A stretch of DNA of 64,000 bases. Source: a virus (taxonomy: Duplodnaviria > Heunggongvirae > Uroviricota > Caudoviricetes). The stretch spans positions 1 through 64,000 of the IMG/VR virus record IMGVR_UViG_3300028591_000080; one strand, written 5' to 3'. This document shows, piece after piece, positions 1 through 64,000 of this stretch. Position 1 is the stretch's first letter. The number at the start of each line of letters is the position of its first letter. The notes under the pieces were generated by a model. That model saw only the letters and a program-made list of their open reading frames with translations, made no database searches and was not told the origin of the DNA. The translations under genes were made by a program, and so were the position numbers.

Positions 1-74
1 TCCGGATTAGAGGATTCGAACCTCTGACCCCTTGGTCCCAGGCCAAGTGCTCTACCAAGCTGAGCTAAATCCGG
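1..74 (-). tRNA. tRNA-Pro(TGG); CCA end lies outside the window
   Basis: Cloverleaf CCGGATT/AATCCGG, anticodon arm CTTGG-CCTGGGA-CCAAG, T-loop TTCGAAT; C at position 33. Confidence 0.9.
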
Positions 75-75
75 A

Positions 76-151
76 TGGTGGACAGACTAGGAGTCGAACC
101 AAGTTATCCTGCTCTTCAGGCAGGCGCACCAACCGTGTATGCCATCTGTCC
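76..151 (-). tRNA. tRNA-Phe(GAA)
   Basis: GGACAGA/TCTGTCC acceptor, CCTGC-CTGAAGA-GCAGG anticodon arm, encoded CCA. Confidence 0.9.
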
Positions 152-156
152 ATACA

Positions 157-231
157 TGGTGCCGCCTGTTGGTAACGCTCCAACATCCCTAGGGCTTCAA
201 CCTAGTGCTAATCTATTTCAGCTAAAGCGGC
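157..231 (-). tRNA. tRNA-Phe(GAA), atypical T-loop
   Basis: GCCGCTT/AGGCGGC acceptor, CTAGG-TTGAAGC-CCTAG, T-arm GTTGG-AGCGTTA-CCAAC, CCA. Confidence 0.8.
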
Positions 232-314
232 ATTTATATAAGTATTAAATTTTAAGCTGCTAAATCGTGTACTTAAGATAAACATCGCTTTAACTCCTTC
301 TTTAATATTTTTAA

Positions 315-390
315 TGGTGCTCCGTGCAGGACTCGAACCTACAGCCACAATCTTGTAGGGATTGTAGTCTCCCAGTTGACGTAACGGAGC
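315..390 (-). tRNA. tRNA-Val(TAC)
   Basis: GCTCCGT/ACGGAGC acceptor, CAATC-CCTACAA-GATTG, TTCGAGT T-loop, CCA; C33. Confidence 0.85.
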
Positions 391-489
391 AAATACGATG
401 GACTTTGATTTTAATGAACTAGTTATTTTTATATGCTTGTTAACAAACCCCTAAACAAACCACGCATATAGGTACCACTAGCATACCTA

Positions 490-582
490 TGGCGTCGAGT
501 GTAGGATTCGAACCCACGGACGGCTCATCACCGTCAACGGTTTTCAAGACCGTCGCAATAAACCAGACTCTGCCAACTCGAC
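490..582 (-). tRNA. tRNA-Ser(TGA)
   Basis: ACGGT-CTTGAAA-ACCGT, long variable arm, G73, CCA. Confidence 0.92.
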
Positions 583-598
583 ATTAATATTTAATTAT

Positions 599-675
599 TG
601 GCGGGGACTGCAAGATTCGAACTTGCGACACGTGGATTAACAGTCCACTGCTCTAACCAGCTGAGCTAAGCCCCC
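599..675 (-). tRNA. tRNA-Asn(GTT)
   Basis: GTGGA-CTGTTAA-TCCAC, canonical D and T arms, CCA. Confidence 0.93.
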
Positions 676-761
676 ATTAACTTGGCCTAACTATTATATT
701 CACCCAAAGAACTTTATTAGATTTTAGAAATAAGTATAGGCTCTATGTTATTAAATTTTAG

Positions 762-837
762 TGGTGGAGCCGGTGGGAGTCAAACCCACAACAGTCAGTT
801 TGCAAAACTGTCTCGCTATCTCAGAACATGCGGTCCC
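762..837 (-). tRNA. tRNA-Ala(TGC), atypical
   Basis: G3:U70 pair, CAGT-TTTGCAA-ACTG, weak D-arm, T-loop TTTGACT, CCA. Confidence 0.7.
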
Positions 838-913
838 TGGTGGAGAAGACGAGGCTCGAACTCGCGACATCTAGCTTGCAAAGCTAGCGCTCTCCCAACT
901 GAGCTACAACCCC
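838..913 (-). tRNA. tRNA-Ala(TGC)
   Basis: G3:U70, CTAGC-TTTGCAA-GCTAG, CCA; two T:T mismatches in the acceptor stem. Confidence 0.88.
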
Positions 914-914
914 A

Positions 915-976
915 TGGGATTACCGAGGCTTAACGTACAACGGATCGAAGCTCAAAACCGAGGAGCTAACGGTAAT
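915..976 (-). ncRNA. Truncated tRNA-like RNA (acceptor stem, D-like arm, CCA)
   Basis: Perfect 7-bp ATTACCG/CGGTAAT stem followed by C-CCA, AGCTC/GAGCT arm, no clear anticodon or T arm; abuts tRNA-Ala. Confidence 0.45.
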
Positions 977-1120
977 ATTATTAATAAAAATAAAAAACGT
1001 AACCATCTAGCTACGTTGAACAAAGGGAATATATGTAAAACAATCTATGGAACTGTTACTGATACTTTTATTCATTGTAGCTTAATTTTTGTTAAGCTAC
1101 ATCTTTCAGTAACTTAACTT

Positions 1121-1255
1121 CTATTTATTTGAATTACTATAATCGGCATCATACCCATTCGCATTAGGCGCATCGAAATAACCAAACGGATTAACGTTTG
1201 AAGAGACATAGTTATTAAAATTCCAAGATACATTTGTCATTAAAACTGTTCTCAT
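1121..1255 (-). CDS. 44-aa Asn-rich peptide
   Basis: AGGAG RBS, ATG, MRTVLMTNVSWNFNNYVSSNVNPFGYFDAPNANGYDADYSNSNK, TAG; late-type box at 1301-1310. Confidence 0.55.
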   Translation of the reverse strand: MRTVLMTNVSWNFNNYVSSNVNPFGYFDAPNANGYDADYSNSNK

Positions 1256-1300
1256 TATTTCATCTCCTAAATAGATTGTTGATATCTTTTTGATATCATT

Positions 1301-1310
1301 TAATTTAGCT
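1301..1310 (-). promoter_or_regulatory. Putative late promoter box (AGCTAAATTA)
   Basis: Recurrent intergenic GCTAAATTA motif. Confidence 0.55.
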
Positions 1311-1345
1311 AATTATTTTTAGCAATTCGAAAATTTTTATTTTTT

Positions 1346-1981
1346 ATTAAATATGCTTAATAATAACTACTTATTAGACTTTCATCTTATTTCATTATTA
1401 AGGTAGTTATTTGACTACAGTGACGATAAGTCTGAGCTTAAAGGAGCTACCTCTAAACTTCTTACCGCGGTCTAGCACTGAGAGGACTCATTACCTCTAA
1501 CTTTCACCGAGTATTCAGAAATAATTACAATCATTATAAAAGTTCCATGCTTTTAAGTAAGGGTTGTTCTTCTTTGTATTCGACAGATACGGCTACTCAC
1601 ATGTAAACTTCTCTTATATCCCTATTACTAGGTATTCAACTGTCAAGTCCCTTATGGATTTTCCTAGGTTTGAATAAGTTTTCCAGGCTTATTCCTAACT
1701 AGGATTCATATAACTTTTGGTTATCATCTATTGTGGAACCGAGAAGAATCATGTCTTAACTCTAATAATAACAAATACACTAACGACTATCGTAATTCTT
1801 CTTTGAAGATTGTGTCCGGTTTGATTTCAATATATACTTCCGAATCGACTTGCCATCATAGGCTATCGTCTATGAACGAAGATTTTTTGCAAGCTACGAA
1901 TCTTTGTCAGCCGCTATCCTAGCACCGTAACAAACGGTCATTCACTAGGGTAATAGGTAATCATTATTAAGCATATTTAAT
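1346..1981 (-). ncRNA. Large structured ncRNA, ROOL-like
   Basis: ~30-bp terminal helix (1346-1376 with 1951-1981) whose G.U pairs form only on the minus strand; many internal hairpins; no convincing ORF; TG-TATAAT promoter just upstream; adjacent to tRNA array. Confidence 0.7.
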
Positions 1982-1992
1982 TGTTACAATAT

Positions 1993-2000
1993 ATTATACA
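1993..2000 (-). promoter_or_regulatory. Sigma70-type extended -10 (TGTATAAT) for the large ncRNA
   Basis: Sits about 12 nt upstream of the terminal helix. Confidence 0.65.
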
Positions 2001-2106
2001 ATATTTTTTAAATTTTTTCATATAATATAAATAAATTTGGCCGAGACTTAGGTTTTTCCACTTAGCTAGTTCCGAACTTACTAGCACCAAATCATTTTAC
2101 ATTTAT

Positions 2107-2135
2107 ATTATACAATAAATTTTTGATTTTGTAAA
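2107..2135 (-). promoter_or_regulatory. Sigma70-type promoter TTTACA-17-TATAAT with A-tract UP element
   Basis: Exact 17-nt spacing, TG before the -10. Confidence 0.75.
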
Positions 2136-2189
2136 TATATTTTTTAAAAATTTTTTAATTTTTTGAAGTTTTTGATTAACTTCACTACT

Positions 2190-2218
2190 AATATACAACA
2201 AAATCTTAAATTTGTAAA
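2190..2218 (-). promoter_or_regulatory. Second tandem sigma70-type promoter TTTACA-17-TATATT
   Basis: Near-duplicate of 2107-2135. Confidence 0.7.
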
Positions 2219-2245
2219 TACTTTTTTGAAATTTTTTATAATTTT

Positions 2246-2878
2246 TTAATTTCTATCAATTAATTTTGCAGTATTTACCAAAATTTTAGTTAATTGTGGA
2301 CTAATTCCAAATCTCTTAGCATTAGCTTCAATAGACTTTAATAGATTTCCGTCATGTTGTCTTAATGAAGCAGCCTTCCAATCAGCTAACATTTCACAGA
2401 TATCTACTAGATCCATTCCATTAATTCCATCTGGATAATGTTCTGGGTGATGTCTATTAACTGCATAGTGATGTGCTGTTGCTTCACTAATATTTTCTAG
2501 ACTTTGTTTATATTCTTCACTCATTTCACCATTTTCATTTTGAAATTTTAATCTTGCTAACTTTTTAGTGTTCTTAGCAAAAATCTCTACTTCTGGTGAA
2601 ACTAATTTAGATGCATCATGGTCAATACCTCTTTGAGTTAATTCATCAGTAATTAATTTAATATAATATTGTACCATAGCAATATGCTTTCTTGTTTCTT
2701 CATTACATTCTGCAAGTGACATATAATCTTCATCATTTTCATAGCTTTCAACTAAAAGTCTTGTTTTTCCACAACACTCACATTTACTAGGCTCTTCAAA
2801 ATAAATAAAATTTTCCTGTCTTGCTTCTGGGTTAATCTTTTCGAGATAACATCTCTTACAATAACTCATTAGAATCAT
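2246..2878 (-). CDS. DUF5662-like HD-related protein with N-terminal Zn-finger
   Basis: HDASK, HHYAVNRHHPEHY, EMLADW motifs; two CxxC. Confidence 0.7.
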   Translation of the reverse strand: MILMSYCKRCYLEKINPEARQENFIYFEEPSKCECCGKTRLLVESYENDEDYMSLAECNEETRKHIAMVQYYIKLITDELTQRGIDHDASKLVSPEVEIFAKNTKKLARLKFQNENGEMSEEYKQSLENISEATAHHYAVNRHHPEHYPDGINGMDLVDICEMLADWKAASLRQHDGNLLKSIEANAKRFGISPQLTKILVNTAKLIDRN

Positions 2879-2899
2879 CTCCTAACTTTTTATTTGTTC

Positions 2900-2995
2900 T
2901 GGCAGGGGCTGCAGGATTCGAACCCGCACCGGCCGGTTTGGACTCGGCCTTTTACGGTTTTGAAGACCGCTGTGCTCCCATTACACCAAGCCCCT
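2900..2995 (-). tRNA. Opal-decoding tRNA, anticodon UCA (tRNA-Trp-like body, long variable arm)
   Basis: AGGGGCT/AGCCCCT acceptor, G73, CCA; GCGGT-CTTCAAA-ACCGT anticodon arm; 26-nt variable region with GGCCG/CGGCC stem. Confidence 0.93.
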
Positions 2996-3047
2996 AAGAG
3001 AACATAGACAATGTAATAATACAAAGCCTATGTTAAAAATTTAGCAA

Positions 3048-3635
3048 TTATTTTACATCCTTTAGAATGCTTCCAATAGCTCCACCTGGGTGATTATACT
3101 TAAAATCAACTAATGTAATTCCAAGTCTATCGGCTAATTGTAATGCTAAACCTTGAAGTAAAATTAAATAAGTTGAACTTGACGCATTAGGAACAATATT
3201 CCAATTATCTCCTTCATGTTCTAGCTCTAAAGTAAGATTAGTACTTAAAGTCTTATTTAATAAACTGTCCTTATTAAATGTAACAGCTATAGCTCTATCG
3301 CCACGTTGATTTAAATAGTTTGCAAGTAAAATAGATTCTGCAGTATTACCACTCTTTGATAAGACAAAAACTAAATCTTTCTTACCAATATAACCTAAAT
3401 CACCATGCATTGCTGTGTTAGTATGCATAAATACAGCTGGAATACTTAATGAAGTACAAGTACCTACAATCTTTTCACAGATTGGAACATTTTTTCCTAA
3501 TCCTGAAAATACTAGCTTTCCACCATTTTTAATACAGGCTTCCGCTTGATTTAAAATGTCGTTGAAATTCTCTTCAGATAAAGATTCTAAAGATTTTTCA
3601 ATTATAGACATTTGTTCCTTAAAATAATTTAACAT
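3048..3635 (-). CDS. SIS-domain sugar isomerase, KpsF/GutQ (arabinose-5-phosphate isomerase) family, no CBS domains
   Basis: SGLGK, AMHGDLG, LSKSGNTAE, PNASS, HPGGAIG motifs. Confidence 0.85.
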   Translation of the reverse strand: MLNYFKEQMSIIEKSLESLSEENFNDILNQAEACIKNGGKLVFSGLGKNVPICEKIVGTCTSLSIPAVFMHTNTAMHGDLGYIGKKDLVFVLSKSGNTAESILLANYLNQRGDRAIAVTFNKDSLLNKTLSTNLTLELEHEGDNWNIVPNASSSTYLILLQGLALQLADRLGITLVDFKYNHPGGAIGSILKDVK

Positions 3636-3682
3636 AGTTTCACCTCTCTTAACCAGTACAATTTATAATACAAATGAAAAAA

Positions 3683-5395
3683 TTAATTTTCAGATAATAA
3701 ACGTAAGAATAATTCTCTTTGAGATTCTAATTGAACTTTATCAACAGTCTTTTCTTTTCCATCTACTATATAATCTTCATATTCTTTCTTTTCATCTAAT
3801 ACTTCATGAATCTTAGTATCGATAGTTCCAATATTTTCTAAAACTTTTATAAATGCTGGTCTTGTGTTATTTACTCTATAAATTCTATCACAAGACTGAT
3901 CAAAAGAAGAATAAGTCCAAGGAGTATCTAACATAATTAAATACATTGAAGAATTAAATGTTAAGCCAGTACCCATTGCTTGATGTGTACCCATAATTAT
4001 TTTATAATCATCATTTTCTTGAAATAAATTATTATTACGTTGACGCTCGCCTGCGCTTAATTCACCTAAGATTAATAGTGGTTTATATTCTTTTAAAGCT
4101 TCACTTAATGTCTTTATTGGTTGAATAAAATTTGACATTATAACGACTTTTTCACCTTGACTGAGTATTTCTTCAACCAAGTCTAAACAACGCAAAATTT
4201 TTGACGATTTTATGTCATTAGAAGATAAAATAGATGGATCTACAGATGCTTGACGAAGTCTAGTTGTTAGTGCTAATAAATTAGAAGTTTCTAAATTAAT
4301 TAAGTCAACTTGAGTTCCAATTCCATCTACAATTTCATCATAAAATTTCTTATGGTCAGGTTCCATTTCAATATATTCATATTCAATAAATTTACCAGGC
4401 ATATCTGATCTAATTTGAGGTAGAGTTCTTCTTAATGAACAACTTTCTACTTCTTCTCTTAATACATCTAGATTTTGATATCCAACAACTCTATCATCTG
4501 CGTCTTTAACCTCATATTGAGGTCTATAAGTAGTTAAAATTGAATTATCATTCTTAGTAAAGACTAAAGGTAAATAAGCACTAATAGGATTATTTGTAAT
4601 TAAAGTACCAGTAACTCCAACCATATATTCAGAAGATAATTTTAATAAATGAGCACCTTGTTGAGATTTTTTATTATTAGTTCTATGAATCTCATCTACA
4701 ACAATCATTCCAAAATCATTTTTTCCTTTTAATAAAGCTGCAGTTAAGTCTTTTTCTTTATCTTTTCCTTTTTTGCCTCCACCTCTTAATTTTTCAATAT
4801 TAGTAATGACAAAAAATTCATCAATAGGATGCTTTAAAATTTCTACACATTCTTTTACAGAACGATAACTTACTTTACCATTCTTACTAACTTTACGTCC
4901 AAGAATTATACCAGATAAAGAACTATATTTATTGATTTCGTTTAACCAGTTTTCTTTAATTGAATTTACTCCACAAATAATTAAACAATGCTCTATAAGA
5001 CCTCTTTTATAAAGAAGTTCAGCTGCACCAATTATTTCTAGAGTTTTACCTAATCCCATACTGTCTAATAATAACCACTGTTTATGTTTAACATGATAAT
5101 TAAAAGCGTCTACTTGATGTGGAAACGGTTTAAAATTTAATTGTTCTAATTCTTTATGTTTAATTGAATATTTATATTTTTCTTTTTCTAAAATAACAAA
5201 TTTATCATTATTATAATAAAGTTTTAAGTCATCTTCATTTAAAAGTGCAAATAAAAAATTATTAATATTAGTTTGAGAAATAATATTTTCACCTGGTTTA
5301 ATTTCTAAAGAATTATATATTAAATTTTTATTATATTTTAATTCAAAGATTAAATTATTATCTATATCTTTATATTTATAAAATAATTCTATCAT
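3683..5395 (-). CDS. SNF2-family helicase
   Basis: DSMGLGKT, DEIH, TGT, GTGLT, QSCDRIYR. Confidence 0.9.
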   Translation of the reverse strand: MIELFYKYKDIDNNLIFELKYNKNLIYNSLEIKPGENIISQTNINNFLFALLNEDDLKLYYNNDKFVILEKEKYKYSIKHKELEQLNFKPFPHQVDAFNYHVKHKQWLLLDSMGLGKTLEIIGAAELLYKRGLIEHCLIICGVNSIKENWLNEINKYSSLSGIILGRKVSKNGKVSYRSVKECVEILKHPIDEFFVITNIEKLRGGGKKGKDKEKDLTAALLKGKNDFGMIVVDEIHRTNNKKSQQGAHLLKLSSEYMVGVTGTLITNNPISAYLPLVFTKNDNSILTTYRPQYEVKDADDRVVGYQNLDVLREEVESCSLRRTLPQIRSDMPGKFIEYEYIEMEPDHKKFYDEIVDGIGTQVDLINLETSNLLALTTRLRQASVDPSILSSNDIKSSKILRCLDLVEEILSQGEKVVIMSNFIQPIKTLSEALKEYKPLLILGELSAGERQRNNNLFQENDDYKIIMGTHQAMGTGLTFNSSMYLIMLDTPWTYSSFDQSCDRIYRVNNTRPAFIKVLENIGTIDTKIHEVLDEKKEYEDYIVDGKEKTVDKVQLESQRELFLRLLSEN

Positions 5396-5406
5396 ATTTA
5401 ACTCTT

Positions 5407-5706
5407 TTAAAATTTATTTAAGAAATATATTAACCATGATGGCATATCAGACTTAATTAAAGTCGGTTCATCTTTTACTAATGTTAGAGTTATATCATCA
5501 TATTTAATAGCTTCATCCATAAACTCTTTTAAATTAACACAACTTATTTCCCATTCATGTGCTTTTTCAAAATAATAATATGGTTTAACTTTATTATAAC
5601 TAAATATTAATGATAATAATTCTGGTACATATTTACTATACTTTATTAAAAATGAAGATTTTCCACTTAATTTCTTAGGTGGTCTTAATTCTGTAATATA
5701 AATCAT
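5407..5706 (-). CDS. Hypothetical protein
   Basis: ORF translationally coupled to the upstream gene. Confidence 0.6.
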   Translation of the reverse strand: MIYITELRPPKKLSGKSSFLIKYSKYVPELLSLIFSYNKVKPYYYFEKAHEWEISCVNLKEFMDEAIKYDDITLTLVKDEPTLIKSDMPSWLIYFLNKF

Positions 5707-5993
5707 TAGAATAATGAAACTGGTTCTGTAGATGTAAAGTTAACTTCTTCTTCAACATCTTCAGTCTTTACTTTAATTTCTAAATCTACATTAAATTCTT
5801 TATTACAATAATCACAAATATATTGTTCTGATAAATCTGGTTCTTCATCATAATCTACAGCTAAAATCTTTCCTAAAGCATTTTTAACTACAGTATTAGA
5901 AGTTCCTGTTAAATATTTAGAAAGATAAATTTCATCTAAAGTATATTCTGCTCCACAATGTGGACAAGTAATTTTTATAAATTTATTTTCCAT
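5706..5993 (-). CDS. Zn-ribbon protein
   Basis: CPHC...CDYC; AAGGAG RBS. Confidence 0.7.
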   Translation of the reverse strand: MENKFIKITCPHCGAEYTLDEIYLSKYLTGTSNTVVKNALGKILAVDYDEEPDLSEQYICDYCNKEFNVDLEIKVKTEDVEEEVNFTSTEPVSLF

Positions 5994-5994
5994 A

Positions 5995-6179
5995 TAATAA
6001 AACTCCTTATATATTATATCTTTATTATATTATACATTATTATAATATATATTTATATAATATTTATATATTTTTTTATAAAATTTTTAATTAATTTTAT
6101 AAAAAAATAAAAAAGATAATATATTTAATATATACTATTATATACATATTATTTATATTATCTTTATTATTTTTAATTA
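5995..6179. other. Extremely AT-rich intergenic region at the late/early module junction
   Basis: Almost no G or C over ~185 bp; contains TGTATAAT-like boxes on the minus strand. Confidence 0.6.
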
Positions 6180-8429
6180 TTATACGTAATCATTATAAGG
6201 GTCTGTTAATTTTTTACAATTAGTTATAGTAATAAAACCACCATTTATATAATTATAAATGTCTATAGGCGTTCCACCACTACTTGTAATATAGAAAAAT
6301 ATACCACTATTATTTATATCTAAGCATATTCTATAACTAGTACTTAGTGTTTTAAACCATACACTACTCCAGTTATTATAGTCAATAGTAATTGTAAATC
6401 TATCTGATAACGTAACATAGTCAACACCGGCCTCTGGGTGCGTTACTTGTTTAACTCCATATGAGAAACTCTTTACACGGTAAGTTAATGTTCCATCGAT
6501 TTCAATAATATTTCTTCCATAGATATCATCTCAATCTGAAGATGAATCCATACTACTTGTCGCTGGATAATTTATTCTAAATTCACGTAATATACTATTA
6601 ATTCCTACTGATGCAAAATATACATTATATCCATTAGAAGTGCCTTTTCTAAATTCATACATTTTTCCAAATCCTGGATACTTAAAGTATGGTTCATCAT
6701 GGTCAGCTGCTTTAAAAATTTTACCAGTTTTTCAAATACGTAATCCATTATTTATATCTATAAATCCTGTATTTGATACACTTGAAATAACATTTGTATA
6801 AAGTTGAGATTTTACAGTAATGTTTCTAGCACTTAAGCTTGTATTTACTGTTATCTCATCAGCATTAAAATATGGAGTATATAATAAAGTTTTATCGTTA
6901 TTTGTTACTTTTGTTGTTAAAGATGTCCAATTATAATAAGAACAAGAAGATGGATTTTCAACAAGATTTTTTATAAATCTAATTCCATCATATGCCACCA
7001 TTAACGAATTTTCTTCTGGATGATTTAAACCTGTAGCTGATGGACTAGAACTACTATTTTTAATTCGTATAAAATAATTTCCATCAACTTTATTAGTTGT
7101 TAAAGAGTCTGTTTTGACACTGTTTGCTGTTATTACATTTCCTTCTAAAGTATTATTAACTTTAACTTTATTTCCAGTCATTGTAACATTTTGTGGTATA
7201 GTTATTTGACTAGATGATAAAGTAATATATGTATTAGAATTTTGAGCATATAAATATTGAGGTAGCCAAATCTTATTATTAGTTGAAACTAAATTATAAC
7301 CTGTCGCATTTCATGTTGTTGTACATTTCTTTAGTTCGCCATTTTCAAGATAAATTGGTGTATAAGTATTACCAACATTAATACCACTACCTACTTCTTT
7401 AATCATACCATCTTCAACTTTTAATAATTTAACTCCAGAAATATTTATATCATAATTAGTATACGTTTTAGTCTCAGGATTATACACTTTTAATTGTTCT
7501 GCATAAATAGCATGACTTACACCTCTATCAGCATGAGAGATATTAGGTTTTATTTTATGATTATTATCGAAAGATAAATTAATATTAGTTCCATTATCTG
7601 AAACTGTATCAGTATTAATTACGTCATTATTAGTATGATAATTATGAACTGAACTGTCTGCGATTTTATCGGCTGTAACTGCATCATCTTTAATTTTTGC
7701 AGTTGTTATGTTTTGATTTTTAATTTTGTTTGTTGTAACGCTATCAGTAGCAAGTTTTGGTTCAGTTACATTTTCATCTTTAATTTTTTCAGTGATTACA
7801 CTATTAGTGTTTAATTTTTCAGTAGTAACATTTAAGTTTTTAATCTTATCTGTAGTTACAATTGCATTTTCTAGATCGATTTCTTTAATCTTTCCAAATA
7901 ATTTATCTTTATCTTGTCCTAAATCTAAATAATAATAGAAACTTTTATTTGTTGAGCTTTCTAAATCATTTCTAGATGTTAAGATAGCTAAACCATTAAA
8001 AATTGAATCACTACCACTTGTAATATCTAGTATTTCAGTATTAGGATTTTGTATTGTTGATGAAGAAACAAATGGTCTTAAAATTAATGTTTCTTGATCA
8101 TTTCCTAATGAAACAGGTTCCAATTTAATTCCTAACCAGCATGGTTTTAATTTTTGAGTACTAGTATTGAATAATTCTGTAGTTAATTCTTTAATTTTAA
8201 AGTAATATCCATGAATGAAGAATTCAAATGGTTGATTAAGTTTGACATCTTCTGGTTGAGTAATTATAAATGTATCTTTATTAATATATGAAGTTAATTT
8301 TTGGTTAGCTTCGGTATTAATAGAACTTTCTACATTATAAACATAATCTACAGAGTCTTTTGTAAATGTTCCTCTAAATGCTGTAGGATATACATCGATA
8401 TTTCCACTTTTAAAATAACTTATTGCCAT
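6180..8429 (-). CDS. Tail fibre / receptor-binding protein (749 aa, 3 TGA)
   Basis: Track ORFs 7311-8429 and 6732-7181 are in frame; TGA at 7311, 6732, 6531; 10-aa VTxxKI repeats; last gene of the baseplate module. Confidence 0.75.
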
Positions 8430-8431
8430 TC

Positions 8432-9010
8432 TTATTCTCCTTCATTAGTAGTTGGATTACTAATTTTCATTGTCCATTCAATTAAAAGATTATAATTACT
8501 ATTTTTATCTTCAAAATTTATTGGATCAAGTACTTCAGTTGTCTTACCATCAACAATTGTTGATTTTGTTAATAGATAATAAGCACTTGGATGTGAATCT
8601 AAATTTTCTGTTCCAGAGTAAATTGCAACTAAACTTAACCAATTTCCTAATAAATAAGAATATGGGATTGAAAATCTAAATGTTGCTTTATCTTCATCTA
8701 CTTGAACTAATGCATCTAAATATATAAAATCTGTTGAAACTGCTGTTCTAACATTATTACCATCACCATTTCAATCAAAATCTTTAGGATAAAATTTTGA
8801 ACTAGCTCGTCCAGCTATATCAAAAAGCTTAATCTTAGTTGGTCTTAGTATATTTGCTGCATTAAAATCTCCACCCAAGCATTTAGCGAAAAATCTAAAT
8901 AATGGTGAACAACCTTTATTATGATAATTTCTTGTGCTAATTAATTCTTTACCTTTATATTCACTTACCTTAATTGTACCTGAATATTCAAATAAACTAT
9001 TATTATTCAT
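8432..9010 (-). CDS. Baseplate-associated structural protein (192 aa, 1 TGA)
   Basis: Reads through TGA at 8771 to TAA at 8432; ends IEWTMKI. Confidence 0.65.
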
Positions 9011-9023
9011 AAATTCTCCTATA

Positions 9024-9746
9024 CTAATCTTCTTCTATATTTTCGTCTTTATAAAGTTCTTCAGAATGTGAATCATCAGACACTTTTCTACTTAAAGTAT
9101 TATTAGGACGTACAATATTAGTATTTGCTGAATATCCAGCTTTATCACTAATTAATTTAGCTTTAGAAATTGGGTTTTCACTTGTTCCAAAGTCACTAAT
9201 AATTCTAGCTGTCTCATTAGATCTAACTTTAGAAATTTTAATATTTTCTGTTAAATCATATTTTTGAACAACTTCAGATTTAGCTCTTGTTGTTTTGATT
9301 TTATTACAAGTTATACCTGCTGGTAAAACATATTCTAATAAATCATTAAATAAGTTTAAATCTGTTAATTCAATCGGAATATATAAATCTAGAGATAAAC
9401 CATCATCTGATATCTCAACCTCAAATGAATCGGTGATTCCTTCTGCATGAAGGATTGTATCACCGATTAATTGAATTGCAGTTAATGTTCCTTTATTTCT
9501 TAATATCTCAGTAAAAACTGAACATATTGCCATCAACTGATCTGTATTATACTTATGTTTTAGATTTAATCCTAATGTTAAAGCTAATAAATCTATAAAC
9601 ACAGTATTCTTTGATGGAATTAAATACATTAAATCTGCATTTGTTTTTAAATAATTTAGTACTACATCATATAGTCTTCCAATAAATTGGAAATCTCTAG
9701 ACTCATTATAATATATGCTTGGAGTTAAATCTTGAATTTTAATCAT
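9024..9746 (-). CDS. Baseplate wedge protein (P2 gpI / T4 gp7-like)
   Basis: RNKGTLTAI and YVLPAG motifs; follows the gp6-like gene. Confidence 0.7.
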   Translation of the reverse strand: MIKIQDLTPSIYYNESRDFQFIGRLYDVVLNYLKTNADLMYLIPSKNTVFIDLLALTLGLNLKHKYNTDQLMAICSVFTEILRNKGTLTAIQLIGDTILHAEGITDSFEVEISDDGLSLDLYIPIELTDLNLFNDLLEYVLPAGITCNKIKTTRAKSEVVQKYDLTENIKISKVRSNETARIISDFGTSENPISKAKLISDKAGYSANTNIVRPNNTLSRKVSDDSHSEELYKDENIEED

Positions 9747-9760
9747 ATTATTTCTCCTTA

Positions 9761-12700
9761 TTAACGTTTAGAAGATGATTCTACTTGAACACCTTTGTCA
9801 ATTGAGTCTATATCGATTTCACCAACAACGAATTGATTATTAATATTATTTTTATCGAACCAAATATTAGCACTTTGTAAGCTTTCATATTGTCCGTTTG
9901 AATCTAACACTTCTGTATTAATATCAATAACATTATTATTATCAGTTGTTAAATTATAATAGAATTCATTATTAATATCTAATTTAGAAATATCTTTAAG
10001 TAATTGTTTACCAATGTCATCACCTATATTTGAATCAGTACTAGAAGTAATAAAATAATGAACCAAATCATAATTTATTCCAAAGCTATTTCTATTACCT
10101 GTTTTATCGCTTGTAGTAATAATACTTAAATCTGAAACAGTAATAACATCTGTACATTTTAATTTATAAGATGTATCTGATGCATTTTCTTTATATAGAT
10201 CTGGGAAAATTTGTATAAAGTTTTGATCTGATGTATAATTAACATAAATAATATTAATTCCAGGTTTTAGTTCATAATAATACGTATCTGTGTTATCTAA
10301 TTTAATAGTTTTATTTTTCCACCAAGTCATTGAAGTTGGAGTATAAGTTGCAGTTTCACCATAATAATTAAAAATCTTTGGACTATTTATATTAAATCTT
10401 ATACATGCATTTTGTTGATTTGGTTTATCAGATGGAGTTTTTGAATAATAAATCATAATTAATCCATATTGTTTATCCATTGGAATTAATGTATTTAATT
10501 TAACATAATCGTTATTTGGTTTAAATTCTAGATCTTGAGTAACTAATTTATAATTAAATAAATCACTAAATTTAAATTGAGTTAAATTAGATGATACATT
10601 ATGTAAAGATTGAGAAATTGTGCTATTTAAAGCAGTCTGTAATCCTTCAAGATAAGTTTGTTTTAATTTAAAATCTGTTAAATAAATATCCTCACCAGAG
10701 TCTGAGTCTGTTTGTTGAATTATTGTATATAAACTTCCATTTAAATTTCTAATTTCATAATTTGATTTTAGACTAGGTGCTTTACTATTATTATAAAATT
10801 TAGTAATTAATAATTTATTTGTATCTGTTGAACTACCATTAGATGAATAAGTATTTATAAATGTATCTATTAAATCTTTTAAATCAATTTTATCTGTAAT
10901 ATGTCTATTTATTAAAGTATTTAATTCATTAGTATTAATGGCATATGCAGTTATAAGATCTCCTGTACTAGATAATGTTTGAGTTAAATCAGGTCCACAA
11001 TTTAAAATATATTTTGCTGAAACTTCTCATTGATTAAAATTATCTGAGTCAATATTGAAATTTAATTTACTTAATTCTTTATATACACCATTACTATAAT
11101 AGCTTGTTATACTATTATTTTTTATTTTATACCAGTTTTTATCAATATAGCTTGAACCACCATATTCATAAGGACTGTCTTCTAAATCAATATTATTAAT
11201 ATAATCGCCTTCAATTAAATTTATATATTGATATTCAGTAAATACCATATAAGTTTTTATTCCAGTGCTTTCTCTTGAATTAAAATTAAATTTAACCCAA
11301 GGTACACTGTTTAAACCACTAGATAAAATTGTATCATTTGATACAGAATTATCTAAAATATAGTATACTCTATCGTTTTTATATGAAATATCTGTTTCTA
11401 TTGGAGTAGAAATATAATCATATATAGTCACTTTAGTACCATTTCCATAATATGCCATATCTAATTTATTTGCATCAGTGTAATAGATATATTCATTTTC
11501 TCCTAATAAATAAGAATAAGTGACTAATGAAATACCTCCACCTAATTCTTTTTTATTTCCATCGTAAGATAAACGTAATTGGTTTGAACTATTATTTAAA
11601 TTCCAATATAAGTATTCAGTACTTGAATCTAAGTATATATTTGAAATTTCTCTTATTTCTATTTTTTCATCTGTACCTAATGTAAACATTGAATAGATTT
11701 TTTTAGCTAATGTTACACCTTCATCTTCGAATGTAGCAGTAAAATCGACATCGGTTTTTGTAAATGTTTTATTAGAACCATCAGCATATTCTTGAGAGTC
11801 ATATACATCAAAATTAGGTTTAATAATAGTACCAGGACCATAATACTTAGTAATTATACTTTCTTTTTGTTCTTCAGTACTAGCTTCTGTACTATTTTCA
11901 GATTTAGTATAATTAATTAATAAAAATTCATCTGTTTGTAACTCGTAATCTGCATTCTTTCGTATACCACTAAAAACAATATCTTTACCTAGATTATAAT
12001 TATTACTTGGTCCAGCTCCAGTTGGATCTTGAATATAATAGTTAGAAAAGTTTCCATTAGTTGCTGCGAAATTTAATAATCCATATTTATACTTTGTACT
12101 ATCAATTAGATAACCTGGAATATTATCTTTATTTGATCCAAGTCCTTTATAAATTCCAGAAAAATTTGGTGATGTTGGTGGTAAAATAGAACGACCTGAA
12201 ATTTTGTTTTTTAAAGCATTAAAATTCTTTCTACCACTTTCGGTATTATAACTTATATCCAAAATGAAATAAGAAGTTGTTTCTGACCAACCTTCTCCAT
12301 CAAGAGGTACAACTTTAAATTTAGTATTTGATGTTTTCTTAAATACTACATTTGTATTATCTCTTAAATATTTATTGAATTGATCTTGTCCGAATAAATC
12401 TGTTATATCATACTCATCAATATTAAATTCTAATGGTAAATAGTTATCAGTTAAGTATTTTCTTAAAGATATAAACTTAGCTGGTTGAGCATATTCAGTA
12501 GAACTACCTGCATGTCTTAATTGTATAAAATAGTTTACATAAGCTGGATATGTTAATAAAGTTCTTAAATTTTTTGATCTAAATTGAATTACTTGACCAT
12601 TAGTTAATTTAGCTGGTGTTAATTTATCTCCAGTTTTAATTTTATATTTAGTTTCAGTGTCTAATTTAACTAAAGAAAATGAAGTCTCAGATGTTCTGCT

Positions 12701-14539
12701 TGGAAAAATTGGATCGAACTGGTTAAAACGTGTTTCTGTAAATGCAGATTTAAATTCAGTATCATAATTAAATAGAGGAACTTTACCAGCTAAAATATTT
12801 CTTAAAGCTAATTTATTATAAATTTTTCTTGCTGTTTGTTCTACATCGGATAGATTCTTAAATAAATTTACACTTTGTGTTGTAGAAAAAGTATTTCCAA
12901 GAACATATTCAGTATTATCTGCTAATAAGAATTTTGTTATCATAGCTGGTTCAAATAAGTTTATGTTTTTAATACGTTTATCTGCACCAGTCATTACTTC
13001 TAAAATTGTATCATAAGGAATTTCTTCACCAAAGTCTATATTGTGTAGATTAAATGCTTCATAAATAGCAATTTTAATATTATTAATAATTACTTTTTGC
13101 TCAGCTTGATTTACTTTTGAAGTTGTTGTAATTAAAGCTTTTAATTGTAAATAATTTTTAATTGCAACTATATCAGCTTTAATATCATTATCACTACTTT
13201 GATCTATAGTTTTCTCAACTTCTGGTAATTTAATTTTATGAGTTAAAGTTTTTATATTTTTAATTTTATTTTGAATATCACTTAATACACTTCTATCTAA
13301 TTGGAATGAACTTAGATATTCAGCTTTAGTATTTAAGTTACTAATATGTTTAAATGGATATAAAGTTAATGTAAAATTATCCATTGTAGCATTAGGTACT
13401 GTAGTTTGTTTATAACAAATTCCGTAATCATTAAAAGTACATAAAGTAATAGAATTATTAATATCAGTATTAATATCTGAAACAACGCTATTTGAAACTA
13501 AATTAAAACCATTTTCGTCTGTTAATTGATAGATTTTATTCATATAATCTCTACAAGTAACTAAAGTATCAAAAGTACCAATTGTCTTTTTATAATTAAT
13601 GTATGCTTGTCTAATAGTTTCAACATTATTTCCATTTGTTGCAGAAGATGGGTTTATAACAGTATAATTTTCTAATGAGTTATCTAAGTTTTCAGATAAA
13701 GAAGATGGTAAGGTCATAAATGTACTTATTTCTCTTGAAGTAATATTACCATTAACTCCTGAAGTTCTTGTATAATAAATTTCAAGACCATCTTCAATAA
13801 TTGAATCGATATCTTCTGGGAATTCAATATAAGGTTTAGCTAGTTTAGAATTAAATCCAAACTTATAAATCTTACTCTTAGCTTTTTGAGAATTTAAATT
13901 TGAAACTTGAGTTCAACGTTCACTCTTATTTCCATCATTTACATTATAAACAAAAATACCATTTTCAGCGATTTGAGTTTCTTTGAAATAATATCTATTT
14001 TGATCATCTAATTGATAAATTGAAATTATATTATCGTTATCTGATTCACATTGTTCTATTTGTCCTTCCATACAACGAATAGTTACACCAGAAGTATTTT
14101 GAGATAAATACTTACTCTCAATAGAGAAATAGTTTATTGATTTATCACTATTTGTAAATGTTGTAAACATTGGAATTTCATATAAACTTTGTTTCCACTC
14201 TTCTTGCCCATTATAATAAACAGTTATATCAGTTATAGCTGAATTATAATATTTGATACTATATCCCATCATTTCACATAGTTTTTGCATACTTTCTAAT
14301 TGAGAAGCTGATGGCATGAATGCTTCTAGAGCAGTTATATCTTGTTCGTAATTAATTTTATCAGCGATTGCAGTTAAAACTTTTAATAAAATAATTCCTG
14401 GATCTGATTCATTTGTAGTTGTAGGATCCCATCTTAAAGATAATTTTTTAGCAGTATCTAATAATTCATTTCAAATTTGGTAAAAGTCTTTAGCAGTAGG
14501 TGATAAAGATACGGCTTCAATATCAGTTTTATTTATCAT
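9761..14539 (-). CDS. Large baseplate wedge protein (T4 gp6 / gpJ-like, 1592 aa, 3 TGA)
   Basis: One frame across track ORFs 13913, 11027, 9761; TGA at 14471, 13913, 11027; ESDPG, MGY, ER(W)TQV, TSGVNGN, VTCRDY motifs. Confidence 0.85.
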
Positions 14540-14548
14540 AGCAATCTC

Positions 14549-14938
14549 CTAGTTGTTATTATTATCTGAATTTGTTGTTAAAACTAACTTATAAGTATCA
14601 TTTGTAAAATCTATTTGATTTATACCATGAACTTCTGCAATAATTTTTCCATTTTCTTGAGTAACTTTTATATCTTCTCTTCTAATTCTTAATTGAGGAA
14701 TAAAAATAGCTAATTGTTCATAGACTATATCTGTAAATATTTCCAAAGTCATAGGCGAATTTTGTTCAAACATTAATGGATCAATAAGTCCACCTCAAAA
14801 TGGATCACCTATAAGTGAATTTCTTTCACTACTTAATACAAGTCTTGCATTTTGTCTTGTCGCTTCTTTATATTCAGTAGATTTTCAAATATTAGAACTG
14901 TTCGTATTAAACATTGTTGGAAATTTAAATGAACGCAT
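14549..14938 (-). CDS. Baseplate wedge / sheath initiator (T4 gp25 / gpW-like, 2 TGA)
   Basis: MRSFKFP start with RBS; LIGDPF(W)GG; FIPQL; TGA at 14885, 14795. Confidence 0.8.
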
Positions 14939-14966
14939 CTATTAATCTCCTTTTTAACTAACTATA

Positions 14967-14976
14967 TAATTTAGCA
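14967..14976 (-). promoter_or_regulatory. Putative late promoter box TGCTAAATTA
   Basis: Upstream of the gp25-like gene. Confidence 0.65.
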
Positions 14977-15040
14977 ATTAAAGCTAAAAATAAAGTTATT
15001 AAATATTTAATAACTTTATTTTATACAATATTATTTTAAG

Positions 15041-15919
15041 TTAATTTTGAACTGTAGCTAGAGCATACTCTATTTCAACATCTAAATAATTAAGATTAAC
15101 ATGATCTGTTGTTAATGAATTTTCTTCAATTATGGTTTTTCCATTAATATATATTTCTCTTCCTTCAACATAAATATCTTTTAAATTTCTATATCTAGTC
15201 TCTGTACTTAAACTTGGTCTAAATCCATAAACACATGAAATTTTTGATATTACTGGAATAGCTTTATCTGAGCCAGGCAATTTATAGTTTGAATTAATTG
15301 TTGATAATTTTACATCAGCATATTCTGGTATTGGACTATCTAAATCAGATCCAGTTAAAACTAATTTAAATCTATAAATATCTCTTTGACTATATGAAAT
15401 TGAACTTTTAGAACCAAGTTTAAAAATAGTAGGAAGGTTTAATTGTTCTGTTTTTACTTTTATTATTTGATTATCATTTGTAATAGTTTTTGTTTCAGAA
15501 ACAGTACTTAATGGTTTTAATAATTCAAGATCAGCTTTTAACTTATTTATATCTTGATTAATATTTGTTACAGTTGTTATTCCAAAAGATGTATCAGAAG
15601 GTAATTCTGCTTTAGAATCAACAATTAATGTTTTTCCAATTAATGTTGATCTTTTTTTATTTTGTGTTTGTTGTTTAAAAGTTCCTTGATTTATTAAACC
15701 TAAAATTACTGGCTTTCCAGCTTCATTATTATCAAAAGCAATCCAAACATAATCTCCTAAAGCATAACCACCAAACTCTCCAGGATTAACTACTGAATGA
15801 GCTTTTATTCTAACATTTCTATTTAAAACAGTATCAAATAATGGAACATGGACAGTATATTCGCCAGTATCACCATTATCATTTGTGTATATCTCTACAA
15901 TGACTGCTTGAGTTATCAT
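15041..15919 (-). CDS. Baseplate spike / gp5-gpV-like OB-fold protein
   Basis: GDYVWIAFDNNEAGKPVILG motif. Confidence 0.75.
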   Translation of the reverse strand: MITQAVIVEIYTNDNGDTGEYTVHVPLFDTVLNRNVRIKAHSVVNPGEFGGYALGDYVWIAFDNNEAGKPVILGLINQGTFKQQTQNKKRSTLIGKTLIVDSKAELPSDTSFGITTVTNINQDINKLKADLELLKPLSTVSETKTITNDNQIIKVKTEQLNLPTIFKLGSKSSISYSQRDIYRFKLVLTGSDLDSPIPEYADVKLSTINSNYKLPGSDKAIPVISKISCVYGFRPSLSTETRYRNLKDIYVEGREIYINGKTIIEENSLTTDHVNLNYLDVEIEYALATVQN

Positions 15920-16014
15920 AAAATGCTTCCTTTCTACATAAATTTTGCGCCTAGGAACGTTTTAATATTTTAAGCTAAAACTATATCTTATTTTTAAAAA
16001 ACGTTCCTAAAACG

Positions 16015-17331
16015 TTAAATATTTATATCTGGATCTCCATCGATCTTAGTTAATTCTAATGTAGTTTTATATCCTGCACCACTTATAGAATCTTTTTGGC
16101 TTGTTATTATATATAATCCAGAAGAAATATGTTTGTGTCCGCCAGGGAATATAACATTTAATCTTAAATAAGACATTAATACTGCCGGTCTTAACAATCC
16201 TTGAATTGTTATGGTTGCTTTAATTGGATATTTAGTAATTTTTGTCCACCAAGAACGATCCTCAGGTCGAACTTTAAACATTTCATTTTTTGAAGTTAAA
16301 CCAGGAGATAAAACATCTTCCCATACTCCATTTCCATTTAATCTTCTAACATACTTTTCTTGAGTTAATTCGCCTTGATAGTCATAATAAATTGAATAGT
16401 TTTGATTATTATTAAGACTAAATTGTGAAACTAAAGTCGAAGTATTATATCCAATATCAACATTATAAGCATCTGAATGATTTCCTAAGTGAGTAGTCTT
16501 AGTTACTTTAAAATATGGTCCTGATGCTAATAAATCATTAGCGGTTCCAGATGTTTCATATGCTTGATCATATATTGTTTCGTCATGAATTGTTAAAATT
16601 CATATAGCATTACTTCTATCTCCAGCGACGGAGCCATCTGGTATCATACAACTTACTAAATAAGAGATATAATCCATTACTGAAATATTTATTTTAGATT
16701 CGATTTCTACAGCTTGATCACCACCATCAATTAATTTATCTAAATTATCAATAGTCATTCCTCTAAATATTTTTTGAAGGCCTGTTGAACTATCTTTAAA
16801 TAAATCTTTAATTAAATCACTTGGTTTATGTAGACTACCGTCATTAATTCTAGTGATTGAACCAGAAAATCCTAAAGTTGAAACAGATGTTGCACTTACT
16901 GTGTAATTTATTGTTGATGTTTCTAATGAAAAAGTTGTTGTAATGTTTGTAATAATAGCTTCTTCGTCTTTATAAATAGAATTTGGCATTGCAATATTTC
17001 CATAAGAGAAGACAATTCTACGTGAATTACTTACACTAGAGAAAACTTTTTCAAAAAAGTTTGGATCATCATTTACAGTAACTGGATATGCAATTTGTAA
17101 AGTATATTGATTTACTTGACCATTAATTTTTGTTATATCTAGTCTTTGAACATAATTTGGATAAACTACATCGAAGTTTTCATAGAATCCATCAATATTT
17201 TTTGTTGATTTATTTCTAGAATAAACTCCAAAAGTATAATTTCCTATTGTAACTTTTATCCAAGGAATTTGGATCCTATTATAATCAGATAATAAACTAT
17301 ATCTTTGTTGTGAAAAGTTTAACTTTGCCAT
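16015..17331 (-). CDS. Baseplate hub protein (gp27/gpD-like, 1 TGA)
   Basis: Read-through at 16600 joins two ORFs; C-terminal SGLYIITSQKDSISGAGYKTTLEL. Confidence 0.7.
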
Positions 17332-17657
17332 TATCTATCAGCTCCAAATTTTACACTAGATAAGCTTGGAATTTTAATTAAATCAAAATGATCTGTTAAT
17401 TTAATGAATGGATCCATAATATCATTAAAATAACCAATTATTCACCATAAAGTTGGATTTGCATAATATTTTAGTGCTAGATAATCTAAAGTATCAGTTT
17501 CTTTTAATTTATGTGAATAAAATGAAACTGATTTATCCATTGCACTACCAATACCATAAACATTTTTACCAGTTTGTGTATCATAATAAAATGGAACAGT
17601 TGTATATCTACTAACATAATTATAATCTTTATATTGTTTATTTTTTAATCTGTCCAT
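17331..17657 (-). CDS. LysM-like baseplate protein (gp53/gpX-like, 1 TGA)
   Basis: DTLDYLALKYYANPTLW(W)IIGYFN.I.DP...IKIP; TGA at 17442 supplies the second W. Confidence 0.85.
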
Positions 17658-17672
17658 AATTATCTCCAATCA

Positions 17673-18323
17673 TTAATCGTCAATTCCAATATAGTTCTTA
17701 GCACCTTGTCTAAATGTATTAACTTCACCTCTAAATGAACCATTTGTAAATACTGTTGTAGAATCATATGGATCTACTTCAGTGATTGTAAATGAAATTT
17801 TATAACTGGCATATTTATCTCCAACAAGAATTGGTTTTTCTTGAGTTACACCGACAGCTCCATTAACTATTCCTTTAATAAATAAAGATTTTCCAATCTT
17901 TAAAGCTACTAGAGGAGGTTCAACAGCTTTATTGTTAGCATTATATCTAGGTAAAGCTATAGCTTGAAGAGCTCTAACTAAATTATCAACATAATCTTCA
18001 CCATAACCTAACTTAGCATTACTCCAACTCATATTAACATCATCAAATTCATCTCTATGAATATCCAATGTAATATTAATTACTCTTGGTCCTGAATTTG
18101 AATAAGTGTAGACTGGAGCTGAACGTCCTAATGCTTGAGTTGGTTGGAATGATGATTGCATACTATCACTAAAAGAGTCTGGCCAATTTGGTAATCTCCA
18201 ATATTGATATCCTTCATCTAAGTGTGAAATATAGATATAATTATTAGGAGCAATAGCCACATTATCTTTAGTATATCTTTTTATTGTTTCTTCAGAATAA
18301 TCATATGAAGGTTGATATCCCAT
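17673..18323 (-). CDS. Tail tube initiator-like protein
   Basis: LGRSAPVYTYSNSGPR and PPLVAL motifs; synteny. Confidence 0.65.
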   Translation of the reverse strand: MGYQPSYDYSEETIKRYTKDNVAIAPNNYIYISHLDEGYQYWRLPNWPDSFSDSMQSSFQPTQALGRSAPVYTYSNSGPRVINITLDIHRDEFDDVNMSWSNAKLGYGEDYVDNLVRALQAIALPRYNANNKAVEPPLVALKIGKSLFIKGIVNGAVGVTQEKPILVGDKYASYKISFTITEVDPYDSTTVFTNGSFRGEVNTFRQGAKNYIGIDD

Positions 18324-18336
18324 AATTATCTCCTAT

Positions 18337-19818
18337 CTATTCTTCTGAGTATATATCTACACCAGAAATACTTGTTGTGATAACTTCACCATCTTCATTT
18401 TTTGATTTATGAGTATAATATTTTTCAGCATACTTGTCTACATATCCAAGAGTGTCTAGTAAAATTGAACTTAAATCATATTGTTTACTATTCTCTTTTT
18501 GATATTCTATAGATGCTAAATCTGTTATTTTATCATAAACGGCTCGTTGATATCTATTTCTCCATAATCCTAAAGGTGAACCATGTTCATCTATTTCTAT
18601 TGGATTATTATTTAATCTTAAAACTGTTTCTACACGTTTTACATTATCATGTATTTCATCTTTATCATGAATTACGTTTCCTAAAAAATATTCAACAAGT
18701 TTATCTGCGAATGGATAACTTATCTTAGTATTTAAGCTTAATAATTGTAATCTAGAAATTGGAGTGAATTTACTATTATCTGAAAAATTTTCATAATTAG
18801 TTACATACTTATTTTGAGTAAAGACATAATTATTATTTCCAGTTCTTTTTTTAAAACTATAATCATTCCAACCAGTATAATCTCCTTCTAAGATTACTAT
18901 TGATGAAGTTAGATCGCTTGGAACCTTTAAAAATAATTTTAAATCTTTTTCCATTAATGCTAATTCAGTATCAATATAGTTTTTTGAACCATAAGTTCTT
19001 AAAACTTCAGTGTTTAAATTTTCACTTAATAATTTATCAAAAACTATTGGTTGGTTAAAATTCATAGTATTTAATTTTAGATATGTTGATGGAGATAATG
19101 GAATAAATTTATCTCTTGTATCTAAATAATTTCCAAAAATACCACAACACATTTCAATAACATTTGGACTATCGATTGCAATAGTATATTTTTTAAATAA
19201 TCGTACTGGAATCATATAAATCTTACAATGAGAATCTGTAGTATCAAATGAAATTAATTCAGAACTTTTTTGAACATTTACAGTTCTTTTTGGATCATTA
19301 TTAAGTGAAAAGTCTGTTTCATAATTTACCTTTACAAAATTTAATTTTAAATGACTTACAAGTCTATTATTAAAACAATTATATAAAGACATTAAGTCTA
19401 TATTATTATAATCTCTTTGAAATCTTAAGAAATCACCTAAATATTCATGAGTATAAGAATCATAAACGTTTGAGTTTAAAACTAAATTTCGTGTATGATT
19501 TAAATCTAATTTATTGTATGCAAATGGTCTATTTTCATATCTAATTCAATTAATACTTCCATCTGGTTGTTGAACACAATATTGAATATATCCATCTTTT
19601 ATATATTCAATATATTTAGTATTTTCATGATATAATTTTCCATCACTATTTTTAACTATAGTTCTAAATATATCTTTTTCATTTTCTTTTTCATATAAGT
19701 GTTCTTGATGATAATCATAATTTTCTTTAGTATAAACACGGTAATTTGGTAAATGGAAAGAATTTAAATATTGTTTTAAATATCCAGTAAAAATGTGTTT
19801 ATTATCAAATATGAACAT
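18337..19818 (-). CDS. Structural protein of unknown function (493 aa, 1 TGA)
   Basis: In-frame fusion across TGA at 19546. Confidence 0.65.
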
Positions 19819-19833
19819 CTTCTATCTCCAATC

Positions 19834-22158
19834 TTAACCATGTATTGTATCTCTTACCCAGCTTAAAGTTGAATTTGCTTCGTCTTTTACTGCAAATGTT
19901 AACGCTCCATTTGTTACATCTTCTAATAATTGATAAATACGTAATACGCTATCATTAACATCTTCAATAGTTACTTCAGTATTTTCTTCTTTAGCTTGAG
20001 CTAATTTATTATTAGAATCTTCATCTGCATCACTTAATGTTTTATTCTTAACATCACTTCCACTTGCGTTTCCAACATAACCAGAAGAAGATTTTTGAAC
20101 TCCACGTTCTCCAAGTCCTAAATTACCATCACCTCTAGTAACAGTTGTTAAATTAGAGCTAATTCCTAATTTATTTAACATAGCAGTTCCACTAAAACTA
20201 CTTCCTAATCCACTTACAATAGAACCAATACCAGATAGTACTCCACCACTTAATGCTGCAACTCTCATAATATCTGCAACAGTTGTTTGTAAGTTAACAC
20301 CAGTACCCATAAATTTAATATCTGGTAATGCAATACCACCTACAACGTCATCTAATAAACCAGCTGATTTATATATTGCATAAGTTACTGGGTTATTAGC
20401 GATATTAGCACCTAAAGTATATTTAAAGTTATCTCATCCGTTTTCTAGCATTTCACCAATGTTCATTCTGTTTTGAATAGAACCAGCCATAGTCATTAAA
20501 TTATCAACCATACTATCATAACTTAATTGTCCAGAAATAGACTTTTTAGCTTTAGTATCATTAGCTAAACTTGCAATGGCTTTTAAATCTGATGCAGTAA
20601 CACCGTATAATTGAGCTAATTGTTGTTGAATAACACGACTATCTTTAGATTGATTATAAATATCTCCTAAATATTCAACAACTTGTTCTAATAAATTACT
20701 TGTTTGATCACTATTTAAACCACTAGATAACATATCGCTAACAGATAAACCAGCTCTATTTGCTGCCATAATTAATAGATTACCAGCACCGCCAGAAGTA
20801 ATACCTTCTAGATTACCTGATAAGATTTGTCCTAATGCTTTTGAAATACTTTGAACATTATTAGCACCAACAGAATACATTGATCCTAACCATTTTTGAA
20901 CTGTATATTCAAATTCAGTTGCTTCAGCTGCATTTGATAATGCTTCTACTTCATATAGATCAGATCTAATATTCTTAGCTAAATCGGTCATATATTCAGT
21001 AGTTTGATACATATTATTCAAGAATGCATTTAATGCGGCTTCCATACCAAGTCTACCAGCTGTAGTATCTTGCTGTTGAATACGAATTAATTTTGTTAAT
21101 GTCGCATCATTTGCATCGAATGTTGTAGCAATTTTATCTTTAATAGTATTTAAGAATGCTCTTTGTTCTACATTATAAGCGATACCTTTGCTAACCATAT
21201 CTTTGATATTAGTTACAATATCACTCATCTTTACAAATGGAGATACAGCTGCAATACTAGTTACATCAGAACTAATTTTTTTCCAAATTGATCCGCTCTT
21301 GGTTTCTAAATTAGATCCATATAATCTTGTATCTATTTGAGACTGCATGTTTGCAGTAGTTGTTATAGAATTATCAAGTTGTTTAACAAAATTTCCAAGT
21401 GCATGAGTTAACCCATCTAAAACTTTTCCAATACCATGTCGTCTTTGATCACCTTTACTTTCACCTTCAGCTTCTAAGTCATCTATTGCTTCTTGTTTAA
21501 GTCTCTTTCTTTCTTCTCTAAATTCTTTACTAAAGATACTAGTTAATCTAGCACCCATAGAATTTGTTTGCTTTAATCTATCATAAGCATCTTTTTTCTT
21601 TTTAGTAGATTCTAATCGTTTATCTCTATCCTCTTGTTCTTTTGCTGTTTTCTTAATTAGTTCTTTTTGTTGTTTAAATTCTTCTTTTATTGCTTCTTGT
21701 TTTTCTTTCTTTTTCTTTTCAAGTGCTTCAGCTTCTAAAGCGTTTACAGTTTGAGCAATTTCGATTCTCTTATCGAATTCTTGATTTATAGCGTCCATTC
21801 GCTCTTCGAATTCAACTTGAGACCATATCTTTTTTTGTTCATACAGTTTTCTTATTGCTTTTTGTTCAGCTGCATCAGCTTTAGCATCATTTTCTTTTCT
21901 TAATTGTAATAAATAATTAAGTTGATCAGATTCTTTATTATAAGCCTTTTTTCTCTGTTCTTCTTTATATTCAATAATACTTTTTATACTATTTAATTGA
22001 GTCTGTAAACGACTAAGTTCCCAAGCTTCATCTTCATTATAAACTTGTTTAGCTTGTTTCTTTATATCTTCGATAGCTTCTTTAGTCTCTTTAATTTCTT
22101 CTCTTAAGTCATGTTTAAGAGGTATACTATTTAATGATGTTAAATCTTTTATAGCCAT
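19834..22158 (-). CDS. Tape-measure-like protein (774 aa, 1 TGA)
   Basis: Coiled-coil N-terminus, Ala/Gly-rich helical C-terminus; follows tube and chaperone; TGA at 20434. Confidence 0.7.
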
Positions 22159-22187
22159 AAATGACTCCAATCAAATCAAATATCAGT

Positions 22188-22197
22188 TAATTTAGCA
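22188..22197 (-). promoter_or_regulatory. Putative late promoter box TGCTAAATTA
   Basis: Upstream of the tape-measure-like gene. Confidence 0.65.
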
Positions 22198-22265
22198 AAT
22201 CAATATATTTATTTAATTATTAAAAATTTAATAAATAAAAAAGAAGTGTATAAAATTTTATACAC

Positions 22266-22553
22266 TTACCTATTACGATTATTTCTTGATTCGGCAGCTT
22301 TTTGTTTCTGTTCTTCAATCTTTTTATTAATAGCATCGTTTTTAGCTTTAATAAATTCAATTAAATAATGTCGTTCTACAACGCTCATTCTCATTACTTC
22401 TTCATACCCAATATGTAATGTATCACAAATAAACCAAGCTTCTTGAACTATTTCTTTAAAATGTTGAGGTGCGTAAAGAGTACCATCACTAGAATATCGT
22501 TGGTCTAAAAAATTCTGGTCCAAAGCGAAAGGTTGCCTCGGATTTTTCTCCAC
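22266..22553 (-). CDS. Tail/hub assembly chaperone C-terminal part (gp51/T-like), probably reached by frameshift
   Basis: Overlaps the end of the upstream gene in the +1 frame; no RBS-associated ATG; MSVVERHYLI motif. Confidence 0.55.
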   Translation of the reverse strand: MEKNPRQPFALDQNFLDQRYSSDGTLYAPQHFKEIVQEAWFICDTLHIGYEEVMRMSVVERHYLIEFIKAKNDAINKKIEEQKQKAAESRNNRNR

Positions 22554-23256
22554 ATTCTGGGCATTGTACTATTGTTGTAGTCATACCACCAACAACTTCA
22601 TTTAATTTATCAATTCCAATTTCGATAAAACGTAGATCTTTTGCATTTAAGTTTTTAATATATTCACTTAATCTATGTTGATCTAATACTTCTCCATTAA
22701 CATTATTAATAGTTAATAAGAATAACGCAAGAGATTGGAAATCAATTTTAGCTGATTTAAATTTACGTTTTAATTCTTCAGCTTTATCATCAATTGCATC
22801 TAATAAGTGTGGTGTTTGGAAATTTAATCCGATCTTGTCTCCACAAACTGGAAGTGTAATATTACTTCTTTCTTCAAATTCATCTAGATCAATTGGTTCA
22901 CCTTCAAAATCATCTAGATTTGTTTCTACTTCAACAAATCTTCCACAATGAGGACATTTAATTTCCATTAAATATGTAGAACCATAAGTAATAGTTCTTA
23001 ATTTATGTAATAGATATTGATAATCACCTAAACACATATCATAAACATGAATTGCTGGTTTTTCAATCATATTATTTTCAATAAGATCTGCTAAGACTTT
23101 TAATGGAGCAACTGAATTTCCTTTTCTTTTTAATTCATCAAATCCATTCATAGCTTTTAATTCAACTAAAGCTTTAACGTCTTTACTATAAATCTTACCA
23201 CGTGAAGGTAAATTATATCCTTCATTGATTGTATACTCTTCTAATCTTTCTGCCAT
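22489..23256 (-). CDS. Baseplate hub assembly chaperone (T4 gp26-like)
   Basis: LPSRG, DYQYLLHKLRTITYG, CPHCG, CPECG, ends EFFRP. Confidence 0.8.
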   Translation of the reverse strand: MAERLEEYTINEGYNLPSRGKIYSKDVKALVELKAMNGFDELKRKGNSVAPLKVLADLIENNMIEKPAIHVYDMCLGDYQYLLHKLRTITYGSTYLMEIKCPHCGRFVEVETNLDDFEGEPIDLDEFEERSNITLPVCGDKIGLNFQTPHLLDAIDDKAEELKRKFKSAKIDFQSLALFLLTINNVNGEVLDQHRLSEYIKNLNAKDLRFIEIGIDKLNEVVGGMTTTIVQCPECGEKSEATFRFGPEFFRPTIF

Positions 23257-23258
23257 AA

Positions 23259-23420
23259 TTAATCCCTTTCTTCATAATGTCTTTCTAAGATTTCGCGTAT
23301 TAAAGCTGAAACGGTGATATTTCGTCTACTAGCTTCGGCTTCAAGTCTTTGCTTCAATGGTTTTGTAGATTCAAATGACTGGATAACTTTTTGACTTCTA
23401 TCTAGTTTATTTCTACCCAT
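23259..23420 (-). CDS. 53-aa ribbon-helix-helix (CopG/Arc-like) protein
   Basis: MGRNK...LKQRLEAEASRRNITVSALIREILERH; GGAG RBS; late box at 23450. Confidence 0.7.
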   Translation of the reverse strand: MGRNKLDRSQKVIQSFESTKPLKQRLEAEASRRNITVSALIREILERHYEERD

Positions 23421-23449
23421 ATTTAGCTCCTTTACAATTTTATTACATT

Positions 23450-23459
23450 TAATTTAGCT
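23450..23459 (-). promoter_or_regulatory. Putative late promoter box AGCTAAATTA
   Basis: Upstream of the RHH gene. Confidence 0.6.
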
Positions 23460-23498
23460 AATTATTTTTATTAAATTTTTATTAAAAATATATTAAAT

Positions 23499-23528
23499 AA
23501 AAAAAAAAGAGGAAATTAATTCCTCTTT
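23499..23528 (-). terminator. Intrinsic terminator after tail tube
   Basis: AAAGAGGAA/TTCCTCTTT hairpin followed by a long U tract. Confidence 0.75.
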
Positions 23529-23536
23529 AATGTTTT

Positions 23537-24175
23537 CTAGCCATTAGAGCTATTTTTTTCCATATCTTCTGGTAATGCCCAATCGTATTGGATTGTTGCT
23601 GTGATTGTTCTCTTACCATCGTTTTCTTTATCAAATCCTTCGGTAGATAATTTACTAATCCATACACCATATAATGTCCAAACACGAACAATTTCATAAT
23701 CTTGAGTATAATGAATTAATGTAGCAGTTTTCTTATAATCAGTCATACGTCCACCTTTTTGAGTGAATGGATTATAAGCTTTATATTGCCAAGACTGTAA
23801 GATTTCATATGTATGCATACCAATTACATCATCTACTGTTAAATCTCCACCTTGCCATTCAGGTTTACCAGCGAATTTTACAACTTCATTACCACGAGTG
23901 TAATTTAATGGAGTGATATCAAAATCTGGTTCGAAGAATTTAGTAACATGTAATTCTAGACTATCTTCAGCTTTCATCCAAGCATTTTCATTAGTAGGTG
24001 TAGGAGCTGTTTTACCTGTATAAGTATAAGTTGATTTAAGAATTCCATCTAAACCATTAACTCTTAAGGTAAAGAAACCAGTTCTGGCAGCTTCATTATT
24101 TCTATATTGGTCATCAGCAATGTGGTGAGCAGCTAATGCCTTATTGTAATTACTTTTATAATTTGTATCAGCCAT
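23537..24175 (-). CDS. Tail tube protein (T4 gp19-like)
   Basis: VKFAGKPEW, WQ, DYKK, WTLYGVWIS, TIQYDWA. Confidence 0.85.
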   Translation of the reverse strand: MADTNYKSNYNKALAAHHIADDQYRNNEAARTGFFTLRVNGLDGILKSTYTYTGKTAPTPTNENAWMKAEDSLELHVTKFFEPDFDITPLNYTRGNEVVKFAGKPEWQGGDLTVDDVIGMHTYEILQSWQYKAYNPFTQKGGRMTDYKKTATLIHYTQDYEIVRVWTLYGVWISKLSTEGFDKENDGKRTITATIQYDWALPEDMEKNSSNG

Positions 24176-24194
24176 ATTTTTCTACTCCTTTATC

Positions 24195-25775
24195 TTATTC
24201 CAATATAGTATTTGTTTCTTCTAGAGAATTTTCTAGAGAAATAGTAATTTCAAAATCTTCAACTGCTTCAATTGGAACGATTCTAATTGTTGCTGCCATA
24301 GTTCCTTTTTGAGCAACTGTAGTTCTTACGATATCATAATCTAAGATACCATCATTACTTACCATAGTCTCAAGTAATGGAGTGATAGCACTCTTGAAAC
24401 TAAACCATAATGTATCACTATTTGGATTAAATGTTTTAGAAGTTAATATATTATATAATTCCTTCTTAATAGTAATAATTAATTGTCTAATATTTAAATA
24501 ATGCTTAGCTTTTAAATCATCAGTTTTTAAAGCAAATGCTGTTCTATTACCCCAAATATAATAATTACCTCTAATTTGAGCTACAAGGTTACAAGCTTTT
24601 TTAACTGGAACTCCATCAATTTTAGTTGTATTTGTTCTTGGAGATAATTTATTAACTAATACTTCACCAACTTTTAGTAAAGGATTCTTAATAACATATT
24701 TACAAACACCACGTTTATAACCAGCTACAGCATACCATTCTTTATAATTATTGTCTAGTGCATATTTAGCACAAGCTAAGTAATATAAAGACATTGGTAA
24801 TGTACTATTGTTATATATTTTATCTTCTGCTAAGTATAAGTCAAGACCAGGACCTACAATAGCACTATATTCATCAGCCTCAGTTCGATTAATTCAGTCT
24901 GTAATTGAAGAAGCAATTTGAGTTTGAGTTGTTCATCCACTATTTAAATATGCATCTTCATCAATATCAACTAGAGCTAAGATATCATTACGTTTAGTAG
25001 CTAGTTTAGATATATTATTATTTGCCTTTAATGTAGTATTTTCGGTTAATCCAATACCAGATCTTAAACCAGTTAATACATATCTGAAATCATATACTGA
25101 TTTATCTTCTAATCCTTCATAGAAATTTTCATCTTCTAGTTCTGTAACATCTGTTAAACGTTTATATAAAACAGTATATCCAAGTCCTAATAATTCGTAT
25201 GCAATTTGATTTCCATAATGATTAATTATGTTACCTTCAACTTCTTGTTCTGCATCTTTACCTTTATCAGTTACGATAACATACTTAGTCTCTGCCACTC
25301 TTTCATTCCAAGGAACAATAGTATATTCATATTCTTCGTCTTGTAATTCACCAACTTCATCAATTCCTTCAGTCTTCTTAGTTGGTATAGCTAACCAAGC
25401 TGTTGGAACTTCAGCTTTAACATTTACTAAGTCATCAGCCTTATATTCATCTAATACTTTTCCTACTAATAATACTTTTGCTTCAGTGTCTGGATCTATT
25501 TGCCAAATAGCATTATCAGTATCTTTTCCTAAAATTTCAGCAGCAACAGCTGGTACAGCTGGCTTATGTCCTGCTCTACCTACATTACTATCCCTTTTAC
25601 CGATTTTTTCTACAAAATCAGTTTGTTTTGTAAATTCTGCTACACCATTGATATCAAATAAATCGTCAGTATCTTTACTTGGATCTACGAATCCAGGAAC
25701 TAATACTGCAAAATTCGCATATTGAGTTCTACCAGATGAAGTGTAGTCTTTTTCATATATATTACGATATGGCAT
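24195..25775 (-). CDS. Tail sheath protein (T4 gp18-like, 526 aa, 2 TGA)
   Basis: WYAVAGYKRG, IWGNRT, LNIRQL, FNPN, IVPIEAVEDF; TGA at 24933, 24894. Confidence 0.9.
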
Positions 25776-25817
25776 TTCTATCTCCTTAATAATATATTAA
25801 ACAATAATTAAATCAAT

Positions 25818-25827
25818 TAATTTAGCA
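25818..25827 (-). promoter_or_regulatory. Putative late promoter box TGCTAAATTA
   Basis: Upstream of the sheath gene. Confidence 0.65.
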
Positions 25828-25857
25828 AATGATTAACTCTATTATTTAAATTCTTGA

Positions 25858-26583
25858 TTATTCTTCCATTATTGAAATTAATTTTTTCTTTATTTCTCTT
25901 ATATCTTCTGTTGATGTTTCACCTTCTTCAACAGTAACTTCGTCTGTTATCTCTGCAAATAATTTTACAGAAGCTCCATCAATAGTCCAATTAGAACGAA
26001 TTGGAACATTAAATAAGCAAGCGTCTTGAATTTCTAATTTAATCGCTCAACAAGTAAATTGTCCTGGAAATAATCTTTGGCTCATTTCACTTATATCTGA
26101 AATAGTCGGAGCAACTCTTATATTTGCAATATATTCAACATTAGTTCCTTGATACGGAATAACAATACTAATAACTGGATTATTAATTAGTTTAAATAAT
26201 AGTGCTCTAACATATTCACATCCAGTATTATAAGAAGCCGTAAAAATATTTAATTGATATTCTAATTTAATTGGAATCACATTACTTTTTAATGTAGTAG
26301 CACTATCTTGATATAGAGTATTACCATTAAATGATTTAAAGTTCTTAATATTTTGTAATAATTCAAAATCTTTTTCTCTATTAATCATTATTAATGGAAA
26401 TTTTAAATCTGCATCTTTATTTTCGTCAGCCATGACTTTAATAAATAAATCTGTTTGATCTGGTTTAAATATTCTTGGTGCAGATGTAACTTCCAATTGA
26501 GGAAAATATTTATTTATTTTATTTCAAATAGCATAATCATATAGTGCAATTCCAGAAATTGTTTCTTCTTTTTTTGTAGCCAC
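25858..26583 (-). CDS. Tail terminator-like protein (gp15-like, 2 TGA)
   Basis: GTG start with AAGGAG; FPLIMINR, PIKLEYQLNIF; TGA at 26524, 26047. Confidence 0.6.
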
Positions 26584-26585
26584 TA

Positions 26586-26921
26586 TTATTCTCCTTTTCA
26601 ATCAAAAGCTTTTGTTAAAATACTACTACCTTTTAATAATCCATTTCCAAATGTAATTAATCTAGCTAACTGATCTAGTTTTGGATCTGAAATAAAGACA
26701 GTATATTCTAATGGAGTCATACGCTCAATTTTACTTTTATATATAATTAATAAACAGATATCACGTAATTTTAATTCATATTTTTCTTTAAGTAATTTAT
26801 TCAATTGTCTTTCTGTATCTTTAAAATCACAACTTAAAACATGTTGAATAGCATAATAACGTATTTTATGCTTAATTGTCTGTTCATTACATGGTTTATT
26901 TAAGACTATTGAAAAATGCAT
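26586..26921 (-). CDS. Hypothetical neck-region protein (1 TGA near the C-terminus)
   Basis: Track ORF ends at TGA 26598; read-through adds WKGE before TAA. Confidence 0.6.
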
Positions 26922-27864
26922 TGACTAATTCCTCTATCTTCTTTTTTATGTCATCAGACATTTGTTTTTTATTTTGATTGTAAAGATATACAGCTAAGTC
27001 ATTTATTAATTTTTGATCTCTTAATTTAAAGTGACTTGATACTTTGATTCAAGCTTTATCTATATCTGCATTTTTTGAATATTCTTGTTTAGTACCAATA
27101 GTATGTAATAAATCAGATTTTGCGACATAAGCACCTTCATCAGCTCCAAAACTTAAGCTATCTAAAATTAAATTGATTAAAATATTTACATCTCGACCAC
27201 TTCATAAATTCAAAAGCATTTCAAGTCCAACATTTTTCTTTTCTTTTGCGATCTTTCCAAATCCAGCTCAAGCATTTCTTAAAGTCATATAATCTGTAAT
27301 TAAATGTGCTTCATCAGGTATTTTATCTTTAAAAAAGATACTTGTAAACTGAGCTTCGGTTTCTTTGTCTAATTGATTACTTTGGCTTTGTGACTTTAAT
27401 AGATCTAGAATATTTAAATATAAGTCAAAAGTTTTTTCATTTACTGTAAAAGCTTTTTTGAAGAAAATTAGATGTTTTGGCCCAAAAAATCCAGTACCAC
27501 GAATATCATCTTCTCTAATTTCTCCATTTGCTGCTCCATTATGTAGATATTGGTATCTTGTATTACCATCTGCAAATCATTTTAAACGAGCACAATTATT
27601 AGTATGTAAGAAATATACGAATGGATTTTCTTCTTCAGTATATCCAAACTTAGTTAACTCAGTTGAAAAAGCCTCTCCTAAACGATTAATAATTTCTCTA
27701 TTTTCATTTCCTCAATACTCATCTAAGTATTCATCATATAATTCATCAAATTCATCACTATCATTAGTAGCAACAGCTTTTAATTCTTGAGTTCAATTTC
27801 TAGCTTGAACATCTTCTCTTAAAAAATATTTTTTATTAGACTCGTTAAGAATATATTTTTTCAC
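26896..27864 (-). CDS. 322-aa hypothetical protein, absent from the standard-code track (6 TGA)
   Basis: GTG overlapping the upstream TAG, AAGGAG RBS; TGA at 27793, 27712, 27577, 27268, 27202, 27049; N-terminal ILNES/FLRED. Confidence 0.8.
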
Positions 27865-28439
27865 TAATCGTCTCCTTCTAAATCTAATAATAAATTATCT
27901 GTAGATGATTCATAATCACTAACTAAAACTGGTTCATCTGTAGATTCATATTCTGGAGCAATTTCACATGCAATACTTGCTGGATAAATCATTTTAGTGT
28001 ACATTGAAATAACTCTAAATAATCTTGGTTCTCCATCATCTAAACCAGTAGGAATTCAGAATAATGCTCCAACTTGAAGGTCATGTAAATCATATGGAAC
28101 ATGGATAATAGACGAATTTTCTTGTAATTCAGCTACCCATCCAACTTTTTTCATAGTCTTTTGATCTGGGTATTGATCAAAAATACATCATACAGGCTCT
28201 TTTGGTTGATAATTACTTTTTAATTCAGCATTAAGATCAAATTCTTTATCTGAAAGTGGAGCTTGATACATAGCACGAACTCCACGCATTCTACACATTT
28301 CATTAAACCATTTTCTATGAAATTTAATTTGTGGAGTAATTAATCTACCATAATCATTTCTTTTTTCTTCTTCACTACGTTTTTGATGTAAAAAATCATC
28401 ATTTTTTTGTTTAATATCATTCATTTTAGTATTGTCCAT
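27864..28439 (-). CDS. Neck protein (T4 gp14-like, 2 TGA)
   Basis: Synteny; TGA at 28188, 28056; ends TAG coupled to the next gene. Confidence 0.6.
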
Positions 28440-28504
28440 ATTAAACACCTTTCTTAAAAATAATGGACTGGATGACCAAGATTAGCCAGCCAATCCATTA
28501 CTAA

Positions 28505-31500
28505 TTAGTTATTATTAACTTTACCGTGAACTTTGTCACCTTCAACTGTATAATTATATTCGAAAGATTCAGTTATGAATTTCTTATCTTTAATATTTCC
28601 AGTTAATACTAAATTACAATCTTCAGATAAAGTCTTATTATAACCATTTAAGATTAATTTGTCATTATCTTTGTAAATATCATTGAAAATATACTTTGTA
28701 TCTAAAGTATTTCCAGATTTATTAAACTTAATTTTACCTTCAACAATTAATCTGTTATTAACTAAGTTAATATCGTTTATTTTGAAGTTTTCTACATTTT
28801 CATATATATTAATCAATGATTTAGATAAACATTCCTCTAGACCATCCTCATCAATTTCATCAAGCATTTCTTGATCAAACTCTTCTTTATTAGAATTTTC
28901 TTGAGGTTGTTCTTCTTGATTTAATACATTATCGATTTCTGTATCTAATTTATCTAACATACTATCTAATTCAGCATCTTCAGTAATTTTCTTATCTTTA
29001 GATTCATCTTCGCATTTTTCATTAAAAATATCACTAGTAATTAATTCTTTAAATTCATCATCAGTTACATCATCAACAATTTTTTTATCGTCTTTAGCTT
29101 CATCTAAACTTTCAAAAACTTGATGTATATCAAATAAATCAATAAGAGTTCCAATAACGTCACCGTGATGACCATCATCTAATTCATCTCTAGATCCATT
29201 ATTTAAGATATCGACAACATTCTTTCTTACTGCATTATATAATTCAGTAACCTTATTATCATCTTTTAAGATTTCTGGAGCAATAATCCATTCATCATCC
29301 ATTGGATATCCTAAAGATTGATAAGTAGATTCGAAGATTTCACCACATCTTGCTGATAAATCATAGAAATCACTTAATTTATTACCATAAGTAGTTGAGT
29401 CAAATAATCTATTATAATCTTCATCAGACATTGCCTCTGTTAAAATTGTTCCATTTGAATTATTATTGAATGCTTCTGTACGATGGTTCTTATACTCATC
29501 ATAGTCATCTCATTGTTCTTTATTATATTCACCGCTTAATAAACCAGCATCATCTAAAGTTTTTAAAGTATTACCCATAGTTTTCCAACCATCATACTTA
29601 TCACCATACTTAGCTCTTAATCCTTTAATTAATTCTTGTGGATTAATCTTAGGTGCTTCTTGAGCTTTAGTTGAATCTGCATTAGTATCAGTATTTTCGG
29701 TATTTTCAGCTTGAGCATTATTAGCAGGCTCAGCTTGAGTTGCAGCTGGTTGAGGTTCAGCTTGTTGAGCTTCAGGAGCAGAAGCATGAGCTTGAGTATT
29801 TACTTGATCATCTTGACCAACAATACCTTGTGTACTAGTATTCTGATTTTGTTGATTATTATTTACATTATTAGTATTAGTGTTATTATTACTATTATTA
29901 TTTACTTCAGTATTAGAATCTTCTGTTTCAGCATTTTGAGCAGAAGTATCTTCAAAGCTTCCATTACCAGCTTTAATACTACCATATAATGCTTTTAATG
30001 CATTTTTACCTTTATCGGTTTGTTTACCACCAACAAACTCTGAAATAATATCACTATTTATAATCTTCATTAAATCTTGATAAGCTAACTTAAATGTTTG
30101 GCTCTTTCGATTTTTATTACCTTCATCTTGAGCTTTTGTTATAGCAGCTACAAATTTATTTACATCTGTTTGAGGACTTAAAATTGTAAATGTAGCATCA
30201 GGTTGAGCTTTAGATTGTTGTCTAATAATATTTAAGATATCTTTAAATGTAGTTGTTATTTTATATTGTTTATTTTGTCCTTCTTGAGTACCAGACATAA
30301 ACTTATCGCAATAAACTATATATTTACCACCAGTTGCAAGTTGATCTTTGTAGAAATTATCTAATGTAGATGTAAACTTTGGATCCATTATAGAATTATA
30401 AATTTTAGCTGTAGCCTTTTTTATAAGATTAAGTGGACCTTCATTTAAAGTTTCTTCTGTTAATTTATTTTTAACAGATTCAGTTAAAGACTCATCTTTA
30501 TCTTTTTTACCTTTATCTTCGTCGTCTTTATCTTCTTTATCATCATCAGAATTATCTTCAGAATCTAACTCTTTTTCTAATTCTTTTTCATTAGACTTAT
30601 CAAGTTTTTTATCATCCATTTCTTCTGGTTCTACATTTTGAATAGCTGTTTCATCAGCTTCATTATCAAAATCAAATTCAGTATTAGCAAATGGATTAAA
30701 AGCTGGACGATTGAATTCTACTGGTTCAAAGTCTTGATTAAATGGATCTTCACAGTTTACACAATTATCATCTGCATGATATTCTGCAACTCCTGCATCA
30801 CCATTATCGAAAACCATTGTATTAGCATTTGGAGTAACAGTATCATCTACTTCATCAACGCTAATTGTAATAGCAACAGCTTCATTTAAATCTTTTGATT
30901 TAATAACTTTAGCTTCACAATAGTCATTATCGATTGTATATTCGACATCTAAATTATATTTATCTTTAGCAATTTTCTTTACTTCTTCAGCTTTCTCTTT
31001 ACCTTGACGGCACCAGAACTCTGCATGACCTCTCTTCTTTAATTGAATAACAGCATCATCGATGTCTCTACCATAGTAATCATCGTCATCTCTCTTATCT
31101 TCAGTTAGAGAATTTTCTTCTGTATAGCCAGTAATTTGATCTATTGCTTTTTCAATTATATCATAAGCTCTATCTAAATGATTATCAACACAAATTTGAG
31201 ATAAATCACATAATCTTGTATATCCAAGGTTATATTTCTCTACATCATTAATTTTTCCATCATTAACCATTTGACAGAAGTCTAAATCATCTACATCAAT
31301 TGTAACACTTTCAGTTAAAGATTCTTTAACTTGTTCTTCATCTTCTTCTGGAGCACTAATAGGTTGTTCCTCAGTTTGATCTGCGTTTTCTTCAGTAGTT
31401 TCTTCATTATTTAATTCACCATTAAGAACATCATCTGCATCTAAATTATCATCAGAAGTATCTTCAGTGTTTTCAGTATTAACTTCTACACTTCCATTCT

Positions 31501-32632
31501 TAACTGCTTCTGGAAGAGCTGCATCTAATGATTGATTTAATTCATCTAAATGAGCTTGTTTTGCAGCTTTAATTTCTTCATTCTTTTCATTCTTAATAGA
31601 ATCTTCTAAAGTCGCAATTTCTTTTCTTAAATACTCAATATAAGTATCATGTTCTGCTAATTTCTTATCTAAGTCTTTATCTACTTCTTCTGTTAAACCT
31701 TCAACATAAGGATGTTGCTTAGCACAGAAACCAAAAGTTTCAATCTTATTTAAAGGCCATTCAACATTTAAAACTCCATCCATAGCTGATTGAACATTTT
31801 CAGCTGGTGCTTCAGGATGAGCTTTATATAAATCAGATAAAATAACATCTAAGCTCTTATGAGTACTAGAATCGTCTAATAAGAAATCAGTAATTGCTTT
31901 ATTTAAACATTCTTCATCTAATTTCTCAACATTTTCTGTTAATACTTGGCCATCTGGATTTGTATTAAAAGATTCTTGAGCTGGCTCTTCATCTAGATTT
32001 AGATCTAAATCCATATCATCTAAATTTAAATCTTCATCTCCACCTTCTTCGCCAGTTTCTTCTGTTGTTTCTTCAGGAGTTTCTTCAACTGGTTGTTCTT
32101 CGGCTGGAGTTTCTTCAGCAGGAACATCAGTACCTTGATTTAAATCTTCCTCAGTTGCTGCATCAACTTTACCAATTAATGTATAACCTGAAGTATTTCC
32201 ACAATGTTGACATTCCTCACCAACATTGCATAAAGTTGGATCTTCTTCATCTTTTTCAATATCTGCTTCATCTTTGTAGAATAAATTCATACATTGAGGA
32301 CATTGAACAATAATTTTACCTACATAAGAAGGTAATAATTCATCTGGAGATTTAGCATCTAAATCAATGATTTTTTCAATTCTTGATAACTTAGCTTGAG
32401 CAACTTCTGCTTCTCTAGCGTCAGCTGCATCGTTTAAATCTTGTGTATCTTCAAGGTCATATAAATCTTCAAATAAAGGTTCAAAGCATTTACCATAACC
32501 TTTACGTTCAACTAAATTTTCTTGGAAGCTTTTTACATTTCCTTCAGGTGCTGCATAATCCATATCACTTAGTGCAGTAAATGCAGATGATAAATCAAAT
32601 TGAGTAAGTATTTTATTTCTATTCTTTGACAT
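28505..32632 (-). CDS. Very large acidic head/core polyprotein (1375 aa, 1 TGA)
   Basis: In-frame fusion across TGA at 29510; many L(T/N)E motifs; Zn-ribbon CPQC..CQHC; low-complexity linkers. Confidence 0.7.
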
Positions 32633-32652
32633 TTATGTTCTCCTATTTTTAT

Positions 32653-33375
32653 CTAATTTAATGGTGGTATAACTGAGTCTTCTTCTTCAAGTTTTTCTCT
32701 TAAAGCTTTTAGTTCTTCTTGACCTTCAGTTAACATTTTTTCAGCATCATCACCCCATAGCTCATTTGAAGTAGTATATCTTGTTCTAATTCTACCAACT
32801 TCAACTTTTGTATGTGCTACAGCTAATTGAATTAATATATCTATCCATCTATCTGTTTGAATATCTTCAACTTTTTCAATTCTTGGAATATATTCAAGTG
32901 TGATTGCTTTTGGATTCAAACTCGTAAATATATAAACTAAATTATTTTGTTTATCTTCTTCGAAATCTAATTCAGTTGTTAAAGTATTTCGAATTTGGTT
33001 CATAGTACTCCAAGCACCATAATTATAAGTGTAATCTTGTACATTGTACATAGTACCACCATTACTCCATATTAAAAATTGATAAGCATATAGTGGGTCG
33101 GTATTAACATTTATATCATCTGTATTAACACTGTTTCCATTTACTTTATAAATTTTTATTATAGAACTTGGTTTAAATTTTTGTTCATTTAGATTAATAC
33201 ATCGTTGGAATGGAATCGTCACTTTAGCAGTTTCATCGAAATATCTTCTTATTTCTCGAATCGATTCATTTACAATCTCATTAAGATCAACATCTTCTAG
33301 ATCATGCTCTAGGTTGTCACCTGCCCAAACTTTACGTTTAATCTCTCTAATAACATCAGCTAAGGTTACATTCAT
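32653..33375 (-). CDS. Neck protein (T4 gp13-like)
   Basis: WIDILIQLAVAHTKVEVGRIRTRY, EGQEELKALREKL; synteny. Confidence 0.75.
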   Translation of the reverse strand: MNVTLADVIREIKRKVWAGDNLEHDLEDVDLNEIVNESIREIRRYFDETAKVTIPFQRCINLNEQKFKPSSIIKIYKVNGNSVNTDDINVNTDPLYAYQFLIWSNGGTMYNVQDYTYNYGAWSTMNQIRNTLTTELDFEEDKQNNLVYIFTSLNPKAITLEYIPRIEKVEDIQTDRWIDILIQLAVAHTKVEVGRIRTRYTTSNELWGDDAEKMLTEGQEELKALREKLEEEDSVIPPLN

Positions 33376-33395
33376 ATTAAACCTCCAAAACTAAT

Positions 33396-33470
33396 TAATT
33401 TAGCATAGTATTAAACTTTTTTAAATTTTTTTAATGTTATTATGTTTAACATTATACGTATAATTTAGCA
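33396..33470 (-). promoter_or_regulatory. Two tandem putative late promoter boxes (33396-33405, 33461-33470)
   Basis: TGCTAAATTA twice upstream of the neck gene. Confidence 0.65.
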
Positions 33471-33506
33471 GATAAAAATAAAAAAGCTAAAAATAAATTT
33501 TAGCTT

Positions 33507-34295
33507 TTAATAATTCTTTCTTTCATTTATCATTGGTTTTATTCCTACATGATCCAATATCTCTTCTGCAAGTTTAATTAGCTCAGAATTCCATTTAATT
33601 GTGTGAACATCATGTAGTCTAGGATCACAAACCCAATCCAATTCTTCATATATAAATACTTTTTCTAATTCATCTAATTTTACTATGATCTTTTTATCTG
33701 TATTTATATAATTAGTCGTTTTTGTTGCATAATTATAATATTGTTTATCATTACCTACTAAATAGTATTTTAAAGTATCTCTATTAAATAAGATTAAAAA
33801 TGTAGCATTATATGGAAAACCTGTTTTTGTATCTTTGAAACCATATAATTTCATAGCTGATTCTAATTCACCTACAAAACTCTTTACTTCTACTTTTATT
33901 TTTATTCCAGAGGATCCAGATGTTTCATAATATAGATCAGAAGCATAATTTCCAGCTCCACCATTAATTATATTATGTGTATTATCTCCATATTTAAATC
34001 GTATTGGATATTTAAATAAATTAAAAGGATTTATTGGTTTATTAATGCAACTCTGTTCTATTAAAGTCGTATTAGCAAATAATCCAATTCTTTGAGGTCC
34101 ATTATATTTACCTACCATATCTGAATATATTGGTGCGGTTCGATTTATCTTTTCGAATGTTAATGCATCAGCTAAAGAAAACTGATCCAAATTTTCTACT
34201 AATCTAAAATAATCTTCGGCAGTTATTTCATCTTTTATTTGTGGTAATAATCGCTCATAGATTGATTTTAATTCTTTATCTGTAAAAATACTCAT
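33507..34295 (-). CDS. Putative PD-(D/E)xK nuclease-like protein
   Basis: SDLYY...KVEVKSF; own TGTATAAT box (34324-34331); hairpins on both sides. Confidence 0.45.
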   Translation of the reverse strand: MSIFTDKELKSIYERLLPQIKDEITAEDYFRLVENLDQFSLADALTFEKINRTAPIYSDMVGKYNGPQRIGLFANTTLIEQSCINKPINPFNLFKYPIRFKYGDNTHNIINGGAGNYASDLYYETSGSSGIKIKVEVKSFVGELESAMKLYGFKDTKTGFPYNATFLILFNRDTLKYYLVGNDKQYYNYATKTTNYINTDKKIIVKLDELEKVFIYEELDWVCDPRLHDVHTIKWNSELIKLAEEILDHVGIKPMINERKNY

Positions 34296-34333
34296 AAAAC
34301 CTCCAAAACTGTTTTATATAATAATTATACAAT

Positions 34334-34360
34334 AAAAAAGAACCTCTTTCGAGGCTCTTT
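34334..34360 (-). terminator. Intrinsic terminator after major capsid gene
   Basis: AAAGAGCCTC-GAAA-GAGGTTCTTTTTT. Confidence 0.85.
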
Positions 34361-34380
34361 ATATTTTTATTTAGTTTAGA

Positions 34381-35808
34381 TTAGTCAACAATCTTACCAA
34401 ATACTAATAGACTTGGGTTAACAAGTGCCTTAGCATAGTAAGTAGAGAAGCCTTGAGCTAAACCACCATCTGGTGTACCTAATAGGTTAGTAGGAACGAT
34501 AGCCATGTAAGGAGCATATACACCTGCAGATGAAACCATATCAGAACCATTTAAACCGATGAAGTATTCACCATCATTTAATAATGGAGATACATAAACT
34601 GCAAGACCATTTAATTGACCAGCTTTATAAGGACCATAGATCTTGTTAGGAGTAGTATCCTTATAACCTTGAACGAACTCTAATACGTTAAGAACGTCTG
34701 GAGCACATACCATGTAGTTAGGTAAGAACTTCTTAGTTCTCTTGTAGATAATAGTTCTAGCCTTAGATAAAGTATTTAAGAATGAACTATAGTGTCTGAA
34801 CATATCAACACCAAGAGGTAAAGTCTTAGAGAATGTAGTTAACTTTAATTCGTCAGCAGTAGTTTCAGCCTTAGCAGCTTGATATAACATATCAACGATT
34901 TCAGTATCGATTTCATAATTTAATTCACCAACTGCTTGTTCAGCAATTTGCTTATCTAATGAGAAACCATAATCAGTCTTAGCTTGGAAAGCAGTGATTT
35001 GATCATACTTAACAGCGATACGTCTAGGTTCAGCAACTAGAGGAATGTTCTTCATAACAGGTCCAATTGTTGGAATGTCTTGAGCAGGAACATTAGTCAT
35101 TTGGAATTCGTTTGAAGCATAAATAGCTTTAATAGCACCAGCTGGAACTGCATCAGTAACAGTCTTGTACTCGAAATGATTCTTCTTAGTTTGAGCATCT
35201 CTAACAACATACTTAATATCAGCGTAAGCTACATTGTTTCTAACAGTGTATGCTACACCACCAGTGTACATATCAGAACCATCAGCAGCAACTCTATCTT
35301 GAGGAACAGCGAATGAACCCTTAACGATATCCTTAGCTTCAGTAGAAAGATCTAATGCAGCATAAGTATCAGTTGCAGCATCATAAGCAGCAGCATCTAC
35401 GATGTAAGCAGAAGTGAAGTTTTGACGAGCAGCATTCATTTCACCAAGACCGAATACACTATTGAATGTATCACCAGCTTTTACACCACCCTTATTAGTT
35501 CTTGATTGATACTCTAAGTAAGCAACAGAACCAGAGAATGAAGTTAAAGCGTGAGTAATAACTAAGTCATTAGCAATTAAGCTTGGAACTGAGATATTAG
35601 TTAAGTTTAAGCAGAATTTCTTGTAATCACCAAGATCTGTTCTAGTTGTAGCGAAAGATTCTCTCATTGAGATGAATTTATTTGTGTTTTCAATTAACAC
35701 AGCAGTGTTAAGTCTTGTTCTATCAGAAATCTTCTTACCGAAGTTTTCAGCAACGAAAGACTCAGCAACTTTAATTTGACGGCCATATTTTTCCATTAAA
35801 TTTGCCAT
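34381..35808 (-). CDS. Major capsid protein (T4 gp23-like)
   Basis: AEPRRIAVKY, ELNYEIDTEI, AGVYAPY motifs; high-expression codon usage; strong terminator. Confidence 0.93.
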   Translation of the reverse strand: MANLMEKYGRQIKVAESFVAENFGKKISDRTRLNTAVLIENTNKFISMRESFATTRTDLGDYKKFCLNLTNISVPSLIANDLVITHALTSFSGSVAYLEYQSRTNKGGVKAGDTFNSVFGLGEMNAARQNFTSAYIVDAAAYDAATDTYAALDLSTEAKDIVKGSFAVPQDRVAADGSDMYTGGVAYTVRNNVAYADIKYVVRDAQTKKNHFEYKTVTDAVPAGAIKAIYASNEFQMTNVPAQDIPTIGPVMKNIPLVAEPRRIAVKYDQITAFQAKTDYGFSLDKQIAEQAVGELNYEIDTEIVDMLYQAAKAETTADELKLTTFSKTLPLGVDMFRHYSSFLNTLSKARTIIYKRTKKFLPNYMVCAPDVLNVLEFVQGYKDTTPNKIYGPYKAGQLNGLAVYVSPLLNDGEYFIGLNGSDMVSSAGVYAPYMAIVPTNLLGTPDGGLAQGFSTYYAKALVNPSLLVFGKIVD

Positions 35809-35844
35809 AATGTTTTTCTCCTATAATATTTTCTAATTTAAATT

Positions 35845-37824
35845 TTAATATTCCATATTTGCAAGTTCTAGAGCCCAATCAGCGATCTCATATCCAGCAT
35901 CCTCTTTAGGAGCTTGTTGTCTTTGTAGGCCTTCACTGAATTTAACTTTAGTATTTGCATTTGTTAAAGGTAAATGACTCATATTTGACATTGTCATACC
36001 TTCATTTAAGATTTGATCACATACTTGATCTACATCATCTGTAGTATAGTTTTTGTCTAGTCTACTTGTGATCTCTGAAGCTCTAACATTTAACATATTA
36101 GCTTTTGATTCAACATATTTTTGCATTACACCTAAATACATTGATTTGTACTTCTTAGCTACATCAGTTCTTTCAGCATATTTTTGCTTATAGTTTGTAG
36201 CTTGTTCAACTAATTGTTGTTTTAACTTAGTAACTTCTAATTTAGTAGAATCTAAACTTTCAGTTAATTTGTTATTAGATAATTTTTCACTTAAAGCTTT
36301 AATTTGGTTATCTTTTTCAGCTAACTGATTGTTTAAGTTTTGAATTTCTAATTTTGATTTCTTATATTGAGACGCAACCTGACTTGTTCTATTGAAAGCT
36401 TCTTTGTATTGGTTAAGTTCCTTATCTAATTCATTAACCTTAGCATCACTAACTGTCTTTTCGTTTTCTAAAGTCTTAACTTTTTGTTCTAAAGCTTTAT
36501 TTTCACGAACAGTTTTCTTGAAGTCCTCTATAAATGAATCATCTACTAATTCCTCTGCTCCAGTATCACTAGCTGCACCGTTTTCGTTTCCGAATACATC
36601 AATAGTTTCTTCAGTTTCAGGATTATCTATGTTTTCATCGTTCTCTTCAGGAGCGATGGTACCACCTATAACAAGGTTATCTTCATCAGTCTTATCAAAA
36701 TAAAGGTTAATATTCATTTCTTTATTATCAATTTCAACTGGTAGTACTTTTACTACTGCATCTTTATCAAGACCTTTGAATGCATCTGTAATTTCTTTTA
36801 CAGTAAATTCATTCTTAGGTTCAAATTCTTCAGATTCGTCATCAGACTTGTCATCTTTCTTCTTTTCTGACTTGTCCTCTTTTTTATCTTTTTTATCTTC
36901 TTTTTTATCTTTATCTGAATCTTTTTCTTCTTCTTTATCTTTATCTTTATCTTCTGGTTGATCTTCGTCCTTTTTAGCTTCGTCTAAATCATCTAAGCCT
37001 TCGTTTAACCAGCTATCGAAATCATCAATATTTACATATTCAATTTCAATTCCATCTGGTGTTGTTTTTGGAGCATTATTTAAATCAAACATTTTATCTG
37101 AGATAGCTTCAGTTACAACATTTTCTGGACTAAGATTTTCATCATCTAAGTTTATCTTTAAATTATCTAAAGCATTTTCCATAATTTTTCGATCTCCATC
37201 TGAAGCTGTACTTAAAGCTTCTTTTAATTCTCTCTTCATTTTCTTCATAGCGGTTTTTTGTTTTGCATCATAAGATTCAACGAATGTTAAACGTGCATCT
37301 TTAACTGCTGGAAGTAATACTAAATCAAAAGTTTGAAAATCATAAGAAGTTGGATCAACAGACTCATGTCCGTCATAATCAGAAATTAATTCACCAGAAC
37401 CTCTTGAACTAATACCTCATTTAAAACCATACTTAGCTAAAGTATAAACAATTTTACCACTTGGGGTATCTAGGATATCAACATAAGTAATTAAATGTCC
37501 ATCTTTATCTTTTTTAGGTCTTTCTGGAAGAATAGCTGCAATGTTAATTGAAGTAGTTTCTTCTCTATCTCCTAATGGGTGGTCTAGTTCCATTGGAATA
37601 CCACCATTATCAAACATTTCTTTTACTATTTCATTTTTTTCAAATACATTAGTCCATAACTCATCACCATAGAAACGATCATTTCTTGTTGGTGCAATGA
37701 ATGAAGCACAAGGACCATAAAGTCTACCAAGAATTCCTCTTGATTGTTTTTCTTCAGGAGTTAATTCTTGAAAATGTAATGCTTCACGGATTTTATCTGT
37801 TGATAAATTCGTAGTGTTATTCAT
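35845..37824 (-). CDS. Prohead protease (T4 gp21-like) fused to scaffold/core protein (659 aa, 1 TGA)
   Basis: NDRFY, ELDHP, ILDTPSGK, (W)GISSRGSG, FDLVLLPA, then a coiled coil; TGA at 37417. Confidence 0.9.
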
Positions 37825-37867
37825 GAACTTACCTCCATTACATATCATTAATCAATTTGATTACAAA

Positions 37868-37877
37868 TAATTTAGCA
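37868..37877 (-). promoter_or_regulatory. Putative late promoter box TGCTAAATTA
   Basis: Upstream of the protease-capsid operon. Confidence 0.65.
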
Positions 37878-37904
37878 AATAATTCTTAGTTACTATTTTA
37901 AAAA

Positions 37905-38390
37905 TTAATTACCTGCAGGTTCTGTAACTGGTGCTGCTGGTGCATCAAATTCTGCAGAGAATTCTTTTCCACCATAAGTAAATTTAGCAAGATACTTATT
38001 TGTTTCTTGAATAAGTGTACACTCTACATCTTCAACAGTAGCTTGTTCGTGGCACTTAGTGCATATAAGTGTAAAATCTGCAGTATGATTTGTAGCATCA
38101 AATGAAGACGTTGAAATTGACCAATCATGAGCACAAGTTGAAACAAATAACTTTCTAACTTCTGTTAACTCTGGATCAACTTTACGATCAATAGCTCTAT
38201 TTGCACCTAGTACATATCTGATTGCATCACCATCTTGATAAAAGTTAGCAGTCTTTAATGTTTGAGCTTTTGTTTTATCAATGATAGTTTCATCAGCAGC
38301 TGGATTTAAAACATCTTTAGTAGCATGTAAAGTTCTTACACCGTCTTCATTAACAGTATATACTTTTTTATAACCATTCTCTAATTTCAT
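37905..38390 (-). CDS. Hypothetical late protein (possible head decoration)
   Basis: RBS, late box at 38451; CAHDW...CTKC motif. Confidence 0.55.
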   Translation of the reverse strand: MKLENGYKKVYTVNEDGVRTLHATKDVLNPAADETIIDKTKAQTLKTANFYQDGDAIRYVLGANRAIDRKVDPELTEVRKLFVSTCAHDWSISTSSFDATNHTADFTLICTKCHEQATVEDVECTLIQETNKYLAKFTYGGKEFSAEFDAPAAPVTEPAGN

Positions 38391-38450
38391 TTAATATCTC
38401 CTTAATTGTTAATTTGAGAAGTTGAAAAAGATTTAAAAATCTAAATCATT

Positions 38451-38460
38451 TAATTTAGCA
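38451..38460 (-). promoter_or_regulatory. Putative late promoter box TGCTAAATTA
   Basis: Just downstream of a terminator. Confidence 0.65.
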
Positions 38461-38480
38461 GATTTTATAAAATAAAAATA

Positions 38481-38506
38481 AAAAAAGGTGAATTAATTCA
38501 CCTTTT
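38481..38506 (-). terminator. Intrinsic terminator
   Basis: AAAAGGTGAA/TTCACCTTTT hairpin with U tract. Confidence 0.75.
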
Positions 38507-38531
38507 AAATGTTTAACTATTTTAAATATTT

Positions 38532-39002
38532 TTAAGATAATTCTCTTCTACCACTTATATATTCTAAAACTAATAAGTCTGATCGAACTAATCTTAATAA
38601 TTTTTTACATAAATCTAAATTGCCAGTTTGTCTAAAATTTTCCAAAGCTTGTAATATTTCATTTAAACGAACTTCATTAAAGAAAATATCTGAAACGTTT
38701 TCATTCTTATTTTTATATAAGAAAATTTGAGTCAATAAGCTAGATAAAACTATTAATACTTCAGAATCATCTAATTCTTCATTTACAAGATTTACATATA
38801 ATTGAGATTTTGATTTATTATGTTTTTGTCTAAGAACCTCATAGAAGTTTGCAGCATTCATGCCTTGGTTTTCTACAATAAATTTTAATACTTCTAATGG
38901 TACATCTTTAGATAACATTAATCTTCTAATATATGAATTTACTTCTTTACCTTTATCTTCTAGCTCTAATAATAAATTCATGCAATCATTTTTAGATAAC
39001 AT
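38532..39002 (-). CDS. Hypothetical protein
   Basis: ORF with AAAGGA RBS after the portal gene. Confidence 0.65.
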   Translation of the reverse strand: MLSKNDCMNLLLELEDKGKEVNSYIRRLMLSKDVPLEVLKFIVENQGMNAANFYEVLRQKHNKSKSQLYVNLVNEELDDSEVLIVLSSLLTQIFLYKNKNENVSDIFFNEVRLNEILQALENFRQTGNLDLCKKLLRLVRSDLLVLEYISGRRELS

Positions 39003-39025
39003 ATTTTATTCCTTTCAAATATTAA

Positions 39026-41089
39026 TTATTTATTTTTAGTAAAATCTACTTTATCATCTAATTCTTCTGGAGTTGGAAGATCTTCTGATTCATCTAGAAA
39101 ATCAACATCCTCGTTTAATGTTACTGCATCTGGGTTAGTATTATTGAAAGATTCAGCTGTTGGTAAATCAGTAAGATTTAAGTCTAGATTTAAATCGTCA
39201 CCTTCACTAGCTGTTTCACCTTCAGAAGCTGGTGCTTCGTTAGTTCCACCAGCCTCACCTGTACCACCAGGAACATTTGCTGGCTCGGCATTAGCAGCTT
39301 CACCATTAGCAGCATCTAGAGCAGCTTGTTTAGCTTCCTCTTCTTTTTGTTTCTTAGCTTCAGCTTCAGCAGCTTTTGCTAATTTAATTTCTTCGTCTAG
39401 TACTTGAAGAATTTCATCTTCACCATAATCAACCATCTTATATAAATTCTTTAAGATAATTAATCTACTACTCTTTGTTTCAACATCTTGGAATAAAGCA
39501 TTAGCAGTTGATACAGCATTTAAACGATTTGTTAATTTTTCTCTATAATTAAGTTCTTCTTGAGAAACTGGAGGTCTCATCTTAATAGTATATCTATGTA
39601 CATAAGATTTTAAACCTTTTTTAATACAATATAAATCTACTGCTGTATTAATACCTTGAATTAAAGCATTTTGAACTTGAGAAACTTTCTTTTGGAAAAT
39701 TGTTGAAGTAATAGTTAATGCAGTACCACCATTGAATCCAGCACCATCTTCAGTTAATCCAAAATATTGTTTAGGAATACCAAATGCACCGTAGAATCTA
39801 TCATTCCATTTATCTAAGTCAGTTAAATTCTTTGGATCATAATCTCCACCTACAGTATCAACTGTGATAGCACCTTTACCATTCTTAGTATTATTATAAA
39901 TCCAGTTTTCGATTGGACCTGGGCTATTATAATCTGAAGCATTTTTACCACTTAAGAAAGCACGTTTTTGTTCAAACATATCTTTTACTTGGTGTAATAA
40001 TTGATTAGCTTTAGTTCTATCCATATTAGCTGTTTCAATAGAAACAATTCTAAATACTGATGAACGAGTTAATCTTGCAAGTAATAATGCTGATTCAATA
40101 AGAGTTTTTTCTCTCCAAATCTTATAAACATCATAGAATAATGATTTTCCTCTAATAACATCAAAAGCATAAGTTGTTGATTTTAAATTTGAACGATTCT
40201 TAGCATTCTTATCTTTAATGTCAGGTTCCATTATTAAATCAATAGTTTCTGGGAATCTTGATTGACCATCAGATAGATAAATATGAATATAATCTTCAGC
40301 GTCATGAAGTATAATATCATTTGATTTAACTTTATAATTAAATGATCCACCACCATTTAATGCATTAGAATTTAAACCAGTATTAGCAGCATATGCATCT
40401 TGATTAGCTAATTGAGTAATATCATTTGGAGTTTCGACATATCCAAAAGTAATATCATTTTGATTTAATTCAAACATAGTAGCAGGATCTGGAACTAATT
40501 TTAATCTCCAACAGAATTCATCATTAGCATTCTTTAAATCTAATTGAATAGTCTCATTTAAATGAGATTTAGCACTATACATATTTTGAATACTTTGTGA
40601 ATTAAAAATTGTATTTGAAAAGTCAGAATTTCTTAAATTTTTTAAATAAATATCACCATATTTAACAAGATTAAATGCCCATCCAAAAATATTTTTATCT
40701 ACATTCATAGTATTTAATACATAATTTACGAATTTACTAATTTTTGGATCATCAGATTCAGCTCAAACAATATGACCATTATCTCCAACTTCACAAACAT
40801 TTTCTGTTAAAATTCTTGCAATAGCTGAAACTGATGCATCTTGGAACATTGTGTCTAATTGACTATACATATAATCTCTTGAATTTGAAATTTGTGTAAA
40901 CTTTTCAAGTTCTGAGAAATTTACTCTATCTTCTAATCCACCTAAAATTAAAATGTCTTCTAACGTTTTATTTAAATCTACATCTAATCGAGTATTATCG
41001 TTATTATTAGGAGTCGCTTGAATTAGTGTTCCTACTAATTGAGATGCTTGTTTTTTAATTTTTTTAATTTTGTTATCATTTTCTGGCAT
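39026..41089 (-). CDS. Portal protein (T4 gp20-like, 687 aa, 1 TGA)
   Basis: WAFNLVKYGD, ESALLLARLTRS, FYGAFGIPKQY; follows terminase; TGA at 40763. Confidence 0.9.
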
Positions 41090-41105
41090 TTTATTCTCCT
41101 AATTA

Positions 41106-43220
41106 TTATATACAAATTATTCCATTAGAAATTGCTATTGAATTTATAGCATCATCATCTATTGCAGTATCATCTAGGTCTCCATAATATTTTGGATTAC
41201 CATATTCATCAACTTCAATATATTTTTCTTTAGACATTACATTTAATAGATTTTTTCCAAAATCATGTTTTTCAATCTCATTTTGACTTGTATTACTTGG
41301 TTTTGAAATTTGAACAGTTGTTTCAATTGAATCACCAAAATCAAATGAACATTTTTCACCATTTTTACTAGCTGTTCATACTGCACCACAGACTGCATCG
41401 GCTTGGTCCTTAGAACCATATTTACCATTTTCAGGGTGGTTGATGTGTCCATCAGCTTCACGTTCCAATCCTAATAACTCTTCAGTTAATAGTTTAGCTT
41501 TGTCATACATTATGAAACGGCGTTCATAAATTGCTGTTTTAAAATAGTGATAAGGTAAACAAACTTTCTTTTTATTTTCTAGCGATGTTGTTCTATCTAC
41601 TGATAATACTTCTGTTTCAAATCCATCAGCTTTTAATTCTTGTAAAAGAGTAGCAGATTGGTGAGTATCTGATGTAATCATTTTAATATCAAATCCATTA
41701 TCTTTTAACCAATTTATAAATATTCTATGCTTTATTGAACTAATATGTGCGCCTCTAGGATTTTTAATTGAAACTGAGAAAGCTAATTTATAAATTAACA
41801 TCTGAGATTCTACACTAGATTCTTGTAAAATTAATTTTGATAATTGACTAAAATCATTTTCGATCATTTTAGATTTATCGAATGATTCATCTCTACCAGT
41901 TATTCATACGCCTGCAATACCAGTCATGTCTCCAGACTCAGATAAGTCTAAGTGAATAAATAATGGTTTTTCTTTGTCTTTATCACTAACTCTACTTAAA
42001 TCAAAGTATTCTGAATATTGATGTAAATCATCTTCTCCATCTCCAATTTCAAGTATATCATTCAAGAATGGATTTTCATAATCAGTAGTTTTTGTTTTAA
42101 CTAATCTTTCACCTGAAATATATTTTAAAGATGCTGCTGTTGCAATACCAATGATAGAACAAATTGCTTCATCAAGGTTTAATTGGAATGTATCTAAGTA
42201 TCCAATTGGAACTTGTCACATTGTATAATTTTTATTTCTATATTCATCAACTAATTCTGGAGTTGCATCTAATGGTAATAATTCATTAGCAAGAACTTTA
42301 TCTCCAATAGCTACCCAGAATTTTTGAGGTGAATCTTTTCTCGGGTCAACTACCCATTGAGGTTCATCTACAATTAAAGTATTTTTACTTTCATTCTTTT
42401 GTTTATTTTGAATAAATTCTTCTAGGAAAGATTGTTCACTATCTTTTGAAGATGCGATAATATTTAATGTAGGTAAGTAGGTACCACGCATGAAACGTGA
42501 TTTCATACGAGCATCTACTTGAGTAATAATTTTCATCATTCTCTTCTTAGACTTAACTGGGTCTTGAACAAGAGAGAAGTTAACTTCATCTGTAAAGTTA
42601 GCAAACAAAGCACGACCTATGATCTGATTATTACTTGAAGCACAAATAATTTCAATATGTTTATCAGTAACATATCTCATATTAGTTGTACCATGCATTT
42701 CACCATGACTCATAAACCATTCACTAGCTAAAAGCATTGAATTCATTTTATCTAATGCGACACCTCTAGCATTTTCTAATGTAATATTCATCATTGAAAT
42801 ACTTAATTTATCAATACTTTGCATTCCATAATATTGATATGGATCTCTTAAACAAAGTAATCTATATAATAAATATAATAAACAAATAACTGCTATAGTT
42901 GATTTACCTAAACCGATAGCTCCTGTAAATACTATAGTATTATATTTTGTTGAAGTATTAGTTGGAAATATATCTTCTAAACATTTTTCTCAGTATGGGA
43001 ATACTGTAAACTTACCTTCAGCATCATATAATGCATTTCCTAAATATCGTTTGTCATGTAAGAATGTATGAATATCTACTGGAAATTCGTCCCATTCCAT
43101 AGATTGTAATGAATCTAAAAGTTCAGATTTTCCAGTTTTAGAATATTCTTTTAAGATTTGTAAAACGACTTTTTGTTCTTCAGTTGAGAGTTTATTAAAT
43201 TTTTCTTGATCAAAATTCAT
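41106..43220 (-). CDS. terL: Terminase large subunit (704 aa, 4 TGA)
   Basis: FPY(W), Walker A GAIGLGKS, Walker B FTDE, IHLDLSESGD, KDQADAVCGAV(W); TGA at 42990, 42216, 41904, 41376. Confidence 0.92.
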
Positions 43221-43272
43221 AATATTCTCCAATCTGGATATATTATATATTATATATATAATACAATATTAA

Positions 43273-44805
43273 CTATACTGGTTGTTCTTCATCTTCTTTA
43301 GGAGGTTCAATAGGTTTTGAAGCTTCTTTATCAGCTTTTTCAGATTCTTTTTGAGCAAGTTTATTAGCTCTTTCTGTCTCTTTAACAGCTTTTTGTAAAT
43401 TCTTTTTATTTGGATCAACTTGTTGTTTAGTATTTTCTTCTTTTTGTTCAGCTTCAAGCTTATCAGCGTAAACAGGGTTAATATTAGAACCTTTTTGGAA
43501 TTTACCTCTATTTTTACCATACTCATTAATAGCATCAATAAAGCTTTCATTTGAATCTAAACAATCTTGTAATGTTTCTTTATCTAATAAATCTTGATCA
43601 ACCATTTCATCACTAGTAATTCCATATAATTTAGGGAATATTAATTTTAAGAATAATTTTTGAGACTTTTCTGACATATAATGAATATAGTTATTAATAA
43701 CTGAAGCAACTTTTAAAATTCAATCTCCATTATTTAAAACTAATAAAGAGTGTTTACAACCACGACCTTGATCATCATTTGGATTTGCAATTCCTTTACC
43801 TTGTCCTGGGTCATGTGCTGAATCTAAAGTAGAAACACCTCTTATAATATTCCAATGTGAAAAATGATATTTATGATCTGGACATGTACAATTTATTTGT
43901 AAATCAGCACTATTAAAAATTTTAGTTAATGCTTGAACAACAATTTTATATTCTAATTTGAATTTATTATTTTTTAAAATTTTTGCTAGTTCAGCAATAA
44001 CTCCATCCATTCTAACTGTAACTAAATATTCATCTGATTCTCCAATTACAGGAATTTCTACCTCTAAAACATCATTTTTAAATAATTGATTCATATCAAT
44101 TTTATTATATTGTTTTACTGTTCTTGCAATTTTTGATAATTTCTTTCGTTCAAATCTATTTTTTCCATATTTTTGATTTTTATATGGACCAGCATTTCTT
44201 GAAGTTGAAACTAATTGCATTCTAGTATCTTCGGTGAAAAATTGTTTAAATAAATCTCTTTCACCTTCTTTATGAATTTCAATTTTCTTACATTCAATAA
44301 TTTCAAGATTTTTTGTTAATAAAATATAAAAATCTGAAGTACCAACAGAATATTGAATAGCATTAATTCCTAATTTATTTAAATAAATTGATAAATATTC
44401 GAACCAAGCTTTATTTCTCTTACTATCGTTTACATCAAAAGCATCGATTAGCTTATACATATCAATTAATTGTTCAATTTGAACGTTTTGTAATTGAGGT
44501 GCATTTAATATATCACAATTAGCATTTTGAAATTCATCATTATTTAAATTAATTCCATAGCTATTTAATATTTTATTAATAATATTTTTAGCTGACCAAT
44601 CAAATAAATCAGAAGAGAAAATTAATGGATTAATATTAAAATCTAATGTAAATGCATAAGCACTTCCGATAGGAATATTTAAATTGTCTCTTTTTTGAAA
44701 ATAATCGACAGCATCTAAATCAGAAGTAAAATGTGTAGTTGTAAAATCTAAATTTAAAATATCTTCTTCATTATTTATCCAAGAATATAACTGAATAAGT
44801 GCCAT
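43273..44805 (-). CDS. SWIM-type Zn-finger protein (510 aa, 1 TGA)
   Basis: CTCPD...GCKH; read-through at 43720. Confidence 0.7.
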
Positions 44806-44924
44806 ATAATTCTCCACTAGACATCAAAAATTTACGCTCAGGAAGCGTTTTAATGTTTATTTGAATATTCATATATAAACGGTAAAAAACGCATTTTTAC
44901 GTAATAAAATATTAATCGATCAGA

Positions 44925-44934
44925 TAATTTAGCA
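44925..44934 (-). promoter_or_regulatory. Putative late promoter box TGCTAAATTA
   Basis: Upstream of the SWIM-terminase-portal block. Confidence 0.65.
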
Positions 44935-44977
44935 ATAAGATAACATAAAAATAAAAAAAAAGATAATAGCTGAGCTA

Positions 44978-45613
44978 TTATCTTCTGTATTGTGCTTTAA
45001 ACTTTTCTAATTCCATTAATTCTTCTTGAGACATCTCGAAATCTGAATCTGGGAAGTCTGGAACATCATAAGTATCTGAATTAGATTGAACTGGAGCATC
45101 ATAATAACTATCTAATCCACCAGCAGTTACAGCTTGTTGATTATAACTTTCATTCATTCTTTGTTGATTTTGTGGAGCAAATACTGCATCACTCCATAAA
45201 TCATCATCTAATTGAGGAGCTCTAGTTTGTTGAGGCTGAGGTTGAACTCTTTGAACTTGTGGTTGAGGATTTCTATTTACAGGTCTTTGTTTGACTTGAG
45301 GTTGAACAGGTTGTGGTCTTTGAACTTGTGTTCTTTGTAAAACACTTTCATTTACCTTCTTTACTTCTGGTTCTTTTCTAACAATTTCAACATTTGAACC
45401 AATAGATTTTAATTTATTTTCAAAAGTACCTACTAAAATTAAATAAGTATCAATTAAATCATTTAATACTTCTTCAACATCTTTTGTATCTGAGTACTCA
45501 GCTTTAATTCCATCAATATCAGCTTTTAATGTAGCAATTCTATCCCAAGCGTCTGAAATATATGTAGATAGGAAAATCTCTGGAAGTTTTTGTTTCTTTT
45601 CATTTAAAATCAT
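44978..45613 (-). CDS. Hypothetical Q/P-rich protein, possible internal head protein
   Basis: MILNE start; VNES, MNES motifs. Confidence 0.6.
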   Translation of the reverse strand: MILNEKKQKLPEIFLSTYISDAWDRIATLKADIDGIKAEYSDTKDVEEVLNDLIDTYLILVGTFENKLKSIGSNVEIVRKEPEVKKVNESVLQRTQVQRPQPVQPQVKQRPVNRNPQPQVQRVQPQPQQTRAPQLDDDLWSDAVFAPQNQQRMNESYNQQAVTAGGLDSYYDAPVQSNSDTYDVPDFPDSDFEMSQEELMELEKFKAQYRR

Positions 45614-45662
45614 TTAAATTTCTCCTAATTATATCAATATATAATATAATACAACTTTTTAA

Positions 45663-47012
45663 TTAGTTTTCTAAATTTTCTAATGATAGTTCTTTAGATA
45701 ATACTTCGTTTTTTAAATCTTTTAATTTATCTAAATAACCTCTATTTCTAAATTCTTTAAAACATAAATTTTCTAAAGAATATTCACCATTTTCATCACT
45801 CATACCTTTTTTACGTTCTTCATAGATATCTGTAATTAGCTGTTCAATTTCTTCAACAGATGGATTTTCAAGAATTTCTTTATATCTATTTTCATAAGGT
45901 TTAACTAATTCTTCAACTTGATCGAAATCTATATCTGGAATCTTAGCTTGAACTGGGTGAACAATCCAATCATTATCTTTTACAGAATAAATACCATTAC
46001 TTCTTAATGGAGTATCATCTGTTTCAACATAAACTTCAACTGGAATTCCATAGAAACTAATGTCCATCTTTCTATTAAATAAAGATTTATAAGCACCATA
46101 TAATAATGGATATAAATCGTCTGGACAATCTAAATCATCAGTATTAGCAATAATATGAATATCTAAATCTGAGTCTTTAGTATAATTATAACTTACATTA
46201 GAACCAACTAAAATAATATCTTCAACATCAATCTTAATTCCATCTTCTTCTAGATCAGATAAAAAATATTCAACAATTAAATTAATTTTATCTAAAACTT
46301 CATCTTTTAATTTTTCATCTTCATTAAATAATTTTGGATTTAATGTTTCATGTTTTTCAATATCTTCATCTAATTGGTCTGATTTACCTTCCAATTGATC
46401 AGTCATGAATTTATGATTTTCTTGTCATTCATCTTCACTAAAATCAACTTTATAATCAAACATTAAAGACTTAATTTGATATAAATATAAATTAAATAAA
46501 TTTAATAGCGATTCTTTTACGCTATCATCTTGAGTTGTCTCAATTTGTTTTCTTAATCCATATAATTTTGATTTAGCATTATTTTTGTCAATAAAAATTA
46601 AATCTTCATTTAATTTATCATTTAATTCATCGTGATCTTTTGGATTAAATAATGTTATTTCAACATCAAATACATCATCGATAGTATCTAAAGAAAAATC
46701 AGTAGCAACTGGAGCTCAACCAGTATTTTCTTCTAATTCTTTAAATATTACACTTAAATCTTTAAAATAATTAGACCAAGTACCACAGCCATTTAAACCA
46801 CCACCAAGTCTAAATACATAGCGCTCAGTTTCGTGGTCTACAGTTCCTGGCTCACCTTTTTCTTTATAATATTTAATAGAATCTTCATCATATAAAACAT
46901 AGTTAGAAGTTTTTTTTGCAGTTGGAGTTTTTAATTTTAATATTTCTTTTTTAATTTTCTCGATATTATCTTCTGGAGCGAGCTCTTCAAATAAATTTCT
47001 GAAAATATCCAT
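45663..47012 (-). CDS. Multidomain protein with C-terminal pol-beta-type nucleotidyltransferase (449 aa, 2 TGA)
   Basis: GSNVSYNYTKDSDLDIH, PVEVYVE; TGA at 46716, 46425 joins two track ORFs. Confidence 0.8.
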
Positions 47013-47036
47013 AATGCACTCCTAAATATTTGTTAA

Positions 47037-48923
47037 TTATTCTTCATCTTCATCTTTTTTATCGTAATAACTATTTAATCCTTGCATTCTTGCTGGAATA
47101 ACAAATTTTAAATTACATTCATCACAGCAATATCCATGTTTATATGGTTCTGCATTATTTCCATAACCTTTATAAGGTTCACCACAAATACAACAAATTT
47201 GTTCTTCATTTGCATCTTCAAATAATTTACGATCACCTTCATAAGTATCAAAAGATAAATTAAATGGATCTTCATATTTTACTTCAAATCCTTCTGTAAT
47301 CTTTAACTTATCTATATTTGGATATAGAGCAATGCCACCCCATGTTCCACGATAATAAATATCGCCCCAAGGATCTTTACCTACTTCAGTAATAGTTCCT
47401 TCTTTACCAGCATAATCATCAGCAGCTGGATCGTTTGGATCAATTGAAATTATTGTAACTTTCTTTCCAACTAAATCTTCCATATTATCTTCCTTTGATT
47501 CAACGAATGTGTTTTGAGTCATTCTATCGTCATAATTTTGATCGAATTCTGACTTTGTAATTTGATCTGGTGATTTTCCTAATTTAGGACGTTCTTCTTC
47601 ATGTTTAATGAATAAGTCATAATCCATTACTAATACACCATTTTTATCTCTTAATGCATGCTCATCATATGTATAAATAATATCATCATTACTTAGCTTT
47701 TGTACATCATCATGGTCATCTAAATTCTTTAAAGTATACACAGAACAGTTCTCACCAGCATCAGCTACATCTATTAAAGCTTTTAATACGTCTTTCTTAT
47801 TTGCACAGAAAATATTTTGAGGTCTAATATAATATCTCTTAGTTTCACGTTTTTCTTCTAAATCTTGATCTAGATCTTCTTTAATATATTTAACAACAGG
47901 AGCACCATATGTAACATTCTTAGTTGATAAATAATAAATTTGGTTTGAATATAATGCTCTTACTCTAGGTTTAGCAATAACTCCACCTTTATCTAATTTA
48001 GAACGAGTTTCTAAATTATCTTCTTGGTCAAACTCAACAGCAGAAATAGTTTGTTCATCTTTAGCAATTTCATCTAAAACTTTACGTTTTAATTTTTCCA
48101 TATTCCAACGATTAGATTTTTTATCTAGTTTTTCAGCAGTAGAAAGAACTAATTGAACTAATTGATCTCTACCAATTTGTTTAAAGTTTGGCCATTCTTG
48201 TCCTTTAATAGTTAATTTAAACCAATAACAAACTCTTGGTTTACTTCCAATTGTTGGATAGAATAAAATTGTTCTAAAATCTGTAGTTTTATTAACTTTA
48301 TCATCTCTTTGAACTAATTTACCAACTGAATAATAATCAGCCGAGAAGTCACCTTCTCTATTAGCACCTGGTTGATAATCTAGATGTGTACCTTTGTCAT
48401 TATCTAATTGAGCAACTTTTTTAGCTACCGCTAATCTAGCATCTCTATTATTATCTAAGTCAGCTCTTGCTTCAATATAATCTATTCCAGTATATCCAAC
48501 TAATTCTGTTGTTTTTACAATTTTAAATAAATCAACTAATTCTTTATATAAATATAATGGTCTAACATAACCAACTTTAAATTCTTCTTCGATTTCCAAT
48601 CCAATTAAAGCATCTTCAATTTGCTTCTGATCAAGAATCTTTACTTCATCTGGAATTTCAAAGTCACCTTGAACATGTACTGCATTACTATATGCAGTTG
48701 CTTCATTTAATCCTTCAGCCATTCCACCGTTTCCACCATCACCAGTTGATGGAGTAGCAGTTGTTTCACTAGTAGTTGTATATGTTGTTGTATCTACATT
48801 TGTTTCATTATTTGAATCATCATCTGGAAGTATAGCATCTTTATTAAATTGGTTCATATTTAAAGATAAATTTCCAGTAGTATATGTACAATTAGAATAT
48901 TTTTTCTTTTTACGTTCTGCCAT
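47037..48923 (-). CDS. Multidomain protein with C-terminal Zn-finger and SH3-like (DUF4314-like) domain
   Basis: CCICG...GNNAEP...CCDEC; GKEGTITEVG..WG; domains separated by LNE/LEE/FVE/LFE. Confidence 0.55.
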   Translation of the reverse strand: MAERKKKKYSNCTYTTGNLSLNMNQFNKDAILPDDDSNNETNVDTTTYTTTSETTATPSTGDGGNGGMAEGLNEATAYSNAVHVQGDFEIPDEVKILDQKQIEDALIGLEIEEEFKVGYVRPLYLYKELVDLFKIVKTTELVGYTGIDYIEARADLDNNRDARLAVAKKVAQLDNDKGTHLDYQPGANREGDFSADYYSVGKLVQRDDKVNKTTDFRTILFYPTIGSKPRVCYWFKLTIKGQEWPNFKQIGRDQLVQLVLSTAEKLDKKSNRWNMEKLKRKVLDEIAKDEQTISAVEFDQEDNLETRSKLDKGGVIAKPRVRALYSNQIYYLSTKNVTYGAPVVKYIKEDLDQDLEEKRETKRYYIRPQNIFCANKKDVLKALIDVADAGENCSVYTLKNLDDHDDVQKLSNDDIIYTYDEHALRDKNGVLVMDYDLFIKHEEERPKLGKSPDQITKSEFDQNYDDRMTQNTFVESKEDNMEDLVGKKVTIISIDPNDPAADDYAGKEGTITEVGKDPWGDIYYRGTWGGIALYPNIDKLKITEGFEVKYEDPFNLSFDTYEGDRKLFEDANEEQICCICGEPYKGYGNNAEPYKHGYCCDECNLKFVIPARMQGLNSYYDKKDEDEE

Positions 48924-48957
48924 TATAATTCTCCTAATTAATTTTTAAGATTAAAAA

Positions 48958-49008
48958 ATCTGTATAAGCGTATTTATGAAAGGAATAAGTTAATACGCTT
49001 ATACAGAT
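48958..49008. repeat. Perfect 17-bp inverted repeat with 17-nt loop
   Basis: ATCTGTATAAGCGTATT / AATACGCTTATACAGAT. Confidence 0.9.
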
Positions 49009-49017
49009 AATTTAGCA
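49008..49017 (-). promoter_or_regulatory. Putative late promoter box TGCTAAATTA
   Basis: Abuts the inverted repeat. Confidence 0.6.
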
Positions 49018-49037
49018 ATAATTATTTAATTTTTTTA

Positions 49038-51155
49038 TTAATCTAATGAATATTGTTTATTCCAAAGTGCACCATGTAAGTACTTACATAACTTGTCTGA
49101 ACTATCTCCACCTTTCCATACCCAGAAGACAGCACCTTCTAGTTCAAGAGTTGGATAACTTGTTTTTTCATAATCTTGTAAATCACTATCTGTTACAATC
49201 ATAACATTAGTAAATGTACTATTTCTAATTTGTGTGTATATTTCTGGCCAAGCGCTAGTTCCACCACTACCTTCATTTTTTGGAGTATCGTAAACTGAAC
49301 TATCGAAATATTTATACTCTAAATCTAGAAGTCCATCATCTTGATAAGCTTTTAATCCAGAACATAAAGCTCGTGCTTTATCAAAGTCTTCTTTATGCCA
49401 AGAACCAGATTGGTCAATATAAACTCTCATATATGGTTTCTTATCATCAAGTCTACGTTTATCTTGGTGACCTTTTCTAATCATATTATTATCTTCAGCA
49501 TGTCTATTCATAATTCTATATGATTTTATAGAAAGCTTATACTTTTCTACTTGCATTCCGATAAGTTTTTCGATATCACGTTTTAATTCAGCTGCAGTAT
49601 AAACTGCTTGATATGCATCAGCTGAATTAGACTTCTTTTGAGCACCAGAGTTCTTAATAATTTCTTTTTCTTCTTGATCGATTTCCATATTAGCAAATGG
49701 ATCATTATTTAAAGCTGTTACTACAGAACCTCTCTTCTCTAAATCTTTACTTATAGAGATTTGTAATATTTGACTTAGATCATTAATTCCTTGAAGAAGA
49801 ATATCTTCAACTTTATCTGAATCCTCATATACATGATTTTCAGCATCTTTTAAATCTTCTAAATCTTTCTTTAATCTATCTTTAGTTGATTTATCTAGTT
49901 TCTTATCAAATTTATTATTTTCTAAAACTTTTGAAATATGCTTTTGAAGTCTGTTTATTCTTCTCAATCTATCTTTAGCTTTAGCTTCATTTTTTTCACT
50001 AGGTAATTCTAGAGTATCATCATCTGCTGAATTGTCTTTTGGTGTATTTTCTTTTTCTTTATCGTTTGACTTTTCACCATTTTGATCTTGTGGATCTTTA
50101 TTAGCTTTTGAATCTGAAGATTTATTATCTTTATCTGATTTATTTTTATCTGATTTTGTTTGACTAGACTTATTATCGCTGTCGTTACCTACTTCAAAAT
50201 TATTTTCGTCACTATCAGATCCTGCCTGATGTTCTTTAGAATCTTGATCAGAGTCTGAACTACTATCTGAACTACTTTGACTACTTGAAGAAGAATCTCC
50301 ACTTTGATCTTCTGAATCATCTGAGTCTTTAGAATCACCATTCTTTCCTTTTTGATTTTGGTTATCATCTGAATTATCTTCAGAATCTTCACCATCATCT
50401 AATCCACCAAATTCATTATCATTATCTTCATCACCTAAATCATCTAAATCCAAATCATCAATGTCAGTATTATCTAGGTCGTCTAAATCATCCAAATCGT
50501 CCTTATTTTGATTTTTACCTTTACCATTAGAATTATTATCTTGGTCCTCTAAATCGTCTAAATCTGAGTCATCTAGGTTATCTAAATCTGAATCATCAAA
50601 GTCATCTAGATCGTCTAAATCGTCTAGATCGTTTCCGTTTCTATTCTTTGGAGGCTTTCTATTATTTGAATTGTCAAGATTATCTAAATCATCTTCATCT
50701 TCAAAGTCACCACCATCATCTGATCCGCCATTATTTTCATCTGATTGATCATCTTTTTTATTCTTTTTATTCTTTGATTGACTGCTACCACTATTTCCAC
50801 CATTATTGCTGTCATCATCGTCGTCATCATCATTTTCTTCTTTAGATGGAGTATCACCAAGGTCGATTTGTTTTTGTTTTTTCATTAAGTCTTCTGGATC
50901 ATCAAAATCCATCGACATTCCAGCTCCACTTTGATTATCTGGACTTAATACTGGTAAGTCAGGATCTATCTCCATTGGTGGTAAATCATCTGGCATTGGA
51001 GGCATTGCACCTCCACTAGCACCTTCCATACCATCACCTTTAGGTTGCTTTTTTTGTAATATTTGAACTAATGCATCTGCATATCCTTGTAATGCATCAA
51101 AAGTTCCAACTGTTGCTTCGTTATCTACTTTCTTTAATAAATCATCTTTTTTCAT
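49038..51155 (-). CDS. vWA (MIDAS) domain protein with long acidic linker
   Basis: YIDQSGS, GGTS, IVTDSD; long D/N/S-rich region. Confidence 0.85.
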   Translation of the reverse strand: MKKDDLLKKVDNEATVGTFDALQGYADALVQILQKKQPKGDGMEGASGGAMPPMPDDLPPMEIDPDLPVLSPDNQSGAGMSMDFDDPEDLMKKQKQIDLGDTPSKEENDDDDDDDSNNGGNSGSSQSKNKKNKKDDQSDENNGGSDDGGDFEDEDDLDNLDNSNNRKPPKNRNGNDLDDLDDLDDFDDSDLDNLDDSDLDDLEDQDNNSNGKGKNQNKDDLDDLDDLDNTDIDDLDLDDLGDEDNDNEFGGLDDGEDSEDNSDDNQNQKGKNGDSKDSDDSEDQSGDSSSSSQSSSDSSSDSDQDSKEHQAGSDSDENNFEVGNDSDNKSSQTKSDKNKSDKDNKSSDSKANKDPQDQNGEKSNDKEKENTPKDNSADDDTLELPSEKNEAKAKDRLRRINRLQKHISKVLENNKFDKKLDKSTKDRLKKDLEDLKDAENHVYEDSDKVEDILLQGINDLSQILQISISKDLEKRGSVVTALNNDPFANMEIDQEEKEIIKNSGAQKKSNSADAYQAVYTAAELKRDIEKLIGMQVEKYKLSIKSYRIMNRHAEDNNMIRKGHQDKRRLDDKKPYMRVYIDQSGSWHKEDFDKARALCSGLKAYQDDGLLDLEYKYFDSSVYDTPKNEGSGGTSAWPEIYTQIRNSTFTNVMIVTDSDLQDYEKTSYPTLELEGAVFWVWKGGDSSDKLCKYLHGALWNKQYSLD

Positions 51156-52387
51156 TAAATAGCTCCATATCTCATCTCATAGTCTTCTTTAGAAAGAGTT
51201 CCATAAGAAGTTTTATTTGCAATAACATTTGATGCAGCGATTCGATTTAAAATCTCTTCTAAATCTTTTGAAGAAAGATTCTTATAAATATCTTTAACGT
51301 TATTCATAATTTCATTATAAGCATTCTTATATTCTTGAGTGTGGAATTTTCTTTGAACGTCTACAACAGGTTTTTCAGCGATATTACCTAATAAGTATTT
51401 AATAATAGATGCAGTAATAGATTTTTGTTCTGGAGAAGTAATATAGATTTTTTCTGATTTACCATCAACTAAAATTTCTCCAAAATATAATTTATCTGTT
51501 AATTTAGACTCACCAATTTTTCTTAAAGCACTTTTTAATTGGTCATCTGACTTATCCTTTAATACCTCAAGAATTCTATTTATAATAATTTGTGTTCTTC
51601 TATATTTTACACCTAATGAACGATAATATTTTGATTTCTTTATTTGTTCAATACCATGAGCTCCAGATTTATCTTTTGTACCAAATGTTGATGTTGGAGC
51701 ATCAATTCTAGCATAAGATGAATTTTTAAAATAAGATCTATCTATCATGTTTTTTGGAGCTGCATTTTTAATATTATTAAGTACGTTTTGTCTAACTTGT
51801 TCTAACTCTTGTAAACTTTTTTCATACATTTCTTCAAGAGTTAATTTCATCCAAGATTCTCTATGGTCTTCTGTAACTAATCCGCTAATAGTTTTACCAT
51901 TTAAAACCATATAACGAACAGTATTTTTATCGATCTGTGAATATCTAAAATTAGAAATTTCATCATCCATAATTATATTTAAAAAATCTTGAAACGAATT
52001 ACTATTTGCTAAGTCTTTTCAAGAATTAGTACCTTTAACTTTTTTTGCACTTGCATTAAGTTTATTAATCATTCTTAATTGATGCATCATTAGATTATGA
52101 GATAATTCATGTCTAAGAAGTACATCTAATTGGTCAAAAGTTTGAGGATTCGTTAAGAATCCTCTACTTATGTAAATGACTGGTTTTGTTACATCTGTTG
52201 AAATTGCAGCAGTAAAATCTGGATCATCTTGAATTTCAACGATATTTAAATCATAATAAAGTAAACGTTTAGCAAACTTACTATGTTTTTTATTAATTAA
52301 TAATTTAATTATCTGATTTTTCCAAGTTTTTTCTTCTTGAGTCATATAATCAGTTGCAGATTCACGTAGATTATTAAGTTTATGCAT
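51155..52387 (-). CDS. HExxH metallopeptidase (DUF2201 N-terminal-like, 410 aa, 1 TGA)
   Basis: FTAA, LLRHELSH, then NIIMDDEISN after read-through at 52019. Confidence 0.8.
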
Positions 52388-52417
52388 ATAATCTCCTTAT
52401 ATTGCAATTAAATTTAA

Positions 52418-54124
52418 TTACATTTTAATATTATCTATACTATTGTTAATTGCATTTGTAATTGCATCTAATTCTTGTGTGTTAACTGCATTACCAGTTG
52501 CTGAATCTGTACTACTGTCATTAGCGAATAAATCATTATCTATTTCTTCACCATTTTCTGCTTGTTTTACTAAATCATCAAATTCAGTAGCAACATTATC
52601 ATCATTGAATTCATCTTCAACTTCGTCTGGATTAACGTCATCGTCATCAATAGCTTGATCTAATTGAGAAATATCACCATAACCAGGAATATTTACTGGA
52701 GGTTGTTTATAATCTTTTAAAAGTTTTTCAAGCATATCTTTATCTTTATCTAAGATGTTTGACCAGTCTCTTAAATCATCTTCAGCTTGGTCAGGTAAAT
52801 CTACAAGATTTAACGGAGCAATCTTACCAATATAATCTAAGATTTGTTGAGCCATTGTTGCTTCTGGGTGATATACTAATGATGCAATTAATTGAGTTAA
52901 TAATCTTTGATTAAACATTGTTTTATCACCATTATATAGGTCTTGTAAATCATCCTTAGTATCAAATCTAAAATCTGGAGAAGTAGTTAAATAAATTGCT
53001 ATGTGTTTTTGTAAGAATGTTGTAGCATATACCCAAGCATAAGCTGGATCTGCTTCAGAAGTATCTTGATTTGCATCAGTAATTGCTTTTAACTCTTTAT
53101 CAAAATACCATTTAAAATATGATGCTGCAGCTTTTGGAGATGAGTCAAATACTACTCTACGTAAGAATCTACTCATTTCAGCATCATTTAACTTAGCAGC
53201 ACCTTTATCTTGAGGTACAGCTGGGTTAATAGCTGCTACTGTAAATAACATATTTTTAAAGAAATGATATCCTTGTTTCTTTTCAGTATCAACTTGTCCA
53301 CCAACTTGACCATAAATACAGTGTTCACCAATTAATGTTAAAAGTGAAGCTCTGATTTGGTCATCAGTTTGTCTATTATATTCATCTAAGAATAAGATTG
53401 AATTTGGTTCTTCAAGTGGAGCTAATAATTTAGAATAAGCCATAACAATTGAGTTCTTATCACTATCATTACTTAAATCTCTCATTACAGCACCATTAAT
53501 TGCTAATTCTAGATCTGGGTCCTTTGCATTAACAGCAACTAGGTTAACACCATTAGCCTCAGCCCAAGCTTTAATAGTAGCAGTTTTACCACCACCAGGA
53601 AGACCTTCAACTAATATATTGAAATCACGTGCAAAGTTTGCGTCTGGTTGTTTCTTAACTCTTTGTTTAATTGCTGCGATTTTTGAATCTCTTAATGAAC
53701 GATTTAAAACAGAATAAACAGCATTCTTAGGTAAATTTCCACCTTTAAGATCTAATAAATTTTGAAGATCAATAACTTGTCTTACTTTTGAAGGTTTTGA
53801 AGGTTTTTTAGTTGTACCTACAACGTCACCTGAAGGTAATGTTTTTGTATTATCAACTTTAGTTTCAGCTGGCTTTGGTTGTTCTTGTTTAGGTTGAGGA
53901 GCTGGTTGTTGTTTAGATTGAGGTTGAGGCGCTGGTTGTTCTTTTGGAGCAACCTTTTGAGTTTTTTCTTCATCACCATCTAAATCATCTAATCCATCTA
54001 AATCAGCATCATCGAAATCGATATCATCTAAATCTAGGTTATCTAAATCTAGATCGTCATCATCACCATCTGCTTCTCTTAATGGTTTTAAATTTTCAAT
54101 AATTTTTGTCTTCTTAATTTTCAT
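52418..54124 (-). CDS. MoxR/dynein-related AAA+ ATPase
   Basis: GLPGGGKT, LFLDEYNR, AAINP, AEMSRF. Confidence 0.88.
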   Translation of the reverse strand: MKIKKTKIIENLKPLREADGDDDDLDLDNLDLDDIDFDDADLDGLDDLDGDEEKTQKVAPKEQPAPQPQSKQQPAPQPKQEQPKPAETKVDNTKTLPSGDVVGTTKKPSKPSKVRQVIDLQNLLDLKGGNLPKNAVYSVLNRSLRDSKIAAIKQRVKKQPDANFARDFNILVEGLPGGGKTATIKAWAEANGVNLVAVNAKDPDLELAINGAVMRDLSNDSDKNSIVMAYSKLLAPLEEPNSILFLDEYNRQTDDQIRASLLTLIGEHCIYGQVGGQVDTEKKQGYHFFKNMLFTVAAINPAVPQDKGAAKLNDAEMSRFLRRVVFDSSPKAAASYFKWYFDKELKAITDANQDTSEADPAYAWVYATTFLQKHIAIYLTTSPDFRFDTKDDLQDLYNGDKTMFNQRLLTQLIASLVYHPEATMAQQILDYIGKIAPLNLVDLPDQAEDDLRDWSNILDKDKDMLEKLLKDYKQPPVNIPGYGDISQLDQAIDDDDVNPDEVEDEFNDDNVATEFDDLVKQAENGEEIDNDLFANDSSTDSATGNAVNTQELDAITNAINNSIDNIKM

Positions 54125-54133
54125 TTCTAACTC

Positions 54134-55468
54134 CTAGTAATATCTTCTAAAAGCTTCATCATATGCTTTTCCATATTCATCTGACCAAGTTTCAACACCA
54201 TCATCATTAGTTATAGATTCTTGAACTGATTCAAATAAATCTTTGGCTGCAATATATGCTTCACCGAATTCTGTTTTAATTTTATAGAATTTACGAGTAA
54301 ATACTTCTAAGTTTCGTCTCCAGTTAGGATCGACTTCGAATAATTTAATAGCTTTAATCTTTAAGTCACTTACTACAATATTATTTGTATCAATTCTTCC
54401 TTCTGGATTAGCTAAAACTTGATCTAATACATGTTGAGCTTCTTGAGGAGTATTGAAGAATAACATTTGATTTTGTAGTGTAGATGAACCTGCAATATGA
54501 ACTTTTAATTCACCTTTATCATTTAATCTATCAGTGTTTGGTTGTAATTTCTTAGGATTAATATCACCAATTTCACCAGTTCTAGTATTTAATAATTGTT
54601 TCTTTAGAGGCATAACATATGCTTTTGGAGTTTTATTACTAGTCTTATTAGCACTACCAGCTATAATATAAATATATCCACCTGAACCAGTCATTTCAAT
54701 TGGACTACCTGGTGTACCAATTAAATCGATTACATATGGAGACATATGAGGATAGAATGAACGGTCTGGTTTCTTTCTATCTACATCTTTATTTCTAGAA
54801 CGTTTTACAACATCACTTTGATTTCCATAGTAATGATCACCATCTTTTACTCTTTTTCTTCTTTTTCTCTTTGGTTTAGTTTCACCTTCAGCAGGTTGAG
54901 CTTCTGTAGGTTGTGCTTCAGGTTGAACTTCACTAGCTTGAGTTTGTTCTGGTTCTGCAGCTGGTTCTTGTGTAGGTTCAGCTTCAGCTGTACTAGTTGT
55001 AGGTTCTTGATTTACATCTGTTGGTTCAGTAGTTTGTTCTGGTTCTTGTGTAGGTTCTTCAGATTGTGTATTAGAATCAGCTCCAGCAAATAAACCATGT
55101 TTAATTAATAGTTTACCAAAATTTGATTCTTTAAATGCATCAACTTCATAAACAGAAGGAGCACTAGATTGATCCCATACTAAACCTTTAAGTTTACAGA
55201 ACATTGCAAATGCAACAAATACTTGTTTTACACTTAAATTAAATTCTTCACCACCTAATTTATAAGTATAGTTATTAGCGAAAGCTCTAAAATATTCATC
55301 TATTTCTGAAACTCTATAACTCTTTTTCATTAAAAGAGAAATAACAAATTTAGATAGTTTATAGAATCTTTCATTAACATTAGTTACATAATCAGAAACA
55401 TCTGTATTTTTAGCTGCTCTAATAACAATTTGTAACCACTTATTCAATACTTTTGTATTAATTTCCAT
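54134..55468 (-). CDS. Hypothetical protein with E/P/T/Q-rich linker
   Basis: RBS; first gene after the late box at 55520. Confidence 0.65.
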   Translation of the reverse strand: MEINTKVLNKWLQIVIRAAKNTDVSDYVTNVNERFYKLSKFVISLLMKKSYRVSEIDEYFRAFANNYTYKLGGEEFNLSVKQVFVAFAMFCKLKGLVWDQSSAPSVYEVDAFKESNFGKLLIKHGLFAGADSNTQSEEPTQEPEQTTEPTDVNQEPTTSTAEAEPTQEPAAEPEQTQASEVQPEAQPTEAQPAEGETKPKRKRRKRVKDGDHYYGNQSDVVKRSRNKDVDRKKPDRSFYPHMSPYVIDLIGTPGSPIEMTGSGGYIYIIAGSANKTSNKTPKAYVMPLKKQLLNTRTGEIGDINPKKLQPNTDRLNDKGELKVHIAGSSTLQNQMLFFNTPQEAQHVLDQVLANPEGRIDTNNIVVSDLKIKAIKLFEVDPNWRRNLEVFTRKFYKIKTEFGEAYIAAKDLFESVQESITNDDGVETWSDEYGKAYDEAFRRYY

Positions 55469-55519
55469 GTTCTACTCCTATGTTATATTAATTGAAATTT
55501 TAATTTTTAAAATATCAAT

Positions 55520-55529
55520 TAATTTAGCA
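55520..55529 (-). promoter_or_regulatory. Putative late promoter box TGCTAAATTA
   Basis: Downstream of the topA terminator. Confidence 0.65.
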
Positions 55530-55552
55530 AACTATTATTTTTTAGTAAAATA

Positions 55553-55576
55553 AAAAACGTGAAATGTCACGTTTTT
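55553..55576 (-). terminator. Intrinsic terminator after topA
   Basis: AAAAACGTGA/TCACGTTTTT hairpin. Confidence 0.75.
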
Positions 55577-57455
55577 ACTTTTTGTCTTTTAATATATAAT
55601 GGCAAGATGGATATCCAGAACAACCATAGAATAATTGACCCCATCTGTTTCGTCTTAATTTTAAAGGACTACCACATTCAGGACAAATCTTTTCTCCATC
55701 TGTATTAATTTTTCCTTCACTATTATTTGCAATAGATTCAGTTAATGTATTATAGAAATTATTTAAAGCTACTAGTTTTTGTAATTTTCCTTCAGCTATT
55801 AAATCTAATTCATGTTCTAGTTCATTAGTATATTGTAAACTAATTAAATTAGGGAATGCTCTAGTTAAAGTTGTAGCTGTTAATCTACCTAAATCTGTTA
55901 ATACCATTTCTTTTCCTTCTAATTTACAATATCCACGAGATTCAGATAAGATAGTATCAATAATAGTTGCATAAGTAGATGGACGACCAATACCAGCTTT
56001 TTGTAATTCTTTATTAAATGTTGCTTCAGTATATCTTGGCTTTGGTTTAGTTGATTTCTCTTGACCATCTAAAGAACATTTTTCTAGAATTTCACCTTTT
56101 TTAAAAGTTTCTTTTACATAAATATCATCTTCATTTTCATCATCATCTTTATAAGAATAAACTACTCTATAACCTGGATCAACAATTTCATTAGAAACTA
56201 ATGTAAATAATTGACCATTATTTTCAATTAAATAAGTTGTTTCTGAAATAGTTGTAGGAGGTAATGCTGAAGCAATTGTTCTTTGCCAGATTAATTTATA
56301 TACTTTTAATAATAAGTCATTCTTAATATATTTTGCAAGTTTTTCTGGTGTCATTGATGGATCAGTACATCTTAAACATTCATGTCCATCTTGAGCATTT
56401 ACATTTTTCTTTCCAGTTCTTGGTTTATTAAATGAGTTTTTACCATAAGTTGATTCAATATATGGCTTTAATTCATCGACGAATTCTGGAGCCATTTCTG
56501 TTGAGTCTGTACGTATATAAGTAACTAAACCAACATGACTACCATTAACTTCTATACCTTGGAATAATTGTTGAGCACAACTTTGTGCATCTTTTGTTTT
56601 TAAACGTAATTTACTTGATGCTTCTTGTTGGAATGATGGAGTATCAAAAGGAGGTTTTGGATTTTCTTTCTTTTCTTTCTTTTCAATACTTTTGATTTTA
56701 AATTTATTTCCAAGACAAGATTTTACAACATTTTCCATTTCAGCATAAGTCTTAAAATGTTCAACTTTATTATCTTCAGTTCCATAATACTTAGCTTTAA
56801 ATTGAGTTTTATTCTTTTCAAAATTTAAATATAAATCATAAAATAATTCTGGTTTAAACTCTTGAATTTCTTTTTCTCTATTTTCTAGTATGATTAATCC
56901 TGCAGATTGACATCTACCAACTGACTTAGCACCAATGTATAATCTAGCCCATTCAGATAAACTATAACCTAATAATTTATCTATGATTGAACGAGTAATT
57001 CCAGCATCAACCATATTGTCATTAAATTCAATAGGATTTTCTAATGCACGAAGTACGGCTTTAGCTGTGATTTCATGCATAGTCATTCTATAACATTTCT
57101 TAATATCTGGTTTAATAAATTTTAGAATTGACCAAGCAATAACATGACCTTCTCTATCTGGGTCGGTTGCAATAAAAATATAATCAGCCATTTTTACTTT
57201 TGCTTTTAATTCTTCAACGACTTTTGCTTTTTCTTCGTTTAATTTATAATTAGCTTTAAAATCTTGATCTGGCCAAATACCAGTATTTTTCCAAGATTTT
57301 TTATCGTCAGCTAATTTCATAATATGTCCGACACTAGCAGAAATCATTGCGTTTTTATATCCACCATCTTTTAAAATCTTTGCAATAGTAGGTTTTTTTG
57401 TTGGAGACTCTACAATCACAAGTATTTTATCTTCTTTATTTAATTGTAATTGCAT
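55575..57455 (-). CDS. topA: DNA topoisomerase I (type IA)
   Basis: IVESP, ATDPDREG, SVGRCQ, TYIRTDS, AQDGHE, GIGRPSTYA, C4 Zn ribbon. Confidence 0.95.
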   Translation of the reverse strand: MQLQLNKEDKILVIVESPTKKPTIAKILKDGGYKNAMISASVGHIMKLADDKKSWKNTGIWPDQDFKANYKLNEEKAKVVEELKAKVKMADYIFIATDPDREGHVIAWSILKFIKPDIKKCYRMTMHEITAKAVLRALENPIEFNDNMVDAGITRSIIDKLLGYSLSEWARLYIGAKSVGRCQSAGLIILENREKEIQEFKPELFYDLYLNFEKNKTQFKAKYYGTEDNKVEHFKTYAEMENVVKSCLGNKFKIKSIEKKEKKENPKPPFDTPSFQQEASSKLRLKTKDAQSCAQQLFQGIEVNGSHVGLVTYIRTDSTEMAPEFVDELKPYIESTYGKNSFNKPRTGKKNVNAQDGHECLRCTDPSMTPEKLAKYIKNDLLLKVYKLIWQRTIASALPPTTISETTYLIENNGQLFTLVSNEIVDPGYRVVYSYKDDDENEDDIYVKETFKKGEILEKCSLDGQEKSTKPKPRYTEATFNKELQKAGIGRPSTYATIIDTILSESRGYCKLEGKEMVLTDLGRLTATTLTRAFPNLISLQYTNELEHELDLIAEGKLQKLVALNNFYNTLTESIANNSEGKINTDGEKICPECGSPLKLRRNRWGQLFYGCSGYPSCHYILKDKK

Positions 57456-57471
57456 TTTAATCTCCTAAATA

Positions 57472-57690
57472 TTATTTCTTTTTCTTATACAAGAAACTAA
57501 CTACTACATTACCTCTAGCAATAGGCTTTCTAGAAGTTAGTTCAAGTGTTTGATTTGATTTAATATCATATACACCAAGAGGTGTCCTAGAAGGATAATC
57601 TAAAGCTGTGATATTTCCTTCTTCATCAGTTCTTAGATAACCAATATATCGACCATAGAAATCAGTAATTAATTCTTCTTTAATAGGCAT
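57472..57690 (-). CDS. Small hypothetical beta-rich protein
   Basis: AGGAG RBS before MPIKEE. Confidence 0.6.
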   Translation of the reverse strand: MPIKEELITDFYGRYIGYLRTDEEGNITALDYPSRTPLGVYDIKSNQTLELTSRKPIARGNVVVSFLYKKKK

Positions 57691-57691
57691 A

Positions 57692-58546
57692 TTAATGTCT
57701 CCTAGACTTTTTACCAACAAAATCATTAAATGATTTAGCTCTATATGCACGCTTAGTCATTATTTCTTGTCTCTTAGCTGCTTTAGCTCTTTGATATCCT
57801 TCAATATCAACATAACTTGTTAGACCTAATTTAACTCTTTCGTCTAATTTAAATCTACGAAGAATAAGTCTTGTTGTTTCTTCAATTCCACTATCTTCTG
57901 AATCTGCAAACTTATCAACTATTGAAGTATAAATTTCACACATCTTAGATAGAGCTTCAGAAACTTCTTCTAATGAATTCTCTTCAACCTCAGATTTTTC
58001 AAATATAAATCCACCACCAGAATAAGTTGCATCAATTAACATAGGAATAACTTCTGGAGTTACTTTTTCTTGTTCAAAATCATGGTTGAAAATTTCACCT
58101 GGAATAATACCATCTAATAAATTATATTGACGCATAAATTCACAAGCAACTTCATTTAATAATTGATTATCTTCATATTTTAAATCTTCATTATAATAAA
58201 TGATTTTAATTTCTTTTGGTCTACAAATATATACAAACTTATCTGTATCAAGATAAGGTTCAAAATTTACAATCTTATCACTTGAGATATTTGTAACTAG
58301 AGGATTTAAGAAAATTTTAATTTTATCATTAAAACGAATAGCAAAGATTCTTTTATTTATTCCTAATTGAGGAGCAGAAACTGATAATAAATCTTTTCTT
58401 TCTTCTAAAGTCTTAATTAACTTTTCTTTAGCTTCATCAAATTCTGCTGTTCCTTCTGGATCAAATCCTAATTTATTTTCATCTAAAACTAAGATCGGTT
58501 CTGATGGAACAGAAAGTTTGGAAATATCTCTAATTAATTCTTCCAT
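57692..58546 (-). CDS. Peptide deformylase-like protein, catalytically degenerate
   Basis: SVSAPQLGINKRIF, FLNP, EPYL, RPKEI, FMRQYNLLDGI. Confidence 0.75.
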   Translation of the reverse strand: MEELIRDISKLSVPSEPILVLDENKLGFDPEGTAEFDEAKEKLIKTLEERKDLLSVSAPQLGINKRIFAIRFNDKIKIFLNPLVTNISSDKIVNFEPYLDTDKFVYICRPKEIKIIYYNEDLKYEDNQLLNEVACEFMRQYNLLDGIIPGEIFNHDFEQEKVTPEVIPMLIDATYSGGGFIFEKSEVEENSLEEVSEALSKMCEIYTSIVDKFADSEDSGIEETTRLILRRFKLDERVKLGLTSYVDIEGYQRAKAAKRQEIMTKRAYRAKSFNDFVGKKSRRH

Positions 58547-58549
58547 AAA

Positions 58550-58942
58550 CTACTCTCCTTTAATTTCTTTTGTTTCTTGCTTAACTTCGTTTTTAAAATT
58601 TTCAATATATTTTCTAAAATTAACTAAAACATCTTCATTTTCTAATTTAATAGATGCTTCGTCTAATCCAAATCTAGAAAAATGATCTTCAATTTCTTTA
58701 TTTGCAACTTTAAATTTTTCTTTCTTTCTACCACGAACTGGTTTAGAATATAAATACATTATATGTGCAAAAAATTGATATGTTTCATCATATTTTTTAA
58801 ATGTTTCTTCTAATTGGTCTGCTTTTTCTTGAGTAATATAACCATCTTTAACAGCTTCTTTAGCTTGCTCTTTAATAGCAAATCTCTCAAGATGAGCCTT
58901 CTCAAAAGTTTTAAAATAAGCTTTTACATCAGCTAATGCCAT
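58550..58942 (-). CDS. Hypothetical protein
   Basis: ORF with RBS. Confidence 0.65.
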   Translation of the reverse strand: MALADVKAYFKTFEKAHLERFAIKEQAKEAVKDGYITQEKADQLEETFKKYDETYQFFAHIMYLYSKPVRGRKKEKFKVANKEIEDHFSRFGLDEASIKLENEDVLVNFRKYIENFKNEVKQETKEIKGE

Positions 58943-58954
58943 AATAATTCCTTT

Positions 58955-59323
58955 CTAATTTAAAGCTTTAAATAATTTTCCAATCTGAGGTATTTCCTCA
59001 ATAATTATATCAAAGTCGTCTTCAACAACTGTTTCTAATTCTTTTTTTGGATCGTTAATAAAGCTAGATATTGCTGCATAAATTTTTTGTTCATTAAATT
59101 TCATTGAACCATATTTTATATTGAATCCATATTTAGTAGGTAGATCTGGTTTATCTACAAAAACTGGACCAAAAGTTAAATAATGAAATTTTCCTCTAAT
59201 AGTTTTGGCACACATAAATCATTGTAAGAATAAATTATTTGTACAACGAATTGCAAAATTACCACAATCGTCTAATTCAAGCATATCTTCAAATGAAGAA
59301 GTACCTTTATAACCTATTAGCAT
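58955..59323 (-). CDS. Hypothetical protein (122 aa, 1 TGA)
   Basis: ATG coupled to the upstream TAA; TGA at 59219. Confidence 0.65.
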
Positions 59324-59628
59324 TATTCATCTCCAAGTTCATCAATCTTTAAATAATACTTATCATTTTCAAAATCAGCCATTAAAAATATATTATACTT
59401 TATTTCATTTACGTCTATTTCAAAATAATTTGTTATTTTAACTGTTGAATTATTTGAATTCTTTGTAAAAGCTGGATATTCAGTATTAATAGCAACTTCA
59501 TCTAATAAAGAATAAACTCTTGCATATTCATCGCTATCTTCAAGATCAATAACATAAAAATGATTTTTAAATGTTCCACTTTTATTTAACTTAATTTTAT
59601 CTAAAACATCTTTGATATTATTCTTCAT
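59323..59628 (-). CDS. Hypothetical protein
   Basis: GGAG RBS before MKNNIK. Confidence 0.6.
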   Translation of the reverse strand: MKNNIKDVLDKIKLNKSGTFKNHFYVIDLEDSDEYARVYSLLDEVAINTEYPAFTKNSNNSTVKITNYFEIDVNEIKYNIFLMADFENDKYYLKIDELGDE

Positions 59629-60178
59629 TTTTATCTCCATCAAGATCCGCTATGTCTGCATCAATTACTTCAGCTTCATCTTTATCTTTAGAGTAAAGAC
59701 CTAAAGAACTTAAGAAATCATTAATATTCTTTCTTTTTTGGGTATTAATTCCTTCAAGTCTTGGATCTGTAGTTTCAACATTAACATTTGTTGTATGTTT
59801 ATTAACTTGAATTAATGTATTAGGTGTTTGTCCATTAATTAAATTATTATTCTTTTCAATTAAATCTTGAATAATCTTTAACATGTTCATTAATTGAACC
59901 ATATCCATTTCTTCTGGATGGTTTAATATTCTATCTTTTGTTTCACCTAAAACATTATCTAATAGATCACCATAACTATTTGATCTAACAATGGCTTTTT
60001 TCTTTTGATTTTGGTTGAATAAATAAAGCAAATCTTTTTGTTTTTCTTCATTTGAAGTTGTTGTAATTTGGCTAAGTATTTCTAAAGCTTCACGTTTTAA
60101 TCCATCAATATTTTCTTTTAAATCTTCATCTGATAAATCATCTACAAGGACTAAATCTTGTTTTTGTTCATCAGCCAT
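59618..60178 (-). CDS. Hypothetical helical protein (possible small terminase)
   Basis: Helical core, N-rich strand, C-terminal EVIDAD; function unconfirmed. Confidence 0.4.
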   Translation of the reverse strand: MADEQKQDLVLVDDLSDEDLKENIDGLKREALEILSQITTTSNEEKQKDLLYLFNQNQKKKAIVRSNSYGDLLDNVLGETKDRILNHPEEMDMVQLMNMLKIIQDLIEKNNNLINGQTPNTLIQVNKHTTNVNVETTDPRLEGINTQKRKNINDFLSSLGLYSKDKDEAEVIDADIADLDGDKNEE

Positions 60179-60180
60179 AA

Positions 60181-60513
60181 TTATACTACCTCATTAATAA
60201 TAGAATTTAACTTAGCTGCAATAGCTTCAGTTAATGACTCCACTAGTAAATCTTCTGGTTGAGATGAAGAAATAGACTTTCCAAAAGCACTCTTCATTGA
60301 TTTAGACGGTACGCTTTTCCAACTTCCATCCTCAAGATTTATGCTTAATGAACTTACTCCTAAATCTAAAACTAATATTGATTCATTTTGAGCTTTAGCC
60401 GTTCTGATTGCTTCACATATACAATTAATAAAAATATCGGTCATATATGATGTTTGCTTTGAAGATAATTTAAATATAGTTCCAAAATCATCTACAATAT
60501 TTCTTTTAACCAC
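60181..60513 (-). CDS. HU/IHF-like DNA-binding protein (tentative)
   Basis: Two helices, LDLGVSSLSI strand, PSKSMK helix. Confidence 0.4.
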   Translation of the reverse strand: MVKRNIVDDFGTIFKLSSKQTSYMTDIFINCICEAIRTAKAQNESILVLDLGVSSLSINLEDGSWKSVPSKSMKSAFGKSISSSQPEDLLVESLTEAIAAKLNSIINEVV

Positions 60514-60524
60514 GGATTTTCTCC

Positions 60525-60785
60525 TTAATCTAAATATTTCATAATCTTTATTGGATCTACACCTTTAACATTCCATAAAGATCTTTCAGTTTCTTTTTCT
60601 AAATTATCTAACATAAAATTTAATTTATGTTGAATACATCTTCCAATTATATCTTGTTCATCGAATTTATCTGAAAAAATACTATTTATAAATAATAATC
60701 TTGTTTTAAAATTTCTATTTTCTTCTAGAAATTTAGGAGACTCCCAATCGATTCTATCTACCATGATTCTTAAGTGACTCCTCAT
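60525..60785 (-). CDS. Hypothetical protein
   Basis: ORF overlapping the upstream gene. Confidence 0.55.
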   Translation of the reverse strand: MRSHLRIMVDRIDWESPKFLEENRNFKTRLLFINSIFSDKFDEQDIIGRCIQHKLNFMLDNLEKETERSLWNVKGVDPIKIMKYLD

Positions 60786-61158
60786 CGATATTATATTCTT
60801 TAATAATTGGAATAATTTTTAAATATAAATCAAGTATTTTTTCTTTTTCTTTATCATCTTTTACATTTAATTGTCTTTGTGCATCTACTAAAGATTGACC
60901 TTCAAGATTAATATATTGATATAATAATAATGCATTTGTTAATTCTTTAAATTCTTCTTCAGTAGGAATTTTAATTGTTTGACCTGCAAAATATGCTAAA
61001 AGTCTAGTTAAATTATTTCCATCTAATAAAAAACATAATCTACTTAATGTTGCATATTCTGGAACTTCTTCTACTTTAAATAATATAAACATCATTAAAG
61101 TATAAATATCTGATAAGTGTAATTTATCTAAATTAGCTTTAATCAAGCTCTTCTTCAT
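60754..61158 (-). CDS. Mor/C-like transcription regulator (tentative)
   Basis: LLDGNNLTRLLAYFAGQTIKIP resembles the Mor-family F.G..I.IP motif. Confidence 0.45.
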   Translation of the reverse strand: MKKSLIKANLDKLHLSDIYTLMMFILFKVEEVPEYATLSRLCFLLDGNNLTRLLAYFAGQTIKIPTEEEFKELTNALLLYQYINLEGQSLVDAQRQLNVKDDKEKEKILDLYLKIIPIIKEYNIDEESLKNHGR

Positions 61159-61966
61159 AAGTGCCCTCCGGATTTGAAATCATTTTAGTTAAGATTGATT
61201 CATCAACTCTATCCATTTCGAAACAATCTAAGATTAATCTCTTTAATTTAATAAAGAATTCATTAATTAATACTCTAACATATTCAGAAAGAGATTTTGG
61301 TAAATGTCATAACGTTACCGAAACACCTTGTTGAAGCGGAACTAATTTATTTCTTTTTTCTAATATATTACGTGTATTTAATAAAATTGAAATTTTTATA
61401 TTTCTCCAATCCGATGAATCTTTTCTAAATGGTGTTGTTTTTAAAAGTTCATCGATTAGATAATCACATTGTTTAATTGATTCTGTAATTGTTGTAATTG
61501 TTTTTGAATAATTTTGAGCCCGAGCATCGGATAATAATTGTTGTTTAAATTGAAATGGATCAAAATTATTATCATTCATTTCTTCAGATAAGACCTGTCT
61601 AAATGATTGATCTTGATATTCAACTCGTCTATTGTGTAATGTTCCTTTTACATAATCTAGAATATTAACAATAGGACCAATTATTCTTCCTTTAACTGAT
61701 TTTCCACGATTATTTCAATTCTTAATTAATTGGAAATAATAGAATGAAGCTGCATGGAAGGCAAACCCATCATAGTCTGAGAAATTTACAAACATATGTT
61801 TTTTAATTGCAAGCATCTTAGTTAATAACCACAAATAATTATAAACTAGATCCTCATCTTTAGGGTATTTTCCTTTATTTTCAGCAATTCTTGGGATAAC
61901 TCCACTTTTATCTATTCATATACACATGTCACAATAAGACATACCTGTGGGTTTTTTCCATAACAT
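61139..61966 (-). CDS. Candidate late sigma factor (T4 gp55-like, 275 aa, 3 TGA)
   Basis: AGGAG RBS; TGA at 61916, 61715, 61307; LWLLTKMLAIKKHMFVNFSDYD...NILDYVK resembles gp55 region 2; next to the gp46-like gene. Confidence 0.5.
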
Positions 61967-62003
61967 ATCGATCTCCTATTATATAAAATATAATACAATA
62001 TTT

Positions 62004-63872
62004 TTAGTATATTATCGAGCTGATGCCTTCAGCGCTTTTTTCTACTCTGATCTCTGAGTCAATAGGTAAAGATAATTGATTAGCCATATGACTTATAATA
62101 AAGACAGATTCAGTTGAATTTAATTCATTTTCAATTAAGTTCATTACTGCATTACAGCTCTTTTCATCTAAGAAATCTGTAATTTCATCTAATGCAAGAA
62201 TATTTGAATTTAAATTTAAATAATTCTTTAATAAATCTCTTAATGTTAATTGAATAATTAAATCAACTCTAGTTCTTTCACCACCAGAAAGACTCTCAAT
62301 TGGCTTATTACAATAAGAAATATCAAGATTATTTCCGTTTAAAACAATTTCAATTTCTTGAGTTCCGAAAACTGTTTGACTAAATGTTTTAGATTTAGAA
62401 TTAATATACTTAATAACATTTTGTAATAAAATACCTCTAAAATCACGTTTAATTAAACTTTCCATCTTCTTAACTACTTGAGTATGTTCTAAGATTTCTT
62501 GTTTAGAAGTATTTAATTCTTGAACTTCTAAGTCTAATTTTAATAAAATCTTTTCAGTTTCTTCTTTTTTAGAATTTAAATCATTTAATCTTGATAAATA
62601 ATTAGCTTTATTTGTCTGAATAGAACTTAATTTATTATTTAAATTTAAAATTTGAGTATTTAATTTACTTAAATTTCCATTATATAAAGATATTTTAGTA
62701 TTTAAATCTGCCTTTTTCTTATCTAAATCTGAAATATCTTTATCAAAAGTATTTTTAATTTCTAATTCATATTTAGCTTTTGTTTCTTTTAATTTATTAA
62801 GTTCTTGATCTATTACATTAATTTGTTTATCAATTTCAACTATTCTAGTTTCTTGTTCTTTAGTATCTGGTTTAGTTACACCAGCTAACTTTTGGTGACA
62901 AGTAGGACAGACATCTACAATAGATTTTATATGTTGAATTTGATGTTGTAAATTAGATTTTTCAGAATTTAAAGCAATTTTCTCAGCATTTACTGAATTA
63001 AATTTTGTATTAAATGCTTCAAACATAGATTGTAATTGTTCTGATTTATCTGAAGTTAATTTTAAATATTTAGTATTTACTGCAGATAATTCATTATTAA
63101 ATTCTGTTAATTCTTTTGATTTATCATCATATAATGTTCTATTTGATTCAATCTCGGATTCAAGATTTTTAATCTCAGTATCAAAGTTTGAATTAGTTTG
63201 AAGTGTTTCTAATTCTGTAGTAATAGTATCTAATGTTGTTCGATTGGTCTGAATTAAAGTATTTTTTACTAAAATCTTATCTTCAGTATTTCTTAAATCT
63301 GTATCTAAAACATTAAGACGATTTTCGATTTTTTCTCTAATTTCTTTTACCATAAAATCTGTTTTTGTTAGATTTTCTAGTTTTTCTTTTCTTTTTGCTG
63401 GAGTTAATGCAGATAATCTATCTGGAAATCCTTGTCCAATTAAAATACTAGATCCAAGTAAGTCTCTATTTATATCTGGTAATTGTTCTGCTAAGATAAC
63501 TTCAGAATCTCTTAATGTTTTTCCAGAAATATCTTCACCATTTTTAATTATTTTTAAATCTGATTTAGGGTTAAAAATTCGTGTGATAATAAAATTATCT
63601 TCGAAAAAGTTCATATCAACAGTTACCCAACAAGAATTTTCTTCTAAAAATAAATTTTTAAATCCACTACGTTGGCCAGTAAGTGTTTCTCCGATTAAAC
63701 ATGCGCACAGTGCATTAATCCAAGCAGATTTACCTGATCCATTAGATGCGGCATTATCTTTTTCAAAATTATTTTTTCCACTTACTAAACAAAATCCTTT
63801 ATCTCTTAAATCAATTTCGGCATCTCCATAAGAATAAAAATTATGTATCTTTACAGTGTTAAATTTTATCAT
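62004..63872 (-). CDS. SbcC/Rad50 (T4 gp46-like) recombination ATPase
   Basis: NGSGKS, CPTC hook, LSGGE, LDE, ISH. Confidence 0.93.
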   Translation of the reverse strand: MIKFNTVKIHNFYSYGDAEIDLRDKGFCLVSGKNNFEKDNAASNGSGKSAWINALCACLIGETLTGQRSGFKNLFLEENSCWVTVDMNFFEDNFIITRIFNPKSDLKIIKNGEDISGKTLRDSEVILAEQLPDINRDLLGSSILIGQGFPDRLSALTPAKRKEKLENLTKTDFMVKEIREKIENRLNVLDTDLRNTEDKILVKNTLIQTNRTTLDTITTELETLQTNSNFDTEIKNLESEIESNRTLYDDKSKELTEFNNELSAVNTKYLKLTSDKSEQLQSMFEAFNTKFNSVNAEKIALNSEKSNLQHQIQHIKSIVDVCPTCHQKLAGVTKPDTKEQETRIVEIDKQINVIDQELNKLKETKAKYELEIKNTFDKDISDLDKKKADLNTKISLYNGNLSKLNTQILNLNNKLSSIQTNKANYLSRLNDLNSKKEETEKILLKLDLEVQELNTSKQEILEHTQVVKKMESLIKRDFRGILLQNVIKYINSKSKTFSQTVFGTQEIEIVLNGNNLDISYCNKPIESLSGGERTRVDLIIQLTLRDLLKNYLNLNSNILALDEITDFLDEKSCNAVMNLIENELNSTESVFIISHMANQLSLPIDSEIRVEKSAEGISSIIY

Positions 63873-64000
63873 TATAAAGCCTTTTCCTTTCTTTGATTTT
63901 TGAAGTATATAATATAATACAATTTATACAAAAAAGATTTTAGCATATAATTTTTCTAAAATTTTTCGCAAAAAACAATAATATATAATATTTATAATAT

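Follow-up and report, generated by a model that had tools for sequence, protein, structure and literature searches.

Does the large structured RNA that lies beside a tRNA array at the start of a recoded phage genome belong to a known family, and does its closeness to a suppressor tRNA have a meaning? The window considered here is a stretch of 64,000 nucleotides from the start of an IMG/VR virus record, which measures 230,252 bp and is rated complete by CheckV. An initial annotation, made from the sequence, had proposed at positions 1346-1981 a multi-hairpin noncoding RNA that was either a member of the ROOL family or a representative of a new class. The evidence discussed below indicates that this segment of the minus strand is very probably a functional ROOL RNA gene (RF03087) of a 230-kb phage that recodes TGA and has a T4-like portal.

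Identity, fold and homologues of the RNA

The family assignment follows from a search with Infernal and Rfam, the check that the initial annotation had itself proposed. The RF03087 model matches the minus strand of the window at 1356-1973 with 252.4 bits (E = 2e-56), which exceeds the gathering score of 99.1 by a factor of 2.5, and the match covers positions 1-574 of its 574 positions. A search of the whole genome with the Rfam model revealed this single copy. Including the full closing helix that joins its ends, the gene (1346-1981, minus strand) measures 636 nt, which is within the ~550-660 nt expected for the family. Its DNA sequence found no match among 50,697 deposited phage genomes. Because the model is matched over its full length and so far above the gathering score, the option of a new class is rejected. 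A new large structured RNA resembling ROOL in size and context only could account for a score below that of most sampled ROOLs, for the replacement of one model hairpin and for an extra insert. However, it has next to no chance of being correct, since all model positions are aligned, each motif that is invariant among 18 ROOLs is found in the window copy, and four other loci with scores in this range are nevertheless of full length. What is new here is one more gene of a known family, a clear member in a typical context.

The departures of this copy from the consensus are the following. Most sampled phage ROOLs score between 310 and 348 bits, and L052, L010, L038 and L043 are in the lower range of the window copy. 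The 11-pair hairpin at model positions 113-145 is unmatched, and a different segment of 30-40 nt is found in its place, which appears as a 27-nt insert in the alignment. There is an insert of 19 nt after model position 72, an optional hairpin near model positions 445-459 is missing, as it is from several other copies, and several non-standard pairs are flagged in the Rfam alignment. One apical stem of ROOL has been described as "not always conserved" (PMC12286853), and the length of the apical stem goes with the formation of hexamers vs. octamers in the cryo-EM studies (PMC12286853, PMC12990946). The replaced hairpin and the insert suggest that the window ROOL may deviate from the solved cages in some of its contacts and, as its hairpins are unmatched to the cryo-EM stem numbering, the number of copies in its cage is unpredictable from sequence.

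The ends of the RNA are held together by a long duplex, P1. In the minus-sense RNA, the 5' strand at 1981-1951 pairs with the 3' strand at 1346-1376 in 25 consecutive pairs, followed by a one-base bulge and five further pairs (-32.2 kcal/mol). Towards its inner end, the 25-pair run contains two G.U pairs; their equivalents on the plus strand are A.C mismatches, and the plus-strand version of the helix contains a 3-nt internal loop and is weaker (-29.4 kcal/mol). The ~30-bp end-to-end helix and the strand-specific G.U pairs reported in the initial annotation were thereby both recovered, the latter being valid in the minus-sense RNA only. Its four internal stems (CCUAG/CUAGG, ACCGU/ACGGU, GAAUAAG/CUUAUUC and AGAGG/CCUCU) are also all present, within paired columns of the Rfam model. 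Since P1 starts 8 nt outside the start of that model on the 5' side, 1346-1981 are the better gene limits. Long terminal duplexes are general among these RNAs, the best ones comprising 27-45 pairs in 18 phage ROOLs, with unbroken runs of ~25 to >35 pairs in several of them. The entire minus-strand RNA has a minimum free energy of -159.3 kcal/mol vs. -130.9 +/- 4.9 kcal/mol for 20 shuffled sequences (z -5.8); the plus strand of the same region yields a z of -4.1.

The most conserved hairpin of the family is located at 1428-1468 (minus strand). It contains invariant columns of an 18-sequence alignment, its stem covaries, and the palindrome AGCU (plus-strand positions 1445-1448) is found in the loop. 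A pattern derived from this hairpin retrieved 87 IMG/VR loci, 19 of which were scanned with Rfam. ROOL was above the cut-off in 18 of these 19, and most lie within tRNA arrays on the same strand. The alignment of 18 phage ROOLs, made with MAFFT and analyzed with RNAalifold, recovered only part of the published structure; still, double changes were found in 61 of the 75 RNAalifold pairs at a mean column identity of 52%. Covarying pairs in homologues, by which the initial annotation had proposed to judge the RNA, were thus found; the cmscan output itself contains nested pairs only. The alignment, in which the window sequence is included by construction, has 72 invariant columns, and the motifs AAUAG, GUAGCC, UCUGAAU, GUGAAAG, GCUCAGAC, GGUAGCUCC and UCAGAC are present in the window ROOL.

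The closest homologue is the ROOL of L052 (IMGVR_UViG_3300028591_000126), which is 95% identical across the whole RNA. The two copies differ at eight positions within consensus pairs, and all of these belong to four double compensatory changes (A-U to C-G, A-U to G-C and, twice, C-G to U-A), so that no consensus pair is broken. Three further double changes are located in local hairpins of the predicted fold, bringing the total to at least seven. Most of the substitutions and indels between the copies are found instead in a variable linker of 70 nt (1521-1590, minus strand), which is scrambled with indels relative to L052. It lies between the conserved GUAGCC and UUCUGAAU motifs and was aligned to an unstructured, low-confidence part of the model; in the solved cage, the variable linker of ROOL is a disordered loop on the inside (PMC12286853). 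This pattern bears on the question whether the window copy might be a decaying relic that has lost expression or assembly. Its lower bit score, the non-standard pairs and the replaced apical hairpin would fit such decay, but the stem changes relative to L052 are compensatory while the linker drifts, the -10 element of the promoter is kept in L052, and three tandem promoters are located upstream of the gene (see below). A relic is therefore very unlikely.

In another phage contig, locus L008 (IMGVR_UViG_3300032038_000273), a complete tRNA-Phe(GAA) gene at 1954-2027 is located inside the linker of a full-length ROOL (1600-2195, 326.5 bits). A tRNA inside the RNA has been reported for GOLLD as well, and in the literature searched there was no mention of one within the ROOL linker. 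At two other loci, matches of ~80 nt to the tmRNA/tRNA clan (L069:7793-7873 and L040:2471-2553) lie ~50 nt or less from the ROOL end and may represent tRNA-like elements attached to ROOL. Finally, an 88-nt partial match to OLE RNA (L042:2050-2137), just above the cut-off with 53.4 vs. 50 bits and probably due to chance or to tRNA-like sequence, is located within the array of tRNA genes on a 402-kb phage contig with a ROOL and two CUA suppressor tRNAs.

The RNA island and TGA recoding in the host phage

The ROOL gene is part of an island of RNA genes. A tRNA array (1-913, minus strand) begins ~430 nt downstream of it on the same strand and consists of eight genes, one of them a weak copy, in the order Pro, Phe, Phe, Val, Ser, Asn, a weak Ala-like copy and Ala; the record begins inside the tRNA-Pro gene. 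The weak copy (762-837, minus strand) is a degenerate second copy of a tRNA-Ala(UGC)-like gene, in which some acceptor-stem bases are mismatched; it was detected by ARAGORN at a lowered threshold only and was absent from the Rfam results. At the other end of the record, a tmRNA gene is found on the minus strand (G000 228,754-229,128, i.e., L089:10755-11129) with an Rfam score of 86 bits and a tag that, according to ARAGORN, ends in AALA. If the two ends of the record are joined, this gene would adjoin the tRNA array, and the island would then comprise the array, the suppressor tRNA and the tmRNA.

The suppressor is a UCA tRNA, a reader of UGA, encoded at 2900-2995 on the minus strand. The initial annotation had placed ROOL ~0.9 kb from this recoding tRNA, and the measured distance is 0.92 kb; the tRNA array and the phage context that it described are also real. 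The acceptor stem of this tRNA consists of seven pairs and its T stem of five, the discriminator is a G, CCA is encoded, and there is a long extra arm, the loop of which (GUCCAAAC) presents the tryptophan anticodon CCA in a setting that resembles an anticodon loop. A classification as a serine-type tRNA, based on the long arm and G73, was considered and not upheld.

TGA is read through in this phage, and its packaging genes for the portal and the large terminase need this read-through. The reading frame remains open for at least 60 codons past TGA in 62% of the long ORFs, vs. 6% past TAA. One portal-protein HMM match spans an in-frame TGA, and the large terminase is whole only when four TGAs are read; the structural alignment with the T4 portal stops short of the in-frame TGA site. 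In-frame TGA is concentrated in two blocks of the genome, with 18 long ORFs ending in TGA in the first 64 kb (window 6180-61966) and nine between 92 and 115 kb, compared with just two between 115 and 230 kb.

The transcription unit and the proposed tie to recoding

The initial annotation credited the RNA with a promoter of its own, and this was borne out. A sigma-70-type promoter at 2021-1993 (minus strand) consists of ATGAAA, a 17-nt spacer and TATAAT (-10 at 1998-1993), with TTG directly preceding the -10, and it ends at 1993, 11 nt before P1. Its -10 element is TTGTATAAT. The block TATTGTATAATATAT is identical in L052, where TTTACA-17-TATAAT is read at the same place. The motif TTGTATWAT occurs at 43 sites on the coding (minus) strand of the genome, i.e., at ROOL and at 42 others, often just past a terminator, and it is found also before the UCA tRNA gene (as TTGTATTAT, at 3024) and before the SIS gene (3673).

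Two further promoters are located in tandem upstream (2107-2218, minus strand), i.e., TTTACA-N17-TATAAT at 2135-2107 and TTTACA-N17-TATATT at 2218-2190, within an 83-nt direct repeat. Of the TTTACA-N17-TATAAT class, 31 copies are present in the genome, and 23 of these are on the minus strand between 148.9 and 175.4 kb, approximately one per small gene; its copies in the window are just the two upstream of ROOL. The 148.9-175.4 kb block looks like an early-gene block. The packing of this promoter class in the block and the near-absence of in-frame TGA from 115-230 kb suggest that the promoters are early ones, from which ROOL would be transcribed strongly and at an early stage.

A segment of ~60 nt between two of the promoters (2036-2095, minus strand) was considered as a candidate for a closed hairpin RNA. 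It has a 6-pair closing stem and a hairpin with a T-loop-like loop and is present as a single copy. It was rejected, as its fold is no better than that of shuffled sequences (z -0.6); no Rfam family matched it at E <= 1.

Downstream of ROOL, the unit contains an ORF of 44 codons (1124-1258, minus strand), which is preceded by a GGAG ribosome-binding site and by the motif GCTAAATTA at 1309-1301. A hairpin between ROOL and the ORF overlaps this motif (1309). The ORF, its ribosome-binding site, the motif and the hairpin are all kept in L052, with divergence in the middle of the ORF. As GCTAAATTA is found mostly upstream of structural genes in the genome, the small ORF probably belongs to the late genes. 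An intrinsic terminator at 986-1017 (minus strand), with a 9-pair stem and a T run, ends the unit formed by ROOL and the small ORF and is conserved in L052. The two loci thus share the promoter -10, the downstream small ORF and the terminator, after which a tRNA-Ala(UGC) gene follows in both, whereas they differ in the linker, in the upstream gene and in the other tRNAs of the array.

The short distance between ROOL and the UCA tRNA would be explained if ROOL were functionally tied to the recoding of TGA in the phage, for example by aiding the code switch. The TTGTATWAT type of promoter is indeed common to both genes, and a suppressor tRNA was found in the fetched flank of six of the 87 ROOL-motif loci, all six being among the 23 loci with at least seven tRNAs. 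However, the promoter motif is shared with the 42 other sites mentioned above, most ROOL loci are without a suppressor tRNA, and the six that carry one have differing anticodons (CUA, UUA and UCA). Furthermore, ROOLs are also found in bacterial chromosomes and megaplasmids with the standard code (PMC12990946), and the L052 locus has no such tRNA in its assembled part; a search of the L052 record, at 56% completeness too partial to be informative, did not recover the UCA tRNA. A functional tie to recoding is thus extremely unlikely. Given the small number of ROOL loci with a suppressor tRNA, their differing anticodons and the situation at L052, no specific tie is seen. The closeness of the two genes looks like a side effect of the location of ROOL in tRNA islands, and both are residents of the tRNA islands of large phages.

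Probable cage assembly and relation to known RNAs

In published structures, ROOL RNAs assemble without protein (PMC12286853, PMC12990946). The env-120 ROOL forms an octamer with D4 symmetry, 280 Å across, that was stable at 12.5 nM (PMC12286853). The ROOL of E. faecalis is an octamer and that of L. salivarius a hexamer, and two planes are connected by a symmetric kissing loop of 4 bp (reviewed in PMC12990946); intersubunit contacts are conserved (PMC12286853, PMC12990946). By homology with these RNAs, the window ROOL likely forms an RNA cage too, which would probably be composed of six or eight copies. The AGCU loop of its most conserved hairpin could correspond to this kissing loop; the palindrome fits such a contact, and the base preceding GCU in this loop is an A in 53 of the 87 loci and a C, giving CGCU, in the other 34.

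The following sequence of events can be envisaged. Host RNA polymerase would transcribe ROOL strongly and early from the proximal TTGTATAAT promoter and from the two upstream consensus promoters, the class of which otherwise heads the small-gene block at 149-175 kb. The closing helix would join the ends of the RNA. Double-strand RNases cut perfect duplexes of 30 bp, and P1 may therefore also be a site at which longer or read-through transcripts are trimmed. Kissing loops, the palindromic AGCU among them, and A-minor contacts would then link six or eight monomers into a hollow, closed cage, and the 70-nt linker would lie on its inside. Such a cage might serve the take-over of translation by the phage and could, for instance, hold or shield tRNAs, parts of ribosomes or other molecules, but this last step is a guess.

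Alternatively, the window RNA might be a genuine ROOL that is active in monomeric form, for instance as a scaffold or a ribozyme acting on the neighboring tRNA transcripts, with the cage being incidental. The location of ROOLs in tRNA arrays and the tRNA-Phe in the linker of the L008 copy are compatible with this possibility, and both co-transcription with tRNAs and "sophisticated biochemistry" were brought up by Weinberg et al. in their description of the family (PMC5737381). However, the number of highly conserved nucleotides in ROOL is low for a ribozyme (PMC5737381), three different ROOLs self-assemble, that of env-120 down to 12.5 nM, and the contacts between their subunits are conserved. 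Also, no neighboring protein is common to the 86 other ROOL loci: when the products of six neighboring genes (the 44-aa ORF, DUF5662, SIS, an SNF2 helicase and two small proteins) were compared with these loci by tblastn, no match was found, and a search for related loci with the SNF2 helicase found none. Action as a monomer is thus unlikely, and assembly into a cage is the preferred reading.

What such a cage would contain is a different matter. The authors of the cryo-EM studies suggested that it encapsulates tRNAs, ribosomes or other molecules, and ROOL is dispensable in L. salivarius (PMC12286853). For the window ROOL, any particular cargo is very improbable. A specific version, in which an early and very abundant cage holds or shields the phage tRNAs, including the UGA reader, or traps a host translation factor during the take-over of translation, may be mentioned as a very long shot. 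If it were correct, ROOL would be part of the machinery that allows the TGA-bearing late genes to be read, and the tRNA-Phe in the linker of the L008 ROOL would represent the same cargo principle made covalent.

The window ROOL adds a gene to a family of solved structure, and its value lies in its setting. It is found in a complete 230-kb genome, in a unit with three promoters, a 30-bp stalk of the kind that could be processed and a terminator. This defined transcription unit and the RNA island around it make the locus a well-defined case for studying the timing of ROOL in infection and the contents of the cage, if any.

Among known large RNAs, GOLLD (RF02032) is similar in being a large, ornate RNA of phages and prophages that is located near tRNAs and makes RNA-only cages, but its sequence and fold are unrelated to those of the window ROOL. 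The initial annotation had suggested GOLLD as a second family to be searched for; its model found no match in the window (E <= 1) or in the genome, and it was equally silent in every genome searched, 14 controls included. With ROOL as defined by Weinberg et al. (2017; RF03087, PMC5737381), the window RNA shares the match over the whole model, the long P1, the multi-junction fold, the covarying stems and the variable linker, as well as its phage origin and the same-strand tRNA array alongside, and with 636 nt vs. a family mean of 581 nt its length is typical. It differs from the family in its lower score, the replaced model hairpin 113-145 and the 19-nt insert after position 72, and in its setting, i.e., a TGA-recoded 230-kb phage with a tmRNA and three tandem promoters upstream of the gene.

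Follow-up and report, generated by a model that had tools for sequence, protein, structure and literature searches.

A phage-encoded UGA-decoding tRNA with a second anticodon-type hairpin in its variable region, a possible handle for the host tryptophanyl-tRNA synthetase

How can a phage tRNA that reads UGA be charged with tryptophan when its anticodon is not the one that the synthetase expects, and what is the purpose of the long variable arm that it carries? This question is raised by a tRNA gene in the stretch of DNA analysed here, a window of 64,000 nucleotides. The window corresponds to the initial 64 kb of an IMG/VR virus record of 230,252 bp, which is rated 100% complete and has 28% G+C.

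The UCA tRNA gene and its surroundings

The tRNA gene is located at positions 2900-2995 on the minus strand and is 96 nt long. ARAGORN assigns the anticodon tca to it, and the Rfam tRNA model (RF00005) matches it from end to end with 57.6 bits and an E value of 8e-10, the surplus bases being placed as an insertion in the variable region. The acceptor stem, AGGGGCT/AGCCCCT, has 7 bp starting with the pair A1:U72 and is followed by the discriminator G73 (position 2903) and an encoded CCA (2900-2902). The D arm has a stem of 4 bp, GUGU/GCAC, and a loop of 7 nt. The decoding anticodon arm (arm 1), at 2954-2970 on the minus strand, reads GCGGU-CUUCAAA-ACCGU with the anticodon UCA at 2961-2963, and the T arm reads GCGGG-UUCGAAU-CCUGC. 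The acceptor/T domain is of the 7/5 type and the D arm belongs to class I. The variable region of 26 nt (2928-2953, minus strand) spells AAAA-GGCCG-AGUCCAAAC-CGGCC-GGU and consists of an AAAA linker, a hairpin designated arm 2 and a GGU linker. All of the features listed in an earlier note on this DNA (the CTTCAAA loop, A1:U72, G73, the 7-bp acceptor and the 26-nt variable region) were found in the sequence, with ARAGORN and Rfam in agreement.

It is important to compare this molecule with canonical bacterial tRNA-Trp(CCA) and with the tRNA-Trp(UCA) of code-4 bacteria. The A1:U72 pair, G73, the Trp-type D arm and the Trp-type anticodon stem are common to all of them, and the UCA anticodon is shared with the Mycoplasma-type decoders. 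Both of these acceptor-end identity pieces for Trp, G73 and A1:U72, are present. However, a canonical tRNA-Trp has a variable loop of 4-5 nt, while the window tRNA has 26 nt with a second hairpin of anticodon type. Arm 1 has U34, and the CCA triplet of the tryptophan anticodon is confined to arm 2. In a BLAST comparison with known phages the 5' half of the tRNA alone aligned, to annotated tRNA-Trp.

The tRNA is found in a run of features on the same strand. In the 5' to 3' direction these are an SNF2 helicase (3683-5395), a SIS-domain protein (3048-3635), the UCA tRNA, a DUF5662 protein (2246-2878), a full-length ROOL RNA (1356-1973; Rfam RF03087, 252 bits) and, downstream of the UCA tRNA and beyond the ROOL RNA, an array of seven tRNAs for Pro, Phe, Phe, Val, Ser-UGA, Asn and Ala (1-913), all on the minus strand. 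The standard code suffices to read all the genes adjoining the UCA tRNA. The tRNA set of the whole 230-kb record has no tRNA-Trp(CCA). The record opens within tRNA-Pro; at its far end (genome positions 228755-229128, minus strand) there is a phage tmRNA with the tag AKSIFNKIANFFRGFGAQRVAALA. The linear form of the record probably reflects a permuted circle or a cut within the RNA module.

A megablast search with 20 kb against known phages gave no match. Gut samples of sheep and other animals (sheep or cattle gut; rumen) are the source of the DNA sequencing runs that contain the window sequence. Six metatranscriptome runs contain 6-29% of the words sampled from window positions 2000-4500.

TGA as a tryptophan codon

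One client gene of the tRNA is the large terminase, a gene of 704 codons at 41106-43220 on the minus strand with in-frame TGA at 42990-42992, 42216-42218, 41904-41906 and 41376-41378. This frame is open under code 4 only, and the PHROG terminase matches span its TGAs. Homologues of the terminase number 1,941, with lengths of about 700 aa among those listed. When 29 of these were aligned with it, the columns of the four TGAs contained W in 29 of 29; W 20, Y 8, C 1; W 16, F 8, Y 5; and W 10, L 11, others 8, where part of the homologue W may itself be TGA rendered as W by convention. Serine is never found in these columns, and cysteine occupies one of the 116 cells. Because of the residues in these four columns, the alignment indicates that TGA in this phage is Trp and not Ser or Sec; the TGA codons do not fall at Sec or Cys positions, and the columns are of Trp or aromatic type.

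The proposal in the earlier note of a phage-encoded UGA decoder with a Trp body is borne out by A1:U72, G73, the Trp-type anticodon stem and the use of TGA as a sense codon in Trp columns. The ambiguity of UGA between Trp and Ser, also put forward there, finds no counterpart in the terminase, where Ser is absent from the TGA columns.

A separate observation concerns the terminase in relatives. Six homologues with lengths of 800-1070 aa contain intein, LAGLIDADG or HNH domains (PF14890, PF14528, PF13392), so the gene has been invaded by inteins in relatives; the copy in this phage is intein-free.

A second client gene codes for a tail-fibre-like protein (6180-8429, minus strand) and has three in-frame TGA. 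Over the long ORFs of the whole genome, about 90 in-frame TGA were counted versus 506 TGG, the former being a rough count that takes in a few true stops between genes in the same frame. TGA is rare at 120-230 kb, common in the structural region and dominant in a block at 104-110 kb, which codes for radical-SAM and sugar-nucleotide enzymes; here radical-SAM and sugar-dehydrogenase domain matches occur in genes with several in-frame TGAs. This radical-SAM/UDP-glucose-dehydrogenase-like block (genome 104214-110305) has 27 TGA versus 5 TGG. In each of two further genes, one for a GIY-YIG homing endonuclease and the other SprT-like (genome 182742-183224 and 206370-207179), there are four TGA and no TGG. 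These TGA-rich genes may have their origin in a code-4 or more fully recoded source. A Pfam search with four large code-4 ORFs gave no match.

Neither the TrpRS/TyrRS family (PF00579) nor the release factor family (PF00472) was found in the phage genome. Since there is no phage TrpRS, the host TrpRS must serve.

The hairpin in the variable region and its relatives

Arm 2, GGCCG-AGUCCAAAC-CGGCC, spans 2931-2949 on the minus strand. In the register of an anticodon arm, it has an A.C mismatch at 31:39 and a 7-nt loop, GUCCAAA, in which U-CCA-AA is the loop of tRNA-Trp(CCA). The triplet CCA, termed here the pseudo-anticodon, is located at 2939-2941.

Related tRNAs were sought in IMG/VR as sequences with the same anticodon arm and T arm and 18-40 free bases between them, the arm itself being unconstrained. 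TCCAAA was found in the free part of 18 of 18 contigs, with a chance expectation of about 0.5% each. The two-hairpin layout is present in 32 other unique tRNAs. Over the whole two-hairpin structure, 95.7% of cells are paired, versus 71.5% after shuffling and 36-48% with the partners slid. Arm 2 is therefore no chance hairpin, because the layout is shared by 32 other tRNAs and its pairing is above that of the shuffles.

The register was examined by anchoring each arm on U-CCA-A as positions 33-37 in 27 unique tRNAs. The pairs 27:43 to 30:40 are standard in 26-27 of the 27, with up to six pair types, and 31:39 is paired in 18 of 27. The sixth and seventh positions outward pair at chance level (12/27). 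Positions U33, C34, C35, A36 and A37 are invariant in all 27, and A38 is kept in 26. The window's arm 2 is a slightly degenerate member of the family, with A.C at 31:39, G at 32 and one more outer pair. In the pair count of a 30-sequence alignment, five of five pairs of the arm 2 helix are altered on both sides, as are five of five in the decoding anticodon-arm helix, which is 98% paired. The search of related phages for arm covariation, proposed in the earlier note, thus gave a stem that covaries and a loop that does not change. By this comparison, arm 2 has the shape of an anticodon arm, with 5 bp and a 7-nt loop N-U-CCA-A-A that displays the cognate anticodon, and both the arm shape and the loop are shown to be under selection.

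A scan of metagenome contigs, separate from the IMG/VR scan, demanded nothing of the arm. The TCCAAA hairpin was found in 42 of 57 unique long arms, with at least 37 distinct stems, and the window's exact arm 2 was found on two of the contigs. About 11-15 of the 57 unique long-arm UCA tRNAs have other arms, and ordinary short-arm UCA tRNAs are present on 46 of 120 contigs. The existence of these other-arm and short-arm tRNAs means that arm 2 is not obligatory. The other-arm UCA tRNAs, for example those with GGUCCGAAAGGGC and CCCUACAACCAGUAGGG between the same anticodon and T arms, form a second class of long-arm opal decoders. A generic scan for CTTCAAA-N20-42-GTTCGAATC returned mostly chance matches and, among the matches listed, one new tRNA, with the loop UCCAAC. 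Among about 185,000 species genomes, real two-armed tRNAs numbered only seven, all of them on MAG or draft contigs from gut-type Bacillota, Bacteroidota, Coriobacteriia and Treponema, so the class is essentially phage-borne.

It is important to compare the UCA tRNAs with phage tRNAs that share their arms but combine a long variable region with the anticodon CCA, which are present on at least 120 contigs. Among the matches listed, the latter have long arms of 13-22 nt, mostly GNRA-capped, and the TCCAAA arm loop is found in none of 73 unique tRNAs. In the dereplicated set of UCA long-arm tRNAs, TCCAAA is present in 23 of 24. This distribution shows that the pseudo-anticodon loop accompanies the non-cognate UCA anticodon specifically. 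The two-armed UCA tRNAs are built on two bodies, one of class-I Trp type, as in the window, and one class-II-like. Within the family, G73 is found in 24 of 24 and A1:U72 in 21 of 24.

In many relatives an ordinary tRNA-Trp(CCA) adjoins the two-armed UCA tRNA. A recent duplication of this neighbour was considered and ruled out, the bodies being 48-68% identical in their 5' part in clean comparisons. A mimic of the 3' CCA end, for pairing with a T-box or RNase P, was also rejected for arm 2. CCA is always preceded by U, where such a mimic would have the discriminator G, and in the Gln and Ile versions described below the arm shows their own anticodons instead.

The same design was found for two other amino acids. 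Phage tRNAs with the anticodon CUA (23 unique, 85-97 nt) have Gln-type bodies and an extra arm with a stem of 3-5 bp and the loop CUCUGAA, UUCUGAG or CUUUGAA, which contain the Gln anticodons CUG/UUG; the scan pattern demanded TYTGA, and no frequency can be derived from this set. A first amber pattern, TTCTAA..TTYTGA..GTTCGAATC, gave 23 matches with no real tRNA, and it was a broader pattern that succeeded. Long tRNA-Ile(UAU) of 91-94 nt have the arm loop CAGAU(U/A)A, containing the Ile anticodon GAU, in five of five unique tRNAs with four different stems. These five come from loci fetched for other reasons, and their arm was not selected for. The anticodon is an identity element for TrpRS, GlnRS and IleRS alike. 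A general device of phages that reassign or exploit codons can be envisaged, in which a tRNA whose decoding anticodon would be rejected receives the stem-loop of the cognate anticodon in its variable region, so that the host synthetase charges the tRNA (UCA/Trp, CUA/Gln, UAU/Ile); we consider this generalization slightly better than evenly balanced.

Long arms of a different kind were observed beside these. Many phages have whole tRNA sets of class-II shape, including Trp(CCA), Asn, Lys, His, Met, Cys, Thr, Arg and Pro, with tRNAs of 80-94 nt, a class-II-like D arm and a long arm capped by GAAA, GTAA or GCAA. No description of such whole phage sets was found in the literature.

The proposed role of arm 2

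We propose that the UCA tRNA is the opal decoder of a jumbo phage recoded from TGA stop to Trp, and that arm 2 is a pseudo-anticodon which preserves recognition by the host TrpRS. On the present comparative evidence we favour this role for arm 2 with moderate confidence. As the first step, UGA would be read on the ribosome by arm 1 through UCA. As the second, the acceptor end would present the bacterial Trp marks A1:U72 and G73. The identity elements for Trp are the anticodon CCA, G73 and the 1:72 pair (PMC9976931), and the change of C34 to U would strip part of the anticodon element used by TrpRS. The phage, moreover, supplies no TrpRS, and the second hairpin with CCA might be explained in this way. 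As the third step, the host TrpRS would bind the CCA of arm 2 of a tRNA that it would otherwise accept poorly, and charging with Trp in this manner may be good enough to compete with RF2. The first two steps (decoding by arm 1 and the Trp marks of the acceptor) rest on direct sequence and homology evidence. TrpRS as the reader of arm 2 is suggested by the conservation of the hairpin, its association with non-cognate anticodons and the three parallel systems. The use of such an arm has a precedent, since an engineered pseudo-anticodon in the variable arm increased charging in E. coli (PMC7590224).

Two ways for TrpRS to reach the triplet may be considered. The enzyme could make direct contact with arm 2, or arm 2 could take the place of arm 1 in stacking under the D stem during charging. 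Both TrpRS and its paralogue TyrRS bind the tRNA across the dimer from the side of the variable arm, so direct contact is conceivable. Some points stand against reading by TrpRS. The tip of a variable arm is not at the anticodon's place in the L shape, the arm in the window is degenerate, and some UCA tRNAs have another long arm or none. TrpRS carriage was found in one of three complete short-arm phages versus none of six two-armed phages, numbers that are too small for a contrast. One IMG/VR contig, 223 kb long, has a UCA tRNA of the short-arm type about 6 kb from a TrpRS-family gene of 335 aa, a layout that corresponds to the 'code-change module' described for Jade phages.

Arm 2 could instead be a handle or decoy for a partner other than TrpRS, such as an anticodon-loop modification enzyme, a phage protein or a distracted host anticodon nuclease. 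MiaA, for example, acts on loops with A36-A37-A38, and the conserved motif exceeds the triplet, with U33 and A37-A38 also kept; long arms are, in addition, common in phage tRNAs. However, the loop tracks the amino-acid identity in three systems (CCA with UCA, CUG/UUG with CUA, and GAU with UAU), which a synthetase fits directly, unlike a single nuclease or modification enzyme. The loop is also missing where the true anticodon is already cognate, as in the 73 CCA tRNAs among the matches listed. A partner of this kind is regarded as unlikely.

In another arrangement the two hairpins would exchange roles and both work on the ribosome, arm 1 reading UGA and arm 2 reading UGG, so that the arm would serve decoding and not a synthetase. 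Arm 2 has the exact size of an anticodon arm (5 bp and 7 nt, with U33 and A37), its 3' linker GGU or GGGU could act as a short variable loop if arm 2 were placed under the D stem, the phage lacks a tRNA-Trp(CCA), and the same amino acid would be inserted by either head. However, UCA already reads UGG through wobble, an ordinary tRNA-Trp(CCA) is the neighbour in many relatives, and the stems of the Gln version have only 3-5 bp. Position 32 of tRNAs is nearly always a pyrimidine; in arm 2 it is G in 15 of 27 and 31:39 is mismatched in 9 of 27, which would be odd for a decoding loop. For these last two reasons arm 2 is probably not a decoding head, and the exchange of roles is rather improbable.

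The earlier note read the long arm together with G73 as the signature of SerRS or Sec, so that UGA would be Ser, Sec or ambiguous. G73 and a long paired arm are indeed features that SerRS uses (PMC7609411, PMC7590224), and the ARAGORN label is SeC; however, this label derives from the anticodon alone. The window tRNA is like tRNA-Sec and the allo-tRNAs (PMC5389517, PMC7609411) in its UCA anticodon, G73 and long variable arm. It differs from them in having a 7/5 domain, a 4-bp D stem and a Trp anticodon loop, versus 8/5 in tRNA-Sec or 8/4 or 9/3 in allo-tRNAs, with a long D stem. In particular, tRNA-Sec has a D stem of 6 bp with a 4-nt loop, compared with 4 bp and 7 nt here. The phage's own tRNA-Ser(UGA), at 490-582, has a class-II D arm and a variable stem with one unpaired nucleotide on each side, unlike the class-I D arm and the 4-nt and 3-nt linkers of the UCA tRNA. 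A long arm is no mark of Ser or Sec in phages, because many isotypes carry long GNRA-capped arms. The terminase columns (W, Y, F and L, with no S and a single C) point in the same direction. Recruitment of SerRS or of the Sec pathway is therefore very doubtful; where the earlier note let the arm recruit another synthetase, the conserved CCA loop points to TrpRS. The other roles raised there, an advantage over RF2 or a shield from host tRNases, would be conceivable for the arm. Of the chimeric opal decoder proposed there, the phage UGA decoder with a Trp identity set is retained, while the Ser/Sec half is not supported by the 7/5 domain, the D arm and the linkers.

Least probable of all is a functionless relic, left by a tandem duplication that copied the anticodon arm; in many relatives the surroundings of the loop are similar in arm 2 and arm 1 (GGU-CUxCAAA-ACC), but the stem of arm 2 has been rewritten repeatedly with compensatory changes while six loop bases stayed fixed on at least two tRNA bodies.

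Relation to known systems and significance

The reading of arm 2 as a handle for host TrpRS can be placed beside several known systems. Recoded phages with suppressor tRNAs were described by Borges et al. (bioRxiv 10.1101/2021.08.26.457843), who stated the charging by host synthetases to be an open matter. The present phage is similar to theirs in its phage-encoded UCA tRNA, AT-rich genome, gut source and in-frame TGA in structural genes, as well as in its reliance on host machinery and in having some genes that can be read under the standard code. It differs in that no long arm or pseudo-anticodon is described for those suppressors. In a 2025 preprint, 213 phage suppressor tRNAs were screened, and such arms are not mentioned.

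No natural tRNA with a pseudo-anticodon arm was found in the literature, the engineered case being that of Mukai 2020 (PMC7590224). There, too, a suppressor tRNA received a copy of the cognate anticodon arm in its variable arm as an aid to the synthetase; however, the constructs were synthetic, used allo-tRNA (9/3) scaffolds with HisRS as the enzyme, and were tested with an additional anticodon-binding domain fused on. The window tRNA is natural, has a 7/5 Trp body and is presumed to be served by an unmodified host enzyme. 

A mimic of an anticodon arm is also known outside tRNA. In the thrS operator of E. coli, a hairpin in the mRNA imitates the anticodon arm, is read by the cognate synthetase and represses translation. 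In the phage, the mimic is inside a tRNA and would promote charging.

Phages with code 4 and code 15 are probably under-annotated, because tRNA finders label such genes SeC, Pyl or 'undetermined'. If the proposed role is true, arm 2 would represent a new kind of natural identity element in tRNA, moved from the anticodon into the variable arm, and the first such case. The natural arm would be the counterpart of a design devised in synthetic biology (Mukai 2020), and two-armed tRNAs would be ready-made scaffolds for stop-codon suppression and genetic-code expansion. It would also answer how recoded phages have their suppressor tRNAs charged without a synthetase of their own.

Follow-up and report, generated by a model that had tools for sequence, protein, structure and literature searches.

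The window analysed here, a stretch of 64,000 nucleotides, corresponds to the initial 64 kb of a complete T4-like myovirus genome of 230,252 bp and 28% GC, whose hallmark genes encode the portal, gp23 capsid, sheath, tube, baseplate and terminase proteins. Comparison of the ORF lists obtained under translation tables 4 and 11, coupled with a codon count, identified 22 minus-strand ORFs between positions 6180 and 61966 that hold 42 in-frame TGA codons, close to the 41 or so internal TGAs in 22 genes reported in an earlier note on this DNA. All of the rebuilt genes close with TAA (17) or TAG (5), as that note had also claimed. These ORFs and one tRNA gene are listed below with the first base of each TGA and the residues or codons found in relatives at the same positions (sites are amino-acid positions).

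2900-2995, minus strand: phage tRNA with a UCA anticodon, the predicted opal decoder (ARAGORN; Rfam tRNA, 57.6 bits)
6180-8429, minus strand: tail-fibre-like protein, 749 aa; TGA 7313, 6734 and 6533, which are TGG, TCA and TGG in the close relative L155; protein columns W 4/5, S 3/5 and W 3/3
8432-9010, minus strand: 192-aa protein; TGA 8773, shared by L155 at that codon
9761-14539, minus strand: virion-module protein, 1592 aa; TGA 14473, 13915 and 11029, TGG or TGA in relatives at 3/3 sites
14549-14938, minus strand: 129-aa protein; TGA 14887 (relatives W/TGA) and 14797 (W/TGA/F)
16015-17331, minus strand: 438-aa protein; TGA 16602, relatives TGA 1, Tyr 1
17331-17669, minus strand: 112-aa protein; TGA 17444, relatives W 2/2
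18337-19818, minus strand: 493-aa protein; TGA 19548, relatives W 2, TGA 1
19834-22179, minus strand: 781-aa protein; TGA 22173 (codon 3, start uncertain) and 20436 (site 582, W 3/3)
24195-25775, minus strand: tail sheath, 526 aa (Pfam Phage_sheath_1C); TGA 24935 and 24896, both columns variable (I/L and N/W)
25858-26601, minus strand: 247-aa protein; TGA 26526 (site 26, variable) and 26049 (site 185, W 4/8)
26586-26921, minus strand: 111-aa protein; TGA 26600, three codons before the TAA; relatives W 2, TGA 1, Q 1
26896-27864, minus strand: 322-aa protein; TGA 27795, 27714, 27579, 27270, 27204 and 27051, which are all six of its Trp codons; relatives W/TGA at four sites, K or Y at two
27864-28448, minus strand: 194-aa protein; TGA 28190 (site 87, Gly 13, W 2, the sole Gly-rich column) and 28058 (site 131, variable)
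28505-32632, minus strand: 1375-aa protein; TGA 29512, column variable
35845-37848, minus strand: prohead-protease-like protein, 667 aa, by synteny with the Peptidase_S77 genes of relatives; TGA 37419, column P 42, L 11
39026-41089, minus strand: T4-type portal, 687 aa (Pfam Portal_T4, 1e-31, the match spanning TGA 40765); column W in 120/120 homologous proteins, at the DNA level TGG 63, TGA 15
41106-43232, minus strand: large terminase, 708 aa (PHROG 2 and 9); TGA 42992, 42218, 41906 and 41378, 4/9 of its Trp codons; two columns are W/TGA, one is Y/W/F and one I/L
43273-44817, minus strand: 514-aa protein; TGA 43722, relatives W 30, TGA 9, F 2
45663-47012, minus strand: 449-aa protein; TGA 46718 (site 99, W 3/5) and 46427 (site 196, variable)
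51155-52387, minus strand: 410-aa protein; TGA 52021, column Tyr 8/8
58955-59323, minus strand: 122-aa protein; TGA 59221, placed by ORF continuity alone, with no homologue aligned
61139-61966, minus strand: 275-aa protein with a possibly sigma-region-2-like N-terminal fold; TGA 61918, 61717 and 61309, columns Y 83/W 24/F 12, K/R, and W 65/Y 36/F 24

Two of the 42 TGAs are borderline, namely codon 3 of 19834-22179 and codon 108 of the 111 in 26586-26921. The latter is TGG or TGA in relatives and the alignment extends past it, which makes it a sense codon. The true start of 19834-22179 may lie downstream of its codon-3 TGA.

The protein at 61139-61966 had no match in Pfam, PHROGs, a PDB profile search or Foldseek. 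Its structure model (pLDDT 89.9) aligned with T4 gp55 (chain 7d7d_F) in VIA-align at Z 7.5, values below 8 being common for helical bundles, and residues 4-125 matched more than 10 sigma region-2 domains at Z 5-7.3, likewise common for such bundles.

Reading frames across TGA

The frames of the 22 rebuilt ORFs are interrupted by TGA only, never by TAA or TAG. On the minus strand of the window, table-11 ORFs ending in TGA could be extended by a median of 192 further open codons (n = 21), compared with 6 for those ending in TAA or TAG (n = 44; Mann-Whitney p = 8e-8), in line with the description in the earlier note of every split under the standard code as a TGA followed by an open frame. The same comparison made genome-wide gave medians of 83.5 and 6 codons (p = 2e-11). 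The four peptide contexts singled out in that note were all found exactly at TGA sites: YYANPTLW-X-II (aa 76 of 17331-17669), KDQADAVCGAV-X and FPY-X (aa 619 and 81 of 41106-43232) and ER-X-TQV (aa 209 of 9761-14539), where X is TGA. The in-frame TGA pattern is beyond chance.

Re-calling genes with table 4 instead of table 11, a check proposed in the note, increased the ORF coverage from 0.83 to 0.92 in the window and from 0.83 to 0.90 genome-wide. Taking TAG as a sense codon brought no rise (0.82 in the window), but taking TAA as sense also lifted coverage, to 0.89, so that coverage alone is a weak test.

The residue at TGA positions

Homologues contributed 538 cells to the TGA columns, most often TGG (262), followed by TGA (73), Tyr (49), Ile (49), Leu (45), Pro (44) and Phe (30). 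Gly, Cys or Ser, whose dominance the earlier note had named as evidence against Trp, are rare: Gly occurs 14 times (13 of them at one site), Ser twice and Cys once, and the proposal that the phage uses code 4 is thereby supported. Control columns, taken where the window itself has TGG, show a similar residue make-up (W 643, Y 134, F 85, TGA 69). In a likelihood test at the TGA sites, W was the best residue by 655 nats when all cells were considered and by 54 nats when positions were weighted equally. At least one homologue was available for 41 of the 42 sites; W or TGA held the plurality at 24, with one tie, Tyr or Phe at 4 and other residues at 12. Variable columns in which relatives carry non-aromatic residues (P, I/L, K, G, S, E, N, T) account for 12 of the 41 sites and speak neither for nor against Trp.

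Among relatives at 90-93% protein identity, TGA and TGG interchange like synonymous codons. The window's TGAs correspond to TGA 11, TGG 8 and TTA 1 in L008 (93% identity) and to TGA 4, TGG 4 and TCA 1 in L155 (90% identity), and the same portal protein is written with TGG in L002 and TGA in L003. Site differences between close relatives amounted to 20% for TGA/TGG, 11% for AAA/AAG and 6% for GAA/GAG. The TGAs are not assembly errors, since TGA is also present at all six sites covered by L001, an independent IMG/VR contig of 5.5 kb with 99% protein identity. The reading of TGA as Trp in this phage is thus well supported by sequence comparison.

A UCA tRNA with a long variable arm

The tRNA at 2900-2995 has a Trp-type acceptor stem, G73 and a CCA encoded in the gene. 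Its acceptor elements (A1-U72, G2-C71, G3-C70, G4-C69, G5-C68 and G73) form the full bacterial Trp acceptor identity set, in agreement with the set reviewed in PMC9976931, and it shares the loop context CU-NCA-AA with bacterial tRNA-Trp. It differs from the latter at the anticodon, where UCA replaces the Trp identity C34-C35-A36 (U34 instead of C34), and in its variable region, a 26-nt arm instead of 4-5 nt. An anticodon-like loop in this arm holds a CCA triplet; the family alignment displays a 5-bp covarying stem closed by an invariant loop, UCCAAA, with compensatory changes at 5/5 pairs among 15 sequences chosen by their anticodon arm only. The variable arm thus appears to copy the CCA anticodon loop of tRNA-Trp.

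ARAGORN labelled the gene as SeC on account of its UCA anticodon and long arm. This identity was rejected, as the layout features a 7-bp acceptor, a 5-bp T stem and a 4-bp D stem, compared with the 8/5 form and 6-bp D stem of bacterial tRNA-SeC; true tRNA-SeC genes fetched for comparison were of the 8/5 form. A long variable arm with G73 is also a SerRS signature. We infer charging with Trp from the identity elements. No RF-1, PCRF or TrpRS domain, and hence no RF1/RF2 or TrpRS gene, was found in the phage genome. The explanation that best covers these data, and which we consider very probable, is that TGA is a sense codon for Trp read by the phage tRNA(UCA), which host TrpRS would charge.

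Genome-wide use of TGA and the host code

Over the whole genome, Trp is written as TGA 117 times and as TGG 605 times, a TGA share of 16%, compared with 26% within the window. The stops are TAA (191) and TAG (60), with only about five candidates for TGA, defined as sense-strand ORFs with a short extension after the TGA among 293 table-11 ORFs of at least 80 aa; the only one of these inside the window corresponds to a sense codon in relatives. The "genome-wide" recoding of the earlier note therefore stands insofar as TGA hardly ever terminates a gene anywhere in the 230 kb, but not as regards usage, in-frame TGA occurring in just 57 of the 228 genes of at least 100 aa, with 171 devoid of it. 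This gut or rumen T4-like phage of 230 kb uses TGA as tryptophan in about a quarter of its genes.

The TGA share varies between genes (chi-square 250, df 84, p = 2e-18). TGA is present in portal, terminase, sheath and fibre genes and absent from DNA-metabolism genes; the genes free of it encode the SNF2 helicase, topoisomerase, deformylase, NrdD, DNA and RNA ligases, NAPRTase and the tail tube, the last being a late gene with 6 TGG. Non-structural genes rich in TGA comprise a radical-SAM and sugar island, the richest, and a GIY-YIG homing endonuclease, and in some gene islands TGA represents 86-100% of Trp codons. No lysis genes were identified in the genome. Two promoter-like strand-biased motifs, TGCTAAATT and TTGTATTAT, had no link to TGA use: the genes behind them have TGA shares of 19% and 20% compared with 16% genome-wide, and because these shares are ordinary, the promoter test gives a timing model no support.

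Recoding of TGA to Trp has already been published for phages of human and animal guts, in the Jade and Agate clades and some crAss-like phages (Borges et al., preprint 10.1101/2021.08.26.457843), and this phage is a clean further example. As in those phages, TGA aligns with Trp, a TGA suppressor tRNA is encoded, recoded modules are scattered in a large genome, and close relatives differ in code or in recoded sites; recoding also tends to affect virion more than replication genes, with the exceptions given above. Whereas two Jade genomes possess a "code change module", this phage lacks RF1 and TrpRS, and its TGA-richest genes are non-structural. The TAG-to-Gln (code 15) phages (Lak, crAss-like) similarly combine the reassignment of a stop codon in their late genes with a suppressor tRNA encoded by the phage, although codon and amino acid differ. 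Metaproteomics validated code 15 alone, TGA-to-Trp being mentioned merely as predicted (PMC9523058); in the literature searched, the phage TGA-to-Trp code rests on sequence inference.

A host that natively uses code 4 (a Mycoplasmatota-like bacterium), with no switch and with tRNA(UCA) as an ordinary supplementary tRNA, strikes us as improbable. It would account for the low GC (28%), for the near absence of TGA stops even after TGA-free genes, for the islands at 86-100%, as in native code-4 genomes, and for the lack of RF and TrpRS genes, which would not be needed; in Mycoplasma and Spiroplasma too, UGA is Trp via a UCA-anticodon tRNA and does not terminate. Native code 4 is accompanied by RF2 loss. 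However, Trp is mostly TGA in AT-rich native code-4 genomes, whereas TGA is here a minority codon (16%) absent from three-quarters of the genes, its heterogeneity is strong and follows function, and the decoder is phage-borne and carries the extra arm. Some portal relatives (42-48% identity; L015, L023, L046 and L050) lack in-frame TGA and end genes with it. We know of no jumbo T4-like phages of Mollicutes. A CCA-loop copy would also be most sensible if the charging enzyme expects CCA, and Borges et al. (10.1101/2021.08.26.457843) predict that such phages infect Firmicutes or Bacteroidetes with the standard code.

It is far less probable still that TGA encodes another amino acid, whether Gly (code 25, as in Absconditabacteria phages), Cys, Sec or, via the long arm, Ser. 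The SeC label, the SerRS-like combination of long arm and G73, the Gly-rich column (aa 87 of 27864-28448), the TCA at one site in L155 and an NrdD feature search that listed mixed taxa, including a cluster of Absconditibacteriota (the code-25 phylum), could be taken in this sense, but they face the scarcity of Gly, Ser and Cys among the 538 cells, a likelihood test in which W leads all other residues by over 650 nats, a tRNA layout other than that of SeC, and relatives at 90-99% identity in which TGA alternates with TGG and not with GGN, TGY or TCN codons. That there is no recoding, the TGAs being artefacts of assembly, mutations by which a decaying genome acquires pseudogenes, or leaky stops of a rare kind, has a negligible probability, has no particular observation in its favour and is already contradicted by the data, as TGA alone breaks the frames, the same TGAs recur in independent assemblies (L001, L008 and L155), the essential portal, terminase and sheath would all be broken, frames past TGA stay open for hundreds of codons and the Pfam portal model aligns straight over its TGA.

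For the Trp reading, the gene-class pattern together with the 16% TGA share points to a host with the standard code and to a change of code in the course of infection, in keeping with the published model of recoded phages. Host TrpRS would charge tRNA(UCA), which would then compete with host RF2 at UGA, and the CCA-loop copy in the extra arm may preserve recognition by TrpRS despite U34. Under AT pressure, TGG-to-TGA transitions would drift in where read-through is tolerated, while TGAs would be purged from genes needed before, or without, the suppressor; together, drift and purging are proposed to underlie the presence of TGA in virion, packaging and some accessory genes and its absence from DNA-metabolism genes.

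We tentatively suggest, while thinking it somewhat less probable than the contrary, that the tRNA is two-headed, its UCA arm reading the codon and its variable arm presenting host TrpRS with the CCA it expects, and that the switch also gates assembly and perhaps late transcription, since terminase (4 TGAs), portal and the sigma-region-2-like protein (3 TGAs) need read-through. A literature search found no paper describing such a decoy arm. The charging of suppressor tRNAs is an open question in Borges et al. (10.1101/2021.08.26.457843); a two-headed tRNA, if true, would answer how recoded phages charge an opal suppressor without a synthetase of their own.

In-frame TGA codons and the genes they interrupt

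The genome is a single-contig IMG/VR record of 230,252 bp (28% GC; CheckV completeness 100%), and the minus strand carries nearly every gene of the window. The main protein-coding features of the window are the following:

6180-8429: tail-fibre-like protein
24195-25775: tail sheath
34381-35808: gp23-type capsid protein
39026-41089: T4-type portal
41106-43232: large terminase
57692-58546, minus strand: phage-encoded peptide deformylase homologue, without TGA
61139-61966, minus strand: 275-aa protein with three TGAs, beside the SbcC/gp46-like gene
Elsewhere in the window: gp19-like tube and T4 baseplate protein; the DNA-metabolism genes for an SNF2 helicase, a topoisomerase and an SbcC/gp46-like ATPase

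ORFs were called under the standard code (table 11) and under table 4, in which TGA is read as Trp, and codons were counted. An earlier note had claimed about 41 internal TGAs in 22 genes between 6180 and 61966, and the calls bear this out: 42 in-frame TGAs lie in 22 minus-strand ORFs of that interval. As the note had also held, the rebuilt table-4 ORFs (n=22) close with TAA (17) or TAG (5), and the four peptide contexts it quoted are all exact at TGA sites. As a test against chance, the length of open frame past the stop was measured for every table-11 ORF of at least 80 aa. On the minus strand of the window, the median was 192 further open codons past TGA (n=21) versus 6 past TAA/TAG (n=44; Mann-Whitney p 8e-8), and the genome-wide medians were 83.5 versus 6 (p 2e-11). 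The same TGAs are present in independent assemblies of related phages (contigs L001, L008 and L155) and are therefore not sequencing errors. Their position along genes is uniform by eye, with a mild shift in the following base, which is T in 16% of cases after TGA versus 25% after TGG.

The comparison of tables 4 and 11 that the earlier note proposed came out in the expected direction without being specific to TGA. Greedy ORF coverage of the window rose from 0.83 to 0.92 under table 4; reading TAA as sense also gave 0.89, and because TAA lifts coverage as well we did not rely on this measure. TAG as sense produced no rise (0.82 in the window), and since no frame requires TAA as sense, the TAA value was put down to read-through noise in AT-rich sequence. 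Genome-wide, the 293 table-11 ORFs of at least 80 aa stop at TAA (191), TAG (60) or TGA (42). Past the TGA-ended ORFs, the frame runs on for tens to hundreds of codons in all but about five sense-strand cases, and TGA is therefore essentially unused as a terminator, TGA-free genes included.

The residue at TGA and its exchange with TGG

Relatives were collected by homologue searches with the portal, sheath, fibre and 275-aa protein, and comprised the contigs of these homologues and 80 IMG/VR loci around portal homologues; a single-protein locus search returned one near-identical contig only, the wider set coming from the alignment-based search. The subject codon facing each window TGA was read by tblastn. 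Over 34 sites, TGA was faced by TGG 262 times and by TGA 73 times, followed by codons for Tyr (49), Ile (49), Leu (45), Pro (44) and Phe (30). Gly, Cys and Ser, whose predominance the earlier note had named as evidence against Trp, were scarce beside the 262 TGG (Gly 14, 13 of them at a single site; Ser 2; Cys 1). Control columns under window TGG codons looked alike (W 643, Y 134, F 85, TGA 69). A Codetta-style likelihood, with each residue's substitution profile drawn from the same alignments, ranked W top, by 655 nats when all cells were used and by 54 nats with sites equally weighted. Adding L155 and two more protein families brought data to 41 of the 42 sites, where the plurality was W or TGA at 24, Tyr or Phe at 4 and other residues at 12, with one tie. 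At the portal TGA, all 120 homologous proteins have W. These alignments indicate that TGA very probably encodes Trp, as in code 4.

Close relatives show the two codons in exchange. In L008 (93% protein identity over 4346 codons), 11 of the codons facing window TGAs are TGA, 8 are TGG and one is TTA; in L155 (90%), 4 are TGA, 4 are TGG and one is TCA. The proportion of sites differing in codon between close relatives is 0.20 for TGA/TGG, above AAA/AAG (0.11) and GAA/GAG (0.06). From these rates and codon pairs, TGA acts as a synonym of TGG. An identical 678-aa portal protein is encoded in two related loci, L002:9247-11283 and L003:1746-3782, with its invariant Trp written TGG in one and TGA in the other, which is a very recent TGG/TGA flip.

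Among loci whose portals are 42-51% identical, many read through TGA (L005, L011, L021, L026 and L049, for instance), and others in the same range are without it and have an occasional TGA stop (L015, L023, L046 and L050); relatives further away use TGA stops freely. This is the same pattern as the repeated, recent code change of the phages of Borges et al. (10.1101/2021.08.26.457843). Sample labels suggest that the closest contigs come from ruminant gut metagenomes. As a host clue, a search of NrdD features returned mixed taxa (Bacillota, Absconditibacteriota, viruses) and was not usable.

A candidate suppressor tRNA with an extra arm

The RNA genes relevant to decoding are:

1-913, minus strand: tRNA array, Pro (cut by the contig start), Phe x2, Val, Ser(UGA), Asn and Ala
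1356-1973, minus strand: full-length ROOL RNA (Rfam RF03087, 252 bits, E 2e-56), flanked by the array and the tRNA with anticodon UCA
2900-2995, minus strand: tRNA with anticodon UCA, 96 nt (ARAGORN and Rfam)
Genome 228755-229128 (L127:4754-5128, a piece of the same genome), minus strand: phage tmRNA (Rfam RF00023, 86 bits; ARAGORN, 24-residue tag ending ...AALA)

The tRNA(UCA) sits in a TGA-free block adjoining the tRNA array and the ROOL RNA. Its acceptor (A1-U72, G2-C71, G3-C70, G4-C69, G5-C68, then G73 and an encoded CCA) has the same set as bacterial tRNA-Trp (PMC9976931), and its 7/5 layout and 4-bp D stem rule out a tRNA-SeC identity. A tRNA search across the whole genome found no tRNA-Trp(CCA), and a domain search of the genome found no RF-1, PCRF or class-Ib synthetase domains. 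The lack of a synthetase and release factor of its own suggests that a host synthetase charges the phage tRNA(UCA), and that termination at UGA would simply be outcompeted by it. The tmRNA is a ribosome-rescue RNA in a phage that causes ribosomes to read through UGA, and may merit attention.

The 26-nt variable region of tRNA(UCA) folds into a stem capped by the loop GUCCAAA. An IMG/VR scan with the 17-nt anticodon arm alone as query gave 25 UCA tRNAs, at least 16 of which combine a Trp-type acceptor with an extra arm of 5-bp stem and loop (C/G)UCCAAA, the anticodon loop of tRNA-Trp(CCA). In a 15-sequence alignment, all five extra-arm pairs show compensatory changes and U-C-C-A-A is invariant. 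No description of such an anticodon-copying arm was found in a full-text literature search. Around most of the other two-armed tRNAs, as around this one, TGA is scarce in the flanks, which gives no evidence either way on recoding in those phages. Genuine tRNA-SeC genes can hold UCCAAA in the arm by chance if selected for it. Such genes made up most of the hits when 185,579 species genomes were scanned for UCA tRNAs with two loops, a result of TCCAAA ascertainment. The Trp-type hits numbered just four, two in bins labelled Coriobacteriia and one each in Treponema and Bacilli bins, and probably stem from phage contigs caught up in the binning. In the 90%-identical relative, the UCA tRNA in the syntenic position (L155:12050-12148, plus strand; 78% identical to the window tRNA) keeps UCCAAA, has lost most of the extra-arm pairing and is missed by ARAGORN. 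A published survey (10.1101/2021.08.26.457843) detected suppressors in just 35% of its code-4 phages, a figure to which undetected diverged tRNAs of this kind may contribute.

Uneven use of TGA across the genome

In 228 genes of at least 100 aa there are 117 TGA versus 605 TGG, 57 genes having at least one TGA, and the TGA share is heterogeneous between genes (chi-square 250, df 84, p 2e-18). The window holds 42 TGA versus 118 TGG, with 26 of its 48 genes free of TGA. Across the genome, the genes without TGA include those for the SNF2 helicase, topoisomerase, NrdD, both the DNA and the RNA ligases, and NAPRTase, and likewise the tail tube. The top TGA shares all lie beyond the window, where we list them with one large TGG-rich gene:

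Genome 104214-111393 (L121:214-7393, same genome), minus strand: AT-rich island (23% GC) in which TGA, unlike elsewhere in the genome, is the predominant Trp codon (30 TGA versus 5 TGG); it encodes three radical-SAM proteins and a UDP-glucose-dehydrogenase-like protein
Genome 182742-183224 and 206370-207179: GIY-YIG homing endonuclease and SprT-like protein, 4 TGA and 0 TGG each
Genome 92634-99386 (L120:8634-15386, same genome), minus strand: collagen triple-helix-repeat protein of 2250 aa, with 21 TGG and a single TGA

The radical-SAM island may differ in origin or have been under code 4 for longer, and the all-TGA endonuclease and SprT-like genes look as would be expected of mobile genes circulating among code-4 phages. 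Within the window, the 1375-aa protein (28505-32632) gave no match in a tblastn search of the GenBank phage collection.

We hypothesise that TGA-bearing genes could be under timing control. The idea of a late-gene gate was tested on a pair of promoter-like motifs with strand bias, neither of which was associated with TGA use: the downstream genes have ordinary TGA shares (19% and 20%). Both motifs also lie upstream of tRNA(UCA). The motif TGCTAAATT occurs 35 times genome-wide, 33 of them on the minus strand (the strand of most genes) and the majority 18-140 nt ahead of a start, as at window 3047-3038, 25827 and 37877 (minus strand). This motif, probably a phage promoter element, lies upstream of structural genes and NrdD alike. 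The 275-aa protein belongs to a family of 372 relatives with no Pfam or PHROG name, and had no match in Pfam, PHROGs, a PDB profile search or Foldseek. In its model (pLDDT 89.9), the N-terminal domain resembles sigma region 2, including that of T4 gp55, at Z of at most 7.5, within helical-bundle noise; we regard this predicted likeness as a lead only.

The standard code breaks 22 window genes into pieces, portal, terminase, sheath and fibre among them, and table 4 is therefore needed whenever this phage or its many relatives from rumen and gut are annotated, classified or studied for host range. TGA-to-Trp recoding in phages is already established in the literature and this phage is another case; what it adds is a genome that is complete, flux between TGA and TGG that can be followed site by site in close relatives, and a suppressor tRNA with two arms, through which the charging question becomes testable. 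A literature search found no protein-level confirmation of TGA-to-Trp in phages, and the invariant Trp column of the portal is a ready target peptide. With a single suppressor tRNA, neither its own synthetase nor its own release factor, and gene classes ranging from 0% to 100% TGA, the phage is a test bed for phage recoding.

Follow-up and report, generated by a model that had tools for sequence, protein, structure and literature searches.

A candidate late sigma factor gene with recoded stop codons in a code 4 phage and its relatives

Does a phage that reads TGA as a sense codon subject the regulator of its own late genes to that reading? The question is raised by a gene in the window (the whole 64,000-nucleotide stretch analysed here), which covers the opening 64 kb of a gut jumbo phage record of 230,252 bp and 28% GC, rated complete. 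The genome encodes a T4-like capsid, protease and portal along with a family-A polymerase module and a 380-aa, beta-clamp-like processivity factor (phrog_947). A preliminary description had taken this gene, beside gp46 and whole only with read-through from a first TGA at codon 17, for a gp55-like sigma factor through which the phage tRNA would govern late transcription. The locus comprises the following features.

61139–61966, minus strand: candidate late sigma factor gene, 275 aa in code 4; residues ~1–125 sigma region-2-like, residues 135–265 a helical domain of no assigned family
61916–61918, minus strand: in-frame TGA, codon 17 (first base 61918); column Phe/Tyr, Trp in 2/119 homologues
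61715–61717, minus strand: in-frame TGA, codon 84 (first base 61717); Gln prevails in the column, with Trp in the closest relatives
61307–61309, minus strand: in-frame TGA, codon 220 (first base 61309); Trp in 119/119 homologues
61973–61977, minus strand: Shine-Dalgarno AGGAG, 6 nt before the ATG of the sigma gene
61989–61998, minus strand: middle-type, -10-only box (ATTGTATWATA class) before the sigma gene
62004–63872, minus strand: gp46/SbcC-like nuclease subunit gene, conserved upstream neighbour, TGA-free here
60754–61158, minus strand: conserved 134-aa gene overlapping the sigma stop; a homologue also adjoins the counterpart in phage SP-15

The frame, its TGAs and its place beside gp46 were all borne out. 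Read from 61966 to 61139, it stays open for 275 codons if TGA is translated, with three of its Trp codons as TGA and the other three as TGG; in code 11 the product ends after 16 aa, and a check for restarts found no ribosome sites at the internal ATGs. Since 134 database proteins match the product at E ≤ 0.001, mostly at 41–46% identity and over its full length, and codon 220 falls on an invariant Trp, sequence comparison confirms a real conserved gene. Its family is large, unannotated and of phages (522 representatives at 50% clustering). The gene is single-copy in each of 16 genomes and its position behind gp46 is kept among relatives; the box that precedes it here is missing in many orthologues, which are co-transcribed directly behind gp46. 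The product of 60754–61158 is a possible cofactor of the candidate sigma; a Mor identity for it was rejected (E 0.11, in 1/11 members only). Also in the operon is a conserved, Trp-free 186-aa gene (59618–60178, minus strand) with TAG-rich orthologues in code-15 relatives (28/77), whose product, by eye, looks like a small terminase subunit.

Coding coverage of the genome rises from 0.86 to 0.93 when in-frame TGA is read. Residues opposite its TGAs in code-11 orthologues are Trp in 58/123 cases and mostly Tyr or Phe in the rest, as for TGG, and with the invariant Trp at codon 220 this indicates that TGA is a Trp codon in this phage. TGA supplies 138 Trp codons and TGG ~660, and the TGA share of Trp codons is 28/102 in the late/virion module, 3/53 in the replication module and 1/157 in early genes, a bias of recoding to late genes that is a feature of code 4 phages. 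As early genes hold 1 TGA against 156 TGG, the host appears to use the standard code; homologous contigs are binned with Lachnospiraceae, Bacilli and Bacteroidales, although such binning is unreliable as host evidence. Neither TrpRS (PF00579) nor release factor RF1 (PF00472) was found in the 100%-complete record. The gp46-like, topA and SNF2-like genes have 2, 6 and 3 Trp codons, respectively, and all 11 are TGG, as described earlier. The rule holds for these three genes here but not beyond them: gp47/SbcD has a TGA at codon 39, and TGA makes up 2/14 of the Trp codons of gp46 in code-4 relatives, 7/20 in SNF2 orthologues and 7/36 in topA orthologues. The major capsid gene (34381–35808, minus strand) has no Trp codon here and 0/22 TGA in code-4 relatives, which suggests that read-through is costly for abundant proteins.

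A tRNA that could read these codons lies near the start of the window.

2900–2995, minus strand: UCA-anticodon tRNA whose acceptor is of Trp type (A1-U72, G73) and whose variable arm is unusually long
3015–3024, minus strand: middle-type box, ~20 nt before the tRNA; a box of this class also lies directly before the UCA tRNAs of relatives G008 and G009
3037–3046, minus strand: poor late-like box, with T for A at +9 and without the downstream TG; not conserved

By its anticodon the tRNA is a candidate opal suppressor. The UCA tRNA was found in three genomes (this one, G008 and G009), with the middle box before all three. Selenocysteine as its reading was rejected, an ordinary tRNA model scoring best and TGA aligning with Trp. 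Its body is of Trp type and carries a variable arm of ~25 nt, whereas the UCA tRNAs of G008 and G009 are short-armed; the long arm and G73 could attract SerRS too. No UCA tRNA was detected in G010, a complete, heavily TGA-recoded code 4 genome with only five RNA genes, and a relaxed ARAGORN search of G010 and G005 returned only implausible intron-split matches. Beside the tRNA array lies a full-length ROOL RNA (1356–1973, minus strand; RF03087, 252 bits). The phage also encodes a tmRNA (genome positions 228755–229128, minus strand), as does G010, which could be relevant to ribosomes stalled at recoded codons.

To ask whether the protein is a sigma factor, fold and feature searches were carried out with a standard-code orthologue, P0038 (45% identical), aligned with database proteins only, whose model (pLDDT 91.7) has the same helix order as an earlier model of the window protein. 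In a comparison with 48,161 solved chains, the highest-scoring match was 7d7d_F (Z 8.4, 115 residues, rmsd 6.6), followed by ShbA and SigB (Z 7.8; SigB rmsd 2.8), SigC, SigK, BldN and SigE. 7D7D is a T4 gp55 complex (PMC7892883), and its chain F is presumably gp55. Sigma chains account for 25 of the best 42 rows, all on residues ~1–125, and isolated sigma-2 domains align to residues ~10–125 with Z 7–8.4 and rmsd 2.2–4, although Z of 7–8 lies within the chance range for helical bundles (TetR C-domains reach 6–7.2). This consistent hit list, a language-model feature score of 0.95 to a cluster that is 100% Sigma70_r2, and the presence of SigF and sigma-2 rows among the matches of an Atlas shape search together make it very probable that the modelled N-terminal domain is a sigma-2 domain. 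Foldseek against the PDB, by contrast, gave nothing but long-helix noise. Searches of the protein and its family against Pfam, PHROG and the PDB by sequence or profile gave no sigma match, Pfam Sigma70_r2 matching 0/129 family members and nothing in the genome. The C-terminal part (134–251) had no sigma-4 structural match listed and no match to PF04545; its feature matches to Sigma70_r4 clusters were weak (0.82–0.85). A second sigma factor or paralogue was sought in the genome with no result, and no phage RNA polymerase was seen in it.

The term gp55-like fits the fold, the gene position and the -10-only promoter logic but not the sequence or the extra C-terminal domain. As hhalign of the 129-row family profile gave T4 gp55, a single-sequence template, a probability of only 0.1%, the protein works at most like gp55, and membership of the gp55 family goes beyond the evidence. 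Like gp55, it combines a sigma-2 fold with a -10-only promoter lacking a -35 and would act with the host polymerase (PMC7892883), if it is indeed the reader of that promoter; as in T4, the gene lies near gp46/gp47 in a genome with T4-like head genes, and its product has an acidic C-terminal tail. Unlike gp55, it has 275 rather than 185 aa, an extra helical domain, no sequence similarity and a different box; the phage also differs from T4 in pairing DNA polymerase A with a beta-clamp-like factor, and T4 gates late transcription by its sliding clamp, not by the code.

Three promoter classes, all predicted from motif placement, partition the genome. Early genes (150–175 kb region) have host-type TATTTACA-17-TGnTATAAT promoters. 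An ATTGTATWATA middle class precedes replication genes, gp46, the candidate sigma gene and the tRNA; it sits in the host -10 register, mostly without a -35 (a 5/6 match at spacer 17 in only 15/260 sites). The box upstream of the sigma gene that had been described as host-type, TGTATTAT, is present (61990–61997) but belongs to this middle class and not to the host-type promoters of the phage. Virion operons are preceded by TGCTAAATTA followed by nnTG, and in the logo of this late box (155 sites) nothing upstream of position -5 is conserved, as in a -10-only promoter without a -35; A stands at +9 in 94% and TG at +12/+13 in 78%/64%. Exact copies in the window are:

37868–37877, minus strand: late box at the head of the operon for prohead protease and major capsid
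14967, 22188, 25818, 33396, 33461, 38451, 44925, 49008 and 55520: further exact late boxes

The 230,252-bp genome has 28 exact copies including these 10; every copy lies on the coding strand, and 26 are intergenic. With one mismatch allowed, 50 were seen against 19.7 expected, a number reached in 0/100 shuffles. The box occurs in 15/15 near relatives, recoded or not, and is a top de novo upstream motif in the distant G046, G018 and G055; it travels with the candidate sigma family. Genes behind it hold most TGAs, as in G008, where the TGA share is 291/386 in the late, 20/249 in the middle and 0/37 in the early class. Eight genes at genome positions 104214–111393 (minus strand), which have no orthologues in the relatives examined, lie behind middle-type boxes and have ~30 TGA against 5 TGG, the densest in the genome, and the lone plus-strand gene at 71732–73387, within the replication module, has a late box and three TGAs.

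That the candidate sigma reads TGCTAAATTA is suggested by its co-occurrence with the box and by elimination: middle-box genes and the tRNA must act before the switch and avoid the recoded codon, leaving the late box as the target, although no reader of the middle box was found, which makes the elimination incomplete.

We then followed the recoded codons through relatives. In a near set of 16 genomes (11 code 4, 5 code 11), whose codes are interleaved on the core-gene tree and changed at least three times, the sigma gene has 2–5 TGAs in 11/11 code-4 genomes and none in the five code-11 genomes, and is the sole orthogroup with TGAs in all 11. Pooled TGA over Trp codons are 35/46 for the sigma gene, 34/478 for replication genes and 14/62 for the genes just downstream. 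In 11/11 near orthologues, recoding sets in within the first 50 codons. The preliminary description had proposed conservation of the TGAs as a check: stops recur in all the recoded relatives examined, but their individual positions differ between lineages and none is common to all. The sigma gene of the code-11 member L020/G003, nested among code-4 relatives, has TGG at five sites, of which four or five are TGA in sister lineages; this fits a reversion to the standard code.

The pattern extends to an out-of-sample set of homologues at 25–42% identity, with eight TGA lineages (sigma 17/22, neighbours 85/236) and five TAG lineages (sigma 24/54 Gln codons, neighbours 110/673). Used as an independent marker, the portal gene agrees with the sigma gene on recoded stops in 24/24 genomes (4 recoded, 20 clean). 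Where recoding is shown outside the sigma gene, 21/21 relatives have sigma stops (TGA or TAG), a count from which G004, L146, L217 and L273–L275 were left out as recoding there rests mainly on the sigma gene, and 25/25 non-recoded controls are clean of them; three further contigs have 3–5 TGAs in the gene. Measured against the late-gene rate of their own genomes, sigma genes have 23 recoded codons where 14.7 are expected (P = 0.0006) and, in a second comparison, 24 where 11.7 are expected (P = 6e-5), binomial values that ignore overdispersion and lineages that are not fully independent, and are therefore indicative only. There are exceptions: in G030 (TAG) the sigma share (3/9) is no higher than that of replication genes (64/204), and L182 has a single TGA, at codon 230, past the sigma-2 domain. 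In G046 the sigma gene has 6/15 TAG, gp46 directly upstream 0/27 and replication genes 0/167; in G050 it has 6/13 and gp46 0/29. Because in both the sigma gene follows gp46 without an intervening promoter and yet is TAG-rich, the contrast in recoding points to the level of translation, not transcript timing. The dependence of the gene on read-through is thus strongly supported and wider than first described, embracing both TGA and TAG lineages.

We consider it reasonably likely that the gene encodes a late sigma factor whose translation depends on the code change imposed by the phage. If so, late transcription is probably conditional on the code switch, and the change of code probably has to precede the switch-on of virion genes. 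In the order of events that we propose, host sigma-A would read the early promoters, whose genes avoid TGA, and -10-only middle boxes would drive the replication genes, the gp46–sigma transcript and the UCA tRNA. Replication proteins would be made in the host code while the sigma frame halts at codon 17, until the suppressor tRNA, suitably charged, outcompetes host RF2 and full-length sigma is made. This protein would join host RNA polymerase and open TGCTAAATTA promoters, giving late mRNAs that need read-through themselves. Because both the sigma gene and the late mRNAs need read-through, suppression would lie upstream of late transcription and late translation alike, and we propose a coherent feed-forward arrangement rather than a feedback loop. 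A basal leak at UGA in Firmicutes could supply some of the protein.

The alternative of a loop, in which the late sigma would transcribe the tRNA from 3037–3046 and make the switch bistable, goes back to the preliminary description and seems improbable to us. A box is present there, matching 9/10 bases, and other intergenic, correctly oriented sites also vary at the tenth position; nevertheless, called near-consensus, it has one mismatch and misses three consensus positions in all (the +9 A and the +12/+13 TG), the middle box is nearer to the tRNA, and the tRNAs of G008 and G009 have only a middle box within 260 nt. About equally improbable is that the protein is no sigma factor but a late helical DNA-binding regulator or morphogenesis factor, recoded like any late protein. 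This would account for the lack of a sequence match to any sigma family, the middling Z, the C-terminal half of no assigned family and the TAG-rich operon neighbour, but sigma-2 domains dominate the structural list and are matched independently by the Sigma70_r2 feature, T4-like head genes and gp46 adjacency agree with a sigma factor, and a phage-specific late box of the -10-only kind calls for a reader in a genome where neither an RNA polymerase nor another sigma was seen. Slightly more probable, if still unlikely, is that late transcription is independent of the tRNA, with the sigma reading the middle box or both boxes, or UGA leak sufficing: only one sigma-like gene was found, yet there are two phage-specific box classes, and G010 has no detectable suppressor tRNA. 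However, TGA is avoided by the genes under the middle box, to which the tRNA itself belongs, such that a TGA-laden reader would stall the cascade; 3–7 serial stops make leak products scarce; and TAG lineages show the same pattern. That the host itself uses code 4 (Mollicutes-like), TGA being an ordinary Trp codon and no gate existing, we regard as highly improbable: the 28% GC and two homologous contigs binned, unreliably, with 'Bacilli' genomes would agree with it, whereas the excess of TGG over TGA, overall and above all in early genes, the phage's own UCA tRNA and the interleaving of code-11, code-4 and code-15 members in one group speak against it.

Dependence of the late sigma on read-through holds under either origin, selection or drift, and we see the balance between the two as about even. 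It is possible, although we lean against it, that in a widespread group of gut myophages stops in the late sigma were repeatedly selected under two codes, the suppressor tRNA being a checkpoint that licenses the late programme. The idea of a gate as a selected device found no backing in codon shares, the recoded share equalling the neutral expectation from AT bias: TGA makes up 76–77% of the sigma Trp codons (0.70–0.96 expected from mutation) and TAG 44% of the Gln codons (0.37–0.56 expected). Neutral tolerance, in which the recoded codon is not selected against in a scarce sigma needed late and accumulates there by AT-biased mutation, has an even chance of being right and is compatible with the mechanics of dependence proposed above. 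Given 3–6 Trp or ~10 Gln codons, every lineage would be expected to have one recoded codon or more; the lack of a TGA position common to all lineages agrees with this, as do similar shares elsewhere (14/15 in 26896–27864; ~36% TAG in orthologues of 59618–60178), and the absence of TGA from the abundant capsid gene (0/22) means that abundance accounts for part of the pattern. Against neutrality, sigma attains equilibrium in both codes, a level that most late genes fall well short of, the first recoded codon falls at or before codon 50 in all 11 near orthologues, and even lightly recoded genomes have recoded sigma genes (G005, 4/4 vs 1/56; G055, 3/4 vs 10/77 in late genes; L146, 3/4 vs 0/26). 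Full relaxation in a scarce protein needed late explains the data as well as selection does.

The setting resembles that of recoded gut phages (Jade, Sapphire, Agate, Lak and crAss-like; 10.1101/2021.08.26.457843; PMC7886860; PMC6784885; proteomics in PMC9523058), where recoding (TGA as Trp or TAG as Gln) is likewise concentrated in structural modules with replication genes largely spared, in AT-rich genomes with a suppressor tRNA and a code that varies within the clade; unlike two Jade genomes, this phage has no TrpRS or release factor. A role in timing has been proposed for these phages, as a post-transcriptional block on structural and lysis genes (10.1101/2021.08.26.457843), and the word 'sigma' is absent from that preprint by Borges et al. 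Our literature searches, incomplete in coverage, turned up no paper in which a late transcription factor is itself recoded. Late-gene recoding is already known; recoded stops in a probable late transcription factor are new and, as a pattern, well supported. Why phages recode stops is an open question, and the timing model, drawn from where codons fall across many structural genes, does not lend itself to gene-by-gene testing. Here its prediction narrows to one regulator: if it is true, the start of late transcription would hinge on three codons of a single gene, adding a transcriptional layer to the model with the same placement under TGA and TAG recoding.

The late box has an experimentally mapped parallel in Kayvirus (Twort-like) late promoters, TGTTATATTA without a -35, which are attributed to a phage sigma factor (PMC7698491). 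They share 8/10 bases with TGCTAAATTA, and both phages have host-type early promoters; Kayvirus, however, uses the standard code, with no middle class reported (PMC7698491). A tblastn search of cultured phages with family members gave no match. Profile and structure comparison, in turn, identified the hypothetical protein SP15_139 of Bacillus phage SP-15 (KT624200) as a distant homologue (hhalign 85.7%, E 5.5e-6), and Foldseek gave a match at E 1.6e-4 to a 225-aa SP-15 protein. Gene order is as here, SP15_139 lying behind gp47–gp46 and before the homologue of 60754–61158. The SP-15 genome has only three exact late boxes, so its box may differ. A large unannotated phage family thereby acquires a candidate function and a candidate promoter, and SP-15, cultured and of standard code, with SP15_139 itself uncharacterised, is a relative in which the sigma function is open to testing.
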